NCBI GenBank assembly: GCA_044892505.1 | Contig: CM097883.1 | Span: 286,006,001-286,070,000 of the forward strand | Length of the DNA: 64,000 nucleotides | Direction of reading: 5' to 3' | Source of the DNA: Schmidtea nova | Taxonomy: Eukaryota | In this document: positions 1 to 64,000 of the stretch, piece after piece | How the letters are laid out: every line of letters begins with the position of its first letter | Position numbering within the stretch: the first letter of the stretch is position 1 | Notes under the pieces: generated by a model | Told to the model about the DNA's origin: nothing | Database searches by the model: none | The model's input: the letters and a program-made list of their open reading frames with translations, nothing else | Made by a program: the position numbers and the translations under genes

Positions 1-2299
1 GTTAAAATGTAAAAAAACGAAATCTAAATATTAAATAATATATAAAATTTTCCTAAAAGTCGTATTGATATTTGAGTGCGATGGAACATACCTTCTGAAC
101 CACACTTGGTTTCACCAATCAACAAAGCATCACATATTATCGTCCTCAGTCATCAGATTTGTGCACCACATCTAAATCCATTCTTCAGGCGTTGTTATCA
201 TCAACATTCATCATAAATTATTTCACAACATCGTCAACATTCCATGCATCCTAATGGATGGGGTTAAATTTCGCTACTCCGATTAGGGCGAAAAAAATTT
301 ATTTTTCTGTTGTGTACTACTCGATGTGTAATCCTGGGGAATCTCTACGAATTGAGAATGCCTAATTACTTTCCTTGAATGTTCGACTAATTACCATTTT
401 GCACACTGTGATGTTTCATACTGACCCTTTCATATCAAGATATATTTTCGCCTGCTCTGCCCTTTGTGTGCAGCCCTCCCGCACCAGTTTAGATTATGAT
501 ACTACGCCCAAACGCCCGGCAGGTCCGACGACCATCGGATTACCTTACTCATTTTAATAGAAGAGCATGAAGGTTTAAAATCAGAAATAACACAAGTTGT
601 CAAAGAATTACCTTTATTTCAAATCTTCAGTTGGTTTAGAGATCGTTTTCAAATTCACGCTCTCAGTACTCAAGGTAAAAAGTGACGTTTTTTTCACTGC
701 ATTTGGCTGTTGCTTATATACTAATATGGCCTCTCCTTCCAGCCAATCAAGATGCTTTTACTGCCCTCATAATGGTTTTTTATATTTTTTAACTAAATTT
801 TATTGTGCCGTTGTGTTGTGTTGTGTTTTGATTTTATTTGATTTTATTGTTGTTTAGTCATGCGTAATTTATTTCTGTCATTTATTTTATCTTTATATTA
901 TTTTCAGGTAATGTCACCCCCGTGTTGTCATTTCTGTATGACTCACTCAAGTGTGCGTCTCTTTTTCGTTCTGCGTGAGTAAGTTTTTTATTGTTAACTT
1001 TTTCTATTCATCATCTTTTGTTCAGGCTTCAATGTATTTGCAGATGTTTTAGTATCTAATGGTAATATTTATTTATATTTTGTTTTTCGTTTATCTTTAT
1101 TATTTCAGCTTTTTATCCGATTTGCCTGGCCCAACACTCATTATATTGATAAAAGTTGTATAAAGTGAATTCGACGAATGAAAATCATTTAATTTTGAAA
1201 TTCATTTATATAGTTTATTTTAGAAATTGAAATTTACCGTTTCAAAGGGCAAGGGAGCGGGGTAAATCCTAATTTTGTAATATATAATTAAAAGTACTAT
1301 CTCTTCGCAAGCGCATATATGGAAATTTTGAGTTCTGACCGACCCAGGTTTTCGTTTTTGGTACTGACCATAACCGTTGCTGTTGTCAATGCCTCAGTTA
1401 GAGTTTCAAATTCACATATGTTAAAATTCCGCTGAAATACTAGATAAGTTGTTTTTAAGCAAGATTGACATTAGGTATAAGGGATAAATAGAGTTTAGTT
1501 AAACTTACTAACACAGCAATATAGAAATCTAAAGAATCACTGAAATTGACCGGTAACACATTCTCTGTGTGATGATTTCTGTATGATTAAAGATTGATAA
1601 CATAATACATATAAATGGCTTTGTTATATTTCAAAGTCTTTGATTTCAGATAATTATTATTTTATTGCCTTTTTTAAATTTTAGATTTTTAAAATTAATT
1701 TATTATGTTGCAATACCTGATTTATAATAGAAGACAAAACTTTTCAGTAAGACGCTGATAATTTTTCGGACGTTCCCAGTGACGTCGAAAACAATGAAGA
1801 CATCGAAAGTGATGGAAGAGAAAATATCGATTATTTCAGGGGAGAGGAAAATTCTTTTGCACTATCAAGAAGAAATCCCAGTGTATTTCGTATATCAACC
1901 AGCAGTGATGAAGAAGAAAGCGACGATATATGGTAGTGTTTCTCAAACTGCATGTCGTGAAAATTTTGAAAAATATTTAAAATTGCTAGGGTTTTTGAAC
2001 TCTTGAATTTTTTTAATTCTTTGTACTTAGCATTCTAAAACTATGAATGTTTTGGACTTGTGTTGAATAAAATATAGATTTAAATTTTATGTTTCTTTCG
2101 ATAAACGATATTTAATTTGAAATAATTGCAATCTAAATTATTAACGTATTTTTCTATTTCAATCAAAATTTAAATTACATTATATTACAATATTATTTTT
2201 ATATTTTTTGAATGGCTCCAAATAACATTTTTTTGAAGTTTAAAGTTCTGTTGATTTTGAAATAAATTTTCGAATACAGTGTAAGTGTTTATATTTGAT

Positions 2300-2730
2300 A
2301 GTTTTGGTATTTTCGAATACGGTTTTATGGCATCGGGACCAGAAGATTCTCAAATTCCTTTTTATCTGCTGTGTAACTTAACTTTGTCAAATGAAAGTTT
2401 AGTACCAAATAAATTAAAACGACATTTAGAAACAAATCATCCAGCACAAAAAGTCAAATCAAGAAAATATTTTGAGAAACTCGCAACTGAATAGACACAG
2501 CAATGAATTGCTAAGTTCATGAAAGTTCATGAATAAAGTTCGCTCGCATGCTACAAGGTCGCTCAATTAATAGTACAACGGAAGAAAGCTCACATTGAAG
2601 CTGAAAAAAAAGTGAAAACAGTGCCACTTTCAAATGACACAATTTCTAGACGAATTGAAGATATATCATCTGATATGGAAGATCAAATTCGAGAGTATTT
2701 TCACACATCTGACGATAATTTGTAGGCGTT
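2300..2730 (+). pseudogene. hAT (Buster/Charlie-like) transposase N-terminal relic
   Basis: Translates to YGF...LCNLTLSNESLVPNKLKRHLETNHP, then ACYKVAQLI and VPLSNDTISRRIEDIS across stops/frameshifts; motifs typical of Buster/ZBED8-type transposases. Confidence 0.75.
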
Positions 2731-3483
2731 CGTTTCGATCCATCCGAAAGATTAGCCAAATGAATATAACATCAGTCAATATATTATTGATAAAAAAGGG
2801 TGTACGAAAGGTTGTCGTGTTTGTTATGCGAATAAAATTAGATAACCTACGTATTTTGTGTGTAAGACTTACCAAGTACAATTACATCTAGGTGAATCCT
2901 TCAATAATTATTACAAAGAAAAAAATATAAAAAATTTATTTTTATTACTTTATTGTTTTCTTTTATTAAAAATGAACTATTAAATTATTTAATGAATTTT
3001 TAAAACGTTTTTTTATTTAATTCTTTAAAAATATTACCGGCCCCTGGTGAAGTTTAACTGAGTAGGCGTGCGACCAATAAAGTATTAATGGTTAGGTTTT
3101 TCTAATATCGTTTTTTTTATATTTTTATTGGTTATTTTATTTTTCTTCATTCTTTTCAATTAATTTCAATTAACTTTGTCAATCATTGTGGTAATGATGA
3201 ATTTTGGTAAATTTATTAGTTTTTTTATTCGTTTTAACTTTTATATTTTAATTTTGCATTCACTATTTAATCTCTTGATTAATTTACACAATTGTCCATT
3301 AACTTTCTACTTTTTTCTTATTTATTCCTTTCTAGATATCCCTTTATTTAAATTTAGTGTTTTCATAATTTTATATTTTTGATTCAAACCCAACAATATT
3401 ATGATGCCATTTCAAATATTGACTTAATTTCTAGCAAGAGTTGAGTATACCGAATAAAAAATCAATACATTAATAAATATTTA

Positions 3484-3986
3484 CAGGGTTTCTACAGGAT
3501 AACTGCGCAATACATAAAATAGTGAGTGTTAGGGAATTGATATTTTACAGAGGACATGTGGCTGTATTTTTACAACCTTATTCACCTCAACTAAATCCAA
3601 TTGAGAAACTGTTTTCAAAATGGAATGGACTGATAAAACAAAGCGAAGCTAACAACACTTGAGAATTTTTTGAGGCAATAGCAACAAGTTATACAAGGAT
3701 TACATCTGAAGGATGCCAAATTATTTTGGTCATATGAGAGAATTTGTCGTTGCTGCTTTGCGCAGTGAACCATCTTAATAAAATATGGATATCTAAATTT
3801 GTTTTTTTAATTTTAATTTAATTTAATATTTGTGGTGTATCCACTATTATTTTTTTTTAAATGTGCATATTTATTTTCAAATTACAATAGTTTCAATCAA
3901 TTACTTTTTACTTTAAAATTTATTAATTATTTTGATAAGAATATTAATATATTTGCAAACTTTATTATTTCAAGTGGGAAACCCTG
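3484..3986 (+). mobile_element. Deleted Tc1/mariner element (DD34E C-terminal fragment)
   Basis: QDNCAIH...FLQPYSPQLNPIE with 34 residues between D and E; TA|CAGGGTTTC at 3482-3492 and GAAACCCTG|TA at 3978-3988 form a short inverted repeat with TA flanks. Confidence 0.7.
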
Positions 3987-4755
3987 TATACTCTAGTTCA
4001 TAAAACGAACTCCGGTTGAGTTGCCCCATAAGAAAATACGTTTTAACGGTTATCTGTTGTTTTTGAGCAAAAACATTCGATTGCAGTTGTTTTTAGATCA
4101 AACCTGACCTTGTCATAACCATTTTCTTCAGCAAAGCGAAAACTCGTTAAGTTAAAAAAAATTGTATGAATATTGCATACGTCAAGATCTGGAAAATCGC
4201 CTGAAAATTAACTTTAAAGAAGATATTGATTTGAGAAAAATTTGAAAAAAAGACATTGAAAAAATTAATCGGTTGAACCAATTCATGCAATTCTAAACAA
4301 TTATCAATAGAATCAATTCATCAAAAAAGAGAAAAAGACCTTTAGGAACATGGTTTATGTAACGAACAAATCAGAGTTTACTGACAAACTCGTTTAAAGT
4401 TAATTTTCGGTTAAATTAACTTTTTAATTTGTGAAATTGTCATTTTTAATTTTGTTTAAATATTAGTAAGATATATTATTTGAGGTGTAAATTGTTTTTC
4501 AAATAAATAGATATTTCGAGAATTATCTATCATTGGCTCCTTTACTAAATAATGAGTAATATTGAAAGTTGTTATTCTAGTTTTCCCCAACCATGAAGTC
4601 TACTTTCTCATGCAAATACGAAAGTGGGATTCTCAAATTTGAAGAGTTACGGGTTATTTTAACAATCACTAATCCATATTTTAATGAAAAGTACAACTCG
4701 TCAGTGTGGAACACGGAGCCATGATTACAAACGTCATTCTTATTGAAAAAGATAA

Positions 4756-6084
4756 CACTACCCGACACTAAAATTTTTTATTTGATAACAAGAAGTTGGT
4801 ATAGTGTATTTTTGCATGCTGATTCCAAAAATGATATCAGAATTTCTCTATCGCGTCCAGTTTTTTATATAAAGGATATTCGAAAATTTTGAAGAAAATC
4901 TATGTTACATACATTGTATCACATCCAGATAGAGAAATAAGGCTTTAAAATCGTATCGGTTTTTATTTTAGTTATTTTAATGTACACATAAGAAATAATG
5001 GTTGCTCCCTTTAATTTGTTTCAATGAAGTAAAGCTGGCTAAATTATAAATTCTGCTGCTTTTTATGTCTGTGGGATAGCAGAGATAGACAAAACTACTA
5101 CACTACCAATCAGTGGCCAGCTAGACAGACCCGAGTACCGGGGACATATTCAATTAAATACAACTATTTAGTCGATCCTAATGACGTCTTGTTACCTCCT
5201 CTCCACATCAAATTGGGCCTGTTTAAGCAATTTGTTAAAGCCTTGAATACAGGAGGAGAGCCAGTGAAAACACTGAGACGGACATTCCCCAGATTGTCCG
5301 CAACAAAGATAAAGGAAGGAGTTTTTGTCAGCCCTCAGTTAAGGAAGATAATGGAAAGTGAAGTGTTCAGAATGACACTCAACCAGATAGAACTTCGAGC
5401 CTGGAATGGTCTCCTGGAGGTAGTCAGAAATTTTTTGGGAAAACACCGCTCTAGCAACTACAAAGAAGTCGTTTCTGAGCTGCTTGATGCTTTTGCTGCA
5501 CTGAAAGAAACTTCAAATTATTGTGGCTGTAGCATATCATTATTTTTCTACCTCTTACAGCTCAATATGTCTCTCAAAATTCATTTTTTGAAGAATCATC
5601 TTGAATTTTTTCCTGGCGATCTGGGAAAAGTGAGTGATGAACACGGTGAAAGGTTTCACCAGACAATCAAAGCTATTGAAAATCGCTATCAAGGCAGGAG
5701 TCACTCAAAGATGATGGCAGACTTTTGCTGGTTAACGAATGTTGATACTTAAATTTTATTGACACTGCGTTTCTTTGCTGAAATATCAAATAGTGACAGC
5801 CTAATTCAGCGTATTTTTCCGTTTCATTTATCTCGCTGTTGAAATTCTCATGCAAGTATCTTTCTACTTCTGTCTATGTCTATCATAAATTGTTTTCGCT
5901 ATGATTTACTATATTTTTAATGACAATCTCCAATCTACTTTTTTTCTAAATTTCGGATACTGCTTTATATAAAAAACTAAACGTGATGTAGAAATTTCGA
6001 TAAAAATTTCGGAATCAGCATGCTAAATTACCCTAGAGACACATTTTTATCAAATAAAATAAAAAAAAATTTTGTCGAGTAGTG
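4756..6084 (+). mobile_element. Internally deleted CMC/Chapaev3-like DNA transposon
   Basis: Imperfect ~120 bp TIRs beginning CACTAC (4756) and ending GTAGTG (6084), TAA on both sides; ORF 5189-5752 has LPPLHIKLGLFKQFVKAL, KEGVF, SDEHGERFHQ, MMADFCW. Family name is from recollection of this motif set. Confidence 0.75.
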
Positions 6085-7139
6085 TAATCAAAAAAGCAAT
6101 CATTTGGGTACTTTTCATTCCAAATACAGCTTTGGATGATTACAAAAGTTTAAGAAACAAGATGGTATCTTACACGAGACATGGTCATTCAACTTCTGAT
6201 TTGGTAAATATAATCGAAAGAGGCAGAAAGGAAATTTAAGAAGCCATTAAAAATTATTTAGTGGATGAATTCTACCACATGGATGAGACCCAGATGCGGA
6301 ACGGGATTCATACCATTGCAACTTAAATAAAATGATAATAGGATATAAGTAATAATAAAGGGAGTCGGTTAAAGTTGGAAAATTTGCAATCTCGAATGAT
6401 CATTTTTGGGCGGGAAATTAATGCGAAAAATCAATTTAATTAATAGTTTCGCCTGCAAAGCAATGGAGTGGAATTCGATCCTCCTCGTCATTAGCGAAAT
6501 TGCAAATTCAATGGAATTTGATCCTCTTCGTAAGTAACAAAATTTATGATGAAGTGAAAGTTGATCCTTATTGTTATTAATTGATTTGCGTGGAGGACGT
6601 GGATTAGCAATTAGCTTGAGTGAGTCAAATTTCAATTCCAACAATAAGTGAGAATGACGTATAAGACTAATCCTAGAGAAACTCGCGGGAAATTAGCAAT
6701 TAAGGGTAAGAAATTTGATATAGGTAATTTGAGATATTGGTTATAGGAAACCCGAGAGCTGGAGTCACGAGTTAGCATATAAATTCGAAATAGAGATTTC
6801 GAAAATCCGTCGATCAGCTAAGGACAACACTCGATTAGTATAAATGGAGACGGCGTGCACCGTTGTTTATAAAATATATAATATGCAAGTACTCGACGAA
6901 ATAATTAAGGTACAATTGTCGGACGGTATTCTTAATATGCAAGTCCTGGATGAGATAGGCATCAAGAAACGCTGGAGAGAGCCGAAACCATTTAAAAAAA
7001 GAATTAATTTATATAGATGTAAAACGATAAAGAACCTTGAAAATTTAAAATAAAAACTGAAAATGATTTATTAAGACATTTCAAGAGCTTTTTCAGAATC
7101 AACCATACCGTTTATAGAAGAGGATGAAGGAGAAATTGT

Positions 7140-7960
7140 TTTAAAAAAATTAATATAAAATATTTTTAGAAATGCAGAAAACGAAGTTATTATGCCTCAA
7201 TCAGACGGACCTGGAGAAGGAACACATTGAAAAACGTAAAATAAATTAATGAAATAGGTGATAATTATCAAGAATCTGGTCGGCAAATTGGTTTTGAACC
7301 TAAAAGTATTAAAAACATTGTGTCGAGGTAAAAAAAACTGGGCTTTTGACAAGAGAGAAGAAACAGAAAACATATAAGCTTAAATAATGAAGAAAAATGA
7401 ACACAATTATTAGATTTTGTGGACCACAATTATTGGTCTACTATCGAAGATATGAAAAACTTCCTGGGTAAAATTAATTATAATGTGTCCACAAAACTAT
7501 ATCCAGATTTTTCAGAAATAAGCTGATAAGCTTCAAGAACGTACATCCATTTATTAAAGATCGAAACTCGGAAAGAGTTTTGCAAATTAGATCAAATTAT
7601 GCTCGAAAACTTCTTGAAGAAGGATTGACTGATGTATTTAAATCTATTAATGTGGCCTTAATATATGGAGATGCAAAACATAAGGACGAAATAGAAAAAG
7701 TGTGAGACTGCTCAAATTCCTACCAGGAGAGGTGTAATAAGTCATAATGGTCCAATTCACCATAAAGTGATTTTTGGATCATTTAGGAAAGAAAGGTATC
7801 AAAGCTTTATAGACTAACTGCCAGAAAAACTAAATGGAACACATTATTTTTTGATACATGATGTTTCTATCCATGTACATGTTATATAGCAAAATAATTA
7901 CCCTAAATATCGGCGTATACGCCACGGTGTTATATGAAGAAGAGTGAGGGCTTTAGATGG
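7140..7960 (+). pseudogene. Degenerate Tc1/IS630-like transposase relic
   Basis: Fragmented HTH/DDE-like peptides (GRQIGFEPKSIKNIV; FLIHDVSIH); 7145-7320 is clearly similar to 55800-56030, so a dispersed repeat. Confidence 0.5.
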
Positions 7961-8099
7961 AATTTTTTACCTAAGTAGCAATTTTTGCACTAATGAATGT
8001 ATTTGAATAATTTAATTAAATGTCATAAATAACATCATATTAATCAAAGGAGTGTTGAATGCCAAATATTTATAATTAGATTTTATTCAAATCCACCAA

Positions 8100-8870
8100 A
8101 TTCTTCATCGGATTCAATACGAAAAGCTTCGAGTATGTCACAGTATTTATTTAATTTAAGATCAAACTTTTTATCACAATCTGTTTCGTCAGAATCGTTA
8201 TGGATATTATCTTCATTTGATTGACTAATGTCTTTATAACAGTAATCATGAAGTTTTGCTTTTTTAAGTCATTTTTAACTTCATAACAACTTTCGAGAAC
8301 CCATTGGCAAACCTCTTCATAAGTCGCATGTTTCATTCGGTTTGCCTTGGGGAATGATTTGATACCATTAACCATCAAATTTTCCCATTTTTTGCGAGTT
8401 TTATTTTTAAAAGATTTATTGGCTGAGAGATCGAGTTGTAATATTTTAGTGAGGCCGCCAGGGATAACTGCTAATTTGGAATGTTTTTGAACACTTCCTT
8501 TTGTGCTAGGATTGAGGTGTGAATGATGATAGTAGTATATTAAAAGCTATTTTGGTCTAATGGAGCCTTTTCTTTTGCGCCATACTTTCTCCAGCCACTG
8601 ACTCATTATTTTTTTGTTCATTCATCACTTCGGTGATAGTGACAACAACATTTTCGGGGAAATTAACTTTTGGCTCGCATTTGGCTCCATTAGCAGTACA
8701 ACATAGTAATATAGTTCTGATGGTTCATTAACAATTTAATTATGCTCAACTCACAAGTGTTTTTAACTAAGGAGTGAATTCTTTTCACATCATAGTTAAA
8801 CCTTTAAAGTAGTTTAGCCATTGTAACTATATTACACCATAAAATGCGTTCGCTCCACGCTTTTCATTTT
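8100..8870 (-). pseudogene. pogo-type DDE_1 transposase relic
   Basis: Minus strand reads IPGGLTKIL..LDLSANKSFK..RKKWENLM...EEVCQWVLES, and upstream ANGAKCEPK and WSERILW; typical pogo catalytic-domain motifs. Confidence 0.6.
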
Positions 8871-9571
8871 AAATTTCTAAACGTTTTCATAGTTTTTAAA
8901 ATCTTACAATCATAAGCCCTCAAAATTTTCTGTATGGGGATAGGGTAAATTATTATTTTAGTTAATTTTAAAAACGTGGTAAAATAAAAAAAATTATATA
9001 TTTATTTTCCTGCTTTTTCGTCTTCTGTGAGTAAAAATCTTTTATTATTATATATTTTGTCATTTTCATCACTTTTACAACCGTTTTTTATAAGGGTCCC
9101 CCTAACCCCGGGTCCGGACCTGTGGCAAATTGTTGAATATTGCATTATCATCGGGGTCTGAGCTATGTTCGAAATTTCAAGACTTTAGCTCATCGAAAAG
9201 TTAGTTAAAAATCGATTACAAATGTTGGGCCCGCCAAATCACCTAAAAACACAATAAAAGAGCGAAAACATGAAACAATAAAGAAATAATAAAAATAAAA
9301 ATAACAATAAAAACAAATTAAAAACAAGAATAAAATGACAAATAATAATTGATAAATTTTCAGTAAAAGGAAATTTTGAAAATAAACCGGCAAACAACAG
9401 CAAAAGGGGGCCTGAAATAAGAAAAGATAGAATTAAATAAAATAATAGTGCAAATAATTAATTAATTACTTGGAAAATCAGGACCACCCAGCGAGAAACC
9501 GGAAAAGGAAACAAAATAATGTTTAGGTTAGAATAAAATAATAAAAATACTTTGATGGACGGCCTGATCCT

Positions 9572-9606
9572 GATTGGTCAATCCAACCAGACGGATCAGT
9601 ATAAAT
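9572..9606 (+). promoter_or_regulatory. Putative LTR promoter (inverted CCAAT + TATA) in solo LTR
   Basis: GATTGGTC...GATCAGTATAAATA, same motifs and similar spacing as 15654-15688. Confidence 0.55.
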
Positions 9607-10649
9607 ACCGATCCAAAAATCACAACTGACACACTTTTTAGAAACTTACAATCAAGACTAAACTTTGATTTTAAGAAATATTTTTATTTAACGGAACGAT
9701 ACTTTTTCGAGAAACAGATTTTCATCAAATACAAGGAACCACACATTCGAGTACGGAACGTAATTTGTTTGTTTTGATTATTTATTGTATATGAAATTTT
9801 TATGTATCCATGATTTTCATCATTTAGTTAATTAAAATTTTATGAAACTTTTAATTTTCTCTATTTAATTTTTAATCATGCATATAGTTATACTTCCTAG
9901 GCTGCTCACGCGGCAAGGGAGTCCGAGTCGTCGTTGTGGGGCCCCAGGGTCTCACATGGCGGTTCCACCTTTTTAGTGTTGATTTTAGATTCATTATTTT
10001 AACTTGATAACATGTCTATAATTCGATCCAGTTGAAAAATTTTATGAATGATAAATTAATTTATTTAATTCGGGGTTGCACAGGGGACGAGCGTCGATGG
10101 CTAAAGGGTATAAAGGCGGAAAGCGGATTGATAGGGAGGGACCCCTGGTAGGGCGCACTCATCGGTAGAGTTTTAGGCCAAATAAATCTAAATTGGACCT
10201 CTAGCAATGAAAAGCAACGAAAACCAAACAGCATTAATTCGAATATTTTTCGCTGAAATAAAAATTTCAACACAGTTCAAGGTCCGATTTCATTCGGAAT
10301 CAACAACTCGACTTTAAAATCATAATATCAATAAATTCCGATCGCATTAGAATGCGACGGAAATCCAAGTTGAATTAAACCATTTTCTAAAAATAGACCG
10401 ATCGTCGTATATGGCGCAGTTTCCTAATTTATCTTCCGATCGCTGTATATAGCGCGGAAAATCTTTATTAAATTTTGTATGTCCTGAATGCTATACATAG
10501 CACAGGATTAATCATGAATCCCTTATTTCCGACCGTGGTAGATCGCGGCGAGACAAATTAACATAACCATATCATTAAATTAAATTCGGTTGATTTTACA
10601 TGTTAGCAGTAATCCTCTTACAATTTTTTTTTGGTTTATATTCAATAAA

Positions 10650-11150
10650 ATGATACAGATGCCGATCGCCGAAATTATGAACCAATTAGCTCAAATACGG
10701 AATGTGGAACAAGGGAATACAAAAAATGGAACGATCTTGCAACTCAAGGATCTACCGGCACCGATATTACGAACCCTCAACTGCCAGATGTATAAGTGGC
10801 GACATGGGTTTGGTCGAAGATGCCCGTTCTCAATATGGACAGGAGGGAACGACCAAGTATACTATCGTGGAGGACCGAACTGGCCAATTTCCCAGAGGCC
10901 TTATTCAAATAAGTTTGGCCGAATGATCATATTAATAAAGAACACAGATGGACGAACAAGCCGTATAATTTATTGGGGGGCATATCCCTCGCCGAGAACT
11001 GTGTCAACTAGGCCTGCACGAGTTTCTACCGCGGAAACCGTTCGGCAAGGAATGCCAGAAAGGACAACCCTCATTCTCTTGGGCTCGCCTTCGTCAGATG
11101 CCGATAAACAGCGAAATGCACAGCTTGTTTCGGCGATGAAAAATGCTTGA
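10650..11150 (+). CDS. Unknown 166 aa protein inside solo LTR
   Basis: Intact ATG-started ORF, more GC-rich than flanks, no recognisable domain; absent from the 15295/37307 LTRs. Confidence 0.5.
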   Translation: MIQMPIAEIMNQLAQIRNVEQGNTKNGTILQLKDLPAPILRTLNCQMYKWRHGFGRRCPFSIWTGGNDQVYYRGGPNWPISQRPYSNKFGRMIILIKNTDGRTSRIIYWGAYPSPRTVSTRPARVSTAETVRQGMPERTTLILLGSPSSDADKQRNAQLVSAMKNA

Positions 11151-11320
11151 CAATGATTAATTTGTGTTAAAATATTAATGTTCATCAGTGATTTTTGTTT
11201 TGAGTTTTCTTGTTTTGTATTATTAAGCCGGTCACATTTTGAATTCTAATAAGCATGTATTCAGATTTTAAATTTTCACATAATTTAACCATAAAGTGAT
11301 TATCGTAAATAAATTATAGA

Positions 11321-11917
11321 ATGACCACCGATTTGGTACAAAGGGAGTTAGAAAAGATGTGGCGGATCCGGAGAGCCCAGGACAAGGAATTGGGTCTCCT
11401 CAAAGCACAATTAGTCAAAGCCGAGGCACAAGTCGCATATTTGCGCAAAAGCTGGTTTGCTCCGGCCAGGATGAAAGAGCAAATCAGTAAAACAAAACGC
11501 GCCCAACAGACTGCAGCCGATTACCAAATGGAATGGGAGGCTACAAAGATAGAACTCCGAAAATGCCTCCATTCCGTAACTGCCTCATATATTGAGAAAG
11601 AACTCAGAGATCAAATCCGTCCGGTCACGTATCAGGAATGGACATCGGGAAAGAAAACCGTAAACTCAGTTGGCACGGATGTCGCTGAGCTAATTGAAAG
11701 CCAAAATGAGCCGGTTCCAGCAGTAATTCCATCCACCTCAACGACAAACGCGCACCAGAAACGCAAGCGCATTGGGCAGAAACGGCGAAGACAAAGGAAA
11801 TTGTTTGCCCAGCGATTACAGAGCCAAGTAGATGGCCTACATCAAATGACCGAAGAAGAATTATTGACGGAAATTTTTCCTCCGGCTGGAGTTTTTTCGG
11901 AACTAATAAAAAATTGA
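11321..11917 (+). CDS. LTR-encoded coiled-coil protein with Arg/Lys-rich motif (solo-LTR homologue)
   Basis: Ungapped hand alignment to the 16935 ORF gives about 50/101 identities; basic motif QKRKRIGQKRRRQRK; preceded by TTATAG|A ATG. Confidence 0.8.
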   Translation: MTTDLVQRELEKMWRIRRAQDKELGLLKAQLVKAEAQVAYLRKSWFAPARMKEQISKTKRAQQTAADYQMEWEATKIELRKCLHSVTASYIEKELRDQIRPVTYQEWTSGKKTVNSVGTDVAELIESQNEPVPAVIPSTSTTNAHQKRKRIGQKRRRQRKLFAQRLQSQVDGLHQMTEEELLTEIFPPAGVFSELIKN

Positions 11918-13374
11918 ATAAATTTTCGTGTTATCTTAAAAATTTTATCGTTCATTTCAATTGATTCAGTAACTTGACAAATGATTAGATAAATGTAGAA
12001 TAAAAGTATAAACTCATCTCACAAAATACCTAATAAAGGTAAATAAATAATTAAGCGAGCATTTGTTAAAACACTTCATGCAAAATGAGCAATGTTAAAG
12101 ATAAATTTTCTAAAAAGATTATTGCGGAATACCTAAGCAGATGATTTAAAGCATAAGTCCTTCTAACGGCAGCAATGAACCCGTAAACATAAATGGGGAG
12201 TAGTACTAGCAATAGTGCTCACCTGCCCATCATTGTTTAACCACCCTGCGCATCACCAACTTGATTATATAGGGAAGTAGTCAAGGGCGCTTGAGTGTAG
12301 AATTGCAATTTTATGCATGATCATGGATGAGGGATCCCTAGTCATTGTTAGAGCATTTTTCTTCTAACCCCTCCATGAACCCAGCACAAAATTTGTACCG
12401 CACACACATACGTAAAAGAAAAGCAAGTTAATAAAAACGTTGTAAAAAATGTATTTTCATAATCCGTTTCAAGTGACATAAAATGATATTAATCATAATT
12501 CAAATGTGTTATATATGGGGCGCGGGTTATATGTGAAATGTTTAACTTTTTATATAATTCATTGACATTTATGTGGTGCGTGTTATACTCCGAAATTTAG
12601 GGTTTATAAAATGCTTGCCGCCATATAACCCTTTCTAAACCCCATAGAAAGTTTATTTAGTAAAGTAACACTTTTTTGATCGGCAACTTTACACAGAAAC
12701 TATGTCATGTCACCGGTTATTATTTTATAATTTGGAAATAAAGTAAAACGTTCCATCGTGGTTAAAATTTCTGAATTACTAAAACTTTGATAAAATTCTA
12801 AATACTAAGAACAGTATTTTCTTTATTATAAAGCGGACACGACTAACCAAGATACGCATTACTACATCGGTCAACAACGTTTGGGCATGAGCAAACGAGT
12901 TAACTCGTTACCGGTCAACAAAGTTTTAAAAAGAGCTATCAGAAAAAAAGTTGTGGCAATCGAAGGATTAAGTACCACTGATTACAAAATTCGAATGAAA
13001 TCAGTCACAATATTTGTGGAGGAAAATTAGAAAAATTATCTTATTTTCATTTTAAAATTATTATGATTAAATAAAAATGTTCTCCCTAAAGTTTTTATTG
13101 AAGGAGGAAATCTTGGGGACATTATTTGCTTTTTTCAGTATTTTATAAATATCTTTTGACTGACTGTCCGTTGTTGAAACTATAACGGTTTCAGAAACTA
13201 AATTATTGGGATTAAAATATTAGTTAAAGCTTTACTTTGAATTGCAACATCATTTGATATTTAATTGACGTATAACTTTAAATCTGAATGTTTATTGCCG
13301 TTTTACTCTGAACGCTACCAATAATTGACATTTCATTGTCTTTAAATAATAAAATGCATTCATTTTTGGGAGAA

Positions 13375-13436
13375 TATATATATATATATATATATAGTGT
13401 ATTTTAGCGTATTTTAGCGTATTTTACTATTTTTTT

Positions 13437-13486
<50 letters not shown>
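13375..13486. repeat. (TA)n microsatellites
   Basis: Two TA runs at ~13375-13396 and ~13440-13486. Confidence 0.95.
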
Positions 13487-13488
<2 letters not shown>

Positions 13489-14069
13489 CCCGTTCCTGGC
13501 GGTGGTGCAGAAGGTGCCACTGCACTTGAGCGGCCAAGTCGAAGGGCAGCCACCCACCAAATATTATTATATTTTAAAAAAATAAAATTTTAAATAATTT
13601 ATTTTAATTTGGAGTACTAAACTGTAAAAAAATTAAACTTGCTCGAATTAAGTAAAAGACAAGCTTTCATAAAAACATCTAATTTTCATATAAAAGATTA
13701 AAAAATAATAAATTACAAATTCAAAAAAAAGAAATCGATAGGATTTGAATTAAAAATTACTATAGAAAAATTAAATACAAGAGAAAATATTCATAAAGAA
13801 AGATTCTATAGAAGTAAAAAATAATTTATGAATCAAAAAGTTAAAATTTTGAAGCCGAAAATTCAAATAAAAAGCCAAAAGAAAAGAAATTATAAGACAA
13901 ATAAAAAGAAATTGATAACAAGACAATATTGTTCAAGCGAGAGGGACGAAAAATCACCAAGGAAAATTAACTTGAAATAAGATATTTGTTATTATTCACC
14001 ATGAGTACTGTTTTTTTCTTTTATATAAATAATGTTTGTTATTAAAATTCGTTGTTTGTTGTAAAAATA

Positions 14070-14702
14070 TACATAAGCATACATGACACGATAAAGGAAA
14101 CGATGAATAACAAATGGATTCTGAAATTTGAAGCACCAAAAGAAATTCACGTAGATTGTGGAAAAGCGTTTGAATCGAAGGTAATAAAAGATTTCACAGA
14201 ATCAATGGGAATCACACTGTGTGTATCATCATAATACAAATGGGAGTGTTGAAAGGCAATTTAGGACAATAAGAGATTATGTAAAGGCATCATTAAAAGA
14301 AGGTAATCAAACAAAATGGTCAGATATATTGCCAGAAATTGAATTTACATTAAACGCAACATTTCAAAAGACAATTGGAAGAGTCCTGCTGAAGTGTTAT
14401 TTGGGAGGAAAATATTCAGAGAACGATGGTACAGTAAGAAACCGGGAGAGCATGCCATAGAAAAACCACAGGAGGAAATTGTCACTAGGAGAGAGTTTAA
14501 AATTGGAGATTCGGTACTAGTAAAAGTCGAAACTAGATCCAAAGACAAAGACAGATACAAAGGCCCATATGAAGTGATTCAGATACATGTTAGACGATAT
14601 ACGTTACGGGACGAAAATGGAAGATTGATTCAAAGGAATGTAGAGAAGATGAAAGAATTTCTTAAAGTAGGGGGATGTGAGATATTTAGACATGGTTATT
14701 AG
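14070..14702 (+). pseudogene. Ty3/gypsy integrase C-terminal relic of a small, unrelated element
   Basis: EIHVDCGKAFES, YHHNTNGSVERQFRTI, LPEIEFTLN, FKIGDSVLVK, YKGPYEV split over three frames; followed by purine tract AAAGTAGGGGGA and TGT at 14676. Confidence 0.8.
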
Positions 14703-15104
14703 CGAGCATTAAAATTAAATAATTATTTGGAGATAGTTAAAATAAGTTTTAAATGTGTTATTAAAAATTTTATATTTAATATAATAATATTTTAAGTAAG
14801 TTTTATTAAAAGTAAATAATAATTTGGAGATAGTTAAAGTTTTAAATGTTTTATTAAAAATTTTATATTTAATATAATAATATTTTAAGTAAATTTTATA
14901 AAATATAATTTTATATTAAAATAGTTTAATTTAATTTAAAAAGTTTAATCTTTAAAAAAAATAATAAATATGAATAAAATTTTATAAGTGCTCGTTTTTA
15001 AATTTGTTTAAATGTCCTCAAATCGACAAACATTTTCTTGAAATAAAAATTTTGGATGACTTTAGAATTTGAACTCACTGAAGATGTTTTAACAACATCT
15101 AACA
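14676..15104 (+). repeat. Probable 3' LTR of the small gypsy element
   Basis: Starts TGT right after the PPT; candidate end CATCTAACA at 15104; contains an internal ~90 bp duplication. Right end uncertain. Confidence 0.45.
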
Positions 15105-15653
15105 ACTATGATGAAATTCGTAAAGCATACATGATCTTCATTCTGCATTTTTCCTGTCATTTCTACAGATTTAATGCATATTCATCAAATTACTGAAAAA
15201 ATATTTAAACATTAAACTTACTTCATAAAATGGAAAAAAAACAAATAGTTTTCATATATTTAAACAATTTATTAGTTGATTGAATATGTATTATTGTTGG
15301 ATCCACCATTTGGTCCACATTTAGCATAAAAAATAATAATTATAAGAAATAAAATAAGAATAAATTAAAATAAATATAATTATGAAAATATCAGTAAAAA
15401 CGAATTAAAATGTAATAAAGAATATTAATTTTCTATCAAAATTTAGAAGAAAGTAAATAGAAAATGTAAAAGTGTTAAAGAAACAATGATATTTAATTAT
15501 ATTTAAGGAAAAATAAAGAAATAATAAAGAAAAAGAATTACAAAAAATATTAAAAATCAAAATAGCAAATCGCTAGCAATTGACAACAAAATCAATTGAT
15601 TTTAGCGTAATAAAAGTTATTAATTGTGCTGATCTGATGCTCAGCTTCACGCT

Positions 15654-15688
15654 GATTGGTCCAAGCTTTGATCTGATCAGTATATATA
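15654..15688 (+). promoter_or_regulatory. Putative LTR promoter (inverted CCAAT + TATA)
   Basis: GATTGGTCC...GATCAGTATATATA, conserved in the divergent solo LTR; also present at +22012 in the 3' LTR. Confidence 0.55.
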
Positions 15689-15913
15689 CTGATACAGATC
15701 CAGATAATTTTAATGTTTTTTATATGCTTTTTAGTTATTGAGAATATTCAAATTTGAGATCATTCTTAAAACCAAAGGTATGGATTATTGATTGTTTTTA
15801 TTTGTGTAATTTTATTGTGAAGTTCTGACATTGCCATTATGTTTATCCAATTAATAAAATGTTTTTCGAATATGATTTATTTTTTTTTGTGGTTGAATAT
15901 AGAATTAAATCAA

Positions 15914-16202
15914 GCTTCTTCCACTGTGCAATCAGTGGTAGGAGACGACTTTATATATCTATTATATATCTTTTATTGAGCTTCTTCCATCGTGTAATCG
16001 GTGGAAGGAGGCAACATTATGTTGTGATATTAACAATTAGGTTGAAGTATATTTTTATAAACAATTTTTGGGTCGAGCTTCTTCCACTGTGAAATCAGTG
16101 GAAGGAGGCGAATATATATATTATCTATATACCGTATTTATAGTAGAAAATTACGTACGATTTAAGGGGCTCCGATCACCGTGCAATCGGTGAAATGGAG
16201 GC
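15914..16202 (+). other. Four tandem stem-loops with TG(C/T/A)AAT hexaloop
   Basis: Hairpins at 15914-15946, 15980-16012, 16078-16110, 16168-16202; inner stems ACTG/CAGT, ATCG/CGGT, ACTG/CAGT, ACCG/CGGT. Confidence 0.7.
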
Positions 16203-16668
16203 ATACTGTGCCGAGTAGAAACGACTGCTCCGTACAGTTAGGCCGTCCGACCGGTGTAAAGCGCCGTGACGAGGGTAGGAATTCTTATTTAACAATGATT
16301 TTTAACCCTATTTTTCACTGGATAGTATAACCAGTTGAAGTTTTATTTTATAATCGATTTAAATTTTTTGAGTTTATAGTTAAGTTGAGTTTTGATTTTA
16401 GTTGGATACAGATGTAACTGCGATTTGAGTAATCTGATTTTACCTTGAGATTCACAGAGTGTTAGCGTATATTTTTCGATTGTCACATCTGGGGTTTGTG
16501 GGCATAGAGCGGCAGATACACGGTTAAGAATTTGTACAAAATATAATTTTAATAACAACATAAAAATCGATAACTCTAATAACGTAGTGATCTACTACGC
16601 AAGTAACATAGCAGCAATAGGCTATAGGTTCAAACATTCCACATAAATAATTAAACATAATTGCTTAT

Positions 16669-16806
16669 CCTGAACCCTGTACATAGGGCAGTGGATCTTA
16701 GTTTATTTTAATAATTTTCTTATCCTGATTGCTGTATATAGCACAGGCGTAACTAAATAAAATGCATTATGAAATAAATGTATCTGATCGCTGTACATAG
16801 CGACAG
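16669..16806 (+). other. Three bulged stem-loops with GTA(C/T)AT loop
   Basis: CTG-AA-CCCT-GTACAT-AGGG-CAG; CCTG-AT-TGCT-GTATAT-AGCA-CAGG; CTG-A-TCGCT-GTACAT-AGCGA-CAG; counterparts at 10398-10551. Confidence 0.7.
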
Positions 16807-16934
16807 TGTTGAAAGTGTAATAGGTAAATCATTTTCTCTTCCTGAATTCGCAATTAATGATTGTCGAAAGTATGAGAATCGTTCAAAGCAAGACTGCCAA
16901 TTTCATGTTAATAAACCATTTTGAATTTTAGAAA

Positions 16935-17525
16935 ATGTCAGCCAACACAGCAACTAATCAAGCCGAATTAGATAAAGCATGGAGGATAATTCGCAGCCTC
17001 GAAAAGGAAATGCTGCGAAAATCGGAAAAAATAAAAGAAGCCGATGGCATAATCTCCAACCTAAAGAAAAGCTGGTTCAATCCAGAACAAATGAAAATAC
17101 AAATTACAAAAACTCAACGCTCTCAGCGAGCTAACAGCGAATTACAAATGGAATTAGACGCGACGAAGATGGAATTAAAGAAATGCCTAAAATCCGTAAC
17201 GGCATCGTATTTAACTCAAGAGCTCAGCCAGCTCATTCGACCAATCATTTATCAGCATTGGGCTGACGAGAAAGCAGGATGCACAAAAGGAACGAACACC
17301 GAGGAACCCTCTCAGGTTCAAGCAACAACAGCAGCCAGTACACCAAAGAACCCGATAAATCCAGAAGTCAAGAAGAAAAAGAAGAGCAAGATGGGCGCAC
17401 GTCAGCGTCGCTGGAAGAAACAAGTTCTTCAGCAATTGGCTCAACAATCCAAAGAAATTCCAGAAATTGATTTGACCATGAATTTTGCAATATCGGATGA
17501 AGACATTACCAAATACTTTGAATAG
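16935..17525 (+). CDS. LTR-encoded coiled-coil protein with Arg/Lys-rich motif (196 aa)
   Basis: Intact in both LTRs, homologous ORF in the solo LTR; basic motif KKKKKSKMGARQRRWKK; preceded by TTTTAG|AAA ATG. Confidence 0.8.
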   Translation: MSANTATNQAELDKAWRIIRSLEKEMLRKSEKIKEADGIISNLKKSWFNPEQMKIQITKTQRSQRANSELQMELDATKMELKKCLKSVTASYLTQELSQLIRPIIYQHWADEKAGCTKGTNTEEPSQVQATTAASTPKNPINPEVKKKKKSKMGARQRRWKKQVLQQLAQQSKEIPEIDLTMNFAISDEDITKYFE

Positions 17526-18124
17526 AACTTCTGTGATTTAGTATTTTCGCTTATTAAATAATTTTTGTTTGTATTTATTTTATGGTAAAGTATAGAAAAT
17601 AGAGTGATTTATTAAAAAATTTAAAATAATTTAAAGGAAAATATAGAATAAATTAACTATACATTAGAATTAACAATAAGATTAACATAAATCTAATAAA
17701 CAATAGAAGCATTTAAGAGATAATAAATTGTAATTGATGAAGGATTATTTGTTGATATTGTAAAGAAGGGGGCTGAAAGAAAAGTAGAGAGTTGAAATAT
17801 ATTGTAGAGAAAGGGGGCTAAAGAGACATTGAAATGAAAGATAATGGATGCGGATAGATTAAAGTTAAAGCGTAAGTCCTTCTATCGGCAGCGAGACGAA
17901 CCCGTGAACATAAATGGGGAGTAGTTTTAGCAATAGAGCTCACCTGCCCATCATTGTTCAGACACCTTGCACTTTTCCAACTCGATTATTACAGGGAAAT
18001 GATCGAGGGTGCTCGTGTGATATGTAAGCATTTTATGTGAGGTTTTGGATGGAGGAATCCCTAGAGCGTTTTGTTTAATTTACTATTTTTGTTTTAACCC
18101 AATCCGAAACCAACAACATAAATT

Positions 18125-18142
18125 TGGGGGCTCAGCCGGGAT
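18125..18142 (+). promoter_or_regulatory. Primer-binding site, tRNA-Pro type
   Basis: TGGGGGCTCAGCCGGGAT 6 nt after the LTR end; resembles the canonical tRNA-Pro PBS TGGGGGCTCGTCCGGGAT. Confidence 0.85.
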
Positions 18143-18514
18143 GAAAATGGTTTTTGTGCGAAAAGTGAATCCAATAATAACCAGGAGTTTTAAAATGCCC
18201 CTCAACCGAAAATTTAATTGATTTTGTGATTAGAAGTGAAAACAATATCAACAGAGAATTTTTAAAGAAACAATGAGTGAATAAATATAACAACAGACGA
18301 TTAAAAATTGATATTAAAATAAAATAAATAAACACAAATAAATATGTCGGGACGACAATTTGATGAAACAGGGAGAGGTTTAACAACGGAAAACGAAATG
18401 TACCACTACTTTTGACCAACACAAATCGAACAAATAGAGAAACAAGATGTTGAAATTTTTAATTTTTATACCAAATAAAGCAGCAATCATATTAACAATA
18501 TCAATTATTTAGCA

Positions 18515-18976
18515 ATGAACGACAAATTAAAGGAAACAGAGGAATTCCTAAACACGGAAAACAAAACATACGATGAATTATGCGAGAAAATAAGTCGAAT
18601 AAGAGAATCCGGATTCAAAGAACCCATGACACAAACTGAAGAGACAACAGAGCTGATAAAAATAATGGAAAGAGTAGACAAAATAGATATAACTACTAGA
18701 TATAAATGGTACCGAACGAGATTAGAAAATGCTGATGTAAACATAAAATGCAGACAGTTAGAGCAACAATTAACTCCAACATACAACAAGTGGACAATAC
18801 AAGGAACTGAGACAGCTAAGAAATTTAAACTGTGTTACATATGTCGAGAAAGGGAGAATAAAATCATGTTTTTACCTTGTGGACATTTTCGGTTTTGTGG
18901 AATCTGTGCAGCCAACTGCGACAAATGCCCGATGTGCAATCTCGAAATAGACGAAAGAATTACTGTGTATTTATAA
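18515..18976 (+). CDS. Coiled-coil + IAP-type C3HC4 RING protein (no BIR)
   Basis: C-terminal CYIC...FLPCGH..CGICA...CPMC...ITVYL matches IAP/MDM2-type RING ends. Confidence 0.85.
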   Translation: MNDKLKETEEFLNTENKTYDELCEKISRIRESGFKEPMTQTEETTELIKIMERVDKIDITTRYKWYRTRLENADVNIKCRQLEQQLTPTYNKWTIQGTETAKKFKLCYICRERENKIMFLPCGHFRFCGICAANCDKCPMCNLEIDERITVYL

Positions 18977-19019
18977 TAAATAAATGATGAATTTAGTAAT
19001 ATTATTTGTAATAAGTAAA

Positions 19020-19150
19020 ATATGAGAATTCATTGTTCATAATGAGAATTAATATGAGAATTCATAATGAGAATTAATATGAGATGAGAATTAATATGAG
19101 AATTCATAATGAGAATTAATATGAGAATTGACAACGAGAATTTATAATGA
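19020..19150 (+). repeat. Short ATGAGAATT-based tandem repeat
   Basis: About ten degenerate copies of ATGAGAATT at ~12 bp spacing. Confidence 0.8.
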
Positions 19151-19613
19151 AAATTGATAATGGCAATGACAGAAATCATAATAACAATTGATATTTATAA
19201 ATAATTTTTGAGCTGCTCACGAGTAGTCCGTTAAGCACCCATTGGGAGGAACCAACTGATCAACTTACCCGAGATGTATAGAAAGGGGCCCATCGCGGAA
19301 ATTGGAAAGCTTTTGTGATGTGACTGATCACCACATCTTGCATTAGTAGACCAATGCGATCTTTTTGTATGTTTTGGTTGGGGTGAAAGGTAGGGACAAT
19401 CTAATGAGGTTTAAGTGCATGCAGAAAATACAAATAAAAATGAGAGAATAGAACACTGATCAGTGGAAGTCGAAAGAACATTAAGTAAATAAGTAGAATG
19501 AAAGTTAATGTGATAACTCTCATAAAAATAGAGATAATTCAGCTGAATGATAACTAGCGAAGTGGATAATTGCGGTTAACCGGTTAAAGAGATTAGTTAA
19601 ATACCTTGTATAA

Positions 19614-20338
19614 AAGGGTCAAGGGCAAATAAGCCATATTAGTTACTCTGAAAGAAGGGTCAAGGGCAAATAAGCCATATTAGTTACTCTGAAAGAAGGG
19701 TCAAGGGCAAATAAGCCATATTAGTTACTCTGAAAGAAGGGTCAAGGGCAAATAAGCCATATTAGTTACTCTGAAAGAAGGGTCAAGGGCAAATAAGCCA
19801 TATTAGTTACTCTGAAAGAAGGGTCAAGGGCAAATAAGCCATATTAGTTACTCTGAAAGAAGGGTCAAGGGCAAATAAGCCATATTAGTTACTCTGAAAG
19901 AAGGGTCAAGGGCAAATAAGCCATATTAGTTACTCTGAAAGAAGGGTCAAGGGCAAATAAGCCATATTAGTTACTCTGAAAGAAGGGTCAAGGGCAAACA
20001 AGCCATATTAGTTACTCTGAAAGAAGGGTCAAGGGCAAATAAGCCATATTAGTTACTCTGAAAGAAGGGTCAAGGGCAAATAAGCCATATTAGTTACTCT
20101 GAAAGAAGGGTCAAGGGCAAATAAGCCATATTAGTTACCCTGAAAGAAGGGTCAAGGGGCAACGAGCCGTATTAGTTAATTACTCTGAAAGAAGGGTCAA
20201 GGGCCAACGAGCCGTATTAGTTAATTACTCTGAAAGAAGGGTCAAGGGCCAACGAGCCGTATTAGTTAATTACTCTGAAAGAAGGGTCAAGGGCCAACGA
20301 GCCATATTAGTTAGTTACTCTGAAAGAAGGGTCAATGG
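19614..20338 (+). repeat. Tandem array A: 13 x 41 bp then 4 x 45 bp units
   Basis: Unit AAGGGTCAAGGGCAAATAAGCCATATTAGTTACTCTGAAAG; period counted from AAGGGC positions 19621...20154, then 45 bp variants. Confidence 0.95.
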
Positions 20339-20339
20339 C

Positions 20340-20590
20340 AACATAAGAATTTGAACCTATGATTGCAATAGCGATAGCAACACAAGGAATGTGAACCTGT
20401 GATTGCGATTGTGGATAGCAACACAAGGAATGTGAACCTGTGATTGCGATTATGGATAGCAACATAAGGAATGTGAACCTATGATTGCGATAGTTGATAG
20501 CAACGTAAGGAATATGAACCTATGGTTGCATTGTGAATAACAACGAAAGGAATATGAACCTAAAATTGTAGTCGTCAACGACGTAGGAAT
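20340..20590 (+). repeat. Tandem array B: six degenerate 40-41 bp units
   Basis: Unit like AACACAAGGAATGTGAACCTGTGATTGCGATTGTGGATAGC; GAACCT at 20353, 20393, 20434, 20475, 20516, 20556. Confidence 0.85.
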
Positions 20591-21226
20591 AGTGAGCATT
20601 AGAGTTTGAGTAATAAAAGTAAAGATGATTAAGTAAACTAGAGATTCAGTATGCATACGAGTAGAAATAGGAATAAGAGAAATTAGAGTTGACCGGAAAA
20701 ACCGGTAGAAATAGTGAGAATAATGAATAATGATGAGAAATTAGAGATGACTGGAAAATTTGATAGGAATAGTGAGAATAGTGAGTAATGATGATATAAT
20801 GAATAGTGATAAAATGATAATTGAGTCAGGAGAACTCAAGGGAATTAAAGCGTTTGAGCGACAAATTAAATTGGGAGACTGAGGGAAAAGTAACGAATTT
20901 ATTGGATAACGATAGATAATTATTACGACCATATAGATAATTGTTACCAGTGAATAGATAATTTAAATAGACTTAAATAAAGGGGAAACCGGGAATGGGG
21001 AAACAATGGAAACCCAATAATGAGGAATAAAAGCGCAACGATAACAATGATGTATCGTTGAAGTGACTTTTTAATTTAGATATACGGAACAGAACAAGTC
21101 AAAACAACCAACCAATCAATCAGAATACGATAACAGAGAAACAGAAAAATTGATAAATTAAAGAAAAGTAAACCGAGATCAAGAGCAGTTAAAAATCAAG
21201 AAGTTAATAATTCACAAAGAAATAAA

Positions 21227-24200
21227 TTGAGATCAAGAGCAGTTAGTGCTACAATCGAAAAAGTTGATAATTCACAGAGAAATAAATCGAAACAAAGAGC
21301 AACCAGTGCTACAAAGAAAACAAATCCTAAAGGAAGCAAATCAAGAAGAGTAATAGTAGAAAAGTCAAAAATCGAAAACAGTAAATTAACAAAAACTAAC
21401 GAAAGTGAAACAGAAGAAAGTGCAAGTGAAACCTACGATAATTATAATAATACGGAAGCATCAGATAACGAGTCAATAAACACAGAAGAAGTAGAAGCAG
21501 AAATTGATAATAATTCAAACGAAACGAATAACGAGCATACTAGTGAAACAAGAGGAAACGAGAGTAAAACGACACAAGACAGCGGAATCGAAATAAACGA
21601 ACATAAAGAGGAAATTAAAGATAAATTTACTGGAGAACCATTCAATGGAGATGCCAGCAAGTTAGAAACGTTTTTAAAAGAATTTGGTATATTTGTAGAA
21701 GTGTGTAAATGGAAACCAGAAACGATAAGGAGCAGAATTCAGTTATATTTAAAAGACAGTGCGTTAGACTTATATTTAGAAGCTAAAAATTCGGATGATC
21801 AACTCGATAGTTGGGAAAAGATAAAGAATTTTTTCCAGCAAACGTTTGGAATAAATAAAGTATTAAATGAAGCATTTACAGAATTTTCAATGAGGAAGCA
21901 GAAAGTTAATGAATCAAATGCAGTATATGCAAGTGAATTAAAGAAATTGGCTAAATTAGCATTTAATCAAAATAGTCCAATGAGTCCAGAATTAATGGCA
22001 GCAATTTTTGTGGGGGGATTGAGAAGACCCTATATAAGAGCACAAGTTGGATGCCAAGGTTGTAAAACAATAGATGAAGCGTTGGAAATCGCCAACAGAT
22101 TTGAATTACATATGATCGGAAGTGAAGGAAGAATTTACCTAGCAATGGATACGACACAAAACGAACAAGCAATAAAGATAAATAACCATATTCCGAATTC
22201 ACAGCAATTAAACCGACCACCACCTCAAAGGAGAAATGAGGGAAACAAAATACAAAATTACAGAAACCAAAATAATTATAGTACGCAAGGACAAACAAAG
22301 CAATGTCAAACCTGTGGAAAGTTAGGACATTGGCAACAAGAATGTTTCGCGAATTTAAATTGTAAAAAGTGTGGAAGAAAAGGACATTCGGAAAGTAGAT
22401 GTTACCTGAATTCATGTTATAACTGTGGACAACCAGGTCATATGGCAAAGAATTGCCAACAACAAAACAACCAGCAAAGGAATTGGTCGAACAACGGAAA
22501 TCGACAAAATTATACGAATCAACAGAGTAACGGAAACCGTCAGAATTTTGAAAATCAACAGAGTAATTATAACCAGAATAAAAGTACCACCAAGGAAATA
22601 CATTTATTACAAGAAGTTCAGAGATTGACAGAGTTAATAAATAATACACCGAGAGGAAATCAACAAACGAATCAACAACAAATGAATATGATGAGAAAAG
22701 TGGAAAGTGAAAATGAACGACTAAATCGAGAAAGTCAAGCACGACATGCTCAAGAATGGGCAAGAATACAAAGAGAAGACGAACAGAAACGACAAGAAAG
22801 AGAACGACAACCATTGAGAATTAATATGATGAGAGCAACGAATCAAACAAGAGATAACAAAGAAGATATCGAACCAGAAACAAACCAGATAAACCCAAAT
22901 CCGGAAGATGAAGAAAACCAAAAAGAAATAGTACAAGAAAACGAAGAAGTTATTGAACAAAAAATGATGTTGGTAGTCATGCCAAACGATCATGTATTTC
23001 GATTTGAATATGATGAAAAAGAGGAAGTAGGAGTATTAATTAATAAAGTAAACAAGACGATTCCGGGAATGACGAAACTACCCCGAGAAGCATTTTTACA
23101 GACAGAAGACGAAGCAGCAATAAAATTGAAACCAACCGACATATGGAAAGATTTAGGAGTACCAATGAATAAAATGAAAGTCACAGTTATCCAAGAAATA
23201 GAAGAAAATAACGATGAAGAGAAATCAAAACCAGTAACAAAAGTCAAAAGTAGAGCATTGAAGATATTTGAAGAGAAAATCAAACAGAGAAAAGCGATGG
23301 AGATAGAGAAACGAAGAGGCCAAATAGAAGAACCAAAAAATAATGACAAAAAAGAAGAGATACCACCAAAAAATGTACCAGATAAAGTAGAACAGACAGC
23401 ACATATAAACATGTTAAGAAACTTAACTAGAGAATTTTCAGATGTAGAAAGTGACAGTGATGTCAGTAGTTTAGCAGGAGATATGCTAAAAGAACCAGAA
23501 AATGAAGACAACAAGATAGAAGTAGCGAAGACGCCAGAAAATATACAAATTAAAGAAGATGAAATTCAGAAACTATTAGATAATGCGTTAGAAGTGATTT
23601 ATAACGAAGAATTTATTGATAAGAAGCGATATCGAAAATTTATAAGAGCAGTATTCCGAATGAACTATAAAGAACGATTACAAAGTCGTGAAATAGAGAT
23701 ATTATCAGGATACGTCGTCAAACTATTAGATGAACCACTCCATGAATACATAATTTTAATAGAAATAAACGAATGTTCACCAAGAATTTGGATCAAATCT
23801 CCATGCACGAACGAAATTTATCGATGGGTAGAAGACAGATTAGGAAGTTCGTATAAAAACAAATTTATATATTCAGGAAATGAACTTGTAAGACGAGCAA
23901 CGCATTTGGTAGAAACAGGCATATGGCCAGGAGAGATAACAACATTATCAATATGCGACAATAAGAAAGAGGAGAATTTACAAGAAATCGCAAAGGAAGC
24001 AAATATGTGTTTTGAGATGAGAATTAAACCTCAGTTAGTAGAAAGGAAAGAAAGAATTCTCAGAGAAAATTTAAATTCACTAATAGAACAAATTATTCAA
24101 CAAATCGACAAGAATAGAGAAGAATTAACGAAAACTGAATATGAGAAATTAAAACAATGCATCGAAAATATACGAGATACCAGCCATACGAGACATTCGT

Positions 24201-27200
24201 CATACAAGACTTGGAAAGTGATCGCAAAAATGGGAAAAGCGATGTTTAAACGAGGAGAAATAGGAGATTTAAAAATCAAAGTGAAATTACCAAACGAAGA
24301 CACAAAAGAAATTGAAGTAATCGCGGATTGCACAATAGAAGAATTAGTTGATGTTATCAATGAGACTTTATTACAACGGGAAAAAGAAGACGAATTAGAA
24401 GACGATATCATCATAAAATATAATGAACACGTACTAGGAGATCATGATGAGAGACGATTATATAAAATCGGTATATGGGATAATCACCAAACAATTCACG
24501 TTATCAGAATGGATGATACGTCAAGAGAAACACCAAAAGACGAAAAAAGGAGACAAGAACGTCGAAGAGAAGCGATGCACAAACTAAGACAAATAATAGA
24601 AATTTATCGAAGATGGCAGATACAGCCAGAATGGGAAAATGTATTAGGAGAATTAAACTTCAACGAACGCCGATTAACACCAGTAGAGAAACACTGGGAT
24701 GTTAAAGAGAAATGCTGGAAAGCAAAAGGAGGTATATATGAAGAGGAATTTAGACCAGAAATGGAAGATAGATATGAACCAGAAATCAGAAGAATTTGTA
24801 TGGTAACAAGAAAAGTCATGCCAACAGATTTGGATGGACCAGAAACCGCAGCAATATGGTTAGAAACGCAAAGACGAAAAGCTGACGAACTTATTGAATT
24901 ACTAAAAGGAAATGTACAAGGAAAAAGGCGAACGATCAAAGGATTAGCCGAATTCTTTGTAGCAGGCGGCGAAGATATAATCAGTTTAAGAAAAGTAGCA
25001 AAGGCAGTAACAGAATATAAACGAGTTAACGAGTGGTGCCCAGAACAATTAGACAATATAATCAAGAAATGGAGAAACCAAGAAAACGCCCAAGAACCAC
25101 CGCAGAAAATACATTTAAGGATAATATATCCAGATCGAGAAAAAGAAGAGCTTTGGGTAAGATTAACTGAAAAGATTCGAGATGTTAAAAAGAGATTAAA
25201 ATATGAACCACCATTTCATCTACAACATCAAGGACGATCACTAGAAAACGATATGGAAATTTTGATAACGCCAGCACAGTTAGAACTGGCAAATACGTTA
25301 ACAGTAGACGCAATAGCAGGTCAACCATTAAAACTTAAAGAGAAAAGAATAAAAGAAAGTGGAGATACTCAGAATCTAAGGAAGACGATGCAGATAAAAC
25401 CAGGAACAAGCGCAAGGCAGTACGAAACAACATCAATTAAAATCCAAGAAAGAACTCGACCACAACCATACGATACAGAAGAAATATTAACAGACAGCGA
25501 TGATATGCTAGAAGAATTAACCAATTTGACAAAAGAAAAAGGCAATAATATTTTCGAAAGAGTACAAGAGTTACCCACAACGTCACAAGCAATCAATACC
25601 CAAGATGAAGTTGAGCAAGAAATAGAAATAGAAGAAGTGAACGAAATCTCTGAAGAAGAAGCAAGAGGAGCAAATACAGAAAACGAACGATTTACACAAG
25701 AAATGGAAAAATGGTGGGAACAGAGAAATAATGAACCAAGAGATGTTACAGAAGAAACTGGACGAGAAACCAGATTAATTGAAACAGGTACAACAATGGA
25801 TAGACGACCTAGGCGTAGACCAAAGACAGATCCAACCAACATAATCAACAAAACAAAAGAAGAAAGGAGACAAGAGAAATGGGAAGTATGTTTAAAGAAA
25901 CTCAACAAAATAGCAGAAGCGAAAGACCAAGAAATAACGCAAAAATGTCAAGGCGAAGGATGGATATCAAAAACACTAATGGAAATATTGGCGATAATTG
26001 ATCCAGAATTGAAAAAATGGTGGAGAATAAACGAAATAAGCGACAAGGCTAAAGCATTACATAGCGCAATCGCACCAATCTTACCCGAACTGATAAAAGA
26101 GAAGACAAAATCAAGCCATTTAGATTGGCAAGGGACCACAACGTTGATAAAGAGGTTAACTGAAGATGCAGAAAATGATAATAAATATGTGATAGCAATT
26201 GCGTATACAATTTATAACTTATTAACATTGAGTAGAGGTAATCCAAAATCCACAGCAATAGAGAAGCACATCAAAAATACAGCAAATATCATAGCAAAAG
26301 AAATAGAACCATACGTCATCAGTAAAGGAGGATGGGAAACATTTGCTAAAACGAATCAAAGAAACAGTCAAGCAAAGAATATGAAAAAGAAATTTGAAGA
26401 AATTTTAGGAGAATTAGAAAAAGAAAAGTCAGGAACAGGAAGTGGAAAATCTTCACTAAACCTGAATTCAATCATAATGATGATATTAATATGGCTAATT
26501 AGCGTTGAAGGAGCAACGGCGTTCGAAGTATTTGATTGCGACCAGGTGGCATTAGGAGAAAAATATTCATTAAGAGGAACCGAACAATGCAAAGATGCAA
26601 CTCCAACAGAATTAAAAGTATTACATAGTAAACAAATATATCACGTATATCAGGAAGCCGACTTAATAAAGACAACAGTTAATGAATGTAAAATATATAA
26701 AACAAGATTTGCTTTTTATTGTGGACATCGCCACTACTCTGCAATCGTAATGCCAGGAACGGAAAGGGAAGCGATAATGTTACAAGGAGAAGATTGCAAT
26801 AAATTGTTCAAACATGGAGAAGTCGAAACAAGAGATCGAATAAAGATAAGAGGAAAAGCTGGAGTAATACTACAACAAACTTATTATGTAGCAGGAGCTA
26901 TCACAGGAGGAGAAGGTTACTGTCAAGGAGCAACATATCCAATATTTGGAGTACCAGCAACTAACATGGTAGTGATCGACACATATACGGTAGAATTAAA
27001 AGCGTATGAAGCATATTTTGACCCAGCAACAGGAGAAATGAAGACGTTATCAATGTGCAAAATTGAAGCCAGTACTTGTCAAACCGGTATGTCAACTTTA
27101 ACATACATAGCAAAAGCAAATGAATGCCAATTACAATTATTAAAGGAAGCAGAGTTCGACGAGGTACAAGGAAAAATCTTTCAGGAAGAAGAGGATGATG

Positions 27201-27565
27201 AAGTAGCAAGAGGAAAACGTCTACAGGGGACAGTAAAAGGAGAGAAACCGTTCACAACTAAAGTACAAGAAAAAGAGGTGAGAATGAGAGAGACGCCAAC
27301 AGTATTGGTTACATCAAACGCAAATATAGGAATGAGGTTTGTAAAAGGAAAACCGGCATTAAAATGTGGTGTTTCTATGTTAGAAACAAATTATCCAGGT
27401 ATTTATGTATCAAGACAAGCAGCACCGAATGCAAAACCTAAGATAGATACTACAGACATCAGATTGCACGTATATTTAAATAACAAATTGGATTTTTATT
27501 TCATAAAGGCCAAGCATCAATGGAAAAAATATACTACGATCTCATTAACAACGACTGTATATTGA
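21227..27565 (+). CDS. Polyprotein part 1: Gag (CA + 3 CCHC) - Ubl-like modules - Bcl-2-like - signal peptide - N-half of glycoprotein
   Basis: 2112 codons; frame open from 21134, first in-frame ATG only at 21890; domains listed separately below. Confidence 0.9.
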   Translation: MRSRAVSATIEKVDNSQRNKSKQRATSATKKTNPKGSKSRRVIVEKSKIENSKLTKTNESETEESASETYDNYNNTEASDNESINTEEVEAEIDNNSNETNNEHTSETRGNESKTTQDSGIEINEHKEEIKDKFTGEPFNGDASKLETFLKEFGIFVEVCKWKPETIRSRIQLYLKDSALDLYLEAKNSDDQLDSWEKIKNFFQQTFGINKVLNEAFTEFSMRKQKVNESNAVYASELKKLAKLAFNQNSPMSPELMAAIFVGGLRRPYIRAQVGCQGCKTIDEALEIANRFELHMIGSEGRIYLAMDTTQNEQAIKINNHIPNSQQLNRPPPQRRNEGNKIQNYRNQNNYSTQGQTKQCQTCGKLGHWQQECFANLNCKKCGRKGHSESRCYLNSCYNCGQPGHMAKNCQQQNNQQRNWSNNGNRQNYTNQQSNGNRQNFENQQSNYNQNKSTTKEIHLLQEVQRLTELINNTPRGNQQTNQQQMNMMRKVESENERLNRESQARHAQEWARIQREDEQKRQERERQPLRINMMRATNQTRDNKEDIEPETNQINPNPEDEENQKEIVQENEEVIEQKMMLVVMPNDHVFRFEYDEKEEVGVLINKVNKTIPGMTKLPREAFLQTEDEAAIKLKPTDIWKDLGVPMNKMKVTVIQEIEENNDEEKSKPVTKVKSRALKIFEEKIKQRKAMEIEKRRGQIEEPKNNDKKEEIPPKNVPDKVEQTAHINMLRNLTREFSDVESDSDVSSLAGDMLKEPENEDNKIEVAKTPENIQIKEDEIQKLLDNALEVIYNEEFIDKKRYRKFIRAVFRMNYKERLQSREIEILSGYVVKLLDEPLHEYIILIEINECSPRIWIKSPCTNEIYRWVEDRLGSSYKNKFIYSGNELVRRATHLVETGIWPGEITTLSICDNKKEENLQEIAKEANMCFEMRIKPQLVERKERILRENLNSLIEQIIQQIDKNREELTKTEYEKLKQCIENIRDTSHTRHSSYKTWKVIAKMGKAMFKRGEIGDLKIKVKLPNEDTKEIEVIADCTIEELVDVINETLLQREKEDELEDDIIIKYNEHVLGDHDERRLYKIGIWDNHQTIHVIRMDDTSRETPKDEKRRQERRREAMHKLRQIIEIYRRWQIQPEWENVLGELNFNERRLTPVEKHWDVKEKCWKAKGGIYEEEFRPEMEDRYEPEIRRICMVTRKVMPTDLDGPETAAIWLETQRRKADELIELLKGNVQGKRRTIKGLAEFFVAGGEDIISLRKVAKAVTEYKRVNEWCPEQLDNIIKKWRNQENAQEPPQKIHLRIIYPDREKEELWVRLTEKIRDVKKRLKYEPPFHLQHQGRSLENDMEILITPAQLELANTLTVDAIAGQPLKLKEKRIKESGDTQNLRKTMQIKPGTSARQYETTSIKIQERTRPQPYDTEEILTDSDDMLEELTNLTKEKGNNIFERVQELPTTSQAINTQDEVEQEIEIEEVNEISEEEARGANTENERFTQEMEKWWEQRNNEPRDVTEETGRETRLIETGTTMDRRPRRRPKTDPTNIINKTKEERRQEKWEVCLKKLNKIAEAKDQEITQKCQGEGWISKTLMEILAIIDPELKKWWRINEISDKAKALHSAIAPILPELIKEKTKSSHLDWQGTTTLIKRLTEDAENDNKYVIAIAYTIYNLLTLSRGNPKSTAIEKHIKNTANIIAKEIEPYVISKGGWETFAKTNQRNSQAKNMKKKFEEILGELEKEKSGTGSGKSSLNLNSIIMMILIWLISVEGATAFEVFDCDQVALGEKYSLRGTEQCKDATPTELKVLHSKQIYHVYQEADLIKTTVNECKIYKTRFAFYCGHRHYSAIVMPGTEREAIMLQGEDCNKLFKHGEVETRDRIKIRGKAGVILQQTYYVAGAITGGEGYCQGATYPIFGVPATNMVVIDTYTVELKAYEAYFDPATGEMKTLSMCKIEASTCQTGMSTLTYIAKANECQLQLLKEAEFDEVQGKIFQEEEDDEVARGKRLQGTVKGEKPFTTKVQEKEVRMRETPTVLVTSNANIGMRFVKGKPALKCGVSMLETNYPGIYVSRQAAPNAKPKIDTTDIRLHVYLNNKLDFYFIKAKHQWKKYTTISLTTTVY
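21635..22456 (+). other. Ty3/gypsy-type Gag capsid and nucleocapsid
   Basis: PFNGDASKLETFLKEF...SWEKIKNFF...Q..NES...Y...L; three zinc knuckles CQTCGKLGHWQQEC, CKKCGRKGHSESRC, CYNCGQPGHMAKNC (22304-22456). Confidence 0.9.
22961..25315 (+). other. Up to four ubiquitin-like modules, three preceded by helical segments
   Basis: Clearest: LKIKVKLPNEDTKEIEVIADCTIEELVDVI...IIIKYNEHVL...LYKIGIWDNHQTIHVI (24269-24510); weaker at ~22961, ~23747, ~25109. Confidence 0.5.
25880..26350 (+). other. Bcl-2-like domain
   Basis: BH2-like EIEPYVISKGGWETFAK (cf. Bcl-xL HLEPWIQENGGWDTFVE), degenerate BH1-like LDWQGTTTLI, BH3-like ISKTLMEILAIID. Confidence 0.7.
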
Positions 27566-28400
27566 ACAGAGAAATATTAAAGACGAAACTAGCAGTAGCA
27601 ATTACAAACCCGGATAGTGCGATGCCATTACTACCACTTAACGAAGGTCATTTTGGAAGAGTAGTTGGAGAAGTTATGTATGTATATATATGCCAAAAGA
27701 CACAAGCAAACCTAGCAACAACGACCAGAATACGACAAGGACAATGTACCAACGAATTGGAAATTGAATATAAAGGGAAAATAAGATATGTACAACCAGT
27801 GACAAGAATCATTAACCCAGTTAGTTTTGAACCAAACCCTTTCAATTGCAGCAATGCATACGGACCATTATATCAGAAACCAGACGGGAATTGGGTCATG
27901 TTTCCGTCAAGATCAGAAGTACAACCACCTAGAGAATTTGAATTGATGCAACTTTCAAAAGGACGAAAATTTTCCAATATAGATGTAAATAACGGAGGAA
28001 TTTACAGTGCAAAAGATCTTGAAGCAGCACGACAAAATATATTATTTCCAGCTAGAAGAGAAGCAGTATTATCTAGCATTGTAACGATAACAGGAGGAAC
28101 AAGTTACCAAGGAGGACCAAATTATGAATTATTATTGTCACCAGCACATTTTAGGAAAGCGACAGAAAATATGATGAAAGCAATGTGGGGACGATTTTTA
28201 ATTTTCGGACAAATGATGGCCGGAATATTAGGTGTAATTTTAATCATACAAATAATACGAGTGATAATCACACAAATGCTAGCATGTTTTGATATTTATA
28301 AAAGAGAAAAGAAAGTTAATTGGAAATTAATAGCAGGATTTTTACCATTTTTAGCAAAAACGATGGTGTTACATGGTCACTCCAAAGATATTCACAGAAT
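26468..28400 (+). other. Env-like glycoprotein of chuvirus G / herpes gB-like (class III) type, split by a -1 shift at ~27493
   Basis: Signal peptide SIIMMILIWLISVEGATA|FEVFDC, conserved Cys pattern (FDC, CKI..R..FYCG, YCQG, YLNNKL, DCILNREIL, GEVMYVYIC), furin-like RGKR (27209-27220), C-terminal W..FLIFG...AG TM helix. Confidence 0.75.
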
Positions 28401-30798
28401 AAAACGATTATTAAAAATACTGGCAAAAATGAAAGGAACAGATGAAGACGTGGGAAGAAAATTCAAAAAGATAATGACAGATGAACAAGCGAGATTACAA
28501 TTAAAAAGCGAAAGAAAAGGATTATGGGAAAGAATAAGAGGAGATAAAACTCAAGATGATTCCAGTGATGACGATGATAATAATGACGACTGTGAAGGAG
28601 GGCAAAGGTATAGAAACCAAGCACCGCAATATAGCGACAAGAATCCAACAGAAGCATGGAAATGTCACGCACCTCCACCAACAATGTACCAAGAACCATT
28701 ACAGGTATCAGGACACAGAGCAATGCAAATGATGCCAATGACAACTTTATATCCAATTATACCAGAAGATTATAAACTAAGGCGATGTAGAAGTATGGAT
28801 CCGCAAGACGATTCACTCACAATTGCAGTCATGTCATCAAATACAGGACCAGTATTAACCACAACCATAGAAATAAATGGAAAAGAAATAGAAGCGATGA
28901 TAGATACAGGAGCAAATATTTCGGCGATAGATATTAAATGGATATCGCAAGAACAGAGACAAGAAATTGAAAGAACAAATGTTCATGTAATAGCATGTAG
29001 TAAAGAAATAGTTGAAGTTGCAGGAAGATGGTGGGTGAAAATACGACACCAAAATAGAGAAATCGAAACCTATGTAGCAGTAATACCAGCTTTAAGTGTA
29101 CCATGTATAATCGGAACAGATTTAATGCCAACACTATTTAAAGAAATAATCATCGACCTTGGAACAATGAGATTAAAGGACAGAACAAGGAAAATAGGTG
29201 CCATGGAAGCAAAAATAATGATACCGGAAGAAAGAATCATGACGAGATCACAAACCATCAGAATAAATATGCTCAGAGCGGAAGAAATTAACACAACTAG
29301 TCAAGTAGAAAGTGAGAAAATCGATGTTGACAAAGAAATCGTACGAAAAGCCAAAGAAATAAACGAAAGATGGGAAATCAGACAAGAAAAAGACGTATTA
29401 TGGGATATACGACAAATAATCAGTGATTACGCACGAGGATGCCCAACCAAACCAATTATAATAGAATTACTAAAGAAAATACCAGAGATACTCTTATTAC
29501 AAGATACAGGAGGTGCAACTGCACTACACAATGCCATAAGTTGGGGTAAAACGGAAAAAGTAAAAGAATTTTTGAAAATAGCAAAAGAAACGAATCAAAA
29601 TCTAGACATTGTAAATCGAGAATTAGAAACGCCAATGATGACAGCAACACTAAAACTAGCAGACAAAGAAATAGTAGATATACTGATAAACGCAGAATTC
29701 AACTGGACAGCTCGGGATAGAAGAGGAAATACAGTTTTAGATCATGCAATAATGAGTGAAAATCAAATGATACTAAAACATATAACAACCAACCTCACAT
29801 GGGAAATCGATGAATTAATCAAAGGAGAAATTATGAAAGAAGCGATTCGGAAGGGAAACACTAAAACAATATGGAAACTAATACAATGGAAATGGCCGAA
29901 TAATAAAACATGGGTATTGGATATAAACAAAGAATTTAGCGAAGGACAGAATGCACTATTGAGATACTTATTAGAGTTTACGTGCGATCAGAGAACGATG
30001 TTAGCACTAATGAATAGAGGAAAAATAAATATTAGTAAAAACGAAGAGGAATATAAACTAGAAGTCGAAAAGAAAGCGTTATTCAGGAAAATTTGGATAT
30101 GGTGTCAAAAACAACTACGCAAAGACATAAGCTACAAAAATCTAAATGATTTCCAAGAAAAGTATAAAACGATAATAAAGGAATACAAGAAGCTAGTGGA
30201 GATATTAAACGATCCAGAAAAATTTAATCAAGCAATAAATCAGAAAGAAGAAGAAAGTAAAAGGATACTCACACCATTGTTCAACGCAAAGATAGATTAC
30301 CAAGAAAGATTAGATGCAATACACAAAAAAGCAAAGGAACTATTACCAGAATTCAAAAATACTAAATACGCCTTGGAAATACTAGGCGCGATAGTAGAAA
30401 AAGTACACGCGTACGCGAAAGGAATATATAATGGAAATGATATAATAACTATAAAAAGAGAAATGCCAGTTGCGTTTTTATTAACAAAAGAAAGAATAAT
30501 GCCGATTCATAGAGCATTGAGAGCAGGAAAAGACAGTAAAGTAATCGAAATCGCAAGAGTAATGCATCAATGTGGATGTGATATGAATATGATAGACGAA
30601 AAAGGAGACACCCTTATGGTATACGCAGCAAGAGCAAAAACAAAAATCAAAGTATTAGAAGAGTTATATAAAGCAGGCGCAGGATTAATCGGAAAAACTG
30701 TCAAAGACAACTCAATATTAGACGTGACATTATTAGGTCCAAACTGGGAAATGTTGAATTTCATTAAAACAATAACAAACCAAGAAGAGATTATTTAA
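27520..30798 (+). CDS. Polyprotein part 2: C-half of glycoprotein + TM - retropepsin - ankyrin repeats
   Basis: 1092 codons in the -1 frame relative to part 1; IEAMIDTGANISAI...IIGTD protease; two ankyrin clusters; no YxDD RT, RNase H or integrase motifs seen. Confidence 0.9.
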   Translation: MEKIYYDLINNDCILNREILKTKLAVAITNPDSAMPLLPLNEGHFGRVVGEVMYVYICQKTQANLATTTRIRQGQCTNELEIEYKGKIRYVQPVTRIINPVSFEPNPFNCSNAYGPLYQKPDGNWVMFPSRSEVQPPREFELMQLSKGRKFSNIDVNNGGIYSAKDLEAARQNILFPARREAVLSSIVTITGGTSYQGGPNYELLLSPAHFRKATENMMKAMWGRFLIFGQMMAGILGVILIIQIIRVIITQMLACFDIYKREKKVNWKLIAGFLPFLAKTMVLHGHSKDIHRIKRLLKILAKMKGTDEDVGRKFKKIMTDEQARLQLKSERKGLWERIRGDKTQDDSSDDDDNNDDCEGGQRYRNQAPQYSDKNPTEAWKCHAPPPTMYQEPLQVSGHRAMQMMPMTTLYPIIPEDYKLRRCRSMDPQDDSLTIAVMSSNTGPVLTTTIEINGKEIEAMIDTGANISAIDIKWISQEQRQEIERTNVHVIACSKEIVEVAGRWWVKIRHQNREIETYVAVIPALSVPCIIGTDLMPTLFKEIIIDLGTMRLKDRTRKIGAMEAKIMIPEERIMTRSQTIRINMLRAEEINTTSQVESEKIDVDKEIVRKAKEINERWEIRQEKDVLWDIRQIISDYARGCPTKPIIIELLKKIPEILLLQDTGGATALHNAISWGKTEKVKEFLKIAKETNQNLDIVNRELETPMMTATLKLADKEIVDILINAEFNWTARDRRGNTVLDHAIMSENQMILKHITTNLTWEIDELIKGEIMKEAIRKGNTKTIWKLIQWKWPNNKTWVLDINKEFSEGQNALLRYLLEFTCDQRTMLALMNRGKINISKNEEEYKLEVEKKALFRKIWIWCQKQLRKDISYKNLNDFQEKYKTIIKEYKKLVEILNDPEKFNQAINQKEEESKRILTPLFNAKIDYQERLDAIHKKAKELLPEFKNTKYALEILGAIVEKVHAYAKGIYNGNDIITIKREMPVAFLLTKERIMPIHRALRAGKDSKVIEIARVMHQCGCDMNMIDEKGDTLMVYAARAKTKIKVLEELYKAGAGLIGKTVKDNSILDVTLLGPNWEMLNFIKTITNQEEII
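28850..29180 (+). other. Retropepsin aspartic protease domain
   Basis: TIEINGKEIEAMIDTGANISAI (DTG at 28903) and CIIGTDL. Confidence 0.9.
29500..29790 (+). other. IkB-like ankyrin repeats (three)
   Basis: GATALHNAI...LDIVNRELETPMMTA...ARDRRGNTVLDHAI parallels IkB-alpha ANK1-3 (..LNFQNNLQQTPLHLA...RDFRGNTPLHLA). Confidence 0.7.
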
Positions 30799-30824
30799 CA
30801 GAAACTGTAAAAGGACCAAGCGTA

Positions 30825-31400
30825 TTGACAATGATGCAAAACATCAAATTGACAGAAGAAGTATTAAACTGGAAAATACCAAATACAAATAAACCAGCAT
30901 TTAAAGTTAACAAGTTTATGGAGAAAAATCGAAATTGGTGTATCCAAAGCGCACTAATAACTTATATATGGCCCGAAATTGTAGAAATTTTCATGAGAAG
31001 AGAAGACCTGAGATTTACAAACAAGCCTAAAGAAACGGAAAAGGTAGTCAAATGGAAAGAACTGATGAGAACACACCTCCAAAGTTGGATAAAAGCCAAG
31101 AAAGAAATTATACAGTATCAGTTAGACAAGAAAAAGATACCCGAAGATATAGAATACCAAGAATTCGAAGCAAGTAATTTAACATCACTATATTATGCAA
31201 AACTAATAGAAACAAGTAATGTCGAGGACGACATTTTTAACGAGCTAGGGAGAGATAATAATACTGACAAAGACGATGATGATAATAATGAAAACAATGA
31301 CGACGAGAGAAATAAAGACGATGATGAACAATCTAAAACAATCATGAAAAGAAAGGAACAAGTTACAGAAGGAATCCATTATTCAGACCAGAAGTATTAA
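30825..31400 (+). CDS. Probable polyprotein part 3 (ankyrin-like start, acidic tail)
   Basis: Frame open from 30768, overlapping the end of part 2 in the -1 frame; ETVKGPSVLTMM echoes the preceding repeat KTVKDNSILDVT; D/N-rich tail; its stop overlaps the next ATG (TAATG). Confidence 0.7.
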   Translation: MTMMQNIKLTEEVLNWKIPNTNKPAFKVNKFMEKNRNWCIQSALITYIWPEIVEIFMRREDLRFTNKPKETEKVVKWKELMRTHLQSWIKAKKEIIQYQLDKKKIPEDIEYQEFEASNLTSLYYAKLIETSNVEDDIFNELGRDNNTDKDDDDNNENNDDERNKDDDEQSKTIMKRKEQVTEGIHYSDQKY

Positions 31401-33364
31401 TGTTCGCAATAATCATAACGCTTATGGGACAATGTGAAGCAACGAAACAAGAGATATCAGTAGAAATGGAAGTACCAATACAAAAAGCATCAACACAAAT
31501 AATGAATTCAAAAGATATTGAACAAGTATGTTGGGTAAAAGAGAATGAAATTCTCGGAGATAACAACCTATTACGATGTATAATACCAAACCCCGAGCGA
31601 AAAACTATAATAATCGACGAAATGGATATGGAAACATGGTATAGAATATGTGTAATCAGAAAACCCAAAGACGCAGAATCACACAAAACAGTCACATGCC
31701 AAGTATACAAGACACCCAAAGTTCGATACGAGTTCGCCAATGGAATAGACCTTCCAGGACCATTTTATTTTAAAATAACAAGAGAACCAGCATCAAGAAA
31801 AGTCTTACAACAACCAAGAACCAAGATAAGAACACCAAGTATAAGGAATACAACGGATAAACCAGAAGCAAACAGAAGAAATACAACGGATAAACCAGAA
31901 CCAAAAAGACGAACGAAACAAACCACAAGAGTAATCTATAATTCCAAGTTGTTATGTATAGCACTTATTATGACAATACTGAAGCGATTGGAAGAAGGAA
32001 TAGAAATGGATACAATGACATTAATAGACATGGAAGAGACACGAATGACAAATCAAAAATGTTGGTTTAGAAACGATGAAAAATTAGAATTAAAGGAATC
32101 AAGAGAAATTCAGAAATTGGAAGCGAGTAAAACGAACAAAGTAATCAAGATAATAAAGATAAAAACAGACAGAATTCATAAACTATGTTTATTGGAAAAA
32201 GAGAGAAACAAGAAAGGAATAACCAATTGTAAAACATTCCAAGCAAGGAAAATAATAACGTTTGCAAGAAAAATGGGGAAAAGAAACAAACAGAATTTCC
32301 AGAAATTAACCATAACGTTAGAAATAACGGGAATAGAACAAAACGTAAACGGAGTATGCTGGAGAAAATACGAGAAAGAAACGAATAAACATAAATCATC
32401 ACAATGTCAAACAATCAGAGGAACAACCGCAGTACAAATAAAAAGCTTAGAAAGAAATCAAACGTACGAAATATGCCTAGTAAAGGAAAATGATCAAATA
32501 ACGAGAGAAGATTTAGAATGCAGAATATACAAAGCACCGAACAGAGTAAAAACCATTAAAGCAATACGAAAGAATAAAAGTCAACAAAAACCGAAGCATA
32601 ACACTACCGAAAGTCAAACAGAACCAGAGAGGAAAACCTCAGCAACACTTATACTGTGGAAATTGGATGACAAAACAGTGGAAATATGTTGGACAATGAT
32701 CAAGAAATACGAAGAAAGACAACCACAACAATGCGAAAAGATGAATAAAGAAGAGGGGATCAGAATTCAGAACCTACAATTGGACAAACAATACGAAATA
32801 TGCGCAATAGAGAAAGCAGACAAATTTGGAAACCAGCAAGAAAAATGTGGAAACTATTATACACCGACAAATACTATGATCAAAGGAAAAATCAAGAAAC
32901 TAACCTTCGGAGAATTGAATCAAACAACGAAACAAATAGAAAACGAGGAAGTAATAATAAATTCTTATGCCAAATGGAAACCAGAAAAAGTAATTCATGA
33001 AGTCAAAAGGAAACAACAAGAACGACAACAATTGGAACTCAAATTAAAAGGACAATATGGACCAATGATCAACCAAAGCAAATTCACCCAAATTAATATT
33101 AACAAGCAAAGAAGAGAACTAATTGGAGTAGGAATACTGGCAGTATGCGTACCAGTAATAATAATACTATCAATAATATGGCTATGGGACATAATAAAAA
33201 AGAAACCAACCAGACAATGGCCAGATATAAAGATTATGAATTGTAAAATCAAGATACCAGAAGAAGTGAAAAAAGAATTCCAAAGAAGAACCAAAGGCAA
33301 AGAATTTTGGAAGCAAATAGAAGACGAGGAGCGACACGATGAAAAAGCAGTGATGATAGTATAG
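31400..33364 (+). CDS. Type I membrane protein with four FN3-like Cys modules (654 aa)
   Basis: N-terminal hydrophobic leader, four repeats of CW...C...I..L....Y.IC....C, TM LIGVGILAVCVPVIIILSIIWLW, short cytoplasmic tail. Confidence 0.75.
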   Translation: MFAIIITLMGQCEATKQEISVEMEVPIQKASTQIMNSKDIEQVCWVKENEILGDNNLLRCIIPNPERKTIIIDEMDMETWYRICVIRKPKDAESHKTVTCQVYKTPKVRYEFANGIDLPGPFYFKITREPASRKVLQQPRTKIRTPSIRNTTDKPEANRRNTTDKPEPKRRTKQTTRVIYNSKLLCIALIMTILKRLEEGIEMDTMTLIDMEETRMTNQKCWFRNDEKLELKESREIQKLEASKTNKVIKIIKIKTDRIHKLCLLEKERNKKGITNCKTFQARKIITFARKMGKRNKQNFQKLTITLEITGIEQNVNGVCWRKYEKETNKHKSSQCQTIRGTTAVQIKSLERNQTYEICLVKENDQITREDLECRIYKAPNRVKTIKAIRKNKSQQKPKHNTTESQTEPERKTSATLILWKLDDKTVEICWTMIKKYEERQPQQCEKMNKEEGIRIQNLQLDKQYEICAIEKADKFGNQQEKCGNYYTPTNTMIKGKIKKLTFGELNQTTKQIENEEVIINSYAKWKPEKVIHEVKRKQQERQQLELKLKGQYGPMINQSKFTQININKQRRELIGVGILAVCVPVIIILSIIWLWDIIKKKPTRQWPDIKIMNCKIKIPEEVKKEFQRRTKGKEFWKQIEDEERHDEKAVMIV

Positions 33365-33484
33365 AGGGTGGGATATGACTGTAAATAATATTGTAAATTA
33401 CAAAGCATTACCGTATATAGTATGGGTATTAGTATTATAGAGTATATAAAAAGAGAAGAGAAAAATAATAATGTATTTTAGAAA

Positions 33485-33739
33485 ATGAATGTACAAGGAG
33501 AAACAACCGAAATGACTTTGACTATGCGATGGAAAGCACAATGTGAAACGTTAGTTCGATCAATTAATGCACTACAGAATCAATTGGTAGAGAAGCAAAA
33601 TATATTAGCAGATTGTTACAACAATATCTTTGAGCAGTTACATAAAATAGAAGAGCAAGAGAATAATAACAGAACTAACCAGAGAGAATCAAAGATTGAG
33701 ACAAACGATGGAAATAAATCAACTAACAAGAAGAGATAA
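33485..33739 (+). CDS. Small coiled-coil protein (84 aa)
   Basis: Heptad-like LVRSINALQNQLVEKQNIL; preceded by TTTTAG|AAA ATG like its neighbours. Confidence 0.55.
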   Translation: MNVQGETTEMTLTMRWKAQCETLVRSINALQNQLVEKQNILADCYNNIFEQLHKIEEQENNNRTNQRESKIETNDGNKSTNKKR

Positions 33740-33913
33740 ATCAGAAGGTCAATGGCTAGATTGGGTAATAAATGGATTAGAGAATGGTATAGAACCAGAT
33801 TCAACGAGCGAACCATAGTCAAATTGTAGCGGAAAATTGTAGATATGTAAAAATAAAACTCTAGAAAAATCAAAACAAAGAACAAATCAATGTATGTATA
33901 TATTATTGTAGAA

Positions 33914-35269
33914 ATGGATAAAGAGGAACGAGCAGTCGAGATTTTGAGAGCAGCCAACAGAAATTGGAACAAGAGATTTGTATGTGGATATTGTAATAAT
34001 TTATTACGGAAACCAAAGCAAACCGCCTGTGGATGTAGATTATGCACTAGATGTGTACAAATGTTAGAGTTAAAAAGAATAACAGAATGTCCAGAATGTA
34101 AAGAAGGACAAATAGTATTAGACGAAACGAGACCAGATAGAGCAACTCAGAGAGAAATCATGAGCATATTAATTGAATGTATAAATCCACCGTGCATATG
34201 GCAAGGACAAATCAGCGAAATTGAAAATCATATAGAAAATTGTGAAGAAAAGAGAAGCGAATGTGAAAAGTGTAAAGAAACGATAATTTTAAAAGACAAA
34301 GAGAAACACAGAGATGAATGCAAAGAGGAAGAAATCGCATGTGAATATTGCGAAATTCGAGAAACAAGGAGAAAAATTGAAGAGGAGCACATCAATATAA
34401 AAGAAGAGAAAATATGCGAACAGTATGTAGGAGTGTGCCCAAACAAATGTGAAATTACCGAAGAAGTGAAATTACGAGAACATTGGGAAAAGTGTACAGA
34501 AATACCAAGAGAATGTCCTTACAACAGATATGGATGCAAGGAAAAGAAGTTTCAACAAAATATGAAACAACATTTAGAAACAGAAGCAATCAATCATATT
34601 GAAATGACAAACAGAACAATTCAGAAATTGGAAAAAGAAGTGGAATCTCATAAAATAATGATGAACCTATTATTAGAAACGAGAGAACAGTTTGAATTAA
34701 CCCGAGGAAGGATGGAAAAGAAAATAATAGCCATCAAGGAATTAGCAAAAGGAATGAAAGTGCAATATAACAAGTTAATACAAGAAATTGATGAGAAAAA
34801 AGATTTACCAATAGCACCGTATGTGTGGAAATTAACGGATTTCCGAAATAAATTGGAAGATGCACGAAGCTTCAAGAAAACTGCGGTACTAAGCCCACCA
34901 TTTTACTTATGGAAAAACGGGGCTAAAGTGAGATTGAAAGTATATCCAAACGGAGATGGGAAAAGTATGGGAAAACACCTATCAATATTTTTTGCGTTTT
35001 GCAAAGGAGAATATGACGATTTAATCGATTGGCCGATAGGAGTAGGAGTAATGATAAAAATCAGGGGTTTAAACGAAACCATAGAAAAGAGATTCACGAC
35101 AGAAAAAGGAGCAGTTACGAGTAACAGACCAACAGAAGAATGTGGATTAGCAAGTGGAGAACCACACTTTGTATTACAAAGCAAGATATGGGGATTATTG
35201 TATGAGGACACCTTATACATAGAAATGGAAAGGAATGAGAAGGCAGATAGAAAAGGATGGTTGGCGTAG
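33914..35269 (+). CDS. TRAF: Full-length TRAF-family protein (RING, TRAF zinc fingers, coiled coil, MATH)
   Basis: CGYC..LL..PKQTACGCRLC..C...CPEC; several CxxC..H..C fingers; YVWKLTDF...SPPFY...LKVYPNGDG..MGKHLSIFF..KGEYDDLIDWP. Likely start ATG 33914 after TTGTAG. Confidence 0.92.
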   Translation: MDKEERAVEILRAANRNWNKRFVCGYCNNLLRKPKQTACGCRLCTRCVQMLELKRITECPECKEGQIVLDETRPDRATQREIMSILIECINPPCIWQGQISEIENHIENCEEKRSECEKCKETIILKDKEKHRDECKEEEIACEYCEIRETRRKIEEEHINIKEEKICEQYVGVCPNKCEITEEVKLREHWEKCTEIPRECPYNRYGCKEKKFQQNMKQHLETEAINHIEMTNRTIQKLEKEVESHKIMMNLLLETREQFELTRGRMEKKIIAIKELAKGMKVQYNKLIQEIDEKKDLPIAPYVWKLTDFRNKLEDARSFKKTAVLSPPFYLWKNGAKVRLKVYPNGDGKSMGKHLSIFFAFCKGEYDDLIDWPIGVGVMIKIRGLNETIEKRFTTEKGAVTSNRPTEECGLASGEPHFVLQSKIWGLLYEDTLYIEMERNEKADRKGWLA

Positions 35270-35374
35270 CAAGAGAAAATGATCGTGTAAATAAACTGTA
35301 CAAAACAATATAAAATGATAAATAAACAAAAATAATAAAAGTAGTCTGATTGAAAATATTTGTAATTATAGAAA

Positions 35375-36478
35375 ATGGGAAACGTCGAAATCAGTTTACA
35401 AGAAGTTACCGCACATCAAGATGAAGTTATTTGTGAGCATTTAGAACAAATTGAAAGTTGGATCCACGCATATTACCACAAACAAAAAGAAGTAGAAAGA
35501 CAAGCCGAACAAATAACAGAAGCCAAAAGATTAAAGCGATTAAGTCAAGATAAAATAGACGAATTATATGAATTATTAGAGAAACAAAAAGAATATTATA
35601 AAAAGATGATGAAAGAACGACGAGAAGAAAGAGAACGAGAACGAACAGAAATGGAACGGAAAATGTACTCCATTACCGAGCAAGCAAGATATTGGAAAAA
35701 AGAAGCGAAAGAATCTTATACGAAAGCAAGAGAAATAATTGAAAGAACGGCGTACAGCGATGATTGGAAATTATTTGAAGAAATCGATAAATTAAAAGAG
35801 GAATTAGAACAGAAAACCTATCAGGAAATATCGAGCAAAAAATGGAATAAAAAGAGACAACAATTCATCAGAGAGCAAGCAGGAAAAATTAAACAACTTA
35901 TGCACCAGATTGAAAGGTCGGAAAGAGAATTATATTTCAGTAAACAACAATCAGATGCAAACCTCAGAGCAGGGATGCAGAAAGAGGAAGATATGAAGCG
36001 CGATATTAATGGTTATCAAGGAGTAATCACTCAAAAGAAGATAGAATTAAAGAAAACTAAAGAAAGATTAGAAGAAGCAAAACAAAGCTATGAAGAAAAT
36101 TTATTAAAATTAGAGGAAGCAAAACAAAGCTATGAGGAAAATTTATTAAATTTAACCAAAGAAAATGAAGAGTTGAAACAAAAACTGATACAAAAATTAA
36201 CACCACCAAAAGAGACAGATATCACCAAAGCAGTAATAAAAATGATGGAAGAGGAAGAGAAAAACAATAAAATAACAGAATTAGAAAAACAGATCGAAGC
36301 ATTAACAGAACAATCAAATTATTTAGAATACCTGTTAGACGAAGAAATTCAATTGTCACACTTCTATCGAGATGAAGTAACAATGTGGAGAAACACGATA
36401 GTATGGTTACCACTCCCTACGAATCAAGTGGAACCTCAAGATGAAGGTTTTCACGAACCCAATGAGTCGTTAGTTTAA
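35375..36478 (+). CDS. Long coiled-coil protein (367 aa)
   Basis: E/K/Q-rich heptads, internal duplication LEEAKQSYEENLL x2; TTATAG|AAA ATG. Confidence 0.8.
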   Translation: MGNVEISLQEVTAHQDEVICEHLEQIESWIHAYYHKQKEVERQAEQITEAKRLKRLSQDKIDELYELLEKQKEYYKKMMKERREERERERTEMERKMYSITEQARYWKKEAKESYTKAREIIERTAYSDDWKLFEEIDKLKEELEQKTYQEISSKKWNKKRQQFIREQAGKIKQLMHQIERSERELYFSKQQSDANLRAGMQKEEDMKRDINGYQGVITQKKIELKKTKERLEEAKQSYEENLLKLEEAKQSYEENLLNLTKENEELKQKLIQKLTPPKETDITKAVIKMMEEEEKNNKITELEKQIEALTEQSNYLEYLLDEEIQLSHFYRDEVTMWRNTIVWLPLPTNQVEPQDEGFHEPNESLV

Positions 36479-36552
36479 AGAGAAGCGAAAATTCTTTGTA
36501 AATATCTGTAACATAACAATGTCAAACTGTATTGACAAATTTGTAAAGTGAA

Positions 36553-37116
36553 ATGAAGAAGCTCGCAATACTGATAATCCTAAATGTAATCGAAATCACC
36601 CAACAAAGAGAAGACCGTCCGATATCAAAAGAAAATCTACAAGTCTTACCCGAGAAAATCTATAAAGAAATAGATGATCTATTAAAAGAAGCAACTAAAG
36701 AAATTTCTCAAATTCAATTGTCAACAGCACCTAAACCAGTATCAACGCAACAAACCCTGTGCAAAATCAATAACAAATTAGAGAAGATTCGAAAAACCTT
36801 AAAAGAAAGTAAAGAAACTATAAAGAATTTACATCGAGCAGAAATTCAATACCAAGAGAGATGGATCGTTGCGATTATAATCGTATTAACAATTAGTACA
36901 ACAACCTGCGCAATTACCATTCTCATCGCAGTATACAGAATAAAAGTTCTTAAACAAAAACAATCAATCATCAATCAAACAACAGCATATGATGACAATG
37001 CCCGAAGACAAATGAGAAATCAGTTCAACAGAATACGAACCCAATACGAGTTACCAGCAATTCCACAGAACCAGTCCAATCCAGTGCGAGTTATGAACTA
37101 TTTGTATAAACCATAA
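36553..37116 (+). CDS. Small type I membrane protein (187 aa)
   Basis: Leader MKKLAILIILNVI, helical ectodomain, TM WIVAIIIVLTISTTTCAITILIAVY. Confidence 0.7.
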   Translation: MKKLAILIILNVIEITQQREDRPISKENLQVLPEKIYKEIDDLLKEATKEISQIQLSTAPKPVSTQQTLCKINNKLEKIRKTLKESKETIKNLHRAEIQYQERWIVAIIIVLTISTTTCAITILIAVYRIKVLKQKQSIINQTTAYDDNARRQMRNQFNRIRTQYELPAIPQNQSNPVRVMNYLYKP

Positions 37117-37306
37117 AGACGTGACAAAATATTTGATTAACAATTTTCTGAATTTTCTATATTTTCTTCGTGATTACGTATAGACTAAACTCACTTTATG
37201 TGAATCTTTATGCTTATGTATCAAACGTAGAAATTTTTATGAATGTTGAATACAAGTAATATTGTATAATTAATTGCGGGACGCAATTTTAGGGGTCCCC
37301 GAGTGA

Positions 37307-40131
37307 TGTTGGATCCACCATTTGGTCCACATTTAGCATAAAAAATAATAATTATAAGAAATAAAATAAGAATAAATTAAAATAAATATAATTATGAAAA
37401 TATCAGTAAAAACGAATTAAAATGTAATAAAGAATATTAATTTTCTATCAAAATTTAGAAGAAAGTAAATAGAAAATGTAAAAGTGTTAAAGAAACAATG
37501 ATATTTAATTATATTTAAGGAAAAATAAAGAAATAATAAAGAAAAAGAATTACAAAAAATATTAAAAATCAAAATAGCAAATCGCTAGCAATTGACAACA
37601 AAATCAATTGATTTTAGCGTAATAAAAGTTATTAATTGTGCTGATCTGATGCTCAGCTTCACGCTGATTGGTCCAAGCTTTGATCTGATCAGTATATATA
37701 CTGATACAGATCCAGATAATTTTAATGTTTTTTATATGCTTTTTAGTTATTGAGAATATTCAAATTTGAGATCATTCTTAAAACCAAAGGTATGGATTAT
37801 TGATTGTTTTTATTTGTGTAATTTTATTGTGAAGTTCTGACATTGCCATTATGTTTATCCAATTAATAAAATGTTTTTCGAATATGATTTATTTTTTTTT
37901 GTGGTTGAATATAGAATTAAATCAAGCTTCTTCCACTGTGCAATCAGTGGTAGGAGACGACTTTATATATCTATTATATATCTTTTATTGAGCTTCTTCC
38001 ATCGTGTAATCGGTGGAAGGAGGCAACATTATGTTGTGATATTAACAATTAGGTTGAAGTATATTTTTATAAACAATTTTTGGGTCGAGCTTCTTCCACT
38101 GTGAAATCAGTGGAAGGAGGCGAATATATATATTATCTATATACCGTATTTATAGTAGAAAATTACGTACGATTTAAGGGGCTCCGATCACCGTGCAATC
38201 GGTGAAATGGAGGCATACTGTGCCGAGTAGAAACGACTGCTCCGTACAGTTAGGCCGTCCGACCGGTGTAAAGCGCCGTGACGAGGGTAGGAATTCTTAT
38301 TTAACAATGATTTTTAACCCTATTTTTCACTGGATAGTATAACCAGTTGAAGTTTTATTTTATAATCGATTTAAATTTTTTGAGTTTATAGTTAAGTTGA
38401 GTTTTGATTTTAGTTGGATACAGATGTAACTGCGATTTGAGTAATCTGATTTTACCTTGAGATTCACAGAGTGTTAGCGTATATTTTTCGATTGTCACAT
38501 CTGGGGTTTGTGGGCATAGAGCGGCAGATACACGGTTAAGAATTTGTACAAAATATAATTTTAATAACAACATAAAAATCGATAACTCTAATAACGTAGT
38601 GATCTACTACGCAAGTAACATAGCAGCAATAGGCTATAGGTTCAAACATTCCACATAAATAATTAAACATAATTGCTTATCCTGAACCCTGTACATAGGG
38701 CAGTGGATCTTAGTTTATTTTAATAATTTTCTTATCCTGATTGCTGTATATAGCACAGGCGTAACTAAATAAAATGCATTATGAAATAAATGTATCTGAT
38801 CGCTGTACATAGCGACAGTGTTGAAAGTGTAATAGGTAAATCATTTTCTCTTCCTGAATTCGCAATTAATGATTGTCGAAAGTATGAGAATCGTTCAAAG
38901 CAAGACTGCCAATTTCATGTTAATAAACCATTTTGAATTTTAGAAAATGTCAGCCAACACAGCAACTAATCAAGCCGAATTAGATAAAGCATGGAGGATA
39001 ATTCGCAGCCTCGAAAAGGAAATGCTGCGAAAATCGGAAAAAATAAAAGAAGCCGATGGCATAATCTCCAACCTAAAGAAAAGCTGGTTCAGTCCAGAAC
39101 AAATGAAAATACAAATTACAAAAACTCAACGCTCTCAGCGAGCTAACAGCGAATTACAAATGGAATTAGACGCGACGAAGATGGAATTAAAGAAATGCCT
39201 AAAATCCGTAACGGCATCGTATTTAACTCAAGAGCTCAGCCAGCTCATTCGACCAATCACTTATCAGCATTGGGCTGACGAGAAAGCAGGATGCACAAAA
39301 GGAACGAACACCGAGGAACCCTCTCAGGTTCAAGCAACAACAGCAGCCAGTACACCAAAGAACCCGATAAATCCAGAAGTCAAGAAGAAAAAGAAGAGCA
39401 AGATGGGCGCACGTCAGCGTCGCTGGAAGAAACAAGTTCTTCAGCAATTGGCTCAACAATCCAAAGAAATTCCAGAAATTGATTTGACCATGAATTTTGC
39501 AATATCGGATGAAGACATTACCAAATACTTTGAATAGAACTTCTGTGATTTAGTATTTTCGCTTATTAAATAATTTTTGTTTGTATTTATTTTATGGTAA
39601 AGTATAGAAAATAGAGTGATTTATTAAAAAATTTAAAATAATTTAAAGGAAAATATAGAATAAATTAACTATACATTAGAATTAACAATAAGATTAACAT
39701 AAATCTAATAAACAATAGAAGCATTTAAGAGATAATAAATTGTAATTGATGAAGGATTATTTGTTGATATTGTAAAGAAGGGGGCTGAAAGAAAAGTAGA
39801 GAGTTGAAATATATTGTAGAGAAAGGGGGGCTAAAGAGACATTGAAATGAAAGATAATGGATGCGGATAGATTAAAGTTAAAGCGTAAGTCCTTCTATCG
39901 GCAGCGAGACGAACCCGTGAACATAAATGGGGAGTAGTTTTAGCAATAGAGCTCACCTGCCCATCATTGTTCAGACACCTTGCACTTTTCCAACTCGATT
40001 ATTACAGGGAAATGATCGAGGGTGCTCGTGTGATATGTAAGCATTTTATGTGAGGTTTTGGATGGAGGAATCCCTAGAGCGTTTTGTTTAATTTACTATT
40101 GTTGTTTTAACCCAATCCGAAACCAACAACA
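37307..40131 (+). repeat. 3' LTR (2825 bp)
   Basis: Copy of 15295-18118, followed by TTAT. Confidence 0.95.
38947..39537 (+). CDS. Second copy of the LTR-encoded basic protein
   Basis: Differs from 16935-17525 by N>S and I>T. Confidence 0.8.
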   Translation: MSANTATNQAELDKAWRIIRSLEKEMLRKSEKIKEADGIISNLKKSWFSPEQMKIQITKTQRSQRANSELQMELDATKMELKKCLKSVTASYLTQELSQLIRPITYQHWADEKAGCTKGTNTEEPSQVQATTAASTPKNPINPEVKKKKKSKMGARQRRWKKQVLQQLAQQSKEIPEIDLTMNFAISDEDITKYFE

Positions 40132-40389
40132 TTATTAAAAAACGACATTACTTATTTGTCGACCTAATATAATAAATTTATATTTTCCCAGAATTTCATA
40201 AAATTCACTGGAAACAATGCCATTTCGTGAAGATGAAATTGGAATATAGTATCACTTTTTTTATTTATTAAAATATTTATTATGGTCAGCCTTTCAGATA
40301 TTTCAGGTACCTCGAACAACTGCATTTCGTCAGATATCCGAAAAATGTTTGAAAATTGTAAGTTGACCTAATATATATTGAAAAAGTTA

Positions 40390-41530
40390 TTAGATTTTTA
40401 TAGGATTTCAGCTATCGACAAAGCCAGAATTATAAACGCAAAGGAAAATAAACAAGATTACTTCCGTTTGGAAGTTTATTTGGGATTTCAAAAAATTCTA
40501 TAAGAAAAATAATTTATAAATATGAAAAATATGGGCCACCTACACAAAAAACACAAGAAGTGGTAGCAAGCCTCGAATTTTAAAAGAAACAGGGATTAAG
40601 TTATTAGATTATTTAGAAACCAATGTTGGTGCAACCTTAGAAGAAATGAGAAAATTCCTCAATGAATTAAATTGCGACATAGCAAAAATATGGGCCACCT
40701 ACACAAAAAACACAAGAAGTGGTAGCAAGCCTCGAATTTTAAAAGAAACAGGGATTAAGTTATTAGATTATTTAGAAACCAATGTTGGTGCAACCTTAGA
40801 AGAAATCAGAAAATTCCTCAATGAACTAAATTGCGACATAGCAAGAGCGACAATTTTTAGGTTTTTGAACAGGAATCTAATCATATTAAAGATAAGACCA
40901 TGTGTAACTGCTCGAAATTCAGAGCGCGTCCTCGAATTAAAGTTACATAAAGTAACTCGCTTTTTAGATGAAAATTTTAATTTATATCGACGAGTGCGGA
41001 TTTAATTCATGGTCAGGCCAGAATCTGGGATGGAAGAAAAAAGATGAAAAAAATTATCAGATAGTACCAACTAACCTAGGCCAAAATATGTCACTGGCTC
41101 GCAATTGGTTTAAAAGGACCAGTACATAACAAATAAATAGTTGGATCATTCAAAAAAGAAACTTACCTAGTTTTCATATATCAATTAACGTCCGAATTGG
41201 ATGATACAGGATACCATTTAATACATGATAATGTTTCGATACATGGTGGAGCAATATCCGAAAACAATTTCGTTGATAATCTACCACCATATAACCCTTT
41301 TCTTAACCCAATCGAAGGTTTATTTAGCAAAGTAAAATGCAGTTTACGAAATACAATATCTCAATTAAATGGCTTCTCCACAATGTCTTTCCAAACAGAT
41401 TTTGTTTGGTGAAAACTGCTCTTAAAGACGAATTAAATAAAGATGAATATAAAGATTTGGAAATTTTTTTCATACATGTTCGCCGATTTCTTTCCATATT
41501 TTTTCGAAAAATTGAAATCTTTGGAAATTA
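40390..41530 (+). pseudogene. Tc1/IS630-like transposase relic with a 159 bp tandem duplication
   Basis: GSKPRILKE...TLEEIR HTH region duplicated (ATGGGCC at 40531 and 40690); LIHDNVSIH...LPPYNPFLNPIE. Confidence 0.7.
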
Positions 41531-41758
41531 ATGTATTTAATAAATAAATTTTAGTTAGAATTGAATTTTTACCAAGCATTTAAAAGTTAAATAAAAATAA
41601 ATTGGTGAATATAGATAACTTTTTAAAGCTTTCATATCATTATGAGATCAAAATAAAAGGCTTAAAAGTTATCCTAATAAATAAAATTACCCGAAAGCCA
41701 TTTTAAAATTGCTAATACGAAAATAAGTAATCATAACCCCTGGCGCGTGTCACTCACG

Positions 41759-42790
41759 TGTATTATAGGTGACCCGATTGAGTGAAACACAGTGTACAAT
41801 GTACAGTGTACAGTGTACATAGCACTCACCCCAATTGTTCCGACATATCTTAAATAGAGACTCTGTTGGGCTCTACATTTTCCTCCACAACAAATATTCA
41901 CACTACTGACATCAACAAACAACTAAAAAAATTATCATCACCACAACTATCATAACCCGATATACTCATATCTCAACCATTCCAACAACTTGGTAACACA
42001 TAACAATTGGTGTCAGAAGGCAAAACAAAATTAAATCGCGAATTTGTTTTTTCAAATCACCTTTTCTTTTAGCATAGTTATTATAGAACTATAAAGGAAG
42101 GTGAGATATTTTGATCGAACACAGAAGGTCATATTCTTTTGATACACTCAAATTGTTTACACAAATCAAAGAAAATAACACAGGAAAATAAATAATTTTA
42201 AGAGAATAAAAACTAATCTCATGATTAATCCAATCCCAAATTATTTTATTCATGAAGACGGCTCTATGCAAGCATGGTTAAAAGTAGCCAATTTGACACT
42301 ATCCTTAAGTGGAATAAACCCACCAAGACTAATATGCTCGCACATATTGACGGCACTTCCTAGTTATATCCGAAATGAAATTGCCGTTCAAATATACAAA
42401 ATTTTCACAAACAACCCTTTTGAAAAACTCTGCAGCATATTAGCAAATAAGAAATGAAACAAATAATAAACAAATGCAAGAATTTTGCCCCAGTAAATAT
42501 ATACCAAATAATTTCCCAAAACCACTAAAACAGAATTTGGAGTACGTCCAAACAAAATTAGCAAACTTTGACCTAAACGAACAGAGATCATATCAAACAT
42601 TAGCTACTAAAAATAATAAAACAGAAAACAAAATTTTGACAGGCATGGTAGATAAAATAAATGCAGGAGCTTTCCCCAGTATAAACAGTACTAATGACAA
42701 CAATAATAAAAACACGAAATTGCCAAATAATAGAAATATATTTCAAGGACATAGTCCTCATCATCAGTCTGCCATCATAATCTAAATCAA
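41759..42790 (+). mobile_element. Gypsy 5' LTR + PBS + decayed gag
   Basis: LTR end TAACA at 42005, PBS TGGTGTCAGAAG at 42008-42019, gag-like HILTALPSYIRNEI...PFEKLCSIL. LTR start uncertain. Confidence 0.6.
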
Positions 42791-42838
42791 ATGCTATATA
42801 CGGAAACAGTAATGACGTAATGGCTATTATTTAATGAG

Positions 42839-43330
42839 TTAATTTAATAATCTCAATAAATTCGTTGCTGATTGAATATTAATTGTAGGGGATTGTGATT
42901 TAATCACCAACGCCTCACATAAAATTCTTTCCCATTTATGGTTAAAGTTTTTTAATATAATTTTAAAATCTTTAAAATCAGTTTCTCCTTTACACATTTT
43001 TATATGCTCAATAATATTACTCACACCTTTCAATCGGCTATGTTCCTGAACCCTTGTGCGGAGATGACGGGAAGTCTCTCCAATGTATGTGGCATTGCAC
43101 CCATTACAAGAAAACTTATACACTAGATCAGAAACTAAAGCTATTGGGGTTTGAGATTTATTACTTAACATATTTACTGATTTTAAAGACTTTGACACTA
43201 TGTTAAATATGTTAGAATTTCCTAAGAATTTCATTATAGAACACTTTTTTAAAACCTTTCTAATATGGAATTACTAAAACGTGCGTTTTTAAATGTTCAC
43301 TATCATTAGATGGACTACCATTTCCAATGC
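42839..43330 (-). mobile_element. Penelope-like element, GIY-YIG endonuclease end
   Basis: VYKFSCNGCNATYIGETSRHLRTRVQEH...ILCEALVIKSQSPTINIQ. Confidence 0.85.
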
Positions 43331-43382
43331 TTTCATCAGGCTCAATCAATAGCCGATCAATGGTTTCCTTAGTCAGTCTTTC

Positions 43383-43525
43383 NNNNNNNNNNNNNNNNNN
43401 NNNNNNNNNNNNNNNNNNNNNNNNNNNNNNNNNNNNNNNNNNNNNNNNNNNNNNNNNNNNNNNNNNNNNNNNNNNNNNNNNNNNNNNNNNNNNNNNNNNN
43501 NNNNNNNNNNNNNNNNNNNNNNNNN
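43383..43525. other. Assembly gap (143 N)
   Basis: Run of N. Confidence 1.
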
Positions 43526-45376
43526 GTGAATATTCTAATTGGCGACACGCAACAACGTATTTTGTTCAACATGAAAACAGTACACAACATATCGAATGTT
43601 CAAAAAAGTGGTGTGAATAAAAATTGCGGATGCAGAAGAACTGCACAATAGATAAAGAGCTTGAGACATATTGTGAAATGGAAACAAAACGATGGTGTGG
43701 TATTATTGAAAGGATGATAGCTGTTGTTCAATTTTTATCTCGTCAGTATTTAGCATTTCGCGGCACATCGACAGTTATACTATCCAAACAATGGAAATTT
43801 CATGAAAGCTGTAGAAATGTTAGCTAAATTTGATCCGATAATAACAGAGCATGTAAGAAACGTACAAACATCAAAACAAAAAAAGTCATGTCACATTATT
43901 TTGGAATCAATTTTCAAATTCAAAATATTTTTCTATTAAGCTTGATTGCACGTCATTTTTAAGCCGAGTCGAACAAATCGCGTTTGTTATTCAGAGTGTG
44001 AATTTGGCTCAAAATAAAGCACCAGTCGCAGAATATTTTCTTGGTTTTTCTCCAATAGTTGATACGTCTGGTGAAGGTTTATTTAACTTCCTTACTAACG
44101 AATTGTAGTCTAAATTTAGCTTGGATGTATAAAAATGTTCGTGGCCAAAGCTATAACAATGGATCCAAAATGTGAGGTAAGCATATAGGACTTCAAAAAA
44201 GAACTTTAAATATTAACCCCAGAGCAACATTTGTACCATGTGCAGCACATAACCTAAATTTAGTGCTTAGTGATGCTGTGAACATTATTAATGAAACCGT
44301 TGGATTTTTCGACATTGTTCAGGAATTACTTCATTTTTTTCTGCCTCTCCATATAGATGAAATATGTTAGAAATCAAAATTAAAAATTTAACTTAAACCT
44401 TTAAGTGGTACTAGCTGGTCAAGCCGTATTAACGCTATAAGACCCTTGCAGCAAAATATTAAAGAAATTTCTGAAAGTTTAATTAATTTAAGAGATGATC
44501 AAAGTAGAGATATAGGCACAAGAAATCCGGCACATTCGTTATCTGAAAAATTAAAGTCATTTAAATTTTTATGTTCGTTATTTATCTGGCAAGATATACT
44601 CTCAAAAATTGACGTAGTTAGCAAAATGCTACAAAATTCCGACATTGACATTAAGCGTTTGTTAATTTTAAAAGATTTTTAAATGAGAAAAGAAACGATG
44701 CCAATTTTATTGGATATATAAATGAAGCTACAAACTTTGCACAAGTTATTGATGTAGAAAATGAATTTCCACAGACCCGCATAAGAAAAAGACCTCGTCA
44801 ATTTTTATATGAATCAAGTGATGAGTTTGTAGAAAATTAATTTTTATTTCCGCATTATAGATAGAGCGAATAATTCTGTAGAGGAAAGATTTACGCTATT
44901 AGATCAATGTAATAATATCTATGGTTTTTTGTATTCTTTCCGTTCAATAGATTCAGATATTTAAAAAAAAAGTTGCTTGGAGTCGGAAATTTTTCTACAA
45001 ATACATGTCAATGATGTTATAGAAAAAGACCTGAATGGTTTGAATTATTTAACGAAATATTAAGTTTTAGGGAAATATTTCACACTGCGGCGAAGCCTGT
45101 AATGACTTTGAATTACATCATACAAAACGACTTATAATCCTTGTTTCCCAATTTTTCTATAGCGTTAAGAATTTTTTTAACAGTGCCTGTAACTGTAGCA
45201 ACTGGAGAAAGAAGTTTTCTAAATTAAAATTTTAAAAAATTACCTAAGGTCGTCGATGTCGCAAGAAAGGCTAACCAATCTTGCTTTGTTATCGATATAA
45301 AAATATATTTGAGAATTTAAACTTATCCCAAGTAATTGATGATTTTGCTTTAGCACAAGCAAGAGTAAAATTGTGA
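43526..45376 (+). pseudogene. hAT (ZMYM1/DUF4371-type) transposase pseudogene
   Basis: QHENSTQH, LSRQYLAFRG, GQSYNNGS.M.G, FVPCAAHNLNL, LKPLSGTSWSSR, TVPVTVATGERSFS, SSMSQERL, with many stops/frameshifts. Confidence 0.85.
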
Positions 45377-45726
45377 AATCTTTTTTTAGTGCTTACACTT
45401 AATACTTTGTTTTATATGAAACTAGTATTGGGTTAGCACAGTCGATAAAAACGATTTTAGTACAAAATAATAGGGTAATAATTAAAACAATTAAATAGAA
45501 AGGAAAAAAAATAAAAAATAGAAATCAAAAATATCAAAGAATTGAGAGAATAATAACTAAAAAGATAAAAGAAAAACAAAGAAAAACGAGATAAACCTAA
45601 ATGTAACACAAAAATAAAAGAAAAGGAATTAAAATAGGAATTAAATCAATTAATAAAAGTTAATAAGACTAATAACAAAAGAGAAAAGAAGTAATTAATA
45701 GAAAAACAAAAAATATATATATATAT

Positions 45727-47460
45727 TGTTAAAGTTGATATTCACGTTGTTTTAAAAGTCTTTAGAGTCTGTTTTTATTTAGTCTGTTATGTTTAACTTT
45801 TTATATTAATAAGATATACCTATATATTGTTAATATCTGAGTCTTTTACTGTTTATATGGTATTTGTAGGTATGTACACAGAGAAGTGTAAGCGCCCGAG
45901 AGAGTCTTGCGGTAATTGTGTGCAGACACTCGGGGTGTATGCTATGTGATGCGAAAACAGTATAAACAAAATAATAAAATCAAGCAATTATTAACAATCA
46001 AATTGTTATTACAATAAAAGTTTTAACAACCTAACTTTACAAAATTACTTTAATTTACTTTGCTTTATCTACTGTCTTTTATCTATTGCAAGCTTCAAAG
46101 GGACTGAATTTTAACGATCCACCAACTCAACTTCAAAGTCTGTTATTTATAGGATGTTATTTATGGAGTGTTTGGAGTGGTATCTACTATCTTTTATCTA
46201 TCGGAATATTCGGAGGAACTGGATTTATAGAATGTTTAGAACAAATGGAATATTCGGAGGACTTGAATTTATAGAATGTTTGGAATAAATTTGTCTAGGC
46301 AACTTCTGATTCCGATCTAGTCTTTTGATTGATATTCTGTTTCTGCGTACGCTTTATATTTGTTAGTTTGTAGATAAGTTTAGTTTCCAATTAGTTTCCA
46401 AGATTAATTAAAAAATTTTAATTCTTGTATTGATTTTTTGTTGTTATTATTATAGTTTATTTCTATAGTAAGCTATTTGATTTAATTTAAAATTTGAATT
46501 TTTTTAATTAAATTTTAATTAAGAGGTTATTTGCAATTACCACCATAATAATACTAGAAATTAGCAAAATAAAAATGGGGTCTCTATACCCTCAATAACA
46601 TTAAAAAAATAATAAATAACAATAAAATATAACCATTACATATAGGTTTTGTTAAAGTTGATATTTACGTTGTTTTGAAAGTCTTTAGAGTCTGTTCTTA
46701 TTTGGTTTGTTATGTTGGACGTTTTATTATAATTAGGTATACCTATATATTGTTAGTATATGGGTCTTTTGCTGTTTATATGGTATTTGTAGGTATGTAC
46801 ACAGAGAAATGTAAGCGCCCGAGAGAGTCTTGCGGTAATTGTGTGCAGACACTCGGGGTGTATGCTATGTGATGCGAAAACAGTATAAACAAAATAATAA
46901 AATCAAGCAATTATTATCACAATAGAAGTCTTAACAACACAACTATACAAAATTACTTTAATTTACTTTACTTTATCTACTGTCTTTTATCTATTGCAAG
47001 CTTCGGAGGGACTGAATTTCGACAATACACTAACTCAAATTCAAGGTTTGTTATTTATGGAATGTTATTTATGGAGTGGTTGGGTGATATCTACTACCTT
47101 TTGTCTGTTGAAATATTCGGAGGGACTGAATTTCGACAATACACTAACTCAAATTCAAGGTTTGTTATTTATGGAATGTTATTTATGGAGTGGTTGGGTG
47201 ATATCTACTACCTTTTGTCTGTTGAAATATTCGGAGGAACTGAATTTCGACAATCCTCTAATTCAAATTCAAAGTCAGTTATTTATGGAATGTTATTGGA
47301 GATATCTACTATCTTTTATCTGTCGAAATATTCGGAGGAACTGAATTTATAGAAGGTTTAGAATAAATGGGTCTGGGCAAACTTCTGATTCCGATCTAGT
47401 CTTTTGATTGATATTCCGTTCCAGCGTACGCTTTACGTTTAATGGTTTGTGGATCCCAAG
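45727..47460. repeat. Two diverged tandem copies of a ~0.6-0.8 kb repeat, second with 114 bp internal repeats
   Basis: TGTTAAAGTTGATATT at ~45727 and ~46650; near-identical core GTAAGCGCCCGAGAGAGTCTTGCGG...; 114 bp period at 47003/47117. Confidence 0.8.
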
Positions 47461-47589
47461 AGTTGAATTAGTTTTTAGATTAGTTTATTAATTTTCATAA
47501 ATTTACAGCTGTAGCTCAGCAAATTAGTTTTTAATTTTTAAAAAATCCATATTTTTTTAATTGTCATTAGCTTACTATAGTTTATTTCT

Positions 47590-47848
47590 ATATGATTCTC
47601 CAATGTACTCAAATGATTCTCAAATGATCCTCCAATGCTGGCCATTGAATGGGTCGAATTCTCTTGACTACTTTTGCATTTTTATTCCCAATCGATTGCA
47701 GAAGATCTTTGTTTTTTCCATCACTTGATGAGGTTAATGTGACAGCCATAATGTTCAGCTGCTTTTGAAATGGATGAATTCAAAGCATAATTCACAGCAG
47801 CTTCTTTAAATTGTATTGTATATGTTTTTCGTTTTTTGTCTGCCATTT
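47590..47848 (-). pseudogene. pogo-like transposase N-terminal HTH relic
   Basis: MADKKRKTYTIQFKEAAVNYALNSSISKAAEHYG...WKKQ, then WPALEDHL in another frame. Confidence 0.6.
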
Positions 47849-49489
47849 TTCAATTTGATTTGAATTTGTTAAATTAATTATATAATTAAACAACATTATT
47901 GATTTATTATTAGTATCTTAATTTTTTAAAAAATATTTTATTAAATATTATAACGTAGAATTAGTACCTTAGTAAAAAGTGGTACCTTTCTAAAGATAGT
48001 ACAAAAATCGTGGGCTTCCAAAAACTTTAATAAAGTCATACCTTAGTAGGGAGTAGTACCTTATAACCAAAAAACAGGGTAAGCTATTTGATTTTAAATT
48101 AAATATTTGAATTCTTATAATTCTTAACAATAATAATAATAATAATAATAAAAAATTAACACGCACCAAAAAGCGGGGTTTCCTATGTCCGTAAGGACGC
48201 CCTCCTTGCTAATAGCAGCGGTCATGACAATAACGACGACAACCAAAGTGATAATCACAATAAAAATAACCGTCATAAAAATATACAGCATTAACAGGTT
48301 TATTCAGCCGATTAAAGGCTAAAATGATTTTGATTAGCTGCTTGAACGCCAAAACTAGTATTAAAGGGCGCTCAAGTCAGTAGCAGTAGCATTTTCCCCA
48401 AATTGGAATTCTTGTTAAATTGTTATCATCTTGGTTTAGTATATTTCTATTCTAGCATAAATTCGAATTTTATAGCAACACTCGGAGTAACATTTTGTAA
48501 ACATTTCTATAATTAATCGCGGAAAATATTTGTAAGTGTTTCAGTTCTTTAAATAAATATTTTATCATGAAATACTGTGTTGTTTTATTTTATTCGAATT
48601 TTTATTAAATCAATGATGGTAGTAAGTTGCCTTGAGAGTCTGTGCGGCCCTAAGGGTTGCCGGCTTTCCTGCAGTTTCGCCCTCCATTTCGCGCCTCAAG
48701 TGTGGGATGGATGGAGGAACTACTGAACGGCAAGATTGTAAATTTCAATAGCATCTGTTAGCGAGTGTCAGAATACTGCATCGCCAGTAGTTCCCCTGTT
48801 AAATAAATCGCCAGCTCTAAAATAATTCTTAATGCTAGTATTTCCCCTGTTCAATAAATTGCCAGTTCTAGAAACAATCTTGCTAATGACGGTAGTCCCC
48901 CTGTCAAATGAATCTATATAAGAAGTTGTTCACAAATAATTCGAGTAATGATAACGATCCCAGGCGTAGGAACTTATTGCCGAAAATTATGAATATCTGA
49001 TGAATTTACCGAAGTCAGCAGTTGAGAAAAAACTATAAATTAAAAATTCACTATAACCTGATTTAATTTGAGCGTTTCGTTACTTATTTTAAATTAATGA
49101 TAAAGTAATGAAATCTAATAATTTGACCCAAGCGCTAATCCCAAATTCAGACGTCTCTTAGATAATTTCTTGACACAATTATATCTGTAATTCTATCACA
49201 AATTAATCATAGTATGACTTCAAATTTAGTCGTAGTATGCGAGGAAAGTGAACGAAATTTTTGTCGGGAAGTTAGAACAACAACACGACCAACACTAGTA
49301 ATTTATTTTGTGTTTATTGGAATAAAATATTAAACCATTTTTTGTTGATTTACAAATTTTAGTTTCATTTTTTTTTTAAAATAAAAAAACTTTTCTCATT
49401 TTAATATAGCATGTTGTCGTAAATAAAAAAATTTTTTTCTTCCCTCATTTTTATTGCGTTTTCATATTCTGTATTCAATTTCATGAGGG

Positions 49490-49671
49490 TTAGGGTTAGG
49501 GGCGGCAATATTGTTTCTACACTTGAGCGGCCAGCAACGCAGGAATGGCACTGCACTTATTTAAAGAAATTTTTATCTATAGTTAGGGGCGGCAATATTG
49601 TTTCTACACTTGAGCGGCCAGCAACGCAGGAATGGCACTGCACTTATTTAAAGAAATTTTTATCTATAGTC
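49490..49671 (+). repeat. 87 bp direct duplication preceded by TTAGGG repeats
   Basis: TTAGGGGCGGCAATATTGTTTCTACACTTGAGCGGCC... at 49496 and 49583. Confidence 0.85.
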
Positions 49672-49907
49672 TTACTATTATGAGAATGATTGATATTAAT
49701 ATTAAAAAAAGATCAAAAGTGAAACAAAAAGATGATTATATATACCAACTGTTTCAGGGATTTTATAATGACATGAAACTTTGATAAATAGTAATCGGAT
49801 AATTCGAAAACTCTGTTAATTCAAACAGTTTCAGCCAGTTCCATGTACATATTTGCATTTTTAATTCGAAGTAAAAAAAGTTCATGAATCAAGCAAATGC
49901 AAATTAA

Positions 49908-52448
49908 CCCATATTAACCTAGCGTTGCCATATGGCAACGCCGCGCAATAACTTTTTATTTGCAAGACTGTACTTGTTTGTGCAAGCAAATCGTGCCGGG
50001 AAGTGTTTGCGCATGTATATGAAACCTCAGTCGAGCCGACAAAAGCAGTTTGCAAGGTTCTAATGCAATTCGGTGAGAAATTGTGGTTGGTTTATTTTAG
50101 TTCTTTTTATTTTTGACGGCGATATGGATGATTACGCGAGGTAAGTAACTATTTCTCATATTTAGCAATAATAATAATGTTTGATTCTTACGTATTATAT
50201 TCTATATAGTTCATACTATAAATAAATATTATTAGTTTGACTCTCTTCACATTACTTTCTTAGAAAATATGACGTAATTCTTTGTGTTGCCAAATGGCAA
50301 CGCTAAGCTATTCCCAATGCTATTTCTAGTAAAACGAATGAATAATATGACTTCGCGATTATTACAATATATTTTAAATCATTTTTATTTTAGAAGCATG
50401 GGCATTCGATTTGCGGATGGTTTTACTGTCCAAGAAGCATTAGACATGATACTAGAAGAGGAGGAAATAAGTGAAAACGTCGATAACCTAATAAGAGAAG
50501 TTTTTATATCTCCACCCGAGGCAGCCGTTCTTACCGATGAAGATTCGGGGGATGAAGTTGAGTGTGGGGGTGATAATTTGAATGGGAGACAATTATTATC
50601 AGAAGCAGAAGTTGTAAGGACTCATCGAATGGAAGAAGAATTTGACTGGAAAGAAAATAAAGAAAGAACATGGATCAAAGGACAATTTCAAACTACAGTT
50701 GAAGATGATTTTCCAGTCCATGTTCATGATTTTACAAACAAATCTTCTTCGGATATTTTTGAATTATTTTTCAATGAAGAAATTATTAAATTTTTAACGA
50801 GTTCTTCAAACCAATACGCGCAATTTATCAATTGTGGAAATCCTGCAATAACTTTAGAAGAAATTAAAATTTTCGTGGCCATATTGATTCTCAGCGGTTA
50901 TAATAAATTGCCAGAAAAGAGATTTTATTGGGATAAAAATAACGACATGGGCAATGAGCTAGTAATAAATAGTATGCGGAGAAATCGATTTGAACAAATT
51001 TTACGATTTTTTCATTGTTGCGATAACTCCAATCCAGATTTAGGCGACAAAATGTGGAAATTGCGACCTTTGGTGAATATGGTAAAAACAAACATTCACA
51101 AACACTATATTCCTGAAAAAAATTTGTCATTTGACGAATGCATGGTGAAGTATTTCGGTAAACACGGATGTAAACAATACATTCATGGAAAACCGATTAG
51201 GTTTGGTTACAAAGGATGGTGTTTAAACACTGTAGATGGATATCTTGTGGATTTCGAAATTTATCAAGGAAAAAGCATATCTTCGAACGAAGGATACGAA
51301 AAAAGTTTTGGGAAAGCTGCTACTCCTCTACTCAGGATGCTGGATTCTTTACCCCATGACAAACAGCTATTGCCCTATCATTTATATTTTGATAATTTAT
51401 TTACCAGTCTGAATTTATTACGTTATTTAAAAGAACGAGGATACCACGCAACGGGAACAATACGAGAGAATAGAATTCCCAAAAATAATATTCTACCTTC
51501 AAATAAAGAATTGAAAAAAAATGATAGAGGAGTTTATCAGTCTGCAATTTGCAAAGAAGATGCAGTAGTTGTTGTGAAATTGGTAGATAATTCAATTGTC
51601 TCTATTGCTTCGAACTGCAATGGAGTTGAGCCACTTTCCACCGTCAAAAGATACTCTCGAACACAGAAAAAAACTGTCCAAGTGCCACGACCATATGTAT
51701 TGGGGGAATATAATAAATACATGGGCGGAACCGATAGAATGGACGAAAATGTTGCCAAATATCGTATAAACATACGTAATAAAAATGGTATTGGCCCCTT
51801 TTGTCGTGGCTAATAGAAATCTGCATTCATAATGCATGGATACTGCAGAGGAAATTTCGAAGTTCTGAAATTCCACAACTTCAATTTCGAAGAGAAATTG
51901 TACTAGCTTATCTTGGCCAATATGGAAAAGCTGCAAAAGGCGCAGGGAGATCTTCCTCCTCAAAAAGCTCCATCACGACAAGGGTATCAGAAGAAGTAAG
52001 ATCAGCTGGGAGGGATCATTTGGTAGGAAAAATACCAGGTAACAAAAAATGGCGATGCGCTGGCAAAAACTGCAAATCCATAATGAGAACTATGTGTATA
52101 AAATGTAAAATTGGTATGTGTATTGATTGTTTTGTAGATTTTCATAAAGCGCAATAAAATGTATTTCTATAATAAATTGTTCTAATGTAATTTTCTTTGT
52201 TTTTTTTATTTTTTTGATTATATTTGGAATTATTGGAGAAGCTGCAATAGCTCGAACCATGATAAAAATTAACACCCTTATAGCAGTATGACTGCTTAGC
52301 GTTGCCATATGGCAACACGGATTTTCTCGTAACATAGATTAAATTTTGATAAATAATATGGAAAATAATCTTAAATATTAATAAAATAATAGATTTATCC
52401 AAAAAAAAATTTTAAAATTAAAAAAAAATTAATTCAGGTCATTAAGGG
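49908..52448 (+). mobile_element. piggyBac transposon, nearly intact
   Basis: TTAA|CCCATATTAACCT ... AGGTCATTAAGGG|TTAA (10/13 TIR match), subterminal palindromes GCGTTGCCATATGGCAAC at ~49921, ~50284, ~52298. Confidence 0.9.
50124..52157 (+). CDS. piggyBac transposase (PGBD2/3-like), two exons, one -1 frameshift
   Basis: Exon 1 ATGGATGATTACGCGAG (50124-50140), GTAAGT...TTTTAG intron to 50393; LSFDECMV, YFDNLFTS, MGGTDRMD catalytic motifs; Cys-rich C-terminus after a missing A at 51781-51785. Confidence 0.85.
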
Positions 52449-52839
52449 TTAAATTTTTTCTGCATTTTCTGTAAGGTCACAATCATTAAATGGGCTATGT
52501 AATTAAAGTTATTGTAGTGTACAGGAACGAATGGAAATTGTTGTTATTTTTATTACTATTGAGTGTATGTTGGTACAAAACCCCCCCCCCCCAATTATTT
52601 GTGGGCATGGTGGTTGTAAATTTAATTATTTTAGGATTATCATTTAGTAAATTATTTTTAGTTAATTATAATTTTAATTGCAAATTTGAATTTGGCTTGC
52701 TATATCAAATTGCTATAGTAAGCCAAATTACAAATAAAAGTTATCGAAATTATTGAAGAATTGATTGAATTCAGAAAGAATTTAAAGAAGAATATTCAGG
52801 ATACTGAAAATTGTAAAGATATAACTAGAAATATTTATC

Positions 52840-53140
52840 TTGCAAGATTTAACTCAACAAATCAAAGTACCAAATACTAAAGAAAGTCAAGGAAGTTCAG
52901 CAAAGATTTAACACAACAAATCAAAGTAACAAATACTAAAGAAAGTCAAGGAAGTTCAACAAAGATTTAACACAACAAATCAAACTAACAAATACTTTCA
53001 AGAAAGTCAAGGAAGTTCAACAAAGAATTGTTATCTCGTTGATAGATATAACTAGAAATCTTTAACTTGAAAGATTCAATAAAACAAATCAAAGCACCAA
53101 ATACTAAAGACAGTCAAGGAAGTTCAACAAAGATTTGCTA
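52840..53140 (+). repeat. ~59 bp degenerate tandem repeat
   Basis: AAGATTT at 52844, 52903, 52962; about five copies. Confidence 0.8.
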
Positions 53141-53277
53141 TCTCGTTGAAAATTAAACTAGAAACAACAATCTATCGGAACAATAAAGAAAAAACAAAAA
53201 CAAATCTTAGAGGTAGTGTTTTTCCAGTTGAACCAAAAAGAAATTATAGAGGTAGTGTTTTTTTATTATTATCTTAA

Positions 53278-53510
53278 CCCTTTCGCACCGACTTTCCGCT
53301 AATGACACTATGCTAAATTTGTATATTGGAACTTGTTAATATTGACCTAAATATGAAATATTCTCATTTTTGTAATCGTGGCGCTTCTGAATATCCTAGA
53401 AAGTCCTGGGATAATAAGTCCCAATAGGCTTTTATGGACCATTCAAAATCATAAATGAAAAATCATGATGAAAGTTTCTGGGACGTATTGTCCCAATAGG
53501 GGCGAAAGGG
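53278..53510. mobile_element. piggyBac-type MITE (233 bp)
   Basis: TTAA|CCCTTTCGCACC ... GGGGCGAAAGGG|TTAA; internal CTGGGA..GTCCCAATAGG repeated twice. Confidence 0.85.
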
Positions 53511-53554
53511 TTAAATATAAAGGTTGTAAATTAATTAGTTTTGTTATTTCTTTG

Positions 53555-53760
53555 TTATTTATTTAACACGCACTACAAGCAACATACAACAAACACCCCA
53601 ATTGTCCCCACCATAAGTTTTGGGAGACTCTTTTGGGCCCTACATATTCTTATATCATTTATCTTCTATCATACATAAACAAGCATCAAAAACACATATT
53701 CTACCCCTAAAATAACCCATTATAGTTATTATTAACATTATAAACGTGCATGTCAATTGA
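53555..53760 (+). repeat. LTR-like fragment related to ~41825-41880
   Basis: Shared CACCCCAATTGT and GAGACTCT.TTGGG.CTACAT words. Confidence 0.4.
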
Positions 53761-53879
53761 AATTATTTTAGTAAATGGATGAGTCATCATGCAAAGCTAG
53801 CACGCTGTCTATATATTGGTGTGAGCGTGATAATCACACACTTCATAATTTTATCATCGTGGCGAAGTATAACACTAAA

Positions 53880-55350
53880 GACGTAGAGAAAGAGCTTAAA
53901 GCGCTGCATAAGTTAGATGATGGGAAGATGTCTGATGTCGCACACCAGTTTGGAGTCCCTCTAAGCACTCTTTCTACATGGAAAAAGAATAGATCCATCC
54001 AATGAGCACAGATCGTAAAAGAAACCGAACTGCAAAGTTAGAAGACGTGGAGGAGGCCTTGCTGCAATGGTTTACTTGAGTTCGTGGTCAAAATGACACT
54101 ATCTCTGGTCCCCTTATGAAAAAAAGGCACTGGTATCACTGGTATCATGGGGTTTCCAAATTTTCAGTGTAGTAACGGATGGCTGGATCGTTTCAAAGTG
54201 AGACATGGAATAACATTCAGAAATGTTTGTGGAGAAGGGAAATCTGTGAAAGAGGAGGACATCTTATCTCCCGGAACTGCTTAACAGATACAAAGCCGAG
54301 GATATATTTAATGCTGACGAGGCTGGTTTGTTTTTTGAACTCTTACCCGACAAAACAATGAGTTTCAAGGGCGAACCATGCTCAGGAGGTAAGAAAGGAA
54401 AGCAACGTGTCACAATCTTGGTTGCTGCCAACATCACTGGCTCTGAGAAACTTCCTCCTCTCGTAATCGGACGCTCAGCACATCCACGATGCTTTAAGAA
54501 TATCAAGTCGCTACCCGATGAATACGTTTCAAAAAAAAGCATGGATGACAGCCACATTATTCGAGGAATGGCTCAAAAAATGTGATAGAAAATTTGCAAA
54601 ACAAATGAAAAACGTGGCCTTTATTGTGGATAATTGTTCAGCTCATCCTGATGTATAAGGACTTACGGTAAGCATCATTTTATAAATTCTTACATTTAAT
54701 ACATTCTTACATATAGGCCATAAAACTAATTTTCCTTCCTCTCAATAAGACGAGCAAAACGCAGCCAATGGATCAAGACGTTATTCAAAACTTGAAAATG
54801 CACTACCGCTCTCGATTACTCTCTTCTTCTCACAGATCTTGAAGATGGCAAAGAATTTCAAGATAACCTTTTGGAAGCTTTGCACACAACGAGATATGCT
54901 TGGAATTCTGTAAAGCAGATTACCGTTGCAAATTGCTTTAGGCACTGCGGATTCAAAATTTCAGATGACATGCCCTCAATCACTGAAGAGAACATTGAAG
55001 AACCGCTCAGGAAGAGCAGTACCAAGTAGGCTGAATAAATAATAGAAATTCTACATTCCTAATGAGTACAGGAACATATGGGACCGACTTCAACAACTGG
55101 GGCTCGTTACGTCGCAGTCGATAATGATGTAGCCAACTCAGGCATATTAACGGAAGAAGAAATAGCCGCAGAGGTCTTACACAAGAAGAAAGGAGCTAAT
55201 GTCGTCGATGAAGCTTGTATGACCCTCCGTACTTTTTTGCTCTCTTATTCTGATGCTCATGCCTCTCTAGAAGAATTAACCAATATTGAGAATTTTGTAA
55301 TGAATGTGCAAGTGGATCGACAGCGTTATCTGACGATACCAGAAATGTTT
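53880..55350 (+). pseudogene. Tigger/CENP-B-like (TIGD4/6-type) transposase pseudogene
   Basis: FGVPLSTLSTWKKN, SNGWLDRFK.RHGI, IFNADEAGLFF, GSEKLPPLVIG, VDNCSAHP, TQPMDQ with frameshifts. Confidence 0.85.
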
Positions 55351-56123
55351 AAGTAATAAATAATAAGAGAGCCTTTGAATATCACTGATAATATGAATAT
55401 TAAATCGTAATCGGATAATTCGAAACTATATATATACACACAGTTAACCTTGTTAATTCAAAATGCTGGGGACCAAAATTTTACTTCGAATTATATATAA
55501 AATAAATTGATTTTAACTTAAAATATACACTTGTTAAAGGCTGTGCCGAAATATTGTGGTATTGTTTATAAAAAAAATTTTGATCTAATCATTATGGGAA
55601 TTATTGATAATAATAATAATAAAAGATCAAAGGTGAAAAAAGTATGACATTAAAATATTAAATAAATTTAAAATATGCTAAAATAGCTTAACATTGTTAA
55701 AAACATAATAAATAGTTATTACTCACCAACTGCTAGTAATATATTTATTGGTCGCCCTTAATTACAGACAGTTGGTGTATTAAGATTTAATAAAAAAATA
55801 TTTTTAGAAATGCAGAAAAGGAAATTATTATGTCTCAGCCTCCCAAACCTGTAGAAGGAAAACATCGAAAAACGTTAAATAAATTTGAATTTTTAGCTTA
55901 AATTTAATATAAATATACAATACATCACAAAATATTATTAATTAAAGTAATGAAACGGGTGAAGATTATCACCAATTAGATCGAAAAATGGGTTTAGAAC
56001 CTAAAAGTGTCCGAAACAAAGTTAAAGGTAGAAAAAACTGATCCTGTAAAAGGTTATTTTAAATTCTTTATTCAAAGAATAAATCTTGGAGGACATGTAA
56101 ATAAGAACGTAATTTTATTGTCA

Positions 56124-56155
<32 letters not shown>

Positions 56156-56683
56156 CTTACATTTTTCAGTATTTCATCAATATCTAAAAATTATATAAAA
56201 TAAATTGATATTTAACTTTAAATATTAAATAATTTAAAATATGCTAAAATAGCTTTAAAATGGTTAACAAATTAGAGTTATTAATTTTTAAAACAAAGAA
56301 ATAGAATTCTAGAATTAAAATACAAAAGATTTTTGAAATAAGAAATATTCCAAATATCCAAAATTTTGTGACTGGAAAACCTCAAATATTTTTTTTATAA
56401 ATTTTATTTAATTAGAATATAATTTAATTATTAAATTAATAATATTTAAATTCAAAAAATTCTCTAATAAAATGATTTGGAATAAATTAATAGTCAAATG
56501 ATTACATCTGAATGCACAAAACTTAGTCAACAACAAACCTTAAAAGCTTTTAAATTTTATGTAAGTTTTTCTCAAAGAATGTGCTACCAAAAGCTACAAG
56601 TGTACCACATAATTCTTAAAAATTAAATCAAATCGATATCTTACCTCAATGCAGCTGTGAGTGTTGTAAGAAAATCATAGCCT

Positions 56684-58750
56684 TGTTGGGAAGTATGGGT
56701 GTTGTTAAAAAATTTATTATTGATTCTAGGGATTGACACAGCCCATACCACAACACAAATGTTATCTACCACCCCCATGTAACCATAGTTACTACTCGGT
56801 AAGCTATGTTGGTAATGTACATGGTGGCCAGAATCCAGTGAGCAGGTGAGCTCCGTTGCCGAAACTACTCCTCACAGTATCCTCTCTTTCGGGTTCCTGC
56901 TGCCGATAGAAGGTCTTACACATCACTCTCTACTCTCTATTTCCAATGGTCCTTTAAATTTATCCAGTCTCGATCTACAACCATTACACTTTCTTACCCA
57001 TCATCTATTTATCCCAAAAATACATCTCAACCACCCTCCTAAATCATAACTTTCCTTCGCCATCCTATATAATTTAATGATACAATGGCCCGGAGGAACT
57101 GATCTTCCGGTCCAGCAAATTCCGAACCATCGGAGTCATCGGGACTGGTAAGTCAACCAAGCCTCTCTTAAAATTAGTTTAATCTGGACAAATCAATTGA
57201 ACAAGGGAAAACAAATTTATCGTTAAATTAAAATATTTATTATGAATTACAATTTACAAAAATAAAGCATACTAATTTCAACAAACTTAAAAAATATAAA
57301 TATAATAAAAACATACTTGATACAAATGTACCCACAATAGAATATAAAAATTACTGAACGGTGCTGGTTGGCAGAATTAAAATTTTTCTGTGTTTAAAAA
57401 TGTTCTTGTGTCCAAAAATTTTTCAGCGTTAAAAGAGTTAAAATTATGATTTTTCAGCGCCTATTTATATTATTTTGAGTGACTGTGTGCCTACTGCCGA
57501 TACGGGGTTGCTACACAAATTTTCTATCTCCAATTCTTTAGGTGAGAGAATTTGTGTTTGTATGCGTTGAATTTTCTACCACTTTACCGACTCCCAACAC
57601 CAGTCACTCGGACACTACGTGTACACCCACTCGTTCACTTCTGCGAGGCAACATGCACGTATTTTCCAAAATTTTTTATGTTACTATTTTTAGTAACATT
57701 CTTCTAAAATTAATGAAGGAGTCATTAATTGTTAACCTTGTTTAATGATTAAATTATTTAGTTAAAACAAAGGTAATTTACTTCAATTTTATTTATTTAT
57801 TCTTGTAAAATTTGTTTTATAATTTATTTTATTTATTTCAAAATATTTTTTATGCTTTTTGTTGTCTTTTCTTTCAGTCTTTTTGTTTCTTGTATTGCAG
57901 CAATAAATTGCTTTTCAAATCCGGTTATTATTTTTGTCTCATGATTTCTTGTTGATACTTGAGATCTATTAACAGTATAATAGTCAACTGTGTCACCTTG
58001 CATTTAGTTTCTTCAATTAGGTCGTTTTGTATTCTCTTCAGATTGTGTACTTGCTTTACCAGTTTGTTGATTCCATTATTTTGCTATTCTTTTAGGTCCA
58101 ATTTTGTTTTCCTTGACTTGCGTATTATTCGTGGTTTACTGTCACCTGATTTCTTGTTTTGGTACACTGAAATGCCAAATGTACTTTCTGCCCGCATACA
58201 TACTGAAGCGTCTCCTTGATTTGTTCTCTCTTTGAATTGTCTTGAAACACTTGATTTTCCGAATACATTCTTGCTTGTTGGTCATTGTTATCACTGCATT
58301 CGTATTGCTTCGCTTCTTTCATTTTCGTTACGATTTCGTTAGTAATATTGTCTTTTGAATGTTTCGTTTCTTGATGTTTCTTGAGATCCCACTTGTCCCT
58401 TTTTTCCACAGTTGTAACCTTCATGAATTCCACATGCATTCTTTCTGTGTCCTTTTGTTCCACATTTGGTGCATATTTTATTTTCGAAACAATTTATTTC
58501 TAAGTATCCTTGTTTTTGGCAACATTTACAACAAACTTTATCAGTTTCCATATATGACTAACTAAATTAAACTTTAGATGTAAATATTTCATTTTTACTA
58601 TAACTACAAAAATTTACACTGACCTACTTAATTTTGACTTTTAATTTAACCTTGACCTACTTTTTAACCTCAAATCAACCTTTTGACCTTAGTTTAACTT
58701 TAAAATGATCTTGACCGATTTTTGTTCTTAAATTGATGTTAAATTTGTTG
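56684..58750 (-). mobile_element. Heavily deleted third relative of the giant LTR element
   Basis: Minus strand has GTAAGACCTTCTATCGGCAGC...GAGCTCACCTGC...ATCCCTAGA...CCCAACA (LTR 3' end at 56684), decayed triple knuckle with the same 5/4 aa spacing (58339-58551), and GGTCAA repeats at ~58620-58720. Confidence 0.7.
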
Positions 58751-59799
58751 GGATTGTCTAGATTGGTGTAAAAATAAAGTGAAATACACAGAAAGTTGTG
58801 TGTGGATTTATAAAAAGAGTAATTTCGTAAAAGTTTAACAACAAAAAGTAAAGTACAAAAATTAATTAAAATTTAGAAAAATTACAAATTAACATTTTCC
58901 GGATGATATGGGTATAAGCCGAAGCCAAAAAAGGAGACAAAAGCAGATATAGTAATATAAAATCAATAAAAAGCCCCAGACAAAGATGATAATAAAATAA
59001 AAATTAATTAAAAATAATAAATCAACTCATTTGGCTAATTGGAAACTCAATCTAATGGGAAACCCGAGATAATGGAAAGCGGTTAATAAACTAATAAAAT
59101 TAAAGTGATTAAGGAAAATAATAAAATAAGGAGATTTAGGTGGGCGAAAACAATAATTGAAAGAGGTCGATTATTGAATTTCTTTAAGAAGATTCCTGAA
59201 AATCCATAATATAATTATTGTTTTAGAAAGCCGTATATAAAGGATTTCAAAGTTTGCAAATTACCAGTTAAGCCGAAGATAAATTTTCGTAGTGATTCAG
59301 TAAATTCCAAAAAGATTAGTAAGAGTTGAACATATAAAAAATATCAGCTACATAAAATAAATTATTGCGTACCAAAAACGGTATCTCCTGTTGGAAGACT
59401 TACCTCTAACGCATGAAAAGTATTGAAAATTAAAAAGTGTTATTACAATTTTAGATTTAGTGTTGAACTCAAATAAAATTTATCCTGTTGGTTGACTTTA
59501 ATTGATTTTAAATAAGAGCACGGGCAGTCAAAAATTTATGCCGACTTAAAAATAAACCCAAAAAATTACCTACTTCTTGGTTACCATAGCAATCAAACTT
59601 TTGGAATGACGACTAGTAACGAACTTTTTTAGTGTGTAGACTTGAAATATCAACATACTCATAAAATTGAAATAACACATATTAAAGCAATAACATAAAA
59701 TCACAACTTTCTTTCCGTCTTACAAATCAAACCTAGGAGAGATCGACTACATTTTAAGGACCTTCGGATTAAATCATTCTCCATTTAAACATTTTATAG

Positions 59800-61100
59800 T
59801 TGTACATAGTCACTTGATTGAAGGTGTTCATTTATTTATGCTCAAAATTGTGGAATTCTTTTACACGAGAAGTTTCTGGACAGAGTTAAATCCCGTATTT
59901 TTACGATATCCAGAGAAAAACAAGAGCGTAATGGGACTTAGCATCCACAGTTTTAACTTAATATAGAAGTAGTTTACTTTTATGAAGTTGAATTTGTCTA
60001 CCTAGCCCAGAGGATTTTCTAGTTTCATAATCATTGGCAATGCGCTGCATGACTTAAAAGAACCTTTCATTAAATGTTAAATTTGTGCAAATGTTGAAAC
60101 ACTTGGCAAGGTATTTTACCAGTGAAACTTGATCAGGTTTTTCGTATGTAATGTTACTAAGATTGACTTTCATAATATGTCCATTTCTTCGAAGTTTGTA
60201 AAGAGTTTTTGTACTGCGAGTAATGTCAAGATCTCCAAGAAAATTACACAGTTCTGAGAATATGAATTATATGCCTTGATCACTATAGACTGCAACAGTA
60301 TTCCTAGTAAAGGTAAAATGTTTTGAAAGCTTGCAAATTAAGGTTGAAATAAATATGTCACTGTAAGCAAAAGCAAATGGGTATATAGAAAATTTGTCAA
60401 TCATCATCAACAAATATTTTTTCCCGGAAATTGAGATGTTGGGACAAACAAAGTCAAAGGAGATTCTTTTGAAAAAATGAGTATTGTGAATCACTTTTAC
60501 TCCAATAGGACGATAAAATCGAAAATTTATTTTAGTACAGTCTCTTTTCACACTATACATCTTCCACTCTAAAAGAAAAACTTTTAAATTAAATATAATT
60601 ACTAAGCTTTTTCACTCCAGGATGGCACATATACTGATGCATTTCTTTTAATCTAAGATTGTTAGTTATTCCCAAGTTTAAGAGTGTATTGAACTTGAGT
60701 ATTGTATTTTTCAGGACAGTGTTGAATAGTGTACTTGTTTTCACATAACTCTACTCTCCATCTAAACCTTTTGGTAGTTGAAAATAAAACTAACAAACTC
60801 TCGATGATTCAAAGAAGAAACTATTTACAAACTAGCCAAAGACGCCGTTTAATTAAAGCTATCACTGCTACTTAGACTCTATATTCTACAGATAGATACT
60901 TTTGTGGAAGCAAGAAGTTGTTGCGTTATTAATTAACAAATCAATTATTCCCTGACTCCTCGTGATCTTTCTTTATAAATCAATTGACAAAACCCAGCAC
61001 AGAATAAGTTTTGCTTTTTTTTGTATTGTTGTGTTGCTGTACCTTGTCTTTCAACAGCTCCGTTTTTTATACTGGTATTGTCAAAGCATAATAATCGCTC
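59800..61100 (-). pseudogene. Decayed gypsy pol (integrase core clearest)
   Basis: RISFDFVCP...GKKYLLMMIDKFSIYPFAF...VYSDQG at 60267-60560. Confidence 0.65.
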
Positions 61101-61970
61101 TTTGACAATTAATTCCGTAGTTCCGAAGCGATTTGTCAGGCCTCCCCTTGGGATTACTTCCTCTAAATGACATTAATCATTTTATTACTACCTGGGTTTC
61201 TTATACTGCTCGGCTTCTTTTAAATCTCCGGTTTCCTACAGCGCTTCTCAGTAGCTCAGGTTTTCCAGTGGCTCGGGCTTCTTATTAGGGAATAAATTAA
61301 CTTTAATAAATTTTCTTTACTACTTTCCTTGGGGATCCTTCTATAAACCTTCATTATTATATTTAGGTTCGTCTCTCAATTCCGCGTTCACCCATTTCTG
61401 TTATCCCCTGAAATTATTATTTTTTGATTTTTCTAATATTTTAATCAATTTTTGTACCTTAAATATTTTGATACTTTTAAACGTTGCTTTCTTCGCTTTT
61501 ATTTATATCATTTTTTATCAACCCGAATAAAGCAATCTTGAAAAGTAGGTAATGGATCTTTTATTTTGTAGGAGAACTGTAGCATTAGTGATATTAAAAG
61601 CAACAGCTTCTATTTTGAAAAATGAGTTTTCACCAATACTACAGAGAGAAACATTCATAAGTGAAGCTTTCAAAAATTTAAGACAAAGACTCAATTTTTG
61701 TTTTTTAAAATAAAGTGATGAGAACATTTTTAATAAATAAATAAATATGTGACAATCAACTCTTTCTCAAAGTTGCACACGAAAAATATTTAAAAAGCGC
61801 ATATGAAATTTCTTTTAGTTCACAATTTTATTATATATATATATATATATGAATTTGATTAAAACAAGACATAGAAATAAATTAAAGTCGGTCATTTAGG
61901 GTGCTTATTATTAATAAAAACAAATTTTGTAGGGAAATTATATTGATCTGAATAAATTATGCCTATATTG

Positions 61971-62219
61971 CAGCGGTCGGGGAACTTTTTTAACCATTAC
62001 CCCAAAATATTTTTGCGTAAGTCGATTTTATCCCCCCCATTCTGAAAAGAAAACAATCAATGTAAATTTTAAATAAACATTATTTATTAAATTAATTTAC
62101 ATATTTATAAAAAAGTTACATGAAATAACAATTTAAATATTAGAAAAATATCCCTATAACCCAAAAACTTTTCATTTTTACCCCATTTGAGGTAATTTAC
62201 CCCGGTTCCCCGATCGCTG
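61971..62219. mobile_element. Tc1/mariner-type MITE (249 bp)
   Basis: CAGCGGTCGGGGAAC ... GTTCCCCGATCGCTG|TA, 14/15 inverted match; left flank TG rather than TA. Confidence 0.65.
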
Positions 62220-62990
62220 TTATATTGGAAAAACAACAAGGATAAACGACAAAGAATAATTATTTAAGTTAGTTTTAATATTTTGTAATAATAAAATACA
62301 ATTCTCTGATTGGGTCATTTTAATTAATTTTTTTTTAATTTTGGCCAAATCTTTTTTATATCCAGCAAAAATATAACGGAATTAAAATCCACAAAGCCTT
62401 CTTATATTCTTGGTTTTATTAATTAGTATTGGTTGGATTTAACTTTAGTCTCATTCTTCGCGTTCCTTCAATCAAGATTCACAATCCAACAAATAGTAAT
62501 GATTATTTCTTTATAACAAATCCACAAAACATCGACACCAACACTTTCCGAAACTATTATAATCAAGTAAAAACAGAATTGAGATGGCGTTTTAAGATTA
62601 CTTGTTTCTTATTGGTTACATATTAGAAAATTCTCTCCCATCAGGATTGAACCTACTGGCTGTTGCTAACCATAATATCTGAACACTTACCCCTACATAT
62701 TTGATCCGAGTTGTACAAAAATTGTGTGATCGAAGATGTATTGCGGTGCATAGGTCTAAACAGGATTGTGTCTCTTATAATGTATTAATACGATCTAAAT
62801 ACGCTTTAGACTAGTCTACCATTAAAAGCCACATTGAAAATCACATAAAACATTCTAAAATAAATCACATCAGTCAAACATTAGTAATTAAAAACCAAAC
62901 AAACCTTATCCATTATTGTTCATAACTATAATCACCGACAGATGTATGTAAAACATATACAAATACAATAAAAAAATACAAATTATATTG

Positions 62991-64000
62991 ATGTCTTTCA
63001 TTGATTGCAAATCTCTGCCTTTGGATTTAGAAATCCGAGAACTTTTAATAGATTTCACTTTGGAGGCCTTGAAAATCAAACCAGCAAATTTGTTAGAGTT
63101 TTCCGCGAATTATTTTCAAACTATGTTAACCGAAAGAACCGTGGACTTACCAAAATCTTCAATTTTCGACAGAAAATTTGATGTGGCATTTACAAAAAAC
63201 AGATCAAGCATTGATAATTCTGAACATTTGAACGTTGATGAGAAAAGAAGCCGACGTCGTTTTGCTATTTCATCGGAAAGCTGGAGCCCGTACGATATTT
63301 CAGTGAGTTCTAAAGACACGCGCTCAAACACCCTGAAGACAACGACAGAGATTGAGATTTTAAAAAGACTCATTTCAAGAATTACTATTTTCAAAACTTT
63401 AGGCGATGATGAAATTGATGAGGTCATTTTAGCAATGAATATGTTGATTGTTAAAGCCGAAGACGTAATAATCCAACAAGGCGACCCGGGCGACCATTTC
63501 TATGTGATACAATCTGGGATTTTTGATGTTTTTATCAAGAATAAATACAACGCATTAGAACATATAAACACTTATAACAATCAAGGCTCATTTGGAGAGC
63601 TGGCCTTGCTATATAACTCACCAAGATCAGCTACAATTATTGCTCGAACGGCTGGAATACTTTGGTTCATGAATAGGAAAACCTTTAAAACTATTGTAAT
63701 TTTGAAAGCTCACGTAAAAAGACTGACGTACGTAAACTTTATTTCATCTGTGCCACTCTTTGATTCTTTGGCAAACGATGAAAGGCTCCACGTCGCAGAT
63801 GCGATCCACATGAAAACCTATGAAGCTGATTCTGTGATTATTCGCCAAGGAGATGTGGGAAAACACATGTATTTCATTGAAAGCGGAAAAGTAGGGGTTT
63901 ATGTCGATTCGGCAAATGTCCGAAAACAGATTGCGATTCTGGTCAAAGGGCAATATTTTGGTGAACTTTCACTGATGACAAACAAACCCCGAGCTGCGAC
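62991..64000 (+). CDS. PRKAR2: cAMP-dependent protein kinase regulatory subunit (type II-like), 5' part, runs off the window
   Basis: Uninterrupted frame from ATG 62991 (missed by the ORF track because there is no stop in the window): D/D domain LEIRELLIDFTLEALKIKPANLLEFSANYF, inhibitor site RRFAI, PBC-A FGELALLYNSPRSAT, PBC-B FGELSLMTNKPRAA. Confidence 0.92.
   Translation, partial: MSFIDCKSLPLDLEIRELLIDFTLEALKIKPANLLEFSANYFQTMLTERTVDLPKSSIFDRKFDVAFTKNRSSIDNSEHLNVDEKRSRRRFAISSESWSPYDISVSSKDTRSNTLKTTTEIEILKRLISRITIFKTLGDDEIDEVILAMNMLIVKAEDVIIQQGDPGDHFYVIQSGIFDVFIKNKYNALEHINTYNNQGSFGELALLYNSPRSATIIARTAGILWFMNRKTFKTIVILKAHVKRLTYVNFISSVPLFDSLANDERLHVADAIHMKTYEADSVIIRQGDVGKHMYFIESGKVGVYVDSANVRKQIAILVKGQYFGELSLMTNKPRAA

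Follow-up and report, generated by a model that had tools for sequence, protein, structure and literature searches.

How a retroelement of 25-30 kb can use a single promoter to express as many as nine separate genes is the question raised by a locus of Schmidtea nova, contained in a window of 64,000 nt (contig CM097883.1, positions 286,006,001 to 286,070,000; window coordinates are used below, and the features described lie on the forward strand). An earlier note on this DNA had proposed that almost every accessory open reading frame (ORF) starts 1-3 nt behind a T-rich, splice-acceptor-like TAG, and that the set is expressed as subgenomic mRNAs spliced from one LTR leader or, alternatively, by spliced-leader (SL) trans-splicing of a polycistronic RNA. 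The seven TAG or AAG contexts and both candidate donor GTs that it named are present at their positions. Here we define the element, the distribution and conservation of its putative splice sites, and the modes of expression that they suggest.

By architecture and domain content the element (15295-40131, 24.8 kb) is a Burro-like giant LTR retroelement of the Ty3/gypsy type, assigned here to family A. Its 5' LTR (15295..18118, 2824 nt) and 3' LTR (37307..40131, 2825 nt) have TG..CA ends and are 99.86% identical over 2826 aligned nt; a 4-bp target duplication surrounds the element, which in size (>20 kb) and LTRs conforms to Burro. A primer-binding-site-like sequence (18123..18142) directly follows the 5' LTR, the same motif occurring in families B and G. 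The gag-env-protease-ankyrin polyprotein region (21134..33364) matches Pfam CCHC, Monjiviricetes fusion, RVP and Ank; the env-like component, fusion glycoprotein PF24664, is placed between zf-CCHC and RVP, in a region where a frameshift splits the frame of the studied copy and the frame of sister family B is continuous. Cargo of Burro type comprises MATH, zf-TRAF, RING and Ank (Pfam), with BIR in family G only. Reverse transcriptase, RNase H and integrase (RT-RH-IN) are absent from the studied copy and from five other family-A copies spanning the site, whereas the family-B polyprotein, one continuous frame, holds PR-RT-RH-IN in Ty3/gypsy order; we therefore read family A as a non-autonomous member. 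The gap of family A relative to family B showed no GT..AG ends, its ends being blurred by divergence. The polyprotein of the studied copy lies in four pieces, with ATG ORFs at 21890, 27520, 30831 and 31400 and no RT, RNase H or integrase. The last three had been candidates for accessory genes and were rejected, being polyprotein pieces that form one frame in family B. An Rfam scan returned two matches only, each lying on a (TA)n run and scoring below the gathering threshold. Searches of IMG/VR, JGI metagenomes and the protein set gave no relatives of the LTR ORF or of the 367-aa ORF described below.

Six ORFs are separate from the polyprotein, and at five of them (16935, 18515, 33485, 33914, 35375) a TAG does lie 1-3 nt ahead of the ATG, compared with 24 of 498 other same-strand ATGs of the element (binomial P 1.5e-6); the sole miss, 36553, has AAG 4 nt upstream. 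None of the four polyprotein-fragment starts has such a TAG, and counting those as tests (5/10) gives P 5e-5. In other frames that reach 30 aa or more (n=252), the first ATG is preceded by TAG in 8 cases, TAA in 32 and TGA in 13, so that stop-codon ascertainment does not explain a pattern confined to TAG. Parts of the original description need amendment. Under a strict rule (at least three T in the 5 nt before YAG) four of the six sites are T-rich and two are not; the TAGs are indeed not stops of the preceding ORFs, but those at 16929, 33479 and 35369 are in-frame stops of the ORF that each precedes; and the frame of 33914 already has an ATG at 33890, although it is the second, 33914, that is homologous to the start in sister families.

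Comparison among relatives extends this pattern. Across six lineages YAG occurs 0-6 nt from 26 of 30 ORF starts, against 521 of 2700 ATGs, although the starts are homologues and hence not independent; with C/T exchange and a variable spacer, it recurs in relatives down to ~30% protein identity. A YAG (once AAG) stands 0-6 nt ahead of every separate ORF and ~500 nt ahead of the gag AUG. Between acceptor and ATG the spacer ranges from 0 to 5 nt among homologues, in varying phase, and thus no leader-derived in-frame AUG is required. The LTR itself encodes a 196-aa ORF (16906..17525 with its acceptor, whose AG ends at 16931; no Pfam family above cut-off), duplicated at 38947 in the 3' LTR. In distant LTRs, chosen by protein search independently of the motif, TT[CT]AG lies 5 nt ahead of the homologous ATG in 20/23 and 37/47 cases, with C/T exchange at -3 (33 CAG and 4 TAG in the second set), 12 different 5-nt spacers and an invariant AG. 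The IAP-type RING ORF of 153 aa (18487..18976 with its acceptor, AG ending at 18512; Pfam zf-C3HC4_3) has YAG 0-3 nt ahead of its ATG in families B, I and G, the last at 28-29% identity. In lineages distant enough that env is ~30% identical, CCAAT, TATA, G/GTAATT (slash, putative cut), ~120 nt and TTTTAG precede the single accessory ORF. In these alignments the candidate acceptors vary as 3' splice sites do, and a conserved acceptor ahead of each gene is the arrangement of complex retroviruses.

Two further acceptor-like sites, 21079 (gag) and 10658 (the first ORF of a neighboring solo LTR), were absent from the earlier list. The gag candidate (21054..21079) is kept in family B (3/3) and seen in G. 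Fifteen ATGs occupy the 500 nt preceding 21079 and none the 500 nt following it, the depletion beginning exactly at the acceptor in both A and B; in unspliced RNA, gag would follow 5.4 kb holding two ORFs. An SL-supplied AUG starting gag at 21080 was considered and rejected, since in both A and B the frame that it would open runs for only 17 codons.

A promoter-like block at 15655..15700 combines an ATTGG (reverse CCAAT) box at 15655 with a TATA at 15681; its conservation in families A, B and H/I suggests that it acts as the promoter. Downstream, the main donor candidate, AAAG/GTATGG (15778..15783), would end a putative non-coding leader exon. AG/GTAT is present in 30/30 family-A LTR loci behind a hypervariable leader of 89-166 nt, making this the sole conserved island behind the promoter while the preceding leader changes in length and sequence. 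G/GTA with a T-rich run is found in 35/43 distant (H/I) LTRs; the family-B donor (AAC/GTAATT or GAA/GTAATT) lacks an exonic AG. At the level of sequence only, one conserved major donor near the RNA 5' end is therefore present, as in complex retroviruses. The leader of the studied copy holds two short upstream AUG frames. Judged by sequence alone, AATAAA followed by a T-rich run (15853..15858), downstream of the donor, may be an LTR poly(A) signal, and ATTAAA with a T-rich run at 17553, within the 5' LTR, is a second candidate. Of the two donors originally proposed in the 5' LTR, 15778 thus gains from comparison and 17872 loses. The GT at 17872 borders a structured block of U5 that is conserved (feature 17872..18070, double change at 15/31 predicted pairs); the position is GT in 30/30 A, AT in 13/13 B and GTAAG in 17/20 H/I LTRs. 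Because of the family-B AT and the location at the edge of a structured block, we do not regard it as a general donor, and as a donor it is weakly supported. The LTR ORF, with its basic C-terminus, and the U5 block would be candidate parts of a Rev/Rex-like system exporting unspliced RNA.

The ORF at 11321, counted in the earlier note with the accessory set, does not belong to the giant element. It sits in a solo LTR of sister family B (9223..12386) that has its own 4-bp target duplication and matches the LTRs of full family-B elements. This LTR carries a TATA at 9600, a donor candidate at 9760, and acceptors at 10658 and 11319 ahead of its first and second (11321) ORFs.

Four ORFs form a 3' cassette behind the polyprotein. 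An 84-aa ORF (33456..33739, acceptor AG ending at 33481) has TTTAG kept in A, B and I, with a spacer of 2 or 3 nt. The TRAF ORF starting at 33914 (33886..35269, AG ending at 33911; Pfam MATH and zf-TRAF) has TTGTAG kept in B and I with a spacer of 1-3 nt, and TTTTAG ahead of the second ATG in family G. A 367-aa coiled-coil-like ORF (35346..36478, AG ending at 35371), with no Pfam family and no database relative, follows an acceptor, TGTAATTATAG, that is identical in A, B and I. The 187-aa ORF (36523..37116) has a weak acceptor, an AAG ending at 36548 and not a YAG, kept with an upstream TATTGAC in A, B and I. The four short spacers (74-174 nt; 33365..36552) each contain TGTAHATA (33380, 33895, 35286, 36497) and tandem TGTA; AATAAA occurs in 2/4 in the studied copy. 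TGTA occurs 16 times in 461 nt of spacers versus 53 times in 14754 coding nt, four TGTAHATA were reached in 0/5000 shuffles, and the motifs are conserved in families B and I. In the first spacer a GG(C/T)GG box and TGG/GTAT, ~55 nt before the first acceptor, are conserved in A, B and I.

Searches for products of splicing covered contigs and genomic copies. Among the contig joints and loose ends listed (15 of 69 and 15 of 23), none linked a donor to an acceptor and no leader-like end recurred; the contigs, from four runs of one study and of unrecorded kind, cover the element evenly and are evidence neither way. Six pattern searches over families A, B and H/I found no retrocopied spliced form: the family-A patterns gave 0 matches and 1 match, the latter a host gene; those of family B gave 0, with no positive-control count; those of H/I gave 11 and 9, none a junction. 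No spliced LTR form was present among 30 A and 83 H/I LTR loci, and the only short LTR among 60 further LTRs had a deletion inside ORF1. Ten shortened family-A copies had internal deletions with 4-20 nt overlapping ends, none ending at an acceptor.

We lean, with somewhat better than even confidence, towards expression of the separate genes by cis-splicing of one short non-coding LTR leader from the 15778 donor. Transcription would start just after the TATA box, at ~15705, and the spliceosome would join 15778 to 16932, 18513, 21080, 33482, 33912, 35372 or 36549, each ORF thereby coming first among the long ORFs of a separate capped mRNA, while the genome would be the unspliced RNA. More speculatively, U1 bound at the donor may, as it does in foamy viruses, also restrain the poly(A) site that the LTR has shortly behind it, and the UGUA-rich spacers may be internal 3' ends or Pumilio sites. 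Subgenomic splicing from one leader, as first proposed, is well supported at the level of comparative sequence by the variation of the candidate acceptors and the conservation of 15778. What tells cis-splicing apart from splicing to an SL is a conserved donor upstream (Conrad 1993, cited in the excerpted text of PMC8629364), and the SL alternative appears less likely at the LTR, RING and gag sites, retaining some probability for the 3' cassette. Cis-splicing of that cassette would need introns of 17.7-20.8 kb and the skipping of several acceptors, and its spacers are operon-sized, UGUA-rich and in 2/4 cases contain AATAAA. The conserved donor could also serve the nearest acceptors only, or poly(A) control only.

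The cassette is therefore where other modes compete. Two UGUA elements constitute the CFIm signal for 3' processing, and conserved tandem TGTA directly after each stop, with AATAAA in two of the four family-A spacers, would fit a mixed mode in which the LTR, RING and gag acceptors draw on the LTR donor and the cassette is an operon resolved by cleavage in each spacer and host SL trans-splicing at the following AG. This would dispense with introns of 18-21 kb; the spacers are near the ~100-nt mode of flatworm operons (PMC8629364), two Schmidtea species are described as using SL trans-splicing (PMC10899757), and in flatworms cis and trans splicing frequently share an acceptor (PMC12582326), as far as the available text of these sources goes. 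Set against it, a conserved cis donor sits upstream in the LTR where SL operons have donor-free acceptors, transcription of the genomic RNA has to continue through each of the four spacers, and flatworm SLs, in the same portion of PMC12582326, end in AUG, yet spacer phase changes freely between homologues and an SL AUG would in two cases give a 56- or 31-codon out-of-frame reading; the phase argument is weak because hosts tolerate an out-of-frame SL AUG. We hold the mixed mode to be possible but doubtful. Rather unlikely is a hybrid programme that joins LTR-leader cis-splicing of the 5' genes and an SL-resolved four-gene 3' operon with an AUU-started, N-terminally extended Gag form; the AUU codon is conserved, the 3' operon would consist of captured signalling genes, and the whole would be without described equivalent. 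A promoter of the cassette's own, internal to the element and close to where the polyprotein ends, with a short leader and local donor in the foamy manner and the LTR donor left to the 5' genes, would have precedent in lineages C/E and D/F, which own such an internal CCAAT-TATA-donor-acceptor unit, and could employ the conserved GG(C/T)GG box and TGG/GTAT. No LTR-like ATTGG-TATA block lies in or before the first spacer, however, only ~60 nt separate the polyprotein stop from the candidate donor, and the conserved stretch may represent a hairpin in the RNA, all of which makes this quite unlikely.

Two readings dispense with splicing. TTAGT and TCAGT resemble the initiator element, start codons commonly have AAA in front of them and three TAGs are in-frame stops, so the motif could be a signal for translation or for the start of transcription (an A-rich Kozak context with a frame-closing stop, reinitiation, or initiator). 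But CAG, not a stop, replaces TAG in many homologues, TAA and TGA never do, the distance to the ATG runs from 0 to 6 nt and to ~500 nt for gag, and the conserved donor is left unexplained; we consider this very unlikely. Chance in AT-rich DNA, where TAG and T-runs are frequent (30-35% GC) and where two starts (33914, and 1908 in the relative L071) were picked as second ATGs, is extremely unlikely given P of ~1e-5 to 1e-6 in the window, and is already refuted by conservation across lineages with diverged flanks.

The favored cis-splicing recalls known systems without matching any. HIV-1 and walleye dermal sarcoma virus are, besides foamy viruses, complex retroviruses with a major donor and an acceptor per gene. 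Among Ty3/gypsy elements, errantiviruses (Drosophila gypsy, ZAM) express env by joining a 5' leader to an acceptor further downstream; that is one spliced gene, whereas here env lies within the polyprotein and acceptors stand at many other genes. Unlike complex retroviruses, the element is Ty3/gypsy, family B having the order PR-RT-RH-IN; even gag seems to depend on splicing, the genes do not overlap, and 7-9 acceptors are spread over 21 kb. Foamy viruses, in the excerpted account of PMC3694450, similarly have one acceptor per gene and a major donor that lies ahead of the poly(A) signal, within the R region of the LTR. SL-resolved flatworm and nematode operons, as described in parts of PMC8629364 and PMC12582326, share same-strand genes ~100 nt apart with an acceptor directly before the start, and the host genus has SL; they differ from the element in its conserved upstream cis donor.

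The element family is already known: Burro/GYPSM1 are giant Ty3/gypsy elements of dugesiid planarians (PMC6431247, available sections). In the sections available of that review and of PMC13465017, they share with the studied element a length of ~25-30 kb, long LTRs, one huge polyprotein, CCHC Gag and accessory ORFs, as well as a mononegavirus-like env between gag and protease, ankyrin repeats, and TRAF/MATH and RING/BIR cargo; missing RT-RH-IN, TRAF in a four-gene 3' cassette and ORFs inside the LTR set the studied element apart. The same sections of the review contain nothing on accessory-ORF expression and no mention of subgenomic RNA, spliced leader or trans-splicing. A description of the expression scheme was not found in print: the literature searched contained nothing on Burro splicing or SL use or on multi-acceptor LTR retrotransposons. 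The supplements of Lee 2026 and Grohme 2018 may bear on novelty, and the main 2026 Burro1 paper (Dev Cell) may describe transcripts.

Planarian genomes are rich in Burro elements, one of which reportedly aids stem-cell survival via its IAP cargo (PMC13465017, citing Lee 2026, available text). The map given here provides exact, testable junctions. If cis-splicing is true, a Ty3/gypsy lineage has arrived independently, and at larger scale, at the solution of the complex retroviruses, which would support the view of Burro as an endogenous virus; SL use, if true, would make this a mobile element built around host operon machinery. Because solo LTRs retain ORFs and acceptors together with promoter and donor, each may work as a small unit of expression and could supply a leader exon to neighboring host genes.

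The LTR retroelement at window 15295-40131 (plus strand) is flanked by a 4-bp target duplication; its two LTRs measure 2824 and 2825 nt and share 99.86% identity. Its long ORFs encode CCHC knuckles, a Monjiviricetes fusion glycoprotein, a retroviral protease and ankyrin repeats; the 18515 ORF encodes a RING and the 33914 ORF TRAF domains, and no reverse transcriptase (RT) or integrase was detected in its ORFs (all by Pfam). The description of planarian Burro elements in the accessible part of PMC6431247 fits this element, which by its architecture belongs to a known kind; its family, here family A, is non-autonomous. Judged from the element, a dugesiid planarian is the likely host. Family A is young, as the LTR identity indicates, and abundant (401 first-look candidates), and lacks RT, RNase H and integrase (gap site at window 29230) while retaining gag, env, protease and all accessory genes; its mobility probably depends on an autonomous sister family. 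Full elements of the sister family B have the same gene order and a single continuous polyprotein in which RT, RNase H and integrase follow the protease. Because of that continuity we read the ORFs at 21890, 27520, 30831 and 31400 as pieces of a polyprotein broken in the window copy, which therefore leaves six separate genes. The 11321 ORF of the earlier note sits in a separate family-B solo LTR (9223-12386); the other starts in that note stand as separate ORFs. Immediately 5' of the insertion site, window 13940-14700 reads as part of another gypsy-type element, with a decayed integrase end and an LTR-like start, and window 50317-51813 holds a 498-aa piggyBac-type transposase ORF (DDE_Tnp_1_7, E 2.4e-70).

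The sequence contexts quoted in the earlier note were all correct on re-reading of the window. In five of the six separate ORFs, and in none of the four polyprotein pieces, the ATG follows the end of a TAG by 1-3 nt, against 24 of 498 other ATGs on the same strand of the element (P 1.5e-6; 5e-5 with all ten starts counted). The exception, the 36553 ORF, has AAG in place of TAG; three families retain this AAG (36548), preceded by a conserved TATTGAC. Among 252 control first-ATGs, TAG (8) is rarer than TAA (32) or TGA (13), and ORF calling therefore does not account for the pattern.

Related lineages of the same genome were sampled by protein and family searches, ORF starts being taken from pieces of loci. 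A YAG lies 0-6 nt from 26 of 30 starts in six lineages, compared with 521 of 2700 ATGs of the same loci; the 30 starts are homologues and not independent, two were taken as the second ATG, one of the 26 (family I, last ORF) is a CAG at a non-homologous site, and decayed family-I ORFs and variant ORFs of two family-G copies were excluded. Of the four misses, two are the AAG sites, one is a family-G ORF whose YAG lies 17 nt upstream, and one is the G TRAF ORF, where TTTTAG precedes the second ATG. Family G (L136-L141) is a distant relative without gag and env, some copies apparently in tandem; it has a longer 3' cassette of TRAF, a BIR-RING IAP and five other ORFs, and nearly every ORF in it is preceded by a YAG site. 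The LTR ORF provides the strongest test, in diverged LTRs picked by protein similarity: TT[CT]AG stands exactly 5 nt before the ATG at 20 of 23 loci and, in a second set (60 more loci, start called in 47), at 37 of 47, comprising 33 CAG and 4 TAG with 12 different spacers. An invariant AG, with C and T exchanging freely on its 5' side and the sequence on its 3' side free to change, is the pattern that a 3' splice site followed by an untranslated exon shows. Reading the TAG as a stop codon is ruled out, since CAG takes its place in LTR-ORF homologues.

A further T-rich TAG, at 21079 ahead of gag, was absent from the earlier list; family B retains it and it can be seen in G. In the window the 500 nt preceding this TAG contain 15 ATGs and the 500 nt that follow contain none, an ATG-free stretch matched by 4 of 5000 shuffles; family B has 8-9 before and none after. 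The next ATG is at least 512 nt away in 30/30 family-A copies and in 29 lies in the gag frame, just 5' of the capsid motif. On unspliced RNA 5.4 kb and two ORFs precede gag; given the ATG-free stretch, splicing of a leader to 21080 would thus make gag the first AUG of the mRNA. The gag frame is open far 5' of that AUG (window 21134-21890; L071:6065-6656; also loci L112, L116, L120 and L125), and this open frame is conserved over 148 codons in 29 of 30 family-A copies and 173-194 in B; lineages C-F have about 30 codons, with synonymous changes. Near its start, a conserved ATT in strong context (A at -3, G after; window 21149) recurs in four lineages and suggests a possible longer Gag initiated at AUU, a non-AUG start. 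Window 19600-20550, in the gag leader region, carries about 16 tandem copies of a 41-45 nt unit, then four copies of another 41-nt unit, with arrays of differing sequence at the equivalent place in B and G. A non-coding block after the RING ORF, conserved in families A, B and G (window 19210-19370; L071:4520-4680; L137:5120-5230), is a candidate enhancer or RNA element.

An ATTGG box and a TATA box (window 15655 and 15681) are common to all LTR families. In family A a stretch variable in length and content follows, then an invariant AG|GTAT 89-166 nt from the TATA in 30/30 LTR loci, which include both LTRs of some insertions; the donor proposed at 15778 is this conserved site. H/I LTRs have G|GTA followed by a T-rich run in 14/17 loci with a recognisable promoter in a first set (20 loci fetched) and 35/43 in a second (60 fetched), and family B a weaker GT at the corresponding place (window 9760). 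The second proposed donor, 17872, fared less uniformly: GT is kept in 30/30 A and GTAAG in 17/20 H/I, but AT occupies the site in 13/13 B, so that it may serve as a donor in some families and is not general. It adjoins a structured block, the most conserved of the LTR, near the LTR 3' end (window 17870-18070 and 12146-12341), predicted to fold into two stem-loop domains; 15/31 predicted pairs show compensatory changes across 24 LTRs, and the block has no Rfam match and is a candidate packaging or export element. Just 3' of the 15778 donor and the first AATAAA, a hairpin with a TGNAAT loop occurs in three to four repeats at window 15910-16210 (and 37922-38220), a TAR-like position.

The earlier note had proposed spliced subgenomic mRNAs or trans-splicing of a host spliced leader (SL). 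Conservation of acceptors and donor fits leader splicing; for the 3' cassette (the 84-aa, TRAF, 367-aa and 187-aa ORFs), sequence alone leaves both modes in play. We lean towards one LTR leader spliced onto all acceptors, this cassette included: by a rule cited in the accessible text of PMC8629364, a conserved upstream donor points to cis-splicing, and such a donor is present here. Its placement, 5' of AATAAA in the LTR, parallels that of the foamy virus major donor as far as described in the text available of PMC3694450, and distant lineages with one accessory ORF have the order promoter, donor, short intron, acceptor. That ORF in the C/E and D/F lineages (468-482 aa, no Pfam family) comes with an internal CCAAT-TATA promoter of its own and a 5' UTR intron of roughly 120 nt (L121:3950-4219, L117:3660-3954).

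A mixed mode, in which the LTR donor serves the LTR, RING and gag acceptors and SL trans-splicing resolves the 3' cassette, seems to us rather unlikely. In its favour, cis-splicing to the cassette would require 18-21 kb introns, and the four 3' spacers are short (74-174 nt), each opening with conserved tandem TGTA, including TGTAHATA (TGTA: 16 in 461 spacer nt against 53 in 14754 coding nt). Trans-splicing is reported in Schmidtea in the part of PMC10899757 available; yet flatworm SLs end in AUG, according to the accessible part of PMC12582326, and spacer phase varies freely among homologues, a weak argument against SL use. An internal promoter for the cassette is improbable, and a non-splicing signal or chance, taken jointly, hardly likely. 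TGTAHATA, a Pumilio-type motif in RNA and a forkhead-type motif in DNA, occurs in each 3' spacer (33380, 33895, 35286, 36497) and in three hairpins 5' of the LTR ORF (16678, 16733, 16792), 7 of 9 occurrences in the element being non-coding. No informative donor-acceptor joint appeared among the matches listed from four contig runs (kind of contigs unrecorded). Genomic copies of spliced RNA were likewise sought with six patterns, across 113 LTR loci and in 10 shortened elements, and none turned up.

Complex retroviruses, and errantiviruses in the case of env, are textbook examples of subgenomic splicing. The literature searched, in which a 2026 Burro1 account was represented by the accessible part of PMC13465017, yielded no Ty3/gypsy element with seven to nine acceptors including a gag acceptor; the available text of the 2019 review (PMC6431247) has no passage on multi-acceptor splicing, and PMC8532177 gave no match for splicing or isoform. 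Conserved spliceosomal snRNAs are described for S. mediterranea in the portion of PMC6312358 available, where no splice-site consensus was found. The acceptor pattern is real and strongly conserved, and from it we infer the splicing mechanism, which is directly testable. The kind of element is already known; its multi-acceptor expression scheme, including the gag acceptor, appears to be a new variant of it.

Follow-up and report, generated by a model that had tools for sequence, protein, structure and literature searches.

A young LTR element of Burro-type architecture in Schmidtea nova and the four in-frame forms of its subfamily

The element and its genes

An LTR element occupies positions 15295 to 40131 of the window, a stretch of 64,000 nt on one strand of Schmidtea nova DNA (GCA_044892505.1 CM097883.1:286006001-286070000) (Table 1). 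Its boundaries are where a first-pass annotation had placed them: the two LTRs differ from each other at only 4 positions, TTAT is present at both ends, and the primer-binding site matches at 18 of 18 bases. Target duplications of 4 bp also flank 9 of the 9 sister copies checked. With LTRs of 2.8 kb, the element measures 24.8 kb without pol and ~28 kb with it. The LTR contains two groups of hairpins, one of which carries TGTANATA, which we take to be a Pumilio-type element. It also contains a 196-aa ORF that is 92-98% identical among sister copies and 46% identical over 85 aa in a second subfamily (subfamily 2), which has many frames of 5,140 codons, the same primer site, and an RT that is 98% identical.

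Table 1. Features of the element, in window coordinates
Feature	Position	Strand	Evidence or remark
Target-site duplication, left (TTAT)	15291..15294	.	Sequence flanking 5' LTR
5' LTR, 2,824 bp, TGTTGG...CA	15295..18118	+	
Four related hairpins within LTR	15912..16205	+	Loops with GCAA/GTAA/GAAA/GCAA
Three hairpins bearing TGTANATA	16660..16815	+	Motif at 16678, 16733, 16792
196-aa ORF inside LTR, no family found	16935..17525	+	3' LTR copy at 38947-39537
Primer-binding site, tRNA-Pro(TGG)	18125..18142	+	Host tRNA 3' end + CCA
153-aa ORF with XIAP/cIAP-type RING	18515..18976	+	Pfam zf-C3HC4_3 E 1e-11; XIAP RING E 7e-10
Tandem-repeat leader	19036..20794	+	25/42-, 41- and 58-bp units
Polyprotein piece 1: Gag, Ubl-like segments, Bcl-2-like, Env signal peptide and N-half	21134..27565	+	Start lost
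Gag capsid region and CCHC zinc knuckles	21632..22470	+	Pfam zf-CCHC E 3e-10
Three candidate ubiquitin-like segments	22955..25330	+	22955-23200, 24260-24520, 25097-25330
Bcl-2-like domain	25862..26410	+	Profile match; BH2 GGW retained
Envelope glycoprotein (Monjiviricetes/gB-type)	26450..28356	+	Pfam PF24664 E 2e-22 and 8e-40
Aspartic protease	28861..29133	+	Pfam RVP E 3e-7
Junction where ~3.0 kb (RT, RNase H, integrase) is deleted in frame	29207..29219	+	Pol+ sisters have these domains here
Ankyrin-repeat region, two clusters	29479..30745	+	Pfam and PDB matches
Polyprotein linker piece, isolated by frameshifts in window copy	30768..31400	+	Subfamily 2 and family 3 have homologs
C-terminal type-I membrane protein	31400..33364	+	Signal-like segment, anchor near 33110
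Intronless full-length TRAF ORF	33890..35269	+	RING, zinc fingers, coiled coil, MATH
367-aa Glu/Lys-rich ORF, likely coiled coil	35375..36478	+	No Pfam match
187-aa single-pass membrane protein, no family found	36553..37116	+	Hydrophobic segment
Conserved 21-nt motif before 3' LTR, polypurine-tract position	37286..37306	+	Shared by copies of subfamilies 1 and 2
3' LTR, 2,825 bp	37307..40131	+	
Target-site duplication, right (TTAT)	40132..40135	.	Sequence flanking 3' LTR

Most of the accessory ORFs listed in the first-pass annotation are fragments of one polyprotein frame of ~4,100 codons. Among 79 close copies, 15 have a single frame of 4,108-4,140 codons that covers Gag, the Ubl-like segments, the Bcl-2-like domain, Env, the protease, the ankyrin repeats, and the larger membrane protein, and we infer that this frame is translated as a single polyprotein. 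In the window copy this frame is interrupted near 27.5, 30.8 and 31.3 kb by frameshifts private to the copy, and the Met ahead of the capsid, present in 69 of 69 sister copies, is missing. Thus, with its start lost and three frameshifts, the window copy could still express only the separate ORFs; it is a young, recently inserted, and damaged element. Contigs of two runs from a single study, neither on record as RNA, cover all 30 bins and bear on neither expression nor splicing. The annotation had overlooked the single broken frame, the missing RT, RNase H and integrase, and the four in-frame forms described below.

Gag, glycoprotein, and protease had been correctly recognized: Pfam identifies zinc knuckles, a Monjiviricetes-type fusion glycoprotein, and a retroviral protease, and Retrotrans_gag is matched in the homolog from a third family of the same genome (family 3). 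The Bcl-2-like assignment is also borne out. A single sequence matches weakly (all 37 PDB matches are Bcl-xL, best E 0.32), and with a profile built from 6 sequences of the family the E-value is 1.5e-6. The BH2 GGW is present and the BH1 NWGR is absent, and because of the latter, BH3 binding by this domain is uncertain. The Ubl-like reading is weak, with sub-threshold matches only (Pfam E 0.005-0.05 for the middle one of the three segments; PDB best E 0.025), and a homolog search with the Ubl/Bcl-2 region of subfamily 2 gave nothing. The ankyrin repeats are sound, by Pfam, and the IkB resemblance once ascribed to them is unsupported, with no IkB among the best 60 of 171 PDB matches.

Env lies in frame between the Bcl-2-like domain and the protease, with a signal peptide near 26450 and a membrane anchor near 28190; in the window copy its frame is broken near 27.5 kb. 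Hydrophobic segments are present in both of the membrane proteins that had been predicted. The larger, at the C-terminus of the polyprotein, contains four Cys-containing fibronectin-III-like (FN3) repeats (31469-31720, 32003-32248, 32300-32542, and 32630-32869). Every Foldseek E-value for the FN3 model exceeds 0.001, and VIA gives at best a Z of 8.5, barely over the tool's stated background; a single-sequence fold of the whole ectodomain is uninformative (pLDDT 37.5). A homolog search with the FN3 protein gave nothing, three-sequence profiles gave no useful match in the PDB, and the Atlas returned only leads below 0.9. A short motif, [IM]-[NC]-M-[LMV]-[RT], occurs 4 and 3 times against a shuffle mean of ~0.015, a test that was not blind since the motif was defined post hoc. 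It is retained as HINMLR in a homolog at 30% identity and is likely a recurring protease site.

Four further ORFs flank the polyprotein. The best matches of the RING ORF are XIAP/cIAP RINGs, so the earlier "IAP-type" label fits this RING but extends no further: no BIR was found in the nine window ORFs, the subfamily-2 RING ORF, or three family-3 polyprotein pieces. The TRAF ORF, already annotated as TRAF, is full length and matches both RING/zinc-finger and MATH domains; its product is TRAF3/2/5-like, and a homolog search returned one TRAF at 25%. The 367-aa ORF is 97-100% identical in sisters and 65% in subfamily 2, and may be the published 'Smc' motif. The 187-aa membrane protein is 51% identical in subfamily 2. 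In every sister copy checked, all four ORFs are 95-100% identical, and their order is maintained in subfamily 2. The notion that the cargo consists of hitch-hikers private to one copy is therefore rejected: the cargo moves with the family.

Missing enzymes and the four forms

A Pfam scan of the nine window ORFs detected no RT, RNase H, or integrase. In pol-bearing sisters these domains sit precisely at the deletion junction, in gypsy order. Without them the window copy is unable to copy itself. The deletion also removed a segment of ~170 aa that lies between protease and RT in a pol+ sister and that, considered as dUTPase-like, has no Pfam match.

The subfamily comprises four in-frame forms: complete, pol-less, env-less, and missing both. 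A census of 69 of the 78 listed sisters gave 34 env+/pol-, 10 env-/pol-, 7 env-/pol+, and 4 complete copies, with 14 unresolved. Genome-wide, exact junction patterns number 49 pol-less versus 20 pol-intact; by env status, 36 of these are env+/pol-less and 11 are without both modules, the complete and env-less/pol+ junctions number 9 each, and 4 are unplaced. A search with pol returned 40 matches, 17 of them at least 92% identical, after which subfamily 2 begins. The frames of complete sisters run to 5,115 and 5,147 codons. LTR pairs are 99.5-100% identical in 9 of 9 copies (one partial) that represent all four forms. Among the copies checked, RING, TRAF, ankyrin, and the FN3 protein are retained in every form; Ubl, Bcl-2, and Env are lost together in the env-less forms. 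Splicing was considered as the origin of both deletions and rejected, as the junctions retain short direct repeats.

Relation to Burro and other known elements

By its architecture and a homolog (P0001), the element is placed as a probable Burro-type Ty3/gypsy element, and the suggested lead to Burro was correct. It belongs to the same clade as family 3, an in-frame-MATH family of ~4,993 codons in this genome whose RT is 91% identical. The available text of PMC6431247 (Arkhipova & Yushenova 2019) lists RING, Smc, MATH_TRAF, BIR, ankyrin, BCL2, and Ubl for Burro, describes an Env of mononegavirus type lying between BCL2 and the protease, and suggests interference by Burro with apoptosis and ubiquitination. 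The Burro1-4/GYPSM1 giant Ty3/gypsy elements of dugesiid planarians share with the present elements the giant frame Gag-Ubl-BCL2-Env-PR-(RT-RH-IN)-ankyrin, in which the Ubl of the present elements is a candidate, the RING and TRAF cargo, and tandem repeats. The Burro of Dugesia tigrina, like the present subfamily, has a ~5,100-codon frame with MATH in a separate ORF (PMC6431247). Unlike Burro1-4, the window copy is without RT, RNase H, and integrase, and the ORFs scanned for a BIR gave none. Its full-length TRAF lies downstream of the polyprotein, whereas TRAF is an upstream ORF in D. tigrina and MATH is in frame in S. mediterranea (PMC6431247). At 24.8/~28 kb, the elements are at the small end compared with the published Burro size of >30 kb.

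Novelty is thus largely removed for the cargo: RING, TRAF/MATH, ankyrin, Bcl-2, Ubl, and Env before protease are already published (PMC6431247). The available account of Burro in that paper mentions neither the four deletion forms nor the LTR ORF, the protease site, or the membrane protein with FN3 repeats. In the literature searched, whose scope excluded Grohme 2018 and Lee 2026, there is no report of the recurring likely protease site; nor, with their supplements and the GYPSM1 Repbase entry also outside that scope, is there one of a four-form pool, of pol-less or env-less Burro forms, or (FN3 not being a search term) of a C-terminal FN3 membrane protein or FN3 domain in Burro. What appears new relative to the known cargo is the four-form pool, the four-FN3 membrane protein, and the recurring likely protease site.

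Flatworm GAG-ENV-POL errantiviruses with an HSV/gB-type Env (Smed_errantivirus_1-6; Chary & Hayashi 2026, PMC13524379) likewise carry a gB/chuvirus-type Env between Gag and Pol in many near-identical copies. The available text catalogues intact three-gene elements, and the word Burro does not occur in the main text.

Copying of pol-less elements and competing explanations

It is very probable that the locus is a recent Burro-type Ty3/gypsy insertion whose RT, RNase H, and integrase were lost by a family-wide in-frame deletion and which was likely copied by the enzymes of co-packaged pol-bearing sisters. Pol-bearing sisters would supply RT, RNase H, and integrase inside the same particles. Judging from sequence motifs, the polyprotein would pass through the membrane of the ER at each of two signal/anchor pairs. 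Env and the FN3 membrane protein would be set free by the signal peptidase of the host, and the element protease, cutting at its putative sites, would free the Gag, Ubl, Bcl-2-like, and ankyrin parts. The RING, TRAF, coiled-coil, and 187-aa proteins would be made from their separate ORFs, and the Bcl-2, RING, and TRAF parts may dampen both cell death and TRAF signalling in any cell where the element is transcribed. Pol-less source copies would still need intact polyprotein translation, the simplest reason being a preference of Gag, and perhaps of Env, for packaging the RNA that encodes it.

The forms are freely shuffled by recombination. Four gametes are seen in 29-52% of site pairs, near-fixed differences between forms are absent, and form labels are randomly placed on the gag, ankyrin, and env trees; the idea of four separate lineages was therefore rejected. 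The apparent recombination could be gene conversion at the DNA level. Between half and four-fifths of the polymorphisms of the forms are also present in pol+ copies. Such sharing, and the absence of form-specific clades, suit ordinary parasitism, in which pol-less and env-less forms are defective passengers of complete copies and their frames are intact through youth and recombination with purified sequence. In cattle, defective ERVs outnumber competent ones (PMC10924933, in the text available). The same text is a precedent for the preferred reading, since it describes defective and competent ERVs as co-packaged and recombining: in bovine ERVK[2-1-LTR] C/D, MusD/ETn, IAP I-delta-1, and KoRV/RecKoRV, defective forms are commoner and recombine with competent ones (four-gamete evidence), as here, and are mobilized in trans, as is likely here. 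Also in line with parasitism, 19 of 35 pol-less copies already have broken frames, some of whose private frameshifts may be assembly errors. However, recombination alone should leave frameshifts in source copies, yet among these 35 copies 0 frameshifts are shared and 25 are private, versus 192 of 473 synonymous variants shared (p 6e-6), and the sole shared indel is in frame. The bovine D type also lacks functional genes (PMC10924933), whereas the two reciprocal deletions here preserve a long open frame. Parasitism alone is thus possible but somewhat doubtful.

Shared pol-less variants that are absent from sampled pol+ copies have a dN/dS of 0.06-0.27, where ancestral variation was subtracted with only 11 pol+ copies (4 for env); low dN/dS is a trait of the whole pool. 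Singletons have a dN/dS of 0.16-0.48, indicating that part of the "private" variation is inherited. Env, with many shared sites, is the most constrained region (dN/dS 0.08-0.10).

The conservation of a fusion-type Env, together with a TRAF3/2/5-like protein, an XIAP-type RING, a Bcl-xL-like domain, and an FN3 ectodomain of possibly receptor-like fold, would fit the proposal of the first-pass annotation that this is an infectious retrovirus-like lineage with an immune-evasion kit directed at NF-kB and apoptosis and comparable to the kits of large DNA viruses. We regard this as unlikely, given the lack of a BIR and of any IkB among the best ankyrin matches noted above, a window copy without enzymes and with a broken Env, and the single functional study, which reads the Burro1 IAP as stem-cell protection and host-transposon mutualism (Lee et al., Dev Cell 2026, as cited in PMC13465017). 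That B-IAP has BIR and RING and a demonstrated anti-caspase role, in contrast to the present RING ORF.

Still less likely is bipartite cooperation, in which env+/pol-less copies give Gag, Bcl-2, and Env, env-less/pol+ copies give the enzymes, and the two jointly set the Gag:Env:Pol ratio and spread between cells. The reciprocal in-frame deletions at module edges, the constraint on Env, and the enrichment of pol in env-less copies at sampled loci (Fisher p 0.012) argue for it, but the association is weak genome-wide (p 0.069), complete copies still account for 9 of 65 placed junctions, the env-less forms have no Env of their own and yet transpose, and the enzymes could come from subfamily 2, which has many 5,140-codon frames, an identical primer site, and an RT that is 98% identical. 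It is similarly improbable that the family is splitting into a two-component virus-like system, with pol-less copies making capsid, Bcl-2-like protein, and Env, env-less copies making enzymes, the two co-packaged and recombining, and both keeping the four-FN3 surface protein, receptor-like in kind, as a second glycoprotein that could act in attachment or as a decoy.

The joint loss of Ubl, Bcl-2, and Env while RING, TRAF, ankyrin, and FN3 stay in the copies checked ties Bcl-2 to the envelope stage. In the available text of PMC13524379, the entry mechanism of the gB-type fusogen is called unknown; one candidate partner of this fusogen is the FN3 membrane protein. Planarian gene-family counts can be inflated by the intronless TRAF and Bcl-2 genes that many copies of the element carry. 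Finally, the ~80 young copies in four recombining forms provide a natural test of which modules a Burro element has to encode on its own and which can come from other copies.

Boundaries and cargo of the window copy

The element is real. Its LTRs differ at 4 positions, the target duplication TTAT borders it on both sides, and a primer site starting six bases past the 5' LTR pairs at 18 of 18 positions with the 3' end plus CCA of host tRNA-Pro(TGG), so that the boundaries proposed in the first-pass annotation hold. The genes for this tRNA, which serves as primer for the Burro-type families of the genome, form a tandem array with a period of 308 bp (host loci L099-L102, G000:C1:459,609,706 onward); ARAGORN identifies 4 of the 5 genes in L099 as tRNA-Pro, and the 3' end of the array tRNA has 1,106 exact matches across the genome. 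Copies vary in the spacing between LTR end and primer site (6-9 bases) and in the terminus of the 3' LTR (CCAACA in some, CCAACAACA in others), hinting at variable end processing.

Features of the window (window coordinates)
Feature	Position	Remark
Likely solo LTR	~9250-12400	related family; 67-79% identity to parts of the element's LTR
ORFs in likely solo LTR	10584-11150; 11309-11917	second resembles the 196-aa LTR ORF
Element	15295-40131
5' LTR	15295-18118
3' LTR	37307-40131
Variable LTR termini	18110-18124; 40122-40131	also in sister copies
Open stretch before Gag Met	21134-21590
Env-region deletion of env-less copies	~23.4 to 28.8 kb	~5.4 kb
Junction of pol deletion	29207-29219	~3.0 kb
Frame disruptions	near 27.5, 30.8, 31.3 kb	window copy
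Candidate Tc1/mariner-type and GIY-YIG-like fragments	40526-41005; 42839-43270	resemble a Tc1/mariner-type DNA-binding region with a 159-bp duplication, and the end of a GIY-YIG-like endonuclease
Candidate piggyBac-type transposase	50278-52157	broken ORFs; presumed from motifs

Pfam analysis of nine ORFs in the window copy reveals zinc knuckles, a Monjiviricetes-type fusion glycoprotein divided between two frames, a retroviral protease, ankyrin repeats, RING, and TRAF; none of the nine contains RT, RNase H, or integrase (collectively, pol). Pfam assigned no family to a 187-aa membrane protein or a 367-aa ORF, and further lookup gave none for the former.

The apoptosis/NF-kB cargo read from the sequence survives in part. 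The RING ORF is indeed closest, among solved structures, to the RINGs of XIAP and cIAP, with no BIR alongside it. The TRAF ORF carries a MATH domain matching TRAF3/2/5, and a RING and zinc fingers matching TRAF5/6. The Bcl-2-like segment matches weakly as a single sequence, but a six-copy profile that spans four families of the same genome finds Bcl-xL (E 1.5e-6), and the segment of the smallest family matches Pfam Bcl-2 directly. This domain of the window copy retains BH2 and not the BH1 NWGR motif, and the hydrophobic stretch after it doubles as the Env signal peptide. The suggested Ubl-like similarity stays below threshold in profile and PDB comparison, and the IkB-like reading of the ankyrin region finds no support, with no IkB among the best 60 of 171 PDB matches.

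A 654-aa membrane ORF contains four repeats with two cysteines invariant across three families. One FN3-like repeat, modeled from a 12-row alignment (pLDDT 88.5), has fibronectin type III domains as its top structural matches in both Foldseek (TM mostly ~0.6-0.7, none with E < 0.001) and VIA (Z 8.5, rmsd 2.7 across 75 residues). The third-family homolog of this ORF matches Pfam fn3 (E 1.4e-5).

One polyprotein, two deletions, and four mobile forms

Among copies found with Gag, open frames cluster at 5,115-5,147 (2 copies), 4,108-4,140 (15), 3,329-3,343 (7), and 2,284-2,345 codons (6), because of two in-frame deletions located at short direct repeats. One takes out RT, RNase H, and integrase in the fetched copies; the other takes out two of three Ubl-like segments, Bcl-2, and Env. 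Therefore, most of what had been annotated as separate accessory ORFs are domains of a single polyprotein. The window copy itself is defective: its frame is disrupted, and it lacks the start Met present in 69 of 69 sisters (copies of its own subfamily, subfamily 1). Its pol-less junction is a shorter in-frame variant, found in 5 env+ copies (window counted) and 1 env-less copy. Upstream of the Gag Met, an acidic, Ser/Glu/Asn-rich stretch stays open for ~150 codons in subfamilies 1 and 2 and ~100 in the third family; this could be an extension that is translated, or no more than composition bias.

At least 40 sequences in the genome match the TRAF DNA at 98-100%. A Gag search gives 79 copies at ≥93% (window counted) and 40 second-subfamily copies at 79-80%; in a pol DNA search, 17 of 40 matches are at ≥92%. 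A census of 69 of the 78 listed sisters gave 34 env+/pol-less, 10 lacking both, 7 env-less/pol+, and 4 complete copies, with 14 undecided in form. Because these sisters were chosen by similarity to the window Gag, exact junction patterns were also counted genome-wide, yielding 49 pol-less versus 20 pol-intact and 17 env-less versus 56 env-intact; these are lower bounds, since the patterns miss the window junction variant and some env-less variants. Crossing the two junctions gives 36 env+/pol-less, 11 lacking both, 9 complete, and 9 env-less/pol+ copies (4 unplaced). Enrichment of pol in env-less copies is weak (p 0.069 genome-wide; p 0.012 in sampled loci).

Each of the 9 copies checked, which together represent all four forms, has 4-bp duplications and a pair of LTRs that agree at 99.5-100%, so transposition was recent in every form. 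Between copies the LTRs differ more: those of sisters match the LTR of the window copy at only about 87-90%.

Recombination and constraint

Among 35 env+/pol-less copies, four gametes occur in 29% of site pairs less than 50 bp apart and in 44-52% of farther pairs. No near-fixed site differences separate the forms, distances between forms equal those within them, and on each of three trees the forms are scattered at random.

In these copies dN/dS is 0.03-0.21 for shared variants and 0.16-0.47 for singletons, with similarly low values in the other forms; removing shared variants also seen in sampled pol+ copies leaves 0.06-0.27. Frameshifts comprise 25 private and 0 shared (p 6e-6 versus synonymous sharing), although assembly errors may account for some of the private indels, and 16 of the 35 are open over a 10-kb stretch. 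These results favor the idea that pol-less sources need an intact frame, within the limits that there were few pol+ copies to subtract and that singletons are constrained too.

Relatives, precedents, and a proposed mechanism

The second subfamily (L027-L034) has many 5,140-codon frames, 3.2-kb LTRs that are 99.9-100% identical within a copy and contain two ORFs, and the accessory gene order of subfamily 1. The third family (L123-L126), whose RT is 91% identical to that of subfamily 1, has ~4,993-codon frames that include MATH, as in the layout published for S. mediterranea; its LTRs, ~7 kb or more, appear to include the polyprotein 3' end, and its tRNA-Pro primer site is that of the window copy. 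These homologies suggest that the host is probably a dugesiid-type planarian. The fourth family (L129-L136; Gag-Bcl2-Env-Pol, ~3,060-3,080 codons, 1.1-kb LTRs, a different primer site) accounts for most of the genome's 141 Pfam Bcl-2 matches.

The element's family and cargo are already known. Burro carries RING, Smc, MATH_TRAF, BIR, ankyrin, BCL2, and Ubl, plus a mononegavirus-like Env that sits in one frame with BCL2 before it and protease after it; according to the same source, ORF1 of a Dugesia element is 5,140 aa long and its MATH lies in an ORF of its own, and Burro is suggested to be proviral and to interfere with apoptosis (PMC6431247). Flatworm GAG-ENV-POL elements with gB-type Env have been catalogued (PMC13524379), BURRO1 is controlled by PIWI (PMC8532177), a Burro1 BIR+RING protein protecting stem cells is attributed to Lee et al. 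2026 (cited in PMC13465017), and Burro is mentioned in passing elsewhere (PMC11410931). Neither a recombining pool of four forms that keeps its frame open nor the FN3 membrane protein turned up in the surveyed literature, which does not include two key primary papers.

The anatomy, the deletions, the recent transposition of enzyme-less forms, and their recombination are demonstrated here. In retroviruses and Ty3, genomes without enzymes are copied in trans inside shared particles, where template switching recombines them. Such copying and recombination have a precedent (PMC10924933). The second subfamily, whose RT is 98% identical and whose primer site and pre-LTR motif are the same, could be a further helper. 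Judging from hydrophobic segments, the polyprotein would pass the membrane twice, as signal-Env-anchor and then signal-FN3-anchor, the second signal-like segment having been recognized by eye below the script cut-off. The element protease may cut at [IM]-[NC]-M-[LMV]-[RT], a motif picked post hoc that occurs at domain edges 4 and 3 times in the two subfamilies versus ~0.015 in shuffles and is also kept in a homolog with 30% identity. The Bcl-2, RING, and TRAF parts would shield the cells expressing them.

Follow-up and report, generated by a model that had tools for sequence, protein, structure and literature searches.

Conserved, covarying hairpin arrays in the LTRs of Burro-like gypsy elements of Schmidtea nova

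We found that the long terminal repeats (LTRs) of Burro-like gypsy elements in the planarian Schmidtea nova carry arrays of short bulged hairpins, whose units are conserved, covarying motifs shared by two LTR lineages (A and B). The hairpins likely fold in plus-strand RNA, and the array is probably a multivalent handle for proteins, serving as a mark of unspliced RNA. The starting point was a stretch of 64,000 nucleotides (assembly GCA_044892505.1, contig CM097883.1, positions 286,006,001 to 286,070,000; hereafter the window), for which an earlier note had pointed out three hairpins in one LTR and four in another. All coordinates given below are those of the window.

Hairpin arrays and their host elements

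All seven units listed in the earlier note were found at their positions, together with a third array, previously unreported, in a 3' LTR. The array features are as follows.

16669–16691, plus strand: hairpin unit 1 of lineage A, with a 2-nt bulge, a CCCU/AGGG stem and a GUACAU loop; perfect Pumilio 8-mer at 16678–16685
16724–16747, plus strand: hairpin unit 2 of lineage A, with a UGCU/AGCA stem and a GUAUAU loop; Pumilio 8-mer at 16733–16740
16784–16806, plus strand: hairpin unit 3 of lineage A, with a 1-nt A bulge, a 5-bp stem and a GUACAU loop; Pumilio 8-mer at 16792–16799
38681–38818, plus strand: 3' LTR copy of the lineage-A array, three units, identical to the 5' LTR array
10398–10550, plus strand: four-unit array of lineage B in a solo LTR (units at 10398–10419, 10434–10459, 10482–10507 and 10529–10550)

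Lineage-B units 1 and 4 have C-G and G-C as closing pairs and are therefore not Pumilio elements, and lineage-B unit 3 has A, which is rare, at loop position 1. The loop formula first proposed, (G/A)TA(C/T)AT, needs revision: the start with A is real, though a rare variant, and the formula misses the GUAGAU loop of lineage-B unit 4. The consensus is GUA-N-AU, in which N can be any base (C 87, U 66, G 26 and A 12 in the 191 G-starting loops among 194 candidates); the loop may resemble a GNRA-like fold.

The core pattern of the units has 15 matches in the window as compared to 2.3 expected (a number reached in 0 of 100 shuffles), including 10 array units, two TATA boxes of element A, and three matches on the minus strand. 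A stricter unit pattern has 1775 matches genome-wide, versus none for the reversed control. A search with the Rfam covariance models over 9000–19000 (E up to 5) matched neither array. The folding energy of single units is not striking (z from +0.73 to −3.0 on the plus strand, with the minus strand folding about equally), so the case for the hairpins rests on conservation and covariation across lineages.

The arrays belong to LTRs of the following elements.

15295–18118, plus strand: 5' LTR of the Burro-like element, with TG...CA ends, 99.86% identity to the 3' LTR and a 4-bp target duplication (TTAT)
37307–40131, plus strand: 3' LTR of the same element
9223–12386, plus strand: solo LTR of lineage B, with a 4-bp duplication (CAAA)
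15652–15687, plus strand: predicted promoter of lineage A (CCAAT box and TATA box), conserved across lineages; lineage-B counterpart at 9570–9608
18125–18142, plus strand: primer-binding-site-like stretch, which we take to be of the tRNA-Pro type
21134–37116, plus strand: internal genes (gag zinc knuckles, fusion glycoprotein, protease, ankyrin, TRAF/MATH)

The lineage-A element is 24.8 kb long, and its interior also encodes a RING domain. We call it Burro-like for its env-like gene between gag and protease, its ankyrin and MATH/TRAF domains, and its multi-kb LTRs. Reverse transcriptase (RT), RNase H and integrase were not found in the window copy of lineage A; they are present in two of three other copies examined, one per lineage, so the window copy is a deleted derivative. 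A 22-kb class of lineage A (27484–30798; L117), in which the protease leads directly to ankyrin without RT-RNase H-integrase, was also seen, and many LTR pairs have this spacing; the class is an amplified non-autonomous derivative that retains gag and env. Burro RNA is reported to be expressed and PIWI-controlled in planarians (PMC8532177).

Several other observations were made along the way. LTR insertions into AAT or AT microsatellites are frequent (L017, L025, L027, L044, L050, L079), which suggests a target preference. Tandem repeats of 41–45 nt lie between the RING gene and gag (19017–20529). The LTR stretch most conserved between lineages (79% identical; 17865–18064 and 12146–12341) contains nested inverted repeats as judged by eye, and Rfam gave nothing for it. 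Palindromes at the TATA boxes (15673–15697 and 9590–9617) have unit-like spacing and lineage-specific complementary changes; on the plus strand, the palindrome of clade B contains an A-C mismatch, in contrast to the array. A piggyBac-type transposase ORF (DDE_Tnp_1_7) at 50278–51813 is unrelated to the hairpin array.

Covariation and conservation across LTR copies

To sample the LTR family, which is large (3358 genome matches to the anchor), we used a 19-base LTR anchor that is unrelated to the units and lies 1.1–2 kb from the array. From the list of anchor matches we left out nine LTRs that were the second of their element, took the first 80 remaining places, and added the two LTRs of the window, giving 82 LTRs. 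A unit finder without a pairing requirement returned 220 candidates, of which 197 were in register, 194 were kept (three isolated candidates were excluded, one of them a genuine unit in a truncated LTR), and 193 were left once one non-unit had been removed. Units were found in 68 of the 82 LTRs and in both clade A and clade B, in line with the earlier proposal of a hairpin type common to two LTR lineages.

Eleven upper-stem types occur in at least two LTRs; all of them are fully paired, which makes 44 of 44 paired cells (39 Watson-Crick, 5 G-U and no A-C). Shuffling the 3' arms gave a mean of 31.9 paired cells, and 44 was reached in none of 100,000 shuffles. Since this shuffle ignores relatedness, we also ran a substitution null, in which the types are mutated along a minimum spanning tree; all 10 of 10 edges were paired in at most 6 of 100,000 runs. 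Compensatory double changes occur at all four positions of the upper stem and in the lower stem as well. The covariation of upper stems described in the earlier note thus persists in the larger alignment of 82 LTRs, and the hairpins hold. Unit identity across 15 A-type LTRs is 86–100%, as compared to 48–88% for the spacers, which vary in length. The predicted probability of the upper stem (246-nt context, 37 C, 16 loci) has a mean of only 0.53 for 35 U-A-closed units and 0.67 for 9 others, though it is 0.78–0.99 for lineage-A units 1–3 of the window in a 246-nt context.

It is very improbable that the units act as double-stranded DNA, i.e. as palindromes or cruciforms that a host factor binds and that are perhaps related to the TATA-box palindrome. 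The TATA box does have the same spacing and a similar palindromic frame, and the two strands fold about equally. Against this, stems change complementarily without keeping their sequence, even inside one LTR, and the bulge is asymmetric. To look at strand bias we used a wider set of 102 loci, including 20 extra loci chosen by motif (19 of which have the LTR promoter or gene at the expected place). Recurrent types in this set are paired in 51 of 52 cells, with one recurrent type mismatched. G-U exceeds A-C by 6 to 0 in recurrent types, with G-U on the plus strand, and by 16 to 6 over all types (p = 0.052), which is borderline, so the strand argument is suggestive only.

The single-stranded parts of the unit are conserved too. 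The bulge base is A in 231 of 239 units, the G that precedes it is kept in 230 of 239, and the distance from bulge to loop is fixed. When units were located by their stems alone, the loop was found to be kept in all 19 C-G-closed and 32 of 34 G-C-closed units, with N still changing. The free variation at N argues against kissing-loop dimerisation, which we consider highly improbable. Self-complementary loops (GUAC or UAUA palindromes, on which the earlier note based dimerisation or packaging) are present in 153 of 194 loops; however, N takes all four bases, and the other loops include 38 (GUAGAU or GUAAAU) that lack these palindromes and recur in whole lineages.

Stem-bulge-hexaloop geometry of the TAR kind is no diagnostic feature, since the iron-responsive element and the PP7 operator have it too. 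The units share with HIV-1 TAR a lower stem, a 5' bulge, an upper stem of 4–5 bp, a six-base loop and the location in an LTR (PMC6379670, PMC4009808), and there is a basic protein encoded next to them; the earlier note had drawn its analogy from this. The analogy fails at three points. TAR is reported to form within the first 59 nt of the transcript (PMC4009808), whereas the first unit of the array lies 732–1237 nt downstream of the conserved TATA box (n = 57; the start site itself is a predicted one) and is not promoter-proximal. TAR has a U-rich bulge with a U23 base triple and is reported to require U23 (PMC6379670), whereas the bulge base is A in nearly all of our units. Finally, the pairs above the bulge vary, and the units differ further from TAR in having another loop and multiple copies. 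A TAR/Tat-like activation of transcription elongation has therefore hardly any probability left.

Two candidate readers of the hairpins

Besides their predicted fold, most units contain a candidate binding element of a host protein. A perfect Pumilio element (UGUANAUA) is found in 142 of the 193 units, and at least one is kept in 67 of the 68 LTRs. The closing pair of the hairpin is U-A in about three quarters of the units and G-C or C-G in the others. Of the 51 units without a perfect element, 47 (all from clade B) have a swapped closing pair, in which U1 and A8 of the element are both replaced by a compensating G-C or C-G pair. All clade-A units and all basal clade-B units are of the Pumilio type. 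The variable loop base N coincides with N5 of the Pumilio element, and 177 of the 178 U-A-closed units have G at position 9. The eight repeats of the host Pumilio gene read SRFIQ, NYVIQ, CRVIQ, NHVVQ, CRVIQ, NYVIQ, SNVVE and NYVIQ, which we take to be the residues of the canonical PUF recognition code. Planarian pumilio is reportedly required for stem cells. The preference of PUM2 for G at position 9 has been reported (10.1101/403006).

Opening the 8-mer within the hairpin has a predicted cost of 2.3–2.5 kcal/mol, with its first and last base predicted to be paired. Structure is reported to weaken PUM2 binding in vitro (10.1101/403006), although its effects on Pumilio binding in cells are described as small (PMC11602169), and a Pumilio element carried in a loop is reported to be functional in HSUR1/2 (PMC13692250). 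Separate Pumilio elements were found 14–20 nt past the stops of accessory genes in all four copies examined. In the window, Pumilio 8-mers outside hairpins lie in short gaps between accessory genes at 33380, 33838, 35286 and 36497, three of them 15–18 nt past a stop, and they recur in three other copies.

Host Pumilio could be the main or only reader of the array, with the stem presenting or gating the element; bound Pumilio would then repress or store the unspliced RNA, or the 3' LTR copy would serve as a 3' UTR element. Repression by Pumilio usually takes place from a 3' UTR. We consider this reading possible but somewhat unlikely. In its favour are the number of perfect elements and their retention in nearly every LTR, the match of the free base to N5, the G at position 9, the canonical repeats of the host protein, the extra elements after accessory-gene stops, the opening cost of 2.3–2.5 kcal/mol, the HSUR1/2 precedent, and the Pumilio type of all clade-A and basal clade-B units. 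On the other side, the 47 swapped units give up U1 and A8 yet retain the loop, the invariant bulged A and the lower stem lie outside the bases read by Pumilio, structure weakens PUM2 in vitro (less so in cells), and the predicted position of the array is intronic and 5', whereas Pumilio is mostly cytoplasmic. Taken together, the loop kept in the swapped units and the bulged A, nearly invariant over all units, suggest that a reader of the folded hairpin is probably also at work.

A candidate for such a reader is encoded in the LTR itself. The features concerned are as follows.

16935–17525, plus strand: LTR-encoded protein of 196 aa with two long predicted helices, a linker, a Lys/Arg-rich helix and an acidic tail; homologue at 11321–11917
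15912–16212, plus strand: second, upstream hairpin array of four hairpins with UGNAAU loops and covarying 5-bp stems; also at 37924–38224
10653–11150, plus strand: additional ORF of about 160 aa in the LTR of lineage B, immediately after the array; an acceptor-like AG lies at the ORF start

The adjacent basic protein noted earlier is the product of a real gene: its ORF is open in 144 of the best-scoring 150 copies, and it is under purifying selection (median dN/dS of 0.10 over 69 pairs, none at or above 1). By sequence alone, it has a conserved basic stretch of the kind seen in arginine-rich RNA-binding or nuclear localisation motifs. A structure model (pTM 0.28) gives two long helices, a linker and a basic helix (predicted helix 144–174), and the basic helix may resemble that of phage lambda N. 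No homologues were found in a word-indexed protein search or in metagenome contigs; the best Atlas score was 0.88 (below the useful range), the best E-value against solved sequences was 0.31, and a fold search with the low-pTM model as query gave E-values of 2.0 or worse. Classical patterns of a leucine-rich export signal occur in the last 40 residues of 4 of 11 protein tails and are not conserved. The extra ORF of clade B (10653–11150) had no match in Pfam.

In a tree built from 37 of 49 translated ORFs, the LTR proteins fall into two clades, A and B, and the basic motif is conserved within each clade and different between them. The GUANAU hairpin is common to both clades despite this difference, which weakens the case for a tight pairing of this protein with this RNA. 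The upstream UGNAAU hairpins are strong (z from −2.0 to −5.7), and 1–4 copies are found in most clade-A LTRs and none in clade B, which has one UCAC-looped hairpin at that place. The upstream hairpin type thus tracks the protein clade, albeit over one split only, and the LTR protein may read that hairpin instead; the UGNAAU array may be regarded as a candidate site for it.

A proposed handle on unspliced RNA

Motifs that resemble splice sites lie on both sides of the array.

15774–15783, plus strand: predicted major splice donor (the intron would begin at 15778)
16926–16931, plus strand: predicted splice acceptor, 3 nt ahead of the LTR-gene AUG

A donor-like motif is present 84–137 nt past the TATA box in all 23 A-type LTRs, and B-type LTRs are less uniform. 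YAG is found within 0–4 nt of the start of the main LTR ORF for 29 of 30 ORFs, as compared to a background of 281 of 1938. The last unit precedes the first long LTR ORF by about 135 nt (median, 46 rows). Five LTR-internal deletions were seen among 58 trimmed LTRs, and none of the five matches the predicted splice junction. Four sequencing runs of one study gave contig coverage without a read joint at the predicted splice sites, a result that speaks neither for nor against splicing. Hexamers that could signal a poly(A) site downstream of the LTR-gene stop are not uniformly placed. Since the array has a donor-like motif on one side and an acceptor-like motif on the other, it is likely a mark of unspliced RNA: on the simplest reading, we infer a likely position near the 3' end of a first intron, where it would survive in unspliced RNA only.

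Retroviruses offer one precedent for such a position: tandem similar hairpins downstream of the donor are known in gammaretroviral packaging signals. The array, which also lies downstream of a predicted donor, could accordingly be a packaging signal, read by the zinc knuckles of Gag to select unspliced RNA. That it is common to copies with and without RT-integrase, the latter of which need mobilisation in trans, fits this idea; its location inside the LTR, about 1.3 kb upstream of the primer-binding site, does not, nor does the fact that the window copy has its own gag. We regard a packaging signal as rather unlikely.

The explanation that we favour, still tentatively, is a Rev/RRE-like handle on unspliced RNA, whose folded form is likely read by the coiled-coil/basic protein of the LTR, with Pumilio competing on the open form. 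Features that Pumilio binding to its 8-mer does not account for imply that something reads the fold: the bulged A, the adjoining G, and the loop that is kept under swapped closing pairs. In RNA from the LTR promoter, splicing would by default join the donor to the acceptor at the LTR-gene AUG, removing the array and allowing the 196-aa protein to be made. As it accumulates, the protein would bind folded hairpins through its basic helix and bridge them through its coiled coil, and the intron-retaining RNA might thereby escape splicing and proceed to export or packaging, as in a Rev/RRE switch. In the U-A-closed units (three quarters), the opened hairpin would offer host Pumilio a perfect element, making it a second, competing reader.

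A stronger version, which we consider unlikely, is that each LTR, solo LTRs included, is a self-contained switch, in which the spliced regulator and host Pumilio compete for the same nucleotides, the regulator by binding the folded hairpins in its own intron. If this version is true, a stem-cell RNA repressor of the host and a protein of the element would together decide between a short LTR message and full-length genomic RNA, and a Rev/RRE-like circuit, gated by a conformational Pumilio site, would be contained entirely within a retrotransposon LTR.

For few non-retroviral LTR elements is it known how unspliced RNA evades the spliceosome and leaves the nucleus. The array makes this question directly accessible, in an animal in which RNAi works: its element is 22 nt long, compensatory variants occur naturally, and two candidate readers can be named. 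It also provides a natural set of Pumilio sites embedded in hairpins, including variants in which the site is lost and the fold retained. With more than 3000 LTR copies in this genome (going by the anchor matches), the array could affect the availability of Pumilio, provided that the LTRs are transcribed. A literature search, with the original Burro description and the Repbase entries outside its scope, found no description of these hairpins or of a Pumilio array in an LTR.

We compared the element and its array with known systems. Like Burro/GYPSM1, the giant gypsy elements of planarians, the element is about 25 kb long with multi-kb LTRs, encodes ankyrin and MATH/TRAF domains, and has its env-like fusion protein placed between gag and protease (PMC6431247). 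It differs in that the sections of PMC6431247 consulted mention neither a gene nor hairpins in the LTR, and in that the window copy lacks RT-RNase H-integrase.

Rev-like proteins are described as products of spliced RNA that combine RNA-binding and oligomerisation domains (PMC10746203), and CERV of the C. elegans element Cer1 as an instance of Rev-like logic in an LTR retrotransposon (PMC10309623). With Rev/RRE, Rex/RxRE and Rec/RcRE (PMC10746203) and CERV (PMC10309623) the LTR system shares a small basic protein of predicted spliced origin with predicted oligomerisation helices, and a structured element that is here predicted to remain in unspliced RNA only. Unlike these systems, it has both gene and element wholly within the LTR, and 2–4 separate 22-nt hairpins instead of one branched fold; for this predicted system, no similarity in sequence or fold was found, and its protein has no conserved export signal. 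The basic motif that differs between clades and the export pattern in just 4 of 11 tails count against a tight analogy with Rev.

With the 3' loops of HSUR1/HSUR2 (PMC13692250) and the arrays of NORAD (PMC11602169), as described there, the LTR units have in common UGUANAUA at the tip of a stem-loop and several copies per RNA. They differ in a predicted pairing between U1 and A8, in the swap of this pair in a quarter of the units, and in an invariant bulged A outside the element.

Follow-up and report, generated by a model that had tools for sequence, protein, structure and literature searches.

A selected gene inside the long terminal repeats of a Burro-like giant gypsy element from Schmidtea nova

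Comparative analysis of a 64,000-nt stretch of Schmidtea nova DNA (the window) indicated that an ORF of 196 aa, located inside both long terminal repeats (LTRs) of a giant retroelement, is a real gene and not a chance reading frame, and that its protein would be made from a spliced RNA while the genomic RNA keeps the intron. The protein constitutes a new family so far, as no relative was found in the libraries searched. The element type is already known. The literature searched made no mention of a spliced gene inside its LTR or of the encoded protein.

Host element and LTR families

The following features of the element and of a neighbouring solo LTR were mapped in the window.

9223 to 12386, forward strand: solo LTR of family B, target site duplication CAAA, holding a 198-aa homologue of the LTR gene (11321-11917) and a second LTR ORF (10650-11150)
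15295 to 18118, forward strand: 5' LTR of family A, 2824 nt, TG...CA ends, target site duplication TTAT
17865 to 18118, forward strand: conserved terminal LTR block common to families A and B
18125 to 18142, forward strand: primer-binding-site-like sequence, presumably of the tRNA-Pro type
18515 to 37116, forward strand: internal region with a RING ORF, tandem repeats, gag-CCHC / mononegavirus-type fusion protein / protease, and ankyrin, TRAF-MATH and other accessory ORFs
37307 to 40131, forward strand: 3' LTR of family A, holding the second copy of the ORF (38947-39537)

Family A denotes the LTR type of the window's full element and family B that of the solo LTR, with family C as an intermediate type whose three copies came from a genome search for LTRs with the junction-type pattern pair. 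The two LTRs of the element carry four differences, two of which are inside the ORF. The first-pass annotation, made from the letters of the window, had described the DNA flanking the ORF as barely alignable between LTR types; this was accurate next to the ORF but not for the last ~200 nt of the LTRs, which are 79% identical (over 201 nt), nor for the CCAAT/TATA core that both types have in common. Over the terminal block the depth of look-alike contigs was far above that of the rest of the LTR, and its folding z was only -1.8.

Domain content and order identify the host as a Burro-like giant gypsy element. It is 24.8 kb in size and has CCHC, PF24664 and protease in that order, with one frame break in the window copy and in a single frame in a sister copy (L135). 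A Pfam-type domain search of the window element detected RING, ankyrin and TRAF-MATH cargo, and a search of the same element for a BIR domain found none. Reverse transcriptase (RT), RNase H and integrase were searched for and are absent in the window element and in L135, both of family A; all three are present in a 26.6-kb family B element (L132) that also has the LTR gene. Family A is read as a non-autonomous derivative. In the parts of the published account that treat them, the planarian Burro/GYPSM1 elements exceed 20 kb and have long LTRs, a CCHC gag and an in-frame, mononegavirus-type env that precedes the protease, together with ankyrin, RING and MATH-TRAF cargo and accessory ORFs (PMC6431247). 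The window element resembles them in size, long LTRs, gag-env-protease order and cargo, but as a family A member it is without RT, RNase H and integrase, and its LTR-internal gene, intron and poly(A) layout go unmentioned in those parts of the Burro account (PMC6431247). No Burro LTR gene was found in the literature searched, and primary Burro papers outside that search may describe LTR ORFs.

Several further observations were made along the element. The stretch directly before the 3' LTR (37285-37306) is devoid of a purine run and has a conserved AGGGGTCCCC palindrome in its place. The interval that separates the RING ORF from gag holds tandem arrays of 41-45 nt units (19600-20530). In both families (window 21134-21890; L131 5837-6420) the gag frame stays open over ~190-250 codons upstream of its first ATG, and a TTTAG lies at ~21080, upstream of gag, whose start may be spliced or non-ATG. 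Outside the element, a piggyBac-type DDE transposase ORF (50317-51813) and a GIY-YIG fragment (42839-43234) are both unrelated to the LTR gene.

The LTR gene and its family B homologue

16935 to 17525, forward strand: LTR gene, 196 aa, with a twin copy at 38947-39537 in the 3' LTR
17370 to 17420, forward strand: codons of the basic motif, aa 146-162

The 196-aa ORF is present in both LTRs, and its 198-aa homologue in the solo LTR is 50/101 identical over the best ungapped stretch of 101 aa, exactly as first described; alignment likewise confirmed a basic motif behind a variable linker in both ORFs. Protein identity between families A and B is ~35-39%, with synonymous sites saturated between them, and a degenerate 10-codon motif gave 980 matches across the genome in comparison to 0 for the reversed control. 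The basic motif, likened to those of Tat and Rev in the first-pass annotation, is arginine-rich only in the solo-LTR type (4 K, 6 R, as is typical in family B); in the copy of the full element it is lysine-rich (7 K and 3 R in 16 aa, as is typical in family A).

The family B LTR contains a second gene (window 10650-11150), which encodes ~110 aa ending in IIYWGHIP in most sister copies and has an AG immediately 5' of an inner ATG at 10659. This gene had no Pfam match and is absent from family A. Its window copy shifts to another frame near codon 131 of the searched stretch, and at locus L073 it occurs three times with a spacing of 775 nt, a tandem duplication within the LTR.

Selection on the LTR gene

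One hundred copies were sampled, comprising the best 30 matches to each of the two proteins and 40 copies picked for variety among the first 100 motif matches listed. The ORF was intact in 75 of these (29/30, 26/30 and, for the motif-picked copies, 20/40). Among the 71 distinct intact copies pairwise omega ranged from 0.08 to 0.17 at dS 0.03-0.8 and was 0.30 for the 11 closest pairs; 1803 remoter pairs were saturated. Codon models were fitted to 17 non-redundant intact copies of family A and 14 of family B, excluding the search-motif codons, and for these sets, which are biased to intact frames, omega was 0.22 (A) and 0.16 (B), with 2dlnL of 386 and 586 against omega=1. Omega was <1 in every region of the ORF. 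The basic motif (aa 144-163) was its most constrained part at 0.11 (A) and 0.044 (B), and values for the linker were 0.27 (A) and 0.35 (B).

Changes shared among copies were then separated from private ones using 39 copies of family A and 41 of family B, with broken copies kept and four twice-fetched loci dropped, over codons 8-110 minus the search motif plus codons 144-163. Shared changes were predominantly synonymous (synonymous to other 178:59 in A and 233:49 in B; omega about 0.10 and 0.07), whereas private changes were not (18:44 in A and 10:41 in B, with six stops each; omega 0.72 and 1.34), and the contrast was highly significant (Fisher p 4e-11 and 3e-18). The purifying selection proposed in the first-pass annotation was therefore borne out by dN/dS across LTR copies, at 0.16-0.22 overall and about 0.07-0.10 for shared changes. 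As shared changes are constrained and private ones neutral, selection operates during element replication and not on copies in place. Judged from these substitution patterns, inserted copies decay, solo LTRs included, and the accompanying proposal that solo LTRs keep a working gene as a selected state finds no support, since private changes are neutral and both the motif-picked copies (20/40) and the solo/other class (9/24) include many broken ones. This class of 24 copies held 15 intact and 9 broken ORFs, and 12/40 copies were unclassed. Expression from young solo LTRs is possible, as the putative promoter and intron and an intact ORF are all there.

An identical 1-nt frameshift occurred in both LTRs of 3/21 sister-LTR pairs, which indicates that it was already there at insertion. 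The same 21 pairs (26 synonymous and 59 non-synonymous changes, 6 stops) were dropped as a neutral control, as one truncated copy dominates them.

Promoter, intron and a spliced copy

Upstream of the ORF, the family A LTR contains the following candidate transcription and processing signals.

15655 to 15688, forward strand: reverse CCAAT box and TATA box (TATA 15681-15688)
15778 to 16931, forward strand: candidate GT-AG intron of 1154 nt, with donor AAAG/GTATGG, branch-like TTAAT at 16908-16912 and acceptor TTTTAG/AAAATG
15853 to 15858, forward strand: intronic AATAAA, located 75 nt downstream of the donor, with a U-rich tract behind it; likely the poly(A) signal of the LTR
15913 to 16201, forward strand: set of four similar hairpins, each with a UG-N-AAU loop, as is typical for family A
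16670 to 16806, forward strand: three small hairpins tipped UGUA(C/U)AUA, folding z only -1.5

In most A and B copies the CCAAT/TATA core lies 375-400 nt into the LTR, and we infer from it a transcription start near 15700-15712, ~410 nt into the LTR. As this core is upstream of the ORF, the gene would be downstream of the promoter and outside U3. The TATA box is centred in an inverted repeat in both families (15668-15702; 9591-9617), which could be a DNA dimer site, or could form a hairpin only in RNA reading through U3.

All 75 intact copies have a YAG 1-4 nt 5' of the ATG (68 TAG and 7 CAG; these copies are relatives, so that the counts are not independent), and it is preceded by branch-like TTAAT, CTAAT or CTGAT. 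On the donor side family A keeps AG/GTAT amid an otherwise shifting region, and family B has GTAC or GTAA there. A search for a TATA box near the ORF start was aimed at exon junctions of this kind and fixed the acceptor side, and its sole match (L101) is a complete 1.64-kb LTR lacking exactly the intron. The end of its exon 1, CAACTGAAG, is the same as in L107 and L115 directly before their gtatga, and it runs straight into AAAATG, a sequence that follows YAG in 24/24 of the nearest relatives. For 19 of these 24 the donor could be placed as well, which gave introns of 878-1154 nt. The ORF of L101 is itself frameshifted. The simplest reading of its sequence is a reverse transcript of a spliced RNA that ran through the primer site. 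A DNA deletion between two AGs would mimic this structure, with 4-5 candidate AGs on the donor side, and L101 is a single locus among LTRs in which ordinary deletions are also found.

Applied across the genome, one pattern pair returned 136 copies with YAG, three family C copies with their own acceptor and the one spliced copy. Further candidates were rejected: L076, L084 and L099 carry deletions whose ends do not coincide with splice sites, and 3/4 candidate spliced copies from the pattern search were the unspliced family C copies. No further spliced copy was found for family B (two patterns), nor one joined to other acceptors. In four public runs of unknown kind, flank and LTR were covered alike with no joint at the intron, and the L101 junction was uncovered in them, so that these runs speak neither way.

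Splice-acceptor-like sequences are more widely distributed in the element, as the RING ORF, the ORF at 35375, the ORF near 33480 and the inner ATG of the TRAF ORF each follow a YAG, and in the sequence inspected upstream of the last ORF and of gag there was no clear YAG. With most accessory ORFs located behind a YAG, the element would face the splicing problem of a complex retrovirus.

Poly(A) signal and RNA structures of the intron

A hexamer was present 55-76 nt after the donor in 23/23 scorable family A copies (34 examined), of which 20 were AATAAA and 3 ATTAAA, and by alignment column it occurred in 29/29 A copies in comparison to 14 for the next best column. At the matching place family B had ATTAAA (13), ATTATA (10) or neither (2) and never AATAAA among 25 scorable of 27 copies. 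From these signals R is probably short, with the ORF within a 2.2-kb U5; ATTAAA columns 3' of the ORF reach 25/28 in family A, and together with the family B hexamers they leave room for a long R.

The region 15905-16280 folds better than 100/100 shuffles (z -6.4), and its first strong hairpin would be ~200 nt downstream of the transcription start placed above. Two to four UG-N-AAU hairpins were found in 31/34 A copies, in comparison to a single hairpin in 1/26 B copies, and family B has other hairpins at that place. Two stem positions alternate between C-G, U-A and U-G, although pairing was required by the search and this is not a free test. The small UGUA(C/U)AUA hairpins, whose tips we take to be Pumilio-element-like, were common to all families (32/34 A, 23/26 B and 2/3 C copies). 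Hairpin type and basic-motif type both differ between A and B, a pairing that rests on two lineages.

Predicted protein architecture and searches for relatives

AlphaFold2 was run on an alignment of 31 sequences and predicted two long helices (3-47 and 50-114), a disordered stretch (116-149), a third helix (155-173) and a short helix at the end; with a pTM of 0.27, the tertiary arrangement is not given by the model. The predicted layout is a coiled coil over 3-114, kinked at W47-F-x-P50, then the linker, the basic motif, a helix and an acidic tail. A heptad phase is conserved over 8-47 with 91% hydrophobic residues, and the coiled coil suggested in the first-pass annotation agrees with both this phase and the two predicted helices. 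Residues K150, G154, R158, R159, K162 and Q163 of the basic motif are invariant or near-invariant, there is one invariant cysteine only, and in 31/31 proteins the C-terminal 32 aa have a net negative charge (-1 to -7) and spaced hydrophobic residues. No leucine-rich CRM1 export pattern was conserved across both families; an export-type tail pattern was seen in 9/17 A proteins (class 1d) and 1/14 B proteins, and atypical signals are possible.

Homologues were sought in a set of 5.8 billion sequences, for which the queries were 3 sequences, 31 sequences and longer proteins, and none was found; a full HMMER scan of 1.84 billion representatives gave 0 matches at E<=0.001 and PDB sequences gave a best E of 0.45. 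Pfam had nothing above its cut-off across the 31 members, including bZIP and other DNA-binding families, and a PC-Esterase match in 9/31 members was taken as a helical chance match. Among structural searches, the best ESM Atlas values (0.88 and 0.85) were below the useful range, Foldseek returned 0 matches from pdb and 0 from viral structures at E<=0.001, and VIA-align returned generic coiled coils only (Z<8). The searched libraries are poor in flatworm repeats, and other planarians may hold relatives.

Possible functions of the LTR protein

The reading that we tentatively favour is that the product may be a Rev/CERV-type regulator, which would bind the intron-containing RNA, keep it unspliced and aid its nuclear exit. 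A gene that would be translatable only after splicing, in an LTR of which nearly all copies keep the intron, the poly(A) signal and the hairpins, creates the situation where Rev-like proteins act. Transcription would begin ~410 nt into the LTR, and U1 bound at the donor would suppress the poly(A) signal of the 5' LTR in the manner of foamy viruses. Splicing would remove this signal together with the hairpins and place the ATG 3 nt past the junction, and the genomic RNA would have to retain the intron to rebuild a normal LTR. More speculatively, the coiled coil may oligomerise, the basic helix may bind the intron hairpins and the acidic tail may recruit an export or splicing factor, the outcome of which would be a spliced-first, unspliced-later switch.

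Consistent with such a regulator are the position of the basic motif as the most constrained part of the ORF (0.11 and 0.044), the conserved splice signals with their TAG/CAG swaps at the acceptor and the exactly spliced L101, the joint difference of hairpin and motif types between A and B, and the precedent of CERV in a gypsy element, as far as the excerpted account of it extends (PMC10309623). Weighing against it is the lack of a conserved export signal: CRM1 signals are present in Rev-like proteins, and foamy viruses do without a Rev-like protein, both according to the excerpted account in PMC3856414. The lysine-rich motif of the family A protein could just as well be a simple signal for nuclear or nucleolar localisation, splicing is not peculiar to this ORF, and a packaging signal alone could explain intron retention. 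In addition, AATAAA never occurs in family B at the matching place and a long R is possible, the pairing of hairpins and motifs comes from two lineages, and the spliced copy comes from one locus. We regard as unlikely the more elaborate proposal of a complete Rev-like switch inside the LTR, in which promoter, donor, poly(A) signal, family-specific hairpins, acceptor and a cognate coiled-coil gene would have an origin separate from those of Rev, Rex and CERV, while the protein would co-diverge with its hairpins and young solo LTRs could supply the regulator in trans.

Alternatively, the product could be an LTR transcriptional activator similar to Tat or Tas, whose coiled coil dimerises, whose basic helix binds promoter-near DNA or nascent RNA and whose tail activates. 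The net negative tail with spaced hydrophobic residues in 31/31 proteins, the predicted basic stretch running into an amphipathic helix, and the TATA box inside an inverted repeat in both families are all compatible with this role, which we nevertheless consider somewhat doubtful because the 31 members had no bZIP or other DNA-binding Pfam match, the long coiled coil comes before the basic region and not after it, and the hairpins begin ~200 nt past the inferred start, unlike TAR, a hairpin at the 5' end of its RNA. A nuclear host-interference factor, directed against PIWI or chromatin silencing or acting in the nucleolus, would use the basic motif as a mere localisation signal and would gain early, many-copy expression from its location in the LTR. 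The lysine-rich motif in family A and the second, unrelated gene in the family B LTR would suit it, as would the many host-directed cargoes (RING, TRAF-MATH, ankyrin) of the element, of a kind also given in the Burro account as excerpted (PMC6431247), and the PIWI silencing of Burro1 in the relevant part of PMC8532177. The low omega of the motif beyond simple charge instead suggests a shaped binding surface, and no host homologue was found in the searched sequence sets, and we consider this explanation somewhat doubtful as well.

Retroviral packaging signals lie in hairpin clusters of the 5' leader, where the LTR hairpins would also be situated if the protein were a particle or RNA-chaperone component that binds U5 hairpins in the cytoplasm and helps packaging or dimerisation. 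Spliced copies are rare, and in the family without RT the LTR gene is retained alongside gag, env and protease, as might be expected of such a component; however, gag already has CCHC knuckles and no structural likeness to a virion protein was found, and we judge it improbable. That the ORF is non-functional, with its conservation arising from DNA or RNA signals or recent copying, is very nearly excluded: half of the motif-picked copies are broken (20/40) and the gene is known from DNA alone, but the protein is still ~35-39% identical between families whose synonymous sites are saturated, and omega <1 in every region means that the codon tests largely refute this explanation.

Comparison with known systems

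MMTV sag and HIV nef are LTR-overlapping genes in U3, upstream of the promoter, whereas the window gene would be downstream of the promoter, inside the LTR and behind its own intron. Tat-type activators have a cysteine-rich core and a hairpin at the RNA 5' end; the LTR protein has one invariant cysteine, its first strong hairpin is ~200 nt downstream, and its coiled coil precedes the basic region in the reverse of the bZIP order. The features tested place the LTR protein outside both the Rev and the Tat family. It resembles Rev, Rex, Rem and Rej as a small basic-motif protein, likely from spliced RNA, of an element that must export intron-containing RNA (PMC3856414, in the part that treats these proteins), but it is without a conserved leucine-rich export signal, its family A motif is lysine-rich, and it has a predicted coiled coil of 110 residues, is encoded wholly within the LTR and has no Pfam or structural match.

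In the excerpted description of CERV, from the gypsy-type C. elegans element Cer1, a novel protein from a spliced mRNA is needed for unspliced RNA export; it is 517 aa long, has exons in common with gag, carries a candidate export signal and folds into globular domains termed M and G (PMC10309623). Both are gypsy-type elements with a novel protein from spliced mRNA, in our case putatively so, and CERV has a candidate NLS and predicted coiled-coil contacts in the same description. The LTR protein, at 196 aa and with its own LTR gene, is set apart by that description, and no likeness to CERV emerged from the library searches described above. As outlined in the relevant part of PMC3694450, the foamy virus LTR has its major splice donor 5' of the poly(A) signal, and U1 binding suppresses the 5' site. 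Donor and poly(A) signal follow in the same order inside the window LTR, which in addition holds the acceptor and the whole gene, whereas foamy viruses are described in the excerpted literature as encoding no Rev-like protein. Among plant elements with extra 5' ORFs, such as Retrosat2, whose ORF0 is upstream of gag-pol (PMC3485330), and Ogre (PMC6431247), both as characterized in excerpts of these sources, the extra gene is likewise in or beside a long LTR; that of the window is within it.

Significance

LTRs are usually regarded as control regions without coding content, and such LTR-overlapping genes as are known are in U3. The present analysis describes a spliced gene that is under selection, encodes a new protein family and is situated downstream of what appears to be the LTR promoter, with hundreds of copies and a probable genomic splice fossil. 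The LTR gene may offer a handle on the nuclear exit of intron-containing Burro RNA and on the choice between two poly(A) sites. If its product is Rev-like, the switch would have evolved independently once more outside the retroviruses. For planarian genomes, gene and repeat annotation will run into many LTR-derived copies of this gene.

What the first reader, a model, noticed from the sequence alone, without database searches (positions are those of the whole stretch)
26468..29180. Chuvirus/gB-like Env embedded between Gag and protease in one polyprotein
Seen: internal signal peptide, Cys-rich ectodomain, RGKR furin-like site, TM helix, then retropepsin in the same reading unit. Known: env of retroviruses and errantiviruses is a separate 3' gene; chuvirus-G/herpes-gB-like glycoproteins have been captured by BEL/Pao and nematode Cer elements. 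Inference: gag-env-pro order implies an alphavirus/flavivirus-like topology (cytosolic Gag, lumenal Env, cytosolic PR) with equimolar Gag:Env, in a gypsy-type backbone.
Basis: partly seen in the sequence, partly recalled or inferred. Interest (0 to 1): 0.85.

Follow-up and report, generated by a model that had tools for sequence, protein, structure and literature searches.

The report
Giant enveloped retrotransposon shedding whole modules
The envelope gene sitting inside the capsid-enzyme protein is real but already published for giant flatworm retrotransposons; what looks new is that this family circulates as four reshuffling versions (complete, enzyme-less like this copy, envelope-less, or lacking both) that likely share parts inside common particles.

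Summary
Observation confirmed, core idea already in print. The window holds a whole 24.8-kb Burro-type Ty3/gypsy element. Its Env lies between a Bcl-2-like stretch and the protease, matches the chuvirus-type fusion family (Pfam PF24664) and folds like herpes gB (class III). The window copy is frame-broken inside Env, but 30 of 43 sister copies read through. In-frame env between gag and pol was reported for Burro (PMC6431247), and gB-type GAG-ENV-POL elements for Schmidtea (PMC13524379). The RGKR 'furin site' is not conserved. New here: this copy has no RT, RNase H or integrase. Of 92 gag sites of its family, 39 lack pol, 8 lack env, 12 lack both, 5 are complete and 28 are unclassified. Both deletions are in frame and remove whole modules. 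All four forms inserted recently and are shuffled on gag and ankyrin trees. Env on pol-less copies shows purifying selection. Likely reading: forms are co-packaged and complement each other, so 'equimolar Gag:Env' holds per copy, not for the pool. Earlier scan notes on this genome also found Burro elements; none listed described this split.

The parts
15291..15294 (+). 4-bp target-site duplication, left (TTAT; right copy 40132-40135)
   Evidence: sequence
15295..18118 (+). 5' LTR (TG...CA, 2.8 kb), 99.86% identical to 3' LTR; carries a 197-codon ORF (16932-17525)
18125..18142 (+). primer-binding site (tRNA-Pro-like: assignment recalled, not tested); present in 26 of 28 LTR pairs checked and in family B
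18479..18976 (+). accessory ORF with C-terminal RING finger
   Evidence: Pfam zf-C3HC4_3 E 1.2e-11
21134..27565 (+). polyprotein, first piece: Gag, cargo, Bcl-2-like stretch, signal, Env N-half
21545..22460 (+). Gag capsid domain and three CCHC knuckles
   Evidence: Retrotrans_gag E 1.2e-5; zf-CCHC E 4.8e-10
23369..23382 (+). left breakpoint used by env-less sister copies (short homology to 28753-28766); not deleted in this copy
24254..24523 (+). ubiquitin-like stretch (weak)
   Evidence: Pfam OTU1_UBXL E 0.0045, Ubiquitin_4 E 0.06, both under cut-off
25901..26416 (+). Bcl-2-like stretch with BH2-like GGW word (weak here; reported for Burro)
   Evidence: 37 of 37 PDB hits are Bcl-xL, E 0.24-1.5; single-sequence fold failed
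26456..26521 (+). predicted internal signal peptide, A-T-A before the mature Env start at 26522
26522..28194 (+). Env ectodomain, class III gB/chuvirus-like; frame-broken near 27.49 kb in this copy
27209..27220 (+). RGKR in a low-confidence loop; present in 40 of 43 family-A copies, not conserved beyond
28195..28287 (+). predicted Env transmembrane helix, followed by basic residues
28321..28371 (+). conserved weaker hydrophobic segment, likely a surface helix rather than a second TM
   Evidence: KD 1.46 vs 2.65 for the TM, basic residues on both sides
27484..30798 (+). polyprotein, second piece: Env C-half, tail, protease, ankyrins
28861..29133 (+). retropepsin (DTG)
   Evidence: Pfam RVP E 3.4e-7
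29207..29219 (+). in-frame junction where about 3.03 kb holding RT, RNase H and integrase is missing
29479..30750 (+). ankyrin-repeat clusters
   Evidence: Pfam Ank_2 E 2.1e-12, two stretches
30768..33364 (+). polyprotein C-terminal part with three hydrophobic segments; separate frames here, same ORF in sister copies
33857..35269 (+). accessory TRAF-like ORF (zf-TRAF, MATH)
   Evidence: Pfam MATH_2 E 6e-20
35372..37116 (+). two further accessory ORFs (368 and 189 codons), no family above cut-off
37307..40131 (+). 3' LTR

Best explanation
The segment is the class III (gB/chuvirus-like) envelope module of a Burro-type giant Ty3/gypsy element, encoded in frame between Gag cargo and protease, and this copy belongs to a pol-less form that likely complements env-less sister forms in shared particles. 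Per copy (inferred): the polyprotein starts in the cytosol; the hydrophobic segment behind the Bcl-2-like stretch acts as an internal signal and is cut by signal peptidase at A-T-A; Env folds in the ER lumen; one TM returns the chain to the cytosol, where the protease frees itself and the downstream enzymes. The cut signal would be left as a tail anchor on the Bcl-2-like domain. Per family (shown): two in-frame deletions at short homologies remove either the cargo-Bcl-2-Env block (5.37 kb) or the RT-RNase H-integrase block (3.03 kb); all four combinations are present, recent and shuffled. Inferred: template switching between co-packaged RNAs makes the shuffle; most intact Env comes from pol-less copies and most intact Pol from env-less copies, which loosens the 1:1:1 ratio that a single ORF would impose.
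For: Fold: AF2 pLDDT 88.5, pTM 0.66; every PDB Foldseek row shown is herpesvirus gB, best E 3e-15; best viral-library hits are chu-like glycoproteins, E 7e-38, TM up to 0.63; VIA Z 11.0, 400 aligned, rmsd 7.4 to HSV-1 gB. Order; 9 of 17 scanned homologues carry this Env N-terminal to a protease in one chain. Signal-like segment before [YFW]DC in 13 of 15 proteins checked. Forms: 39 pol-less, 8 env-less, 12 double, 5 full, 28 unclassified of 92 gag sites; all 10 RT sites without an env site are env-less copies; 12 of 12 predicted double deletions confirmed; the env-less joint also stands in a public contig. Four env-junction sequence types each occur with and without pol. Class labels are no more clustered than shuffled labels on gag (24 changes vs 24.4) and ankyrin trees (23 vs 23.1). 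Median LTR mismatch: full 0.05% (n=4), env-less 0.07% (7), double 0.02% (8), pol-less 0.00% (9). Open frames over the stretches held: full 2 of 5, env-less 5-6 of 10, pol-less 16 of 39, double 6 of 12. Env in 39 pol-less copies: shared N/S 40/127 vs singleton 102/97 (p 1e-7); leaving out alleles seen in full copies 30/76 vs 101/96 (p 1.5e-4); no shared stop. Env dN/dS 0.084 between families A and B. 0 of 2,214 windows are closer to family B than A.
Against: No expression, particle, cleavage or fusion data. Free recombination means the purifying signal on pol-less env could come from full copies, including extinct ones; each full copy's nearest env neighbour is a pol-less copy. For env-less and double forms the class-specific selection tests are not significant (p 0.13-1). 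Complete copies still exist, and sister family B (88 RT sites, RT-RH 97% identical, same PBS) is almost all full length (86 of 100 listed env sites pair with RT; no recurring deletion in the 15 unpaired sites), so the split is not needed for success and B could supply enzymes. Many one-off deletions also exist. Topology rests on hydropathy; a second conserved hydrophobic segment scores 1.46 here and 1.67-1.85 in four homologues. The Bcl-2 assignment is weak in my tests. 28 of 92 gag sites are unclassified.
Confidence: 0.62

Rival explanations
1. The deleted forms are plain defective parasites. They ride on the few complete copies, keep their frame only because broken frames are degraded or poorly packaged, and supply nothing that matters.
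For: Complete copies exist (5 of 92); one-off deletions are common; recombination can carry selected env alleles onto pol-less copies; selection tests for env-less and double forms are not significant; 23 of 39 pol-less copies are broken.
Against: Missense changes, not only stops, are depleted among variants shared by pol-less copies and absent from full ones (30/76 vs 101/96). Only 2 of 5 full copies are open, against 5-6 env-less and 16 pol-less. Double deletions combine several junction types, which needs pol-less and env-less RNAs to meet.
Confidence: 0.27
2. Family A as a whole leans on family B for enzymes or particles, so the A-internal complementation is incidental.
For: B has 88 RT sites, the same PBS and 97% RT-RH identity.
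Against: No A/B chimeric window among 2,214 tested, while A forms recombine freely. About 20% DNA divergence could itself block switching, so this is not decisive.
Confidence: 0.07
3. The deleted forms are retrotransposed splice products, or Env is made from a separate spliced message.
For: A GT lies at the left env breakpoint and an AG near the right one (sequence).
Against: Junctions keep the GT or cross at CCAA or TACCAGA homologies, not at GT-AG; the pol junction has no acceptor AG.
Confidence: 0.04

Closest known systems
Burro / GYPSM1 giant gypsy-like elements of dugesiid planarians (PMC6431247, section 7 read whole; Grohme 2018 not held)
   Same: About 5,100-aa single ORF in complete copies (5,115-5,161 aa; paper: 4,873 and 5,140 aa); Gag with three CCHC; ubiquitin-like, Bcl-2-like, ankyrin and MATH/TRAF cargo; env in frame between BCL2 and PR; hits to mononegaviral fusion proteins.
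   Different: That paper links the env to gypsy Env and baculovirus/retrovirus/paramyxovirus fusion proteins; the fold here is gB-like class III. TRAF is a downstream accessory ORF here. The section read mentions no pol-less, env-less or double-deleted forms.
HSV/gB-type GAG-ENV-POL errantiviruses (PMC13524379; passages, and supplement rows in files 2, 3, 5-7)
   Same: gB-type Env, GAG-ENV-POL order, found in Platyhelminthes; six Schmidtea entries of 14.5-18 kb; furin site 'not always conserved'; a listed Schmidtea Env row is visibly alignable to this Env (by eye).
   Different: The passages seen do not name Burro, do not discuss one-ORF topology, and their search was built on intact elements with GAG, POL and ENV, so module-deleted forms would not be listed.
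Chuvirus-G-bearing BEL/Pao elements (PMC7642597; search listing only)
   Same: Same fusion family PF24664; one homologue has it behind DUF5641 (P0044).
   Different: Different superfamily; glycoprotein lies 3' of pol (recalled).
Non-autonomous partners in cereals: BARE2/BARE1, Angela, Sabrina/WHAM (PMC9744471; passages)
   Same: Elements lacking RT and integrase, or Gag, that depend on partners and exchange sequence by template switching.
   Different: There the non-autonomous forms are separate degenerate subfamilies or families. Here two reciprocal in-frame deletions segregate inside one recombining family and one of them concerns env.
Alphavirus/flavivirus/pestivirus polyproteins (recalled)
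   Same: Structural and enzyme modules in one chain threaded through the ER by internal signals.
   Different: Class II fusogens, no reverse transcription; analogy only.

Membership tests
Burro-type giant Ty3/gypsy element | LTR element of 25-30 kb with multi-kb LTRs, PBS, target-site duplication | tested here: met
   24.8 kb here (about 28 kb with pol), 2.8-kb LTRs, PBS, 4-bp TSD
Burro-type giant Ty3/gypsy element | single ORF of about 5,000 aa with Gag-CCHC ... env-PR-RT-RH-IN | tested here: met
   met in complete sister copies; the window copy itself lacks RT-RH-IN
Burro-type giant Ty3/gypsy element | ankyrin and MATH/TRAF cargo | tested here: met
Burro-type giant Ty3/gypsy element | Bcl-2-like and ubiquitin/SUMO-like cargo before env | tested here: inconclusive
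   weak hits only; fold failed; atlas did not complete
Burro-type giant Ty3/gypsy element | RT phylogeny or direct alignment with named Burro1-4 sequences | not tested
Burro-type giant Ty3/gypsy element | dUTPase-like stretch between PR and RT | tested here: inconclusive
   no Pfam hit in the 140 aa after PR of a pol-bearing copy; the paper used HHpred
Class III (gB-like) fusion protein | gB-like fold with long central helix and beta-rich domains | tested here: met
Class III (gB-like) fusion protein | conserved cysteines and two hairpin loops at the fusion domain | tested here: met
   11 cysteines at 90% or more in 105 rows; hairpin words aligned; naming them fusion loops is inferred
Class III (gB-like) fusion protein | trimer and membrane-fusion activity | not testable with these tools
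   monomer model only; no complex job sent
Furin-activated envelope | conserved RX[KR]R site | tested here: not met
   RGKI in family B; absent from the other Burro-like rows that cover the loop
Autonomous LTR retrotransposon (this copy) | RT, RNase H, integrase present and frame open | tested here: not met
   3.03-kb block missing and three frame breaks

The most novel reading that the evidence does not exclude
An enveloped retroelement is turning into a functionally bipartite system: a pol-less form supplies Gag and Env, an env-less form supplies Gag and enzymes, a doubly deleted form adds Gag, and module-sized deletions tune the protein ratio that a single giant ORF cannot, while complete copies dwindle.
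Probability: 0.3. Interest if true: 0.8.

Novelty: new variant of a known kind. Interest (0 to 1): 0.5.

Why it matters
The gene order itself teaches nothing new. The family structure might. Single-ORF elements face a fixed Gag:Env:Pol ratio, and this family offers a natural test of whether reciprocal deletion forms solve that, and of how segmented or helper-dependent genomes arise. The double deletions are a genomic record of RNAs meeting in one particle. A sister family that stays full length is a built-in control. The analysis also shows that surveys requiring intact gag, pol and env would miss most env-bearing copies of this family.

Tried and rejected
PDB sequence search with the Env N-half: 0 hits. 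No RNA holder listed for the region; the four runs laid are contigs of unknown kind from one study and say nothing on expression. Single-sequence fold of the Bcl-2-like stretch failed, pLDDT 41, and was not searched. Protein atlas unanswered five times. No tRNA gene in the window. Splicing as source of the deletions rejected on junction sequence. A recurring pol deletion in family B was sought in 14 env-only and 1 RT-only sites and not found; most are older diverged copies or carry one-off deletions. Furin cleavage as a required step rejected. Paper searches for this kind of split gave 0 papers (strict multi-term searches, so weak evidence; nematode single polyprotein) also 0; one search gave 6, one read in passages. 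Grohme 2018 and its supplement were not available and may describe Burro deletion variants. Rows dropped: L032 unclassified and L041 unclear (30 of 31 classified); 2 of 30 LTR pairs not recovered; one env-less copy missing from the gag tree and two full copies from the ankyrin tree for lack of coverage; LTR dating covered 5 of 5 full, 8 of 10 env-less, 8 of 12 double and 9 of 39 pol-less copies. No complex prediction was sent.

Full report
1. What is at the coordinates. ORF 21134-27565 runs from a Gag (Retrotrans_gag; three CCHC) through long cargo into a hydrophobic segment and the first half of a Cys-rich domain. ORF 27484-30798 holds the second half, a TM, a retropepsin and ankyrins. Both halves match PF24664 Monjiviricetes_fusion (E 2.4e-22, 5.7e-41). 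The whole lies in an LTR element, 15295-40131, with 2.8-kb LTRs 99.86% identical, a PBS and a 4-bp TSD. The frame break near 27.49 kb is peculiar to this copy: 10 of 11 other copies first fetched are open across Env into PR, and 30 of 43 in the wider set are open from the Bcl-2-like stretch to the TM. This copy has two more breaks downstream, near 30.8 and 31.3 kb.

2. Fold. I folded the unchanged Env of another natural copy with 105 aligned rows: pLDDT 88.5, pTM 0.66. Every PDB Foldseek row shown is herpesvirus gB (best E 3e-15, TM 0.2-0.4). The viral library ranks chu-like and related glycoproteins first (E 7e-38, TM up to 0.63). VIA-align gives Z 11.0 over 400 residues, rmsd 7.4, to post-fusion HSV-1 gB, with thogotovirus glycoproteins at Z about 6. 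So it is class III. RGKR sits in a low-confidence loop and is kept in 40 of 43 family copies, but the sister family reads RGKI and other relatives lack it. It is not a general requirement.

3. Topology (prediction). Between Gag and PR there are two clear hydrophobic peaks, the signal-like segment (KD 2.13) and the TM (2.65). A signal-like segment precedes [YFW]DC in 13 of 15 proteins checked, and 5 of those have a GGW-like word upstream. Two crossings put Gag and PR-Pol in the cytosol and Env in the lumen. A third, weaker conserved segment after the TM (1.46 here, up to 1.85 in homologues) has basic residues on both sides, which I read as a surface helix; this is the main uncertainty. If signal peptidase cuts at A-T-A, the leftover signal would anchor the Bcl-2-like domain as Bcl-2 proteins are anchored (inference; the Bcl-2 call is weak in my tests).

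4. What is known. [quoted passage not shown] PMC13524379 (passages; supplement rows) reports HSV/gB-type Env in GAG-ENV-POL order in Nematoda, Bryozoa and Platyhelminthes and lists six Schmidtea elements. 9 of 17 homologues scanned carry this Env ahead of a protease in one chain. The host is probably a planarian, inferred from this likeness only.

5. The window element has no RT, RNase H or integrase. Pol-bearing sisters have about 3.03 kb more at 29207-29219, holding RVT_1, RT_RNaseH, Integrase_H2C2 and rve; the deletion is in frame, giving ORFs near 4,118 instead of about 5,130 codons. Family-specific 30-mers gave 56 env sites and 16 RT sites; only 6 pair. All 10 unpaired RT sites are copies that lack 5.37 kb from 23.37 to 28.76 kb (cargo, Bcl-2-like stretch, Env), again in frame. 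Gag-to-ankyrin spacing over 92 gag sites gives 39 pol-less, 12 double-deleted, 8 env-less, 5 full and 28 unclassified; 12 of 12 double deletions were confirmed by sequence. Junctions lie at short homologies, not splice sites. The env-less joint also stands in one public contig.

6. Dynamics. All four forms inserted recently (median LTR mismatch 0.00-0.07%, 28 of 30 pairs recovered). Class labels are scattered over gag and ankyrin trees like shuffled labels, and four env-junction types each occur with and without pol although the two junctions are only about 460 bases apart. That needs repeated exchange between forms; template switching in shared particles is the simplest cause, DNA-level conversion is not excluded. 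Open frames over the stretches held: 2 of 5 full, 5-6 of 10 env-less, 16 of 39 pol-less, 6 of 12 double. Among pol-less copies, shared variants are depleted of amino-acid changes in Gag, cargo, Env, tail, PR and ankyrins; Env 40/127 vs 102/97 for singletons, and 30/76 vs 101/96 without alleles seen in full copies. Against this: recombination can import selected alleles, the same tests are not significant for env-less and double forms, singletons are themselves below the neutral ratio of 2.4-3.8, and sister family B (101 env, 88 RT sites) thrives almost wholly full length. No A/B chimera was found in 2,214 windows. Env dN/dS between A and B is 0.084, RT-RH 0.013, with dS near saturation.

7. 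Verdict. Shown: class III fold by prediction and search, in-frame order, four recent recombining forms, purifying signal on env. Inferred: ER topology, co-packaging, complementation, ratio tuning. Env-in-polyprotein: already known. The reciprocal module deletions in one enveloped family: not found in searches or in scan notes, but the primary Burro paper and its supplement could not be read. Nearest precedent seen is the looser autonomous/non-autonomous pairing in cereals (PMC9744471, passages). New variant of a known kind; interest 0.5.

Noticed in passing
window 31337-33364: C-terminal polyprotein part with a second signal-like segment, a mid hydrophobic segment and a strong TM; three segments do not give a simple in-out path, no Pfam family found. 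Possibly a second lumenal or surface protein.
   Followed up: partly
window 16932-17525 and 38944-39537: 197-codon ORF inside each LTR, kept in sister copies; a related ORF lies at 11309-11917 beside a 200-bp match to the LTR end (12146-12341), probably a solo LTR of another family.
   Followed up: no
window 19491-20530: 41- and 45-bp tandem arrays between the RING ORF and gag; length varies among copies.
   Followed up: no
window 18479-18976 and 33857-35269: RING-finger and TRAF-like accessory ORFs are kept in deleted forms too, so deleted copies may still deliver host-interfering cargo.
   Followed up: partly
window 21000-37000: Strong A-richness of the sense strand (AT skew up to +0.44).
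   Followed up: no
L095-L102: One-off internal deletions of many sizes in family A; only two deletions reached high frequency.
   Followed up: partly
P0007, P0008, P0009, P0010, P0018: Homologous polyproteins carry two or more protease-like domains after Env.
   Followed up: no
window 43383-43525: Run of N, outside the element.
   Followed up: no

Follow-up and report, generated by a model that had tools for sequence, protein, structure and literature searches.

The window, i.e., the whole 64,000-nucleotide stretch of Schmidtea nova contig CM097883.1 that was analyzed, contains a 24.8-kb LTR retroelement at 15295-40131, flanked outside its LTRs by a 4-bp target duplication. The coordinates of the LTRs and of the polyprotein features are given in Table 1. 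The first part of the polyprotein frame encodes, in order, a Gag with CCHC knuckles, a long unannotated region, a Bcl-2-like domain, a predicted signal segment and the N-terminal half of Env. Along the element as a whole, Pfam places the CCHC knuckles first, followed by a Monjiviricetes-type fusion glycoprotein, an aspartyl protease and then ankyrin repeats; RING and TRAF-like ORFs flank this series.

Table 1. Coordinates of the LTRs and polyprotein features of the S. nova retroelement, numbered from the first letter of the window
Feature	Coordinates	Strand	Length, basis or remark
5' LTR	15295..18118	+	TG...CA ends; 99.86% identity to 3' LTR over 2826 bp
Polyprotein frame, first part (stop to stop; first Met 21890)	21134..27565	+	2143 aa
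Basic motif	25802..25825	+	RGRP core in sister copies; altered in window copy
Extra helix before Bcl-2 fold	25886..25933	+	Model helix 2-17; BH3-like L-x-x-I-A, without BH3 Asp
Bcl-2-fold domain, helices 1-8	25949..26356	+	Model residues 23-158; profile match to Bcl-xL; dN/dS
BH1 slot, NDNK replacing NWGR	26174..26185	+	Alignments
BH2 motif ending GGW	26306..26335	+	Sequence and alignments
Predicted internal Env signal segment	26468..26521	+	Hydrophobic core 26468-26506, then short polar region ending A-T-A at rule-predicted signal-peptidase site
Env, chuvirus-like fusion glycoprotein family PF24664	26522..28356	+	E 2.4e-22 and 5.7e-41; membrane segment near 28225-28269
Retroviral-type aspartyl protease	28861..29133	+	Pfam
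3' LTR	37307..40131	+	LTR pair alignment, ends read

A Burro-like retroelement and its cargo

In the window copy, the coding sequence of Env is divided between two frames near 27,500 (it occupies a single frame in the one sister copy checked), and approximately 1000 codons, comprising RT, RNase H and integrase, are absent directly after the protease, with the junction near 29224-29241. The order Gag, Bcl-2, hydrophobic segment, Env, protease, RT, RNase H and integrase is found in one frame in families X, Y and Z; the Gag-BCL2-Env-PR-RT-RH-IN single-ORF layout is present in the sister subfamily and in three other families, with RT-RH-IN gone from the window's subfamily. Of 1167 candidates in the genome, 150 were scored and all 150 matched, which gives a minimum of 150 related copies; the Bcl-2-like domain is free of stops in 144 of the 150 scored. 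Copies of the RT-bearing sister subfamily are 79-82% identical to the window copy within this domain. The basic motif, whose RGRP core we take to be of the AT-hook type, was kept in 36 of the 37 long-enough rows of the window family, the exception being the window copy, and in 12/12 rows of family X, as against 0/11 in Y and 0/6 in Z.

The window's subfamily, although devoid of RT, RNase H and integrase, retains the Gag, Bcl-2, Env, protease and ankyrin parts. Among the 150 scored rows, 15 had open frames of 4108-4140 aa, and the one of these that was checked also had no RT. This subfamily represents a spreading non-autonomous group that still carries cargo. Between the 5' LTR and gag lies an IAP-type RING ORF (18479-18976; zf-C3HC4_3, E 1.2e-11), reminiscent of Burro1 B-IAP; BIR gave no match in its frame or in the other frames scanned. 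Downstream of the polyprotein are a TRAF-like ORF with zf-TRAF and MATH domains (33857-35269) and a 368-aa ORF of unassigned kind (35372-36478), both of which are also found in sister copies. Both LTRs contain a 197-aa open frame (16932-17525 and 38944-39537), for which a Pfam scan gave no significant family. Just 3' of the 5' LTR, the stretch at 18124-18141 is like a primer-binding site, presumably of the tRNA-Pro type, and the leader region at 19600-20560 is a tandem array of 41-45 bp units. A DDE_Tnp_1_7 transposase ORF (50278-51813, E 2.6e-70) lies outside the element.

Much of this arrangement has been published before. The planarian-element section of PMC6431247 describes a BCL2-like motif in planarian Burro elements, citing Grohme 2018, and identifies the region between BCL2 and the protease as an in-frame Env matching mononegavirus glycoproteins. 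As both the Bcl-2-like domain and the BCL2-Env-protease order, i.e., the place of the domain before Env, are already in print for Burro elements (PMC6431247), the observation itself is not new; the same section contains no discussion of a signal segment or of topology. We call the window element Burro-like by its layout, Burro1-4 being compared by description only. It shares with the giant Ty3/gypsy elements Burro and GYPSM1 one long ORF, a CCHC Gag, a BCL2-like domain, an in-frame Env before the protease, ankyrin repeats, a MATH/TRAF domain, multi-kb LTRs and many copies, as far as that section describes them (PMC6431247). Unlike Burro, the window copy is devoid of RT, RNase H and integrase and at 24.8 kb, a figure that is that of a deleted copy, falls short of the >30 kb that defines Burro. 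It further differs in its downstream TRAF-like ORF and in having a RING but no BIR in the frames scanned. Gag-Env-Pol elements have also been described in flatworms and in several phyla, with Bcl unmentioned in the main text of that report (PMC13524379). Expression of Burro1 has been shown (PMC8532177), and its B-IAP is reported, second-hand, to protect stem cells from apoptosis (PMC13465017).

Bcl-2 homology, motifs and predicted fold

Analyzed on its own, the window domain sequence yielded no family in a Pfam scan, no match among longer proteins and no usable match in ESM Atlas. Its best PDB match (Bcl-xL, E 0.32) was not significant, and the PDB matches listed were all Bcl-xL. Against cluster representatives it gave two matches, of which P0002 was a true relative and P0003 was dropped as a repeat artefact; two unnamed public proteins are relatives. 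By contrast with the window sequence alone, which is below detection, profiles built from related copies reached Bcl-xL with E values of 1.5e-7 (A1) and 5.1e-8 (A3), and 60 of the 60 matches listed were Bcl-xL or Bcl-2; the homology is significant because the related copies were added. Using hhalign, the window family was linked to other element families at 96.6%, and those families to host-like Bcl-2 loci at 96.0%, compared with 45% for the window family against host-like Bcl-2 directly. The Pfam Bcl-2 family was detected at E <=1 in 16 of 26 rows (best 8.2e-8), and a genome search with it, in which 150 of 1679 candidates were scored, returned 30 loci, i.e., 16 of other element families and 14 host-like (L047-L055, L058, L066, L068, L072 and L075). 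The motifs were retained across element families that are only about 20% identical. By way of its relatives, the domain is thus homologous in sequence to the Bcl-2 family (PF00452/Bcl-xL), and a diverged Bcl-2 domain sits in the polyprotein of a Burro-like LTR retroelement.

Among the motifs, the BH2-like motif to which the earlier note had pointed is indeed present and ends in the GGW of the Bcl-2 family. In 5000 shuffles of the 2143-aa ORF, a strict BH2 pattern, written after the motif had been seen, did not occur (0/5000), while a loose one occurred in 5/5000. The same note had correctly remarked on the absence of NWGR, which is typical of canonical pro-survival Bcl-2 proteins, but had taken LDWQG (26120-26134) for the altered BH1. 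In the alignments, the NWGR slot instead falls on NDNK. The LDWQG stretch precedes this slot by 18 residues; it coincides with the beginning of helix 4 or lies shortly ahead of it, at a position that is gapped in the other element families. Across 23 element rows this slot holds Gly in 0/23, Trp in 1/23 and Lys or Arg in 22/23, and NWGR itself is found in only two of the 14 host-like Bcl-2 loci. The stretch from helix 2 to helix 4 is 12 aa shorter in families X, Y and Z.

Upstream of the fold, the extra helix carries an L-x-x-I-A pattern that recurs in all four families and in P0004 (one row set was cut on this same pattern) and that we take to resemble a BH3 motif without the Asp. We considered whether this could be the real helix 2 with an insertion after it. 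The model puts the helix outside the fold and beyond the residues that align with Bcl-2 structures, but with a pLDDT of only 49-67, so that this alternative may still hold. In family X (L059/L104), a second BH3-like stretch with Asp or Glu kept is located upstream, beyond the basic motif.

Two structure models were computed. The first, based on 26 element rows with the linker and signal segment and no host rows, was uninformative (pLDDT 47); its top Foldseek matches, Bcl-xL and Bcl-2, were not significant, and a wide structure search returned no Z >=8. The second covered the core only, was based on 30 alignment rows including seven host-like Bcl-2 rows, and was predicted, with a pLDDT of 75.3 and a pTM of 0.70, to form an eight-helix Bcl-2 bundle. 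Foldseek gave it a probability of 1.00 with a best E of 2e-3 (none <0.001), the PDB matches listed all being Bcl-2-family proteins. On re-alignment of the Foldseek candidates, its residues 23-158 matched Hydra HyBcl-2-4 with Z 13.2 (rmsd 2.9, 136 residues aligned) and Bfl-1 with Z 12.4. Because the host rows push this model toward a Bcl-2 fold, the sequence evidence bears most weight. The earlier note had proposed structure prediction and Foldseek as the check on its Bcl-2-like domain, an eight-helix bundle being the expected outcome; the model with host rows agrees with this expectation, and the profile match, the hhalign chain and the whole-fold match together bear the domain out. Among the 50 viral matches listed for predicted viral structures, gammaherpesvirus Bcl-2 proteins came first, the best poxvirus match ranked 4 (TM 0.45) and F1L ranked 47; no entry was named A46, A52, B14, K7 or N1, although several entries are unnamed, so that this absence is no evidence.

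The element domain thus resembles cellular Bcl-2 proteins (Bcl-xL, Bfl-1/A1 and Hydra HyBcl-2-4; PF00452) in its predicted eight-helix fold, its BH2 GGW, its BH1 spacing with a basic residue and the hydrophobic segment after BH2. It differs from them in having NDNK for NWGR, a helix 2 without a clear BH3 Gly-Asp, an additional N-terminal helix and a longer linker, and in that its anchor would insert during translation, within a polyprotein. With the Bcl-2 homologues of large DNA viruses, as the sources describe them, it shares the character of a host-derived, diverged Bcl-2 fold on a virus-like element (PMC11209288, PMC7719400), but it is a module of a retroelement polyprotein and no special closeness to poxviruses was seen. 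The suggestion of a poxvirus-style, non-groove immunomodulator, which the earlier note had drawn from the altered BH1, is not supported: it rested on the misplaced motif, the basic residue is kept and the nearest sequences and folds are those of cellular Bcl-2. Nor does an altered BH1 point to a poxvirus-style protein, since most host-like loci are without NWGR and NWGR-altered poxvirus proteins can bind BH3. ORFV125 has SPGR in place of NWGR, yet the Arg of this motif retains the hallmark BH3-peptide contact (PMC7719400); F1L and M11L are likewise described as binding via the groove (PMC11209288). A remodelled or closed groove is possible.

A predicted signal segment between the domain and Env

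The 2143-aa ORF has a single hydrophobic segment (15-aa Kyte-Doolittle mean 2.39, start 26462), which coincides with the start of the PF24664 Monjiviricetes_fusion match (aa 1780, profile position 4). In all four families, a basic stretch precedes 14-21 uncharged residues, after which come small residues at -3/-1 and the Env start x-x-x-[FY]-D-C. The small residues were present in 80/80 rows, these rows being near-identical copies of four families and the cut site being assumed 3 aa before [FY]DC. P0002 fits the same pattern by inspection. Judged by these rules rather than by a trained predictor, the segment has the features of an internal cleavable signal peptide; its position and the small -3/-1 residues in four families support its earlier assignment as the Env signal peptide. 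The domain had also been said to lie immediately before this peptide. It does precede the segment, but the segment begins 42-44 aa after GGW in place of the 25 aa in the two host-like tails, and across element families the linker measures 36-47 aa. The net charge after the segment is -1 in the window family, 0 to +2 in the other families and +2 in the host-like tails. In contrast to the tail anchor with basic flank of pro-survival Bcl-2 proteins, the segment is internal to the protein and would become C-terminal only if cut.

The part of a protein upstream of an internal signal segment stays in the cytosol and, once cleavage has occurred, is still joined to the segment. The segment could therefore serve as an anchor for the domain, as this topology would follow if the signal works within the polyprotein; the anchored domain would have its N-terminus in the cytosol and would likely reside at the ER rather than at mitochondria. 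We think it somewhat more likely than not that the domain is membrane-tethered during some or all of its lifetime. The linker could be long enough for a protease cut that frees the domain.

The idea of such an anchor is a reasonable one and has viral precedents. In the flavivirus capsid, one helix is both signal and anchor, and the viral protease later removes the anchor (PMC10383662), a step that could have its counterpart here. In the foamy-virus Env leader, one helix again does both jobs, and the leader is described as a type II component that is stably present in particles (PMC7828637). In both, as proposed for the element, the signal segment of a glycoprotein holds an upstream cytosolic domain at the ER (PMC10383662, PMC7828637); that upstream part is, however, a capsid or leader and not a Bcl-2 fold, and the likeness is an analogy of topology without homology. 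Our literature search returned no account of a signal segment as a Bcl-2 anchor, although Lee et al. 2026, Grohme et al. 2018 or their supplements may already treat the topology.

Selection, origin and possible role of the domain

Comparison of the window copy with RT-bearing sister copies gave a dN/dS of 0.06-0.07 for the domain core at a dS of 1.2-1.35 in 4/4 comparisons, and values of 0.21 and 0.18 were obtained in two closer pairs. The domain is therefore under purifying selection. The Env N-terminus gave 0.12-0.13, and the core was not significantly more constrained (Fisher p 0.065). Left out of these analyses were L036 Env (broken frame) and the L098 vs L078 core (out of register), and several short regions were saturated.

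In a tree of 66 columns, 10 element rows were separated from 11 host-like rows by a branch with support of 96/95; L058, L072 and L075, in which the region is split by an intron or stop, were left out. Since the element rows are monophyletic against the host-like loci, a single capture from a host Bcl-2 gene is likely on these alignments. Support for a link to one host subgroup, a candidate source of the donor paralogue, was 98/97 in a first tree and dropped to 72/70 once host rows were added. In 6 of the 14 host-like loci, GT directly follows the BH2 Trp codon, suggesting an intron, while 5/5 element rows checked continue in frame, as expected for capture from processed RNA. For two host-like loci, the 10 kb of upstream sequence yielded no Bak/Bax-type BH3 exon.

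We slightly favor the reading in which the domain is a once-captured host Bcl-2 domain, tethered to the ER via the Env signal segment, that damps host cell death. The hydrophobic segment would thread Env into the ER lumen during translation and signal peptidase would cleave after it. The upstream part would stay cytosolic, held by the segment with a luminal tail of 5-8 residues, i.e., in the topology of a tail anchor, and Gag may be severed from it upstream by the protease that the element encodes. The domain would engage Bcl-2-family proteins of the host by means of a groove that has been remodelled but retains the basic residue of BH1. An elaboration that we regard as quite unlikely is that of a switchable ER-anchored viral Bcl-2, in which the Env signal segment is the tail anchor and the conserved BH3-like helix fills the groove of the domain, or acts as bait for host Bcl-2 proteins, up to the point at which the element's protease removes it; if true, it would tie cell-death control to Env synthesis and particle maturation.

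Other readings give the domain different work. The fold may have been repurposed as a structural part, the cytosolic head of an extended Env leader by which Gag is joined to the membrane in assembly, with no role in cell death. Its retention between Gag and Env in each of the four families, compact ones included, the erosion of the BH1 and BH3 signatures while the fold is conserved, and the stable foamy-virus Env leader (PMC7828637) would all suit such a function, but the BH2 motif and the BH1 basic residue have been kept, the element carries other death/ubiquitin cargo (RING, TRAF-like), and Gag-Env-Pol elements in several phyla are described in a main text without Bcl (PMC13524379). We consider this role unlikely, as we do a further one in which the fold has a closed groove, possibly is freed by a cut in the linker, and acts on innate-immune or ubiquitin signalling. 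The models for this would be A46, A52 and K7, the poxvirus group of Bcl-2 folds that do not use the groove. The replacement of the NWGR Gly in all 23 element rows, the 12-aa shortening in X, Y and Z and the TRAF-like, RING and ankyrin cargo of the same element are consistent with a closed groove; opposed to it are the nearest sequences and folds, which are cellular groove binders, the gammaherpesvirus proteins that rank ahead of poxvirus ones among the 50 viral matches listed, the rarity of NWGR in the host-like loci themselves, and ORFV125, which binds BH3 with SPGR (PMC7719400). That the captured sequence is a dead passenger, retained only as an in-frame spacer, is very improbable. Consistent with it are the high divergence of the sequence and the protection from stops that a polyprotein affords to whatever lies in frame, but the dN/dS of 0.06-0.07 at dS >1.2 largely refutes this explanation, and the motifs have been kept between families of such low identity.

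What the present analysis adds to the published observation is a corrected BH1 register, a selection signal, a single capture, a likely ER topology and an extra BH3-like helix. The captured domain likely helps the host cell survive. These features bear on a possible use of captured Bcl-2 by a retroelement for keeping host cells alive, and on its placement in the cell, in animals whose stem cells reportedly depend on other anti-death cargo of a related element.
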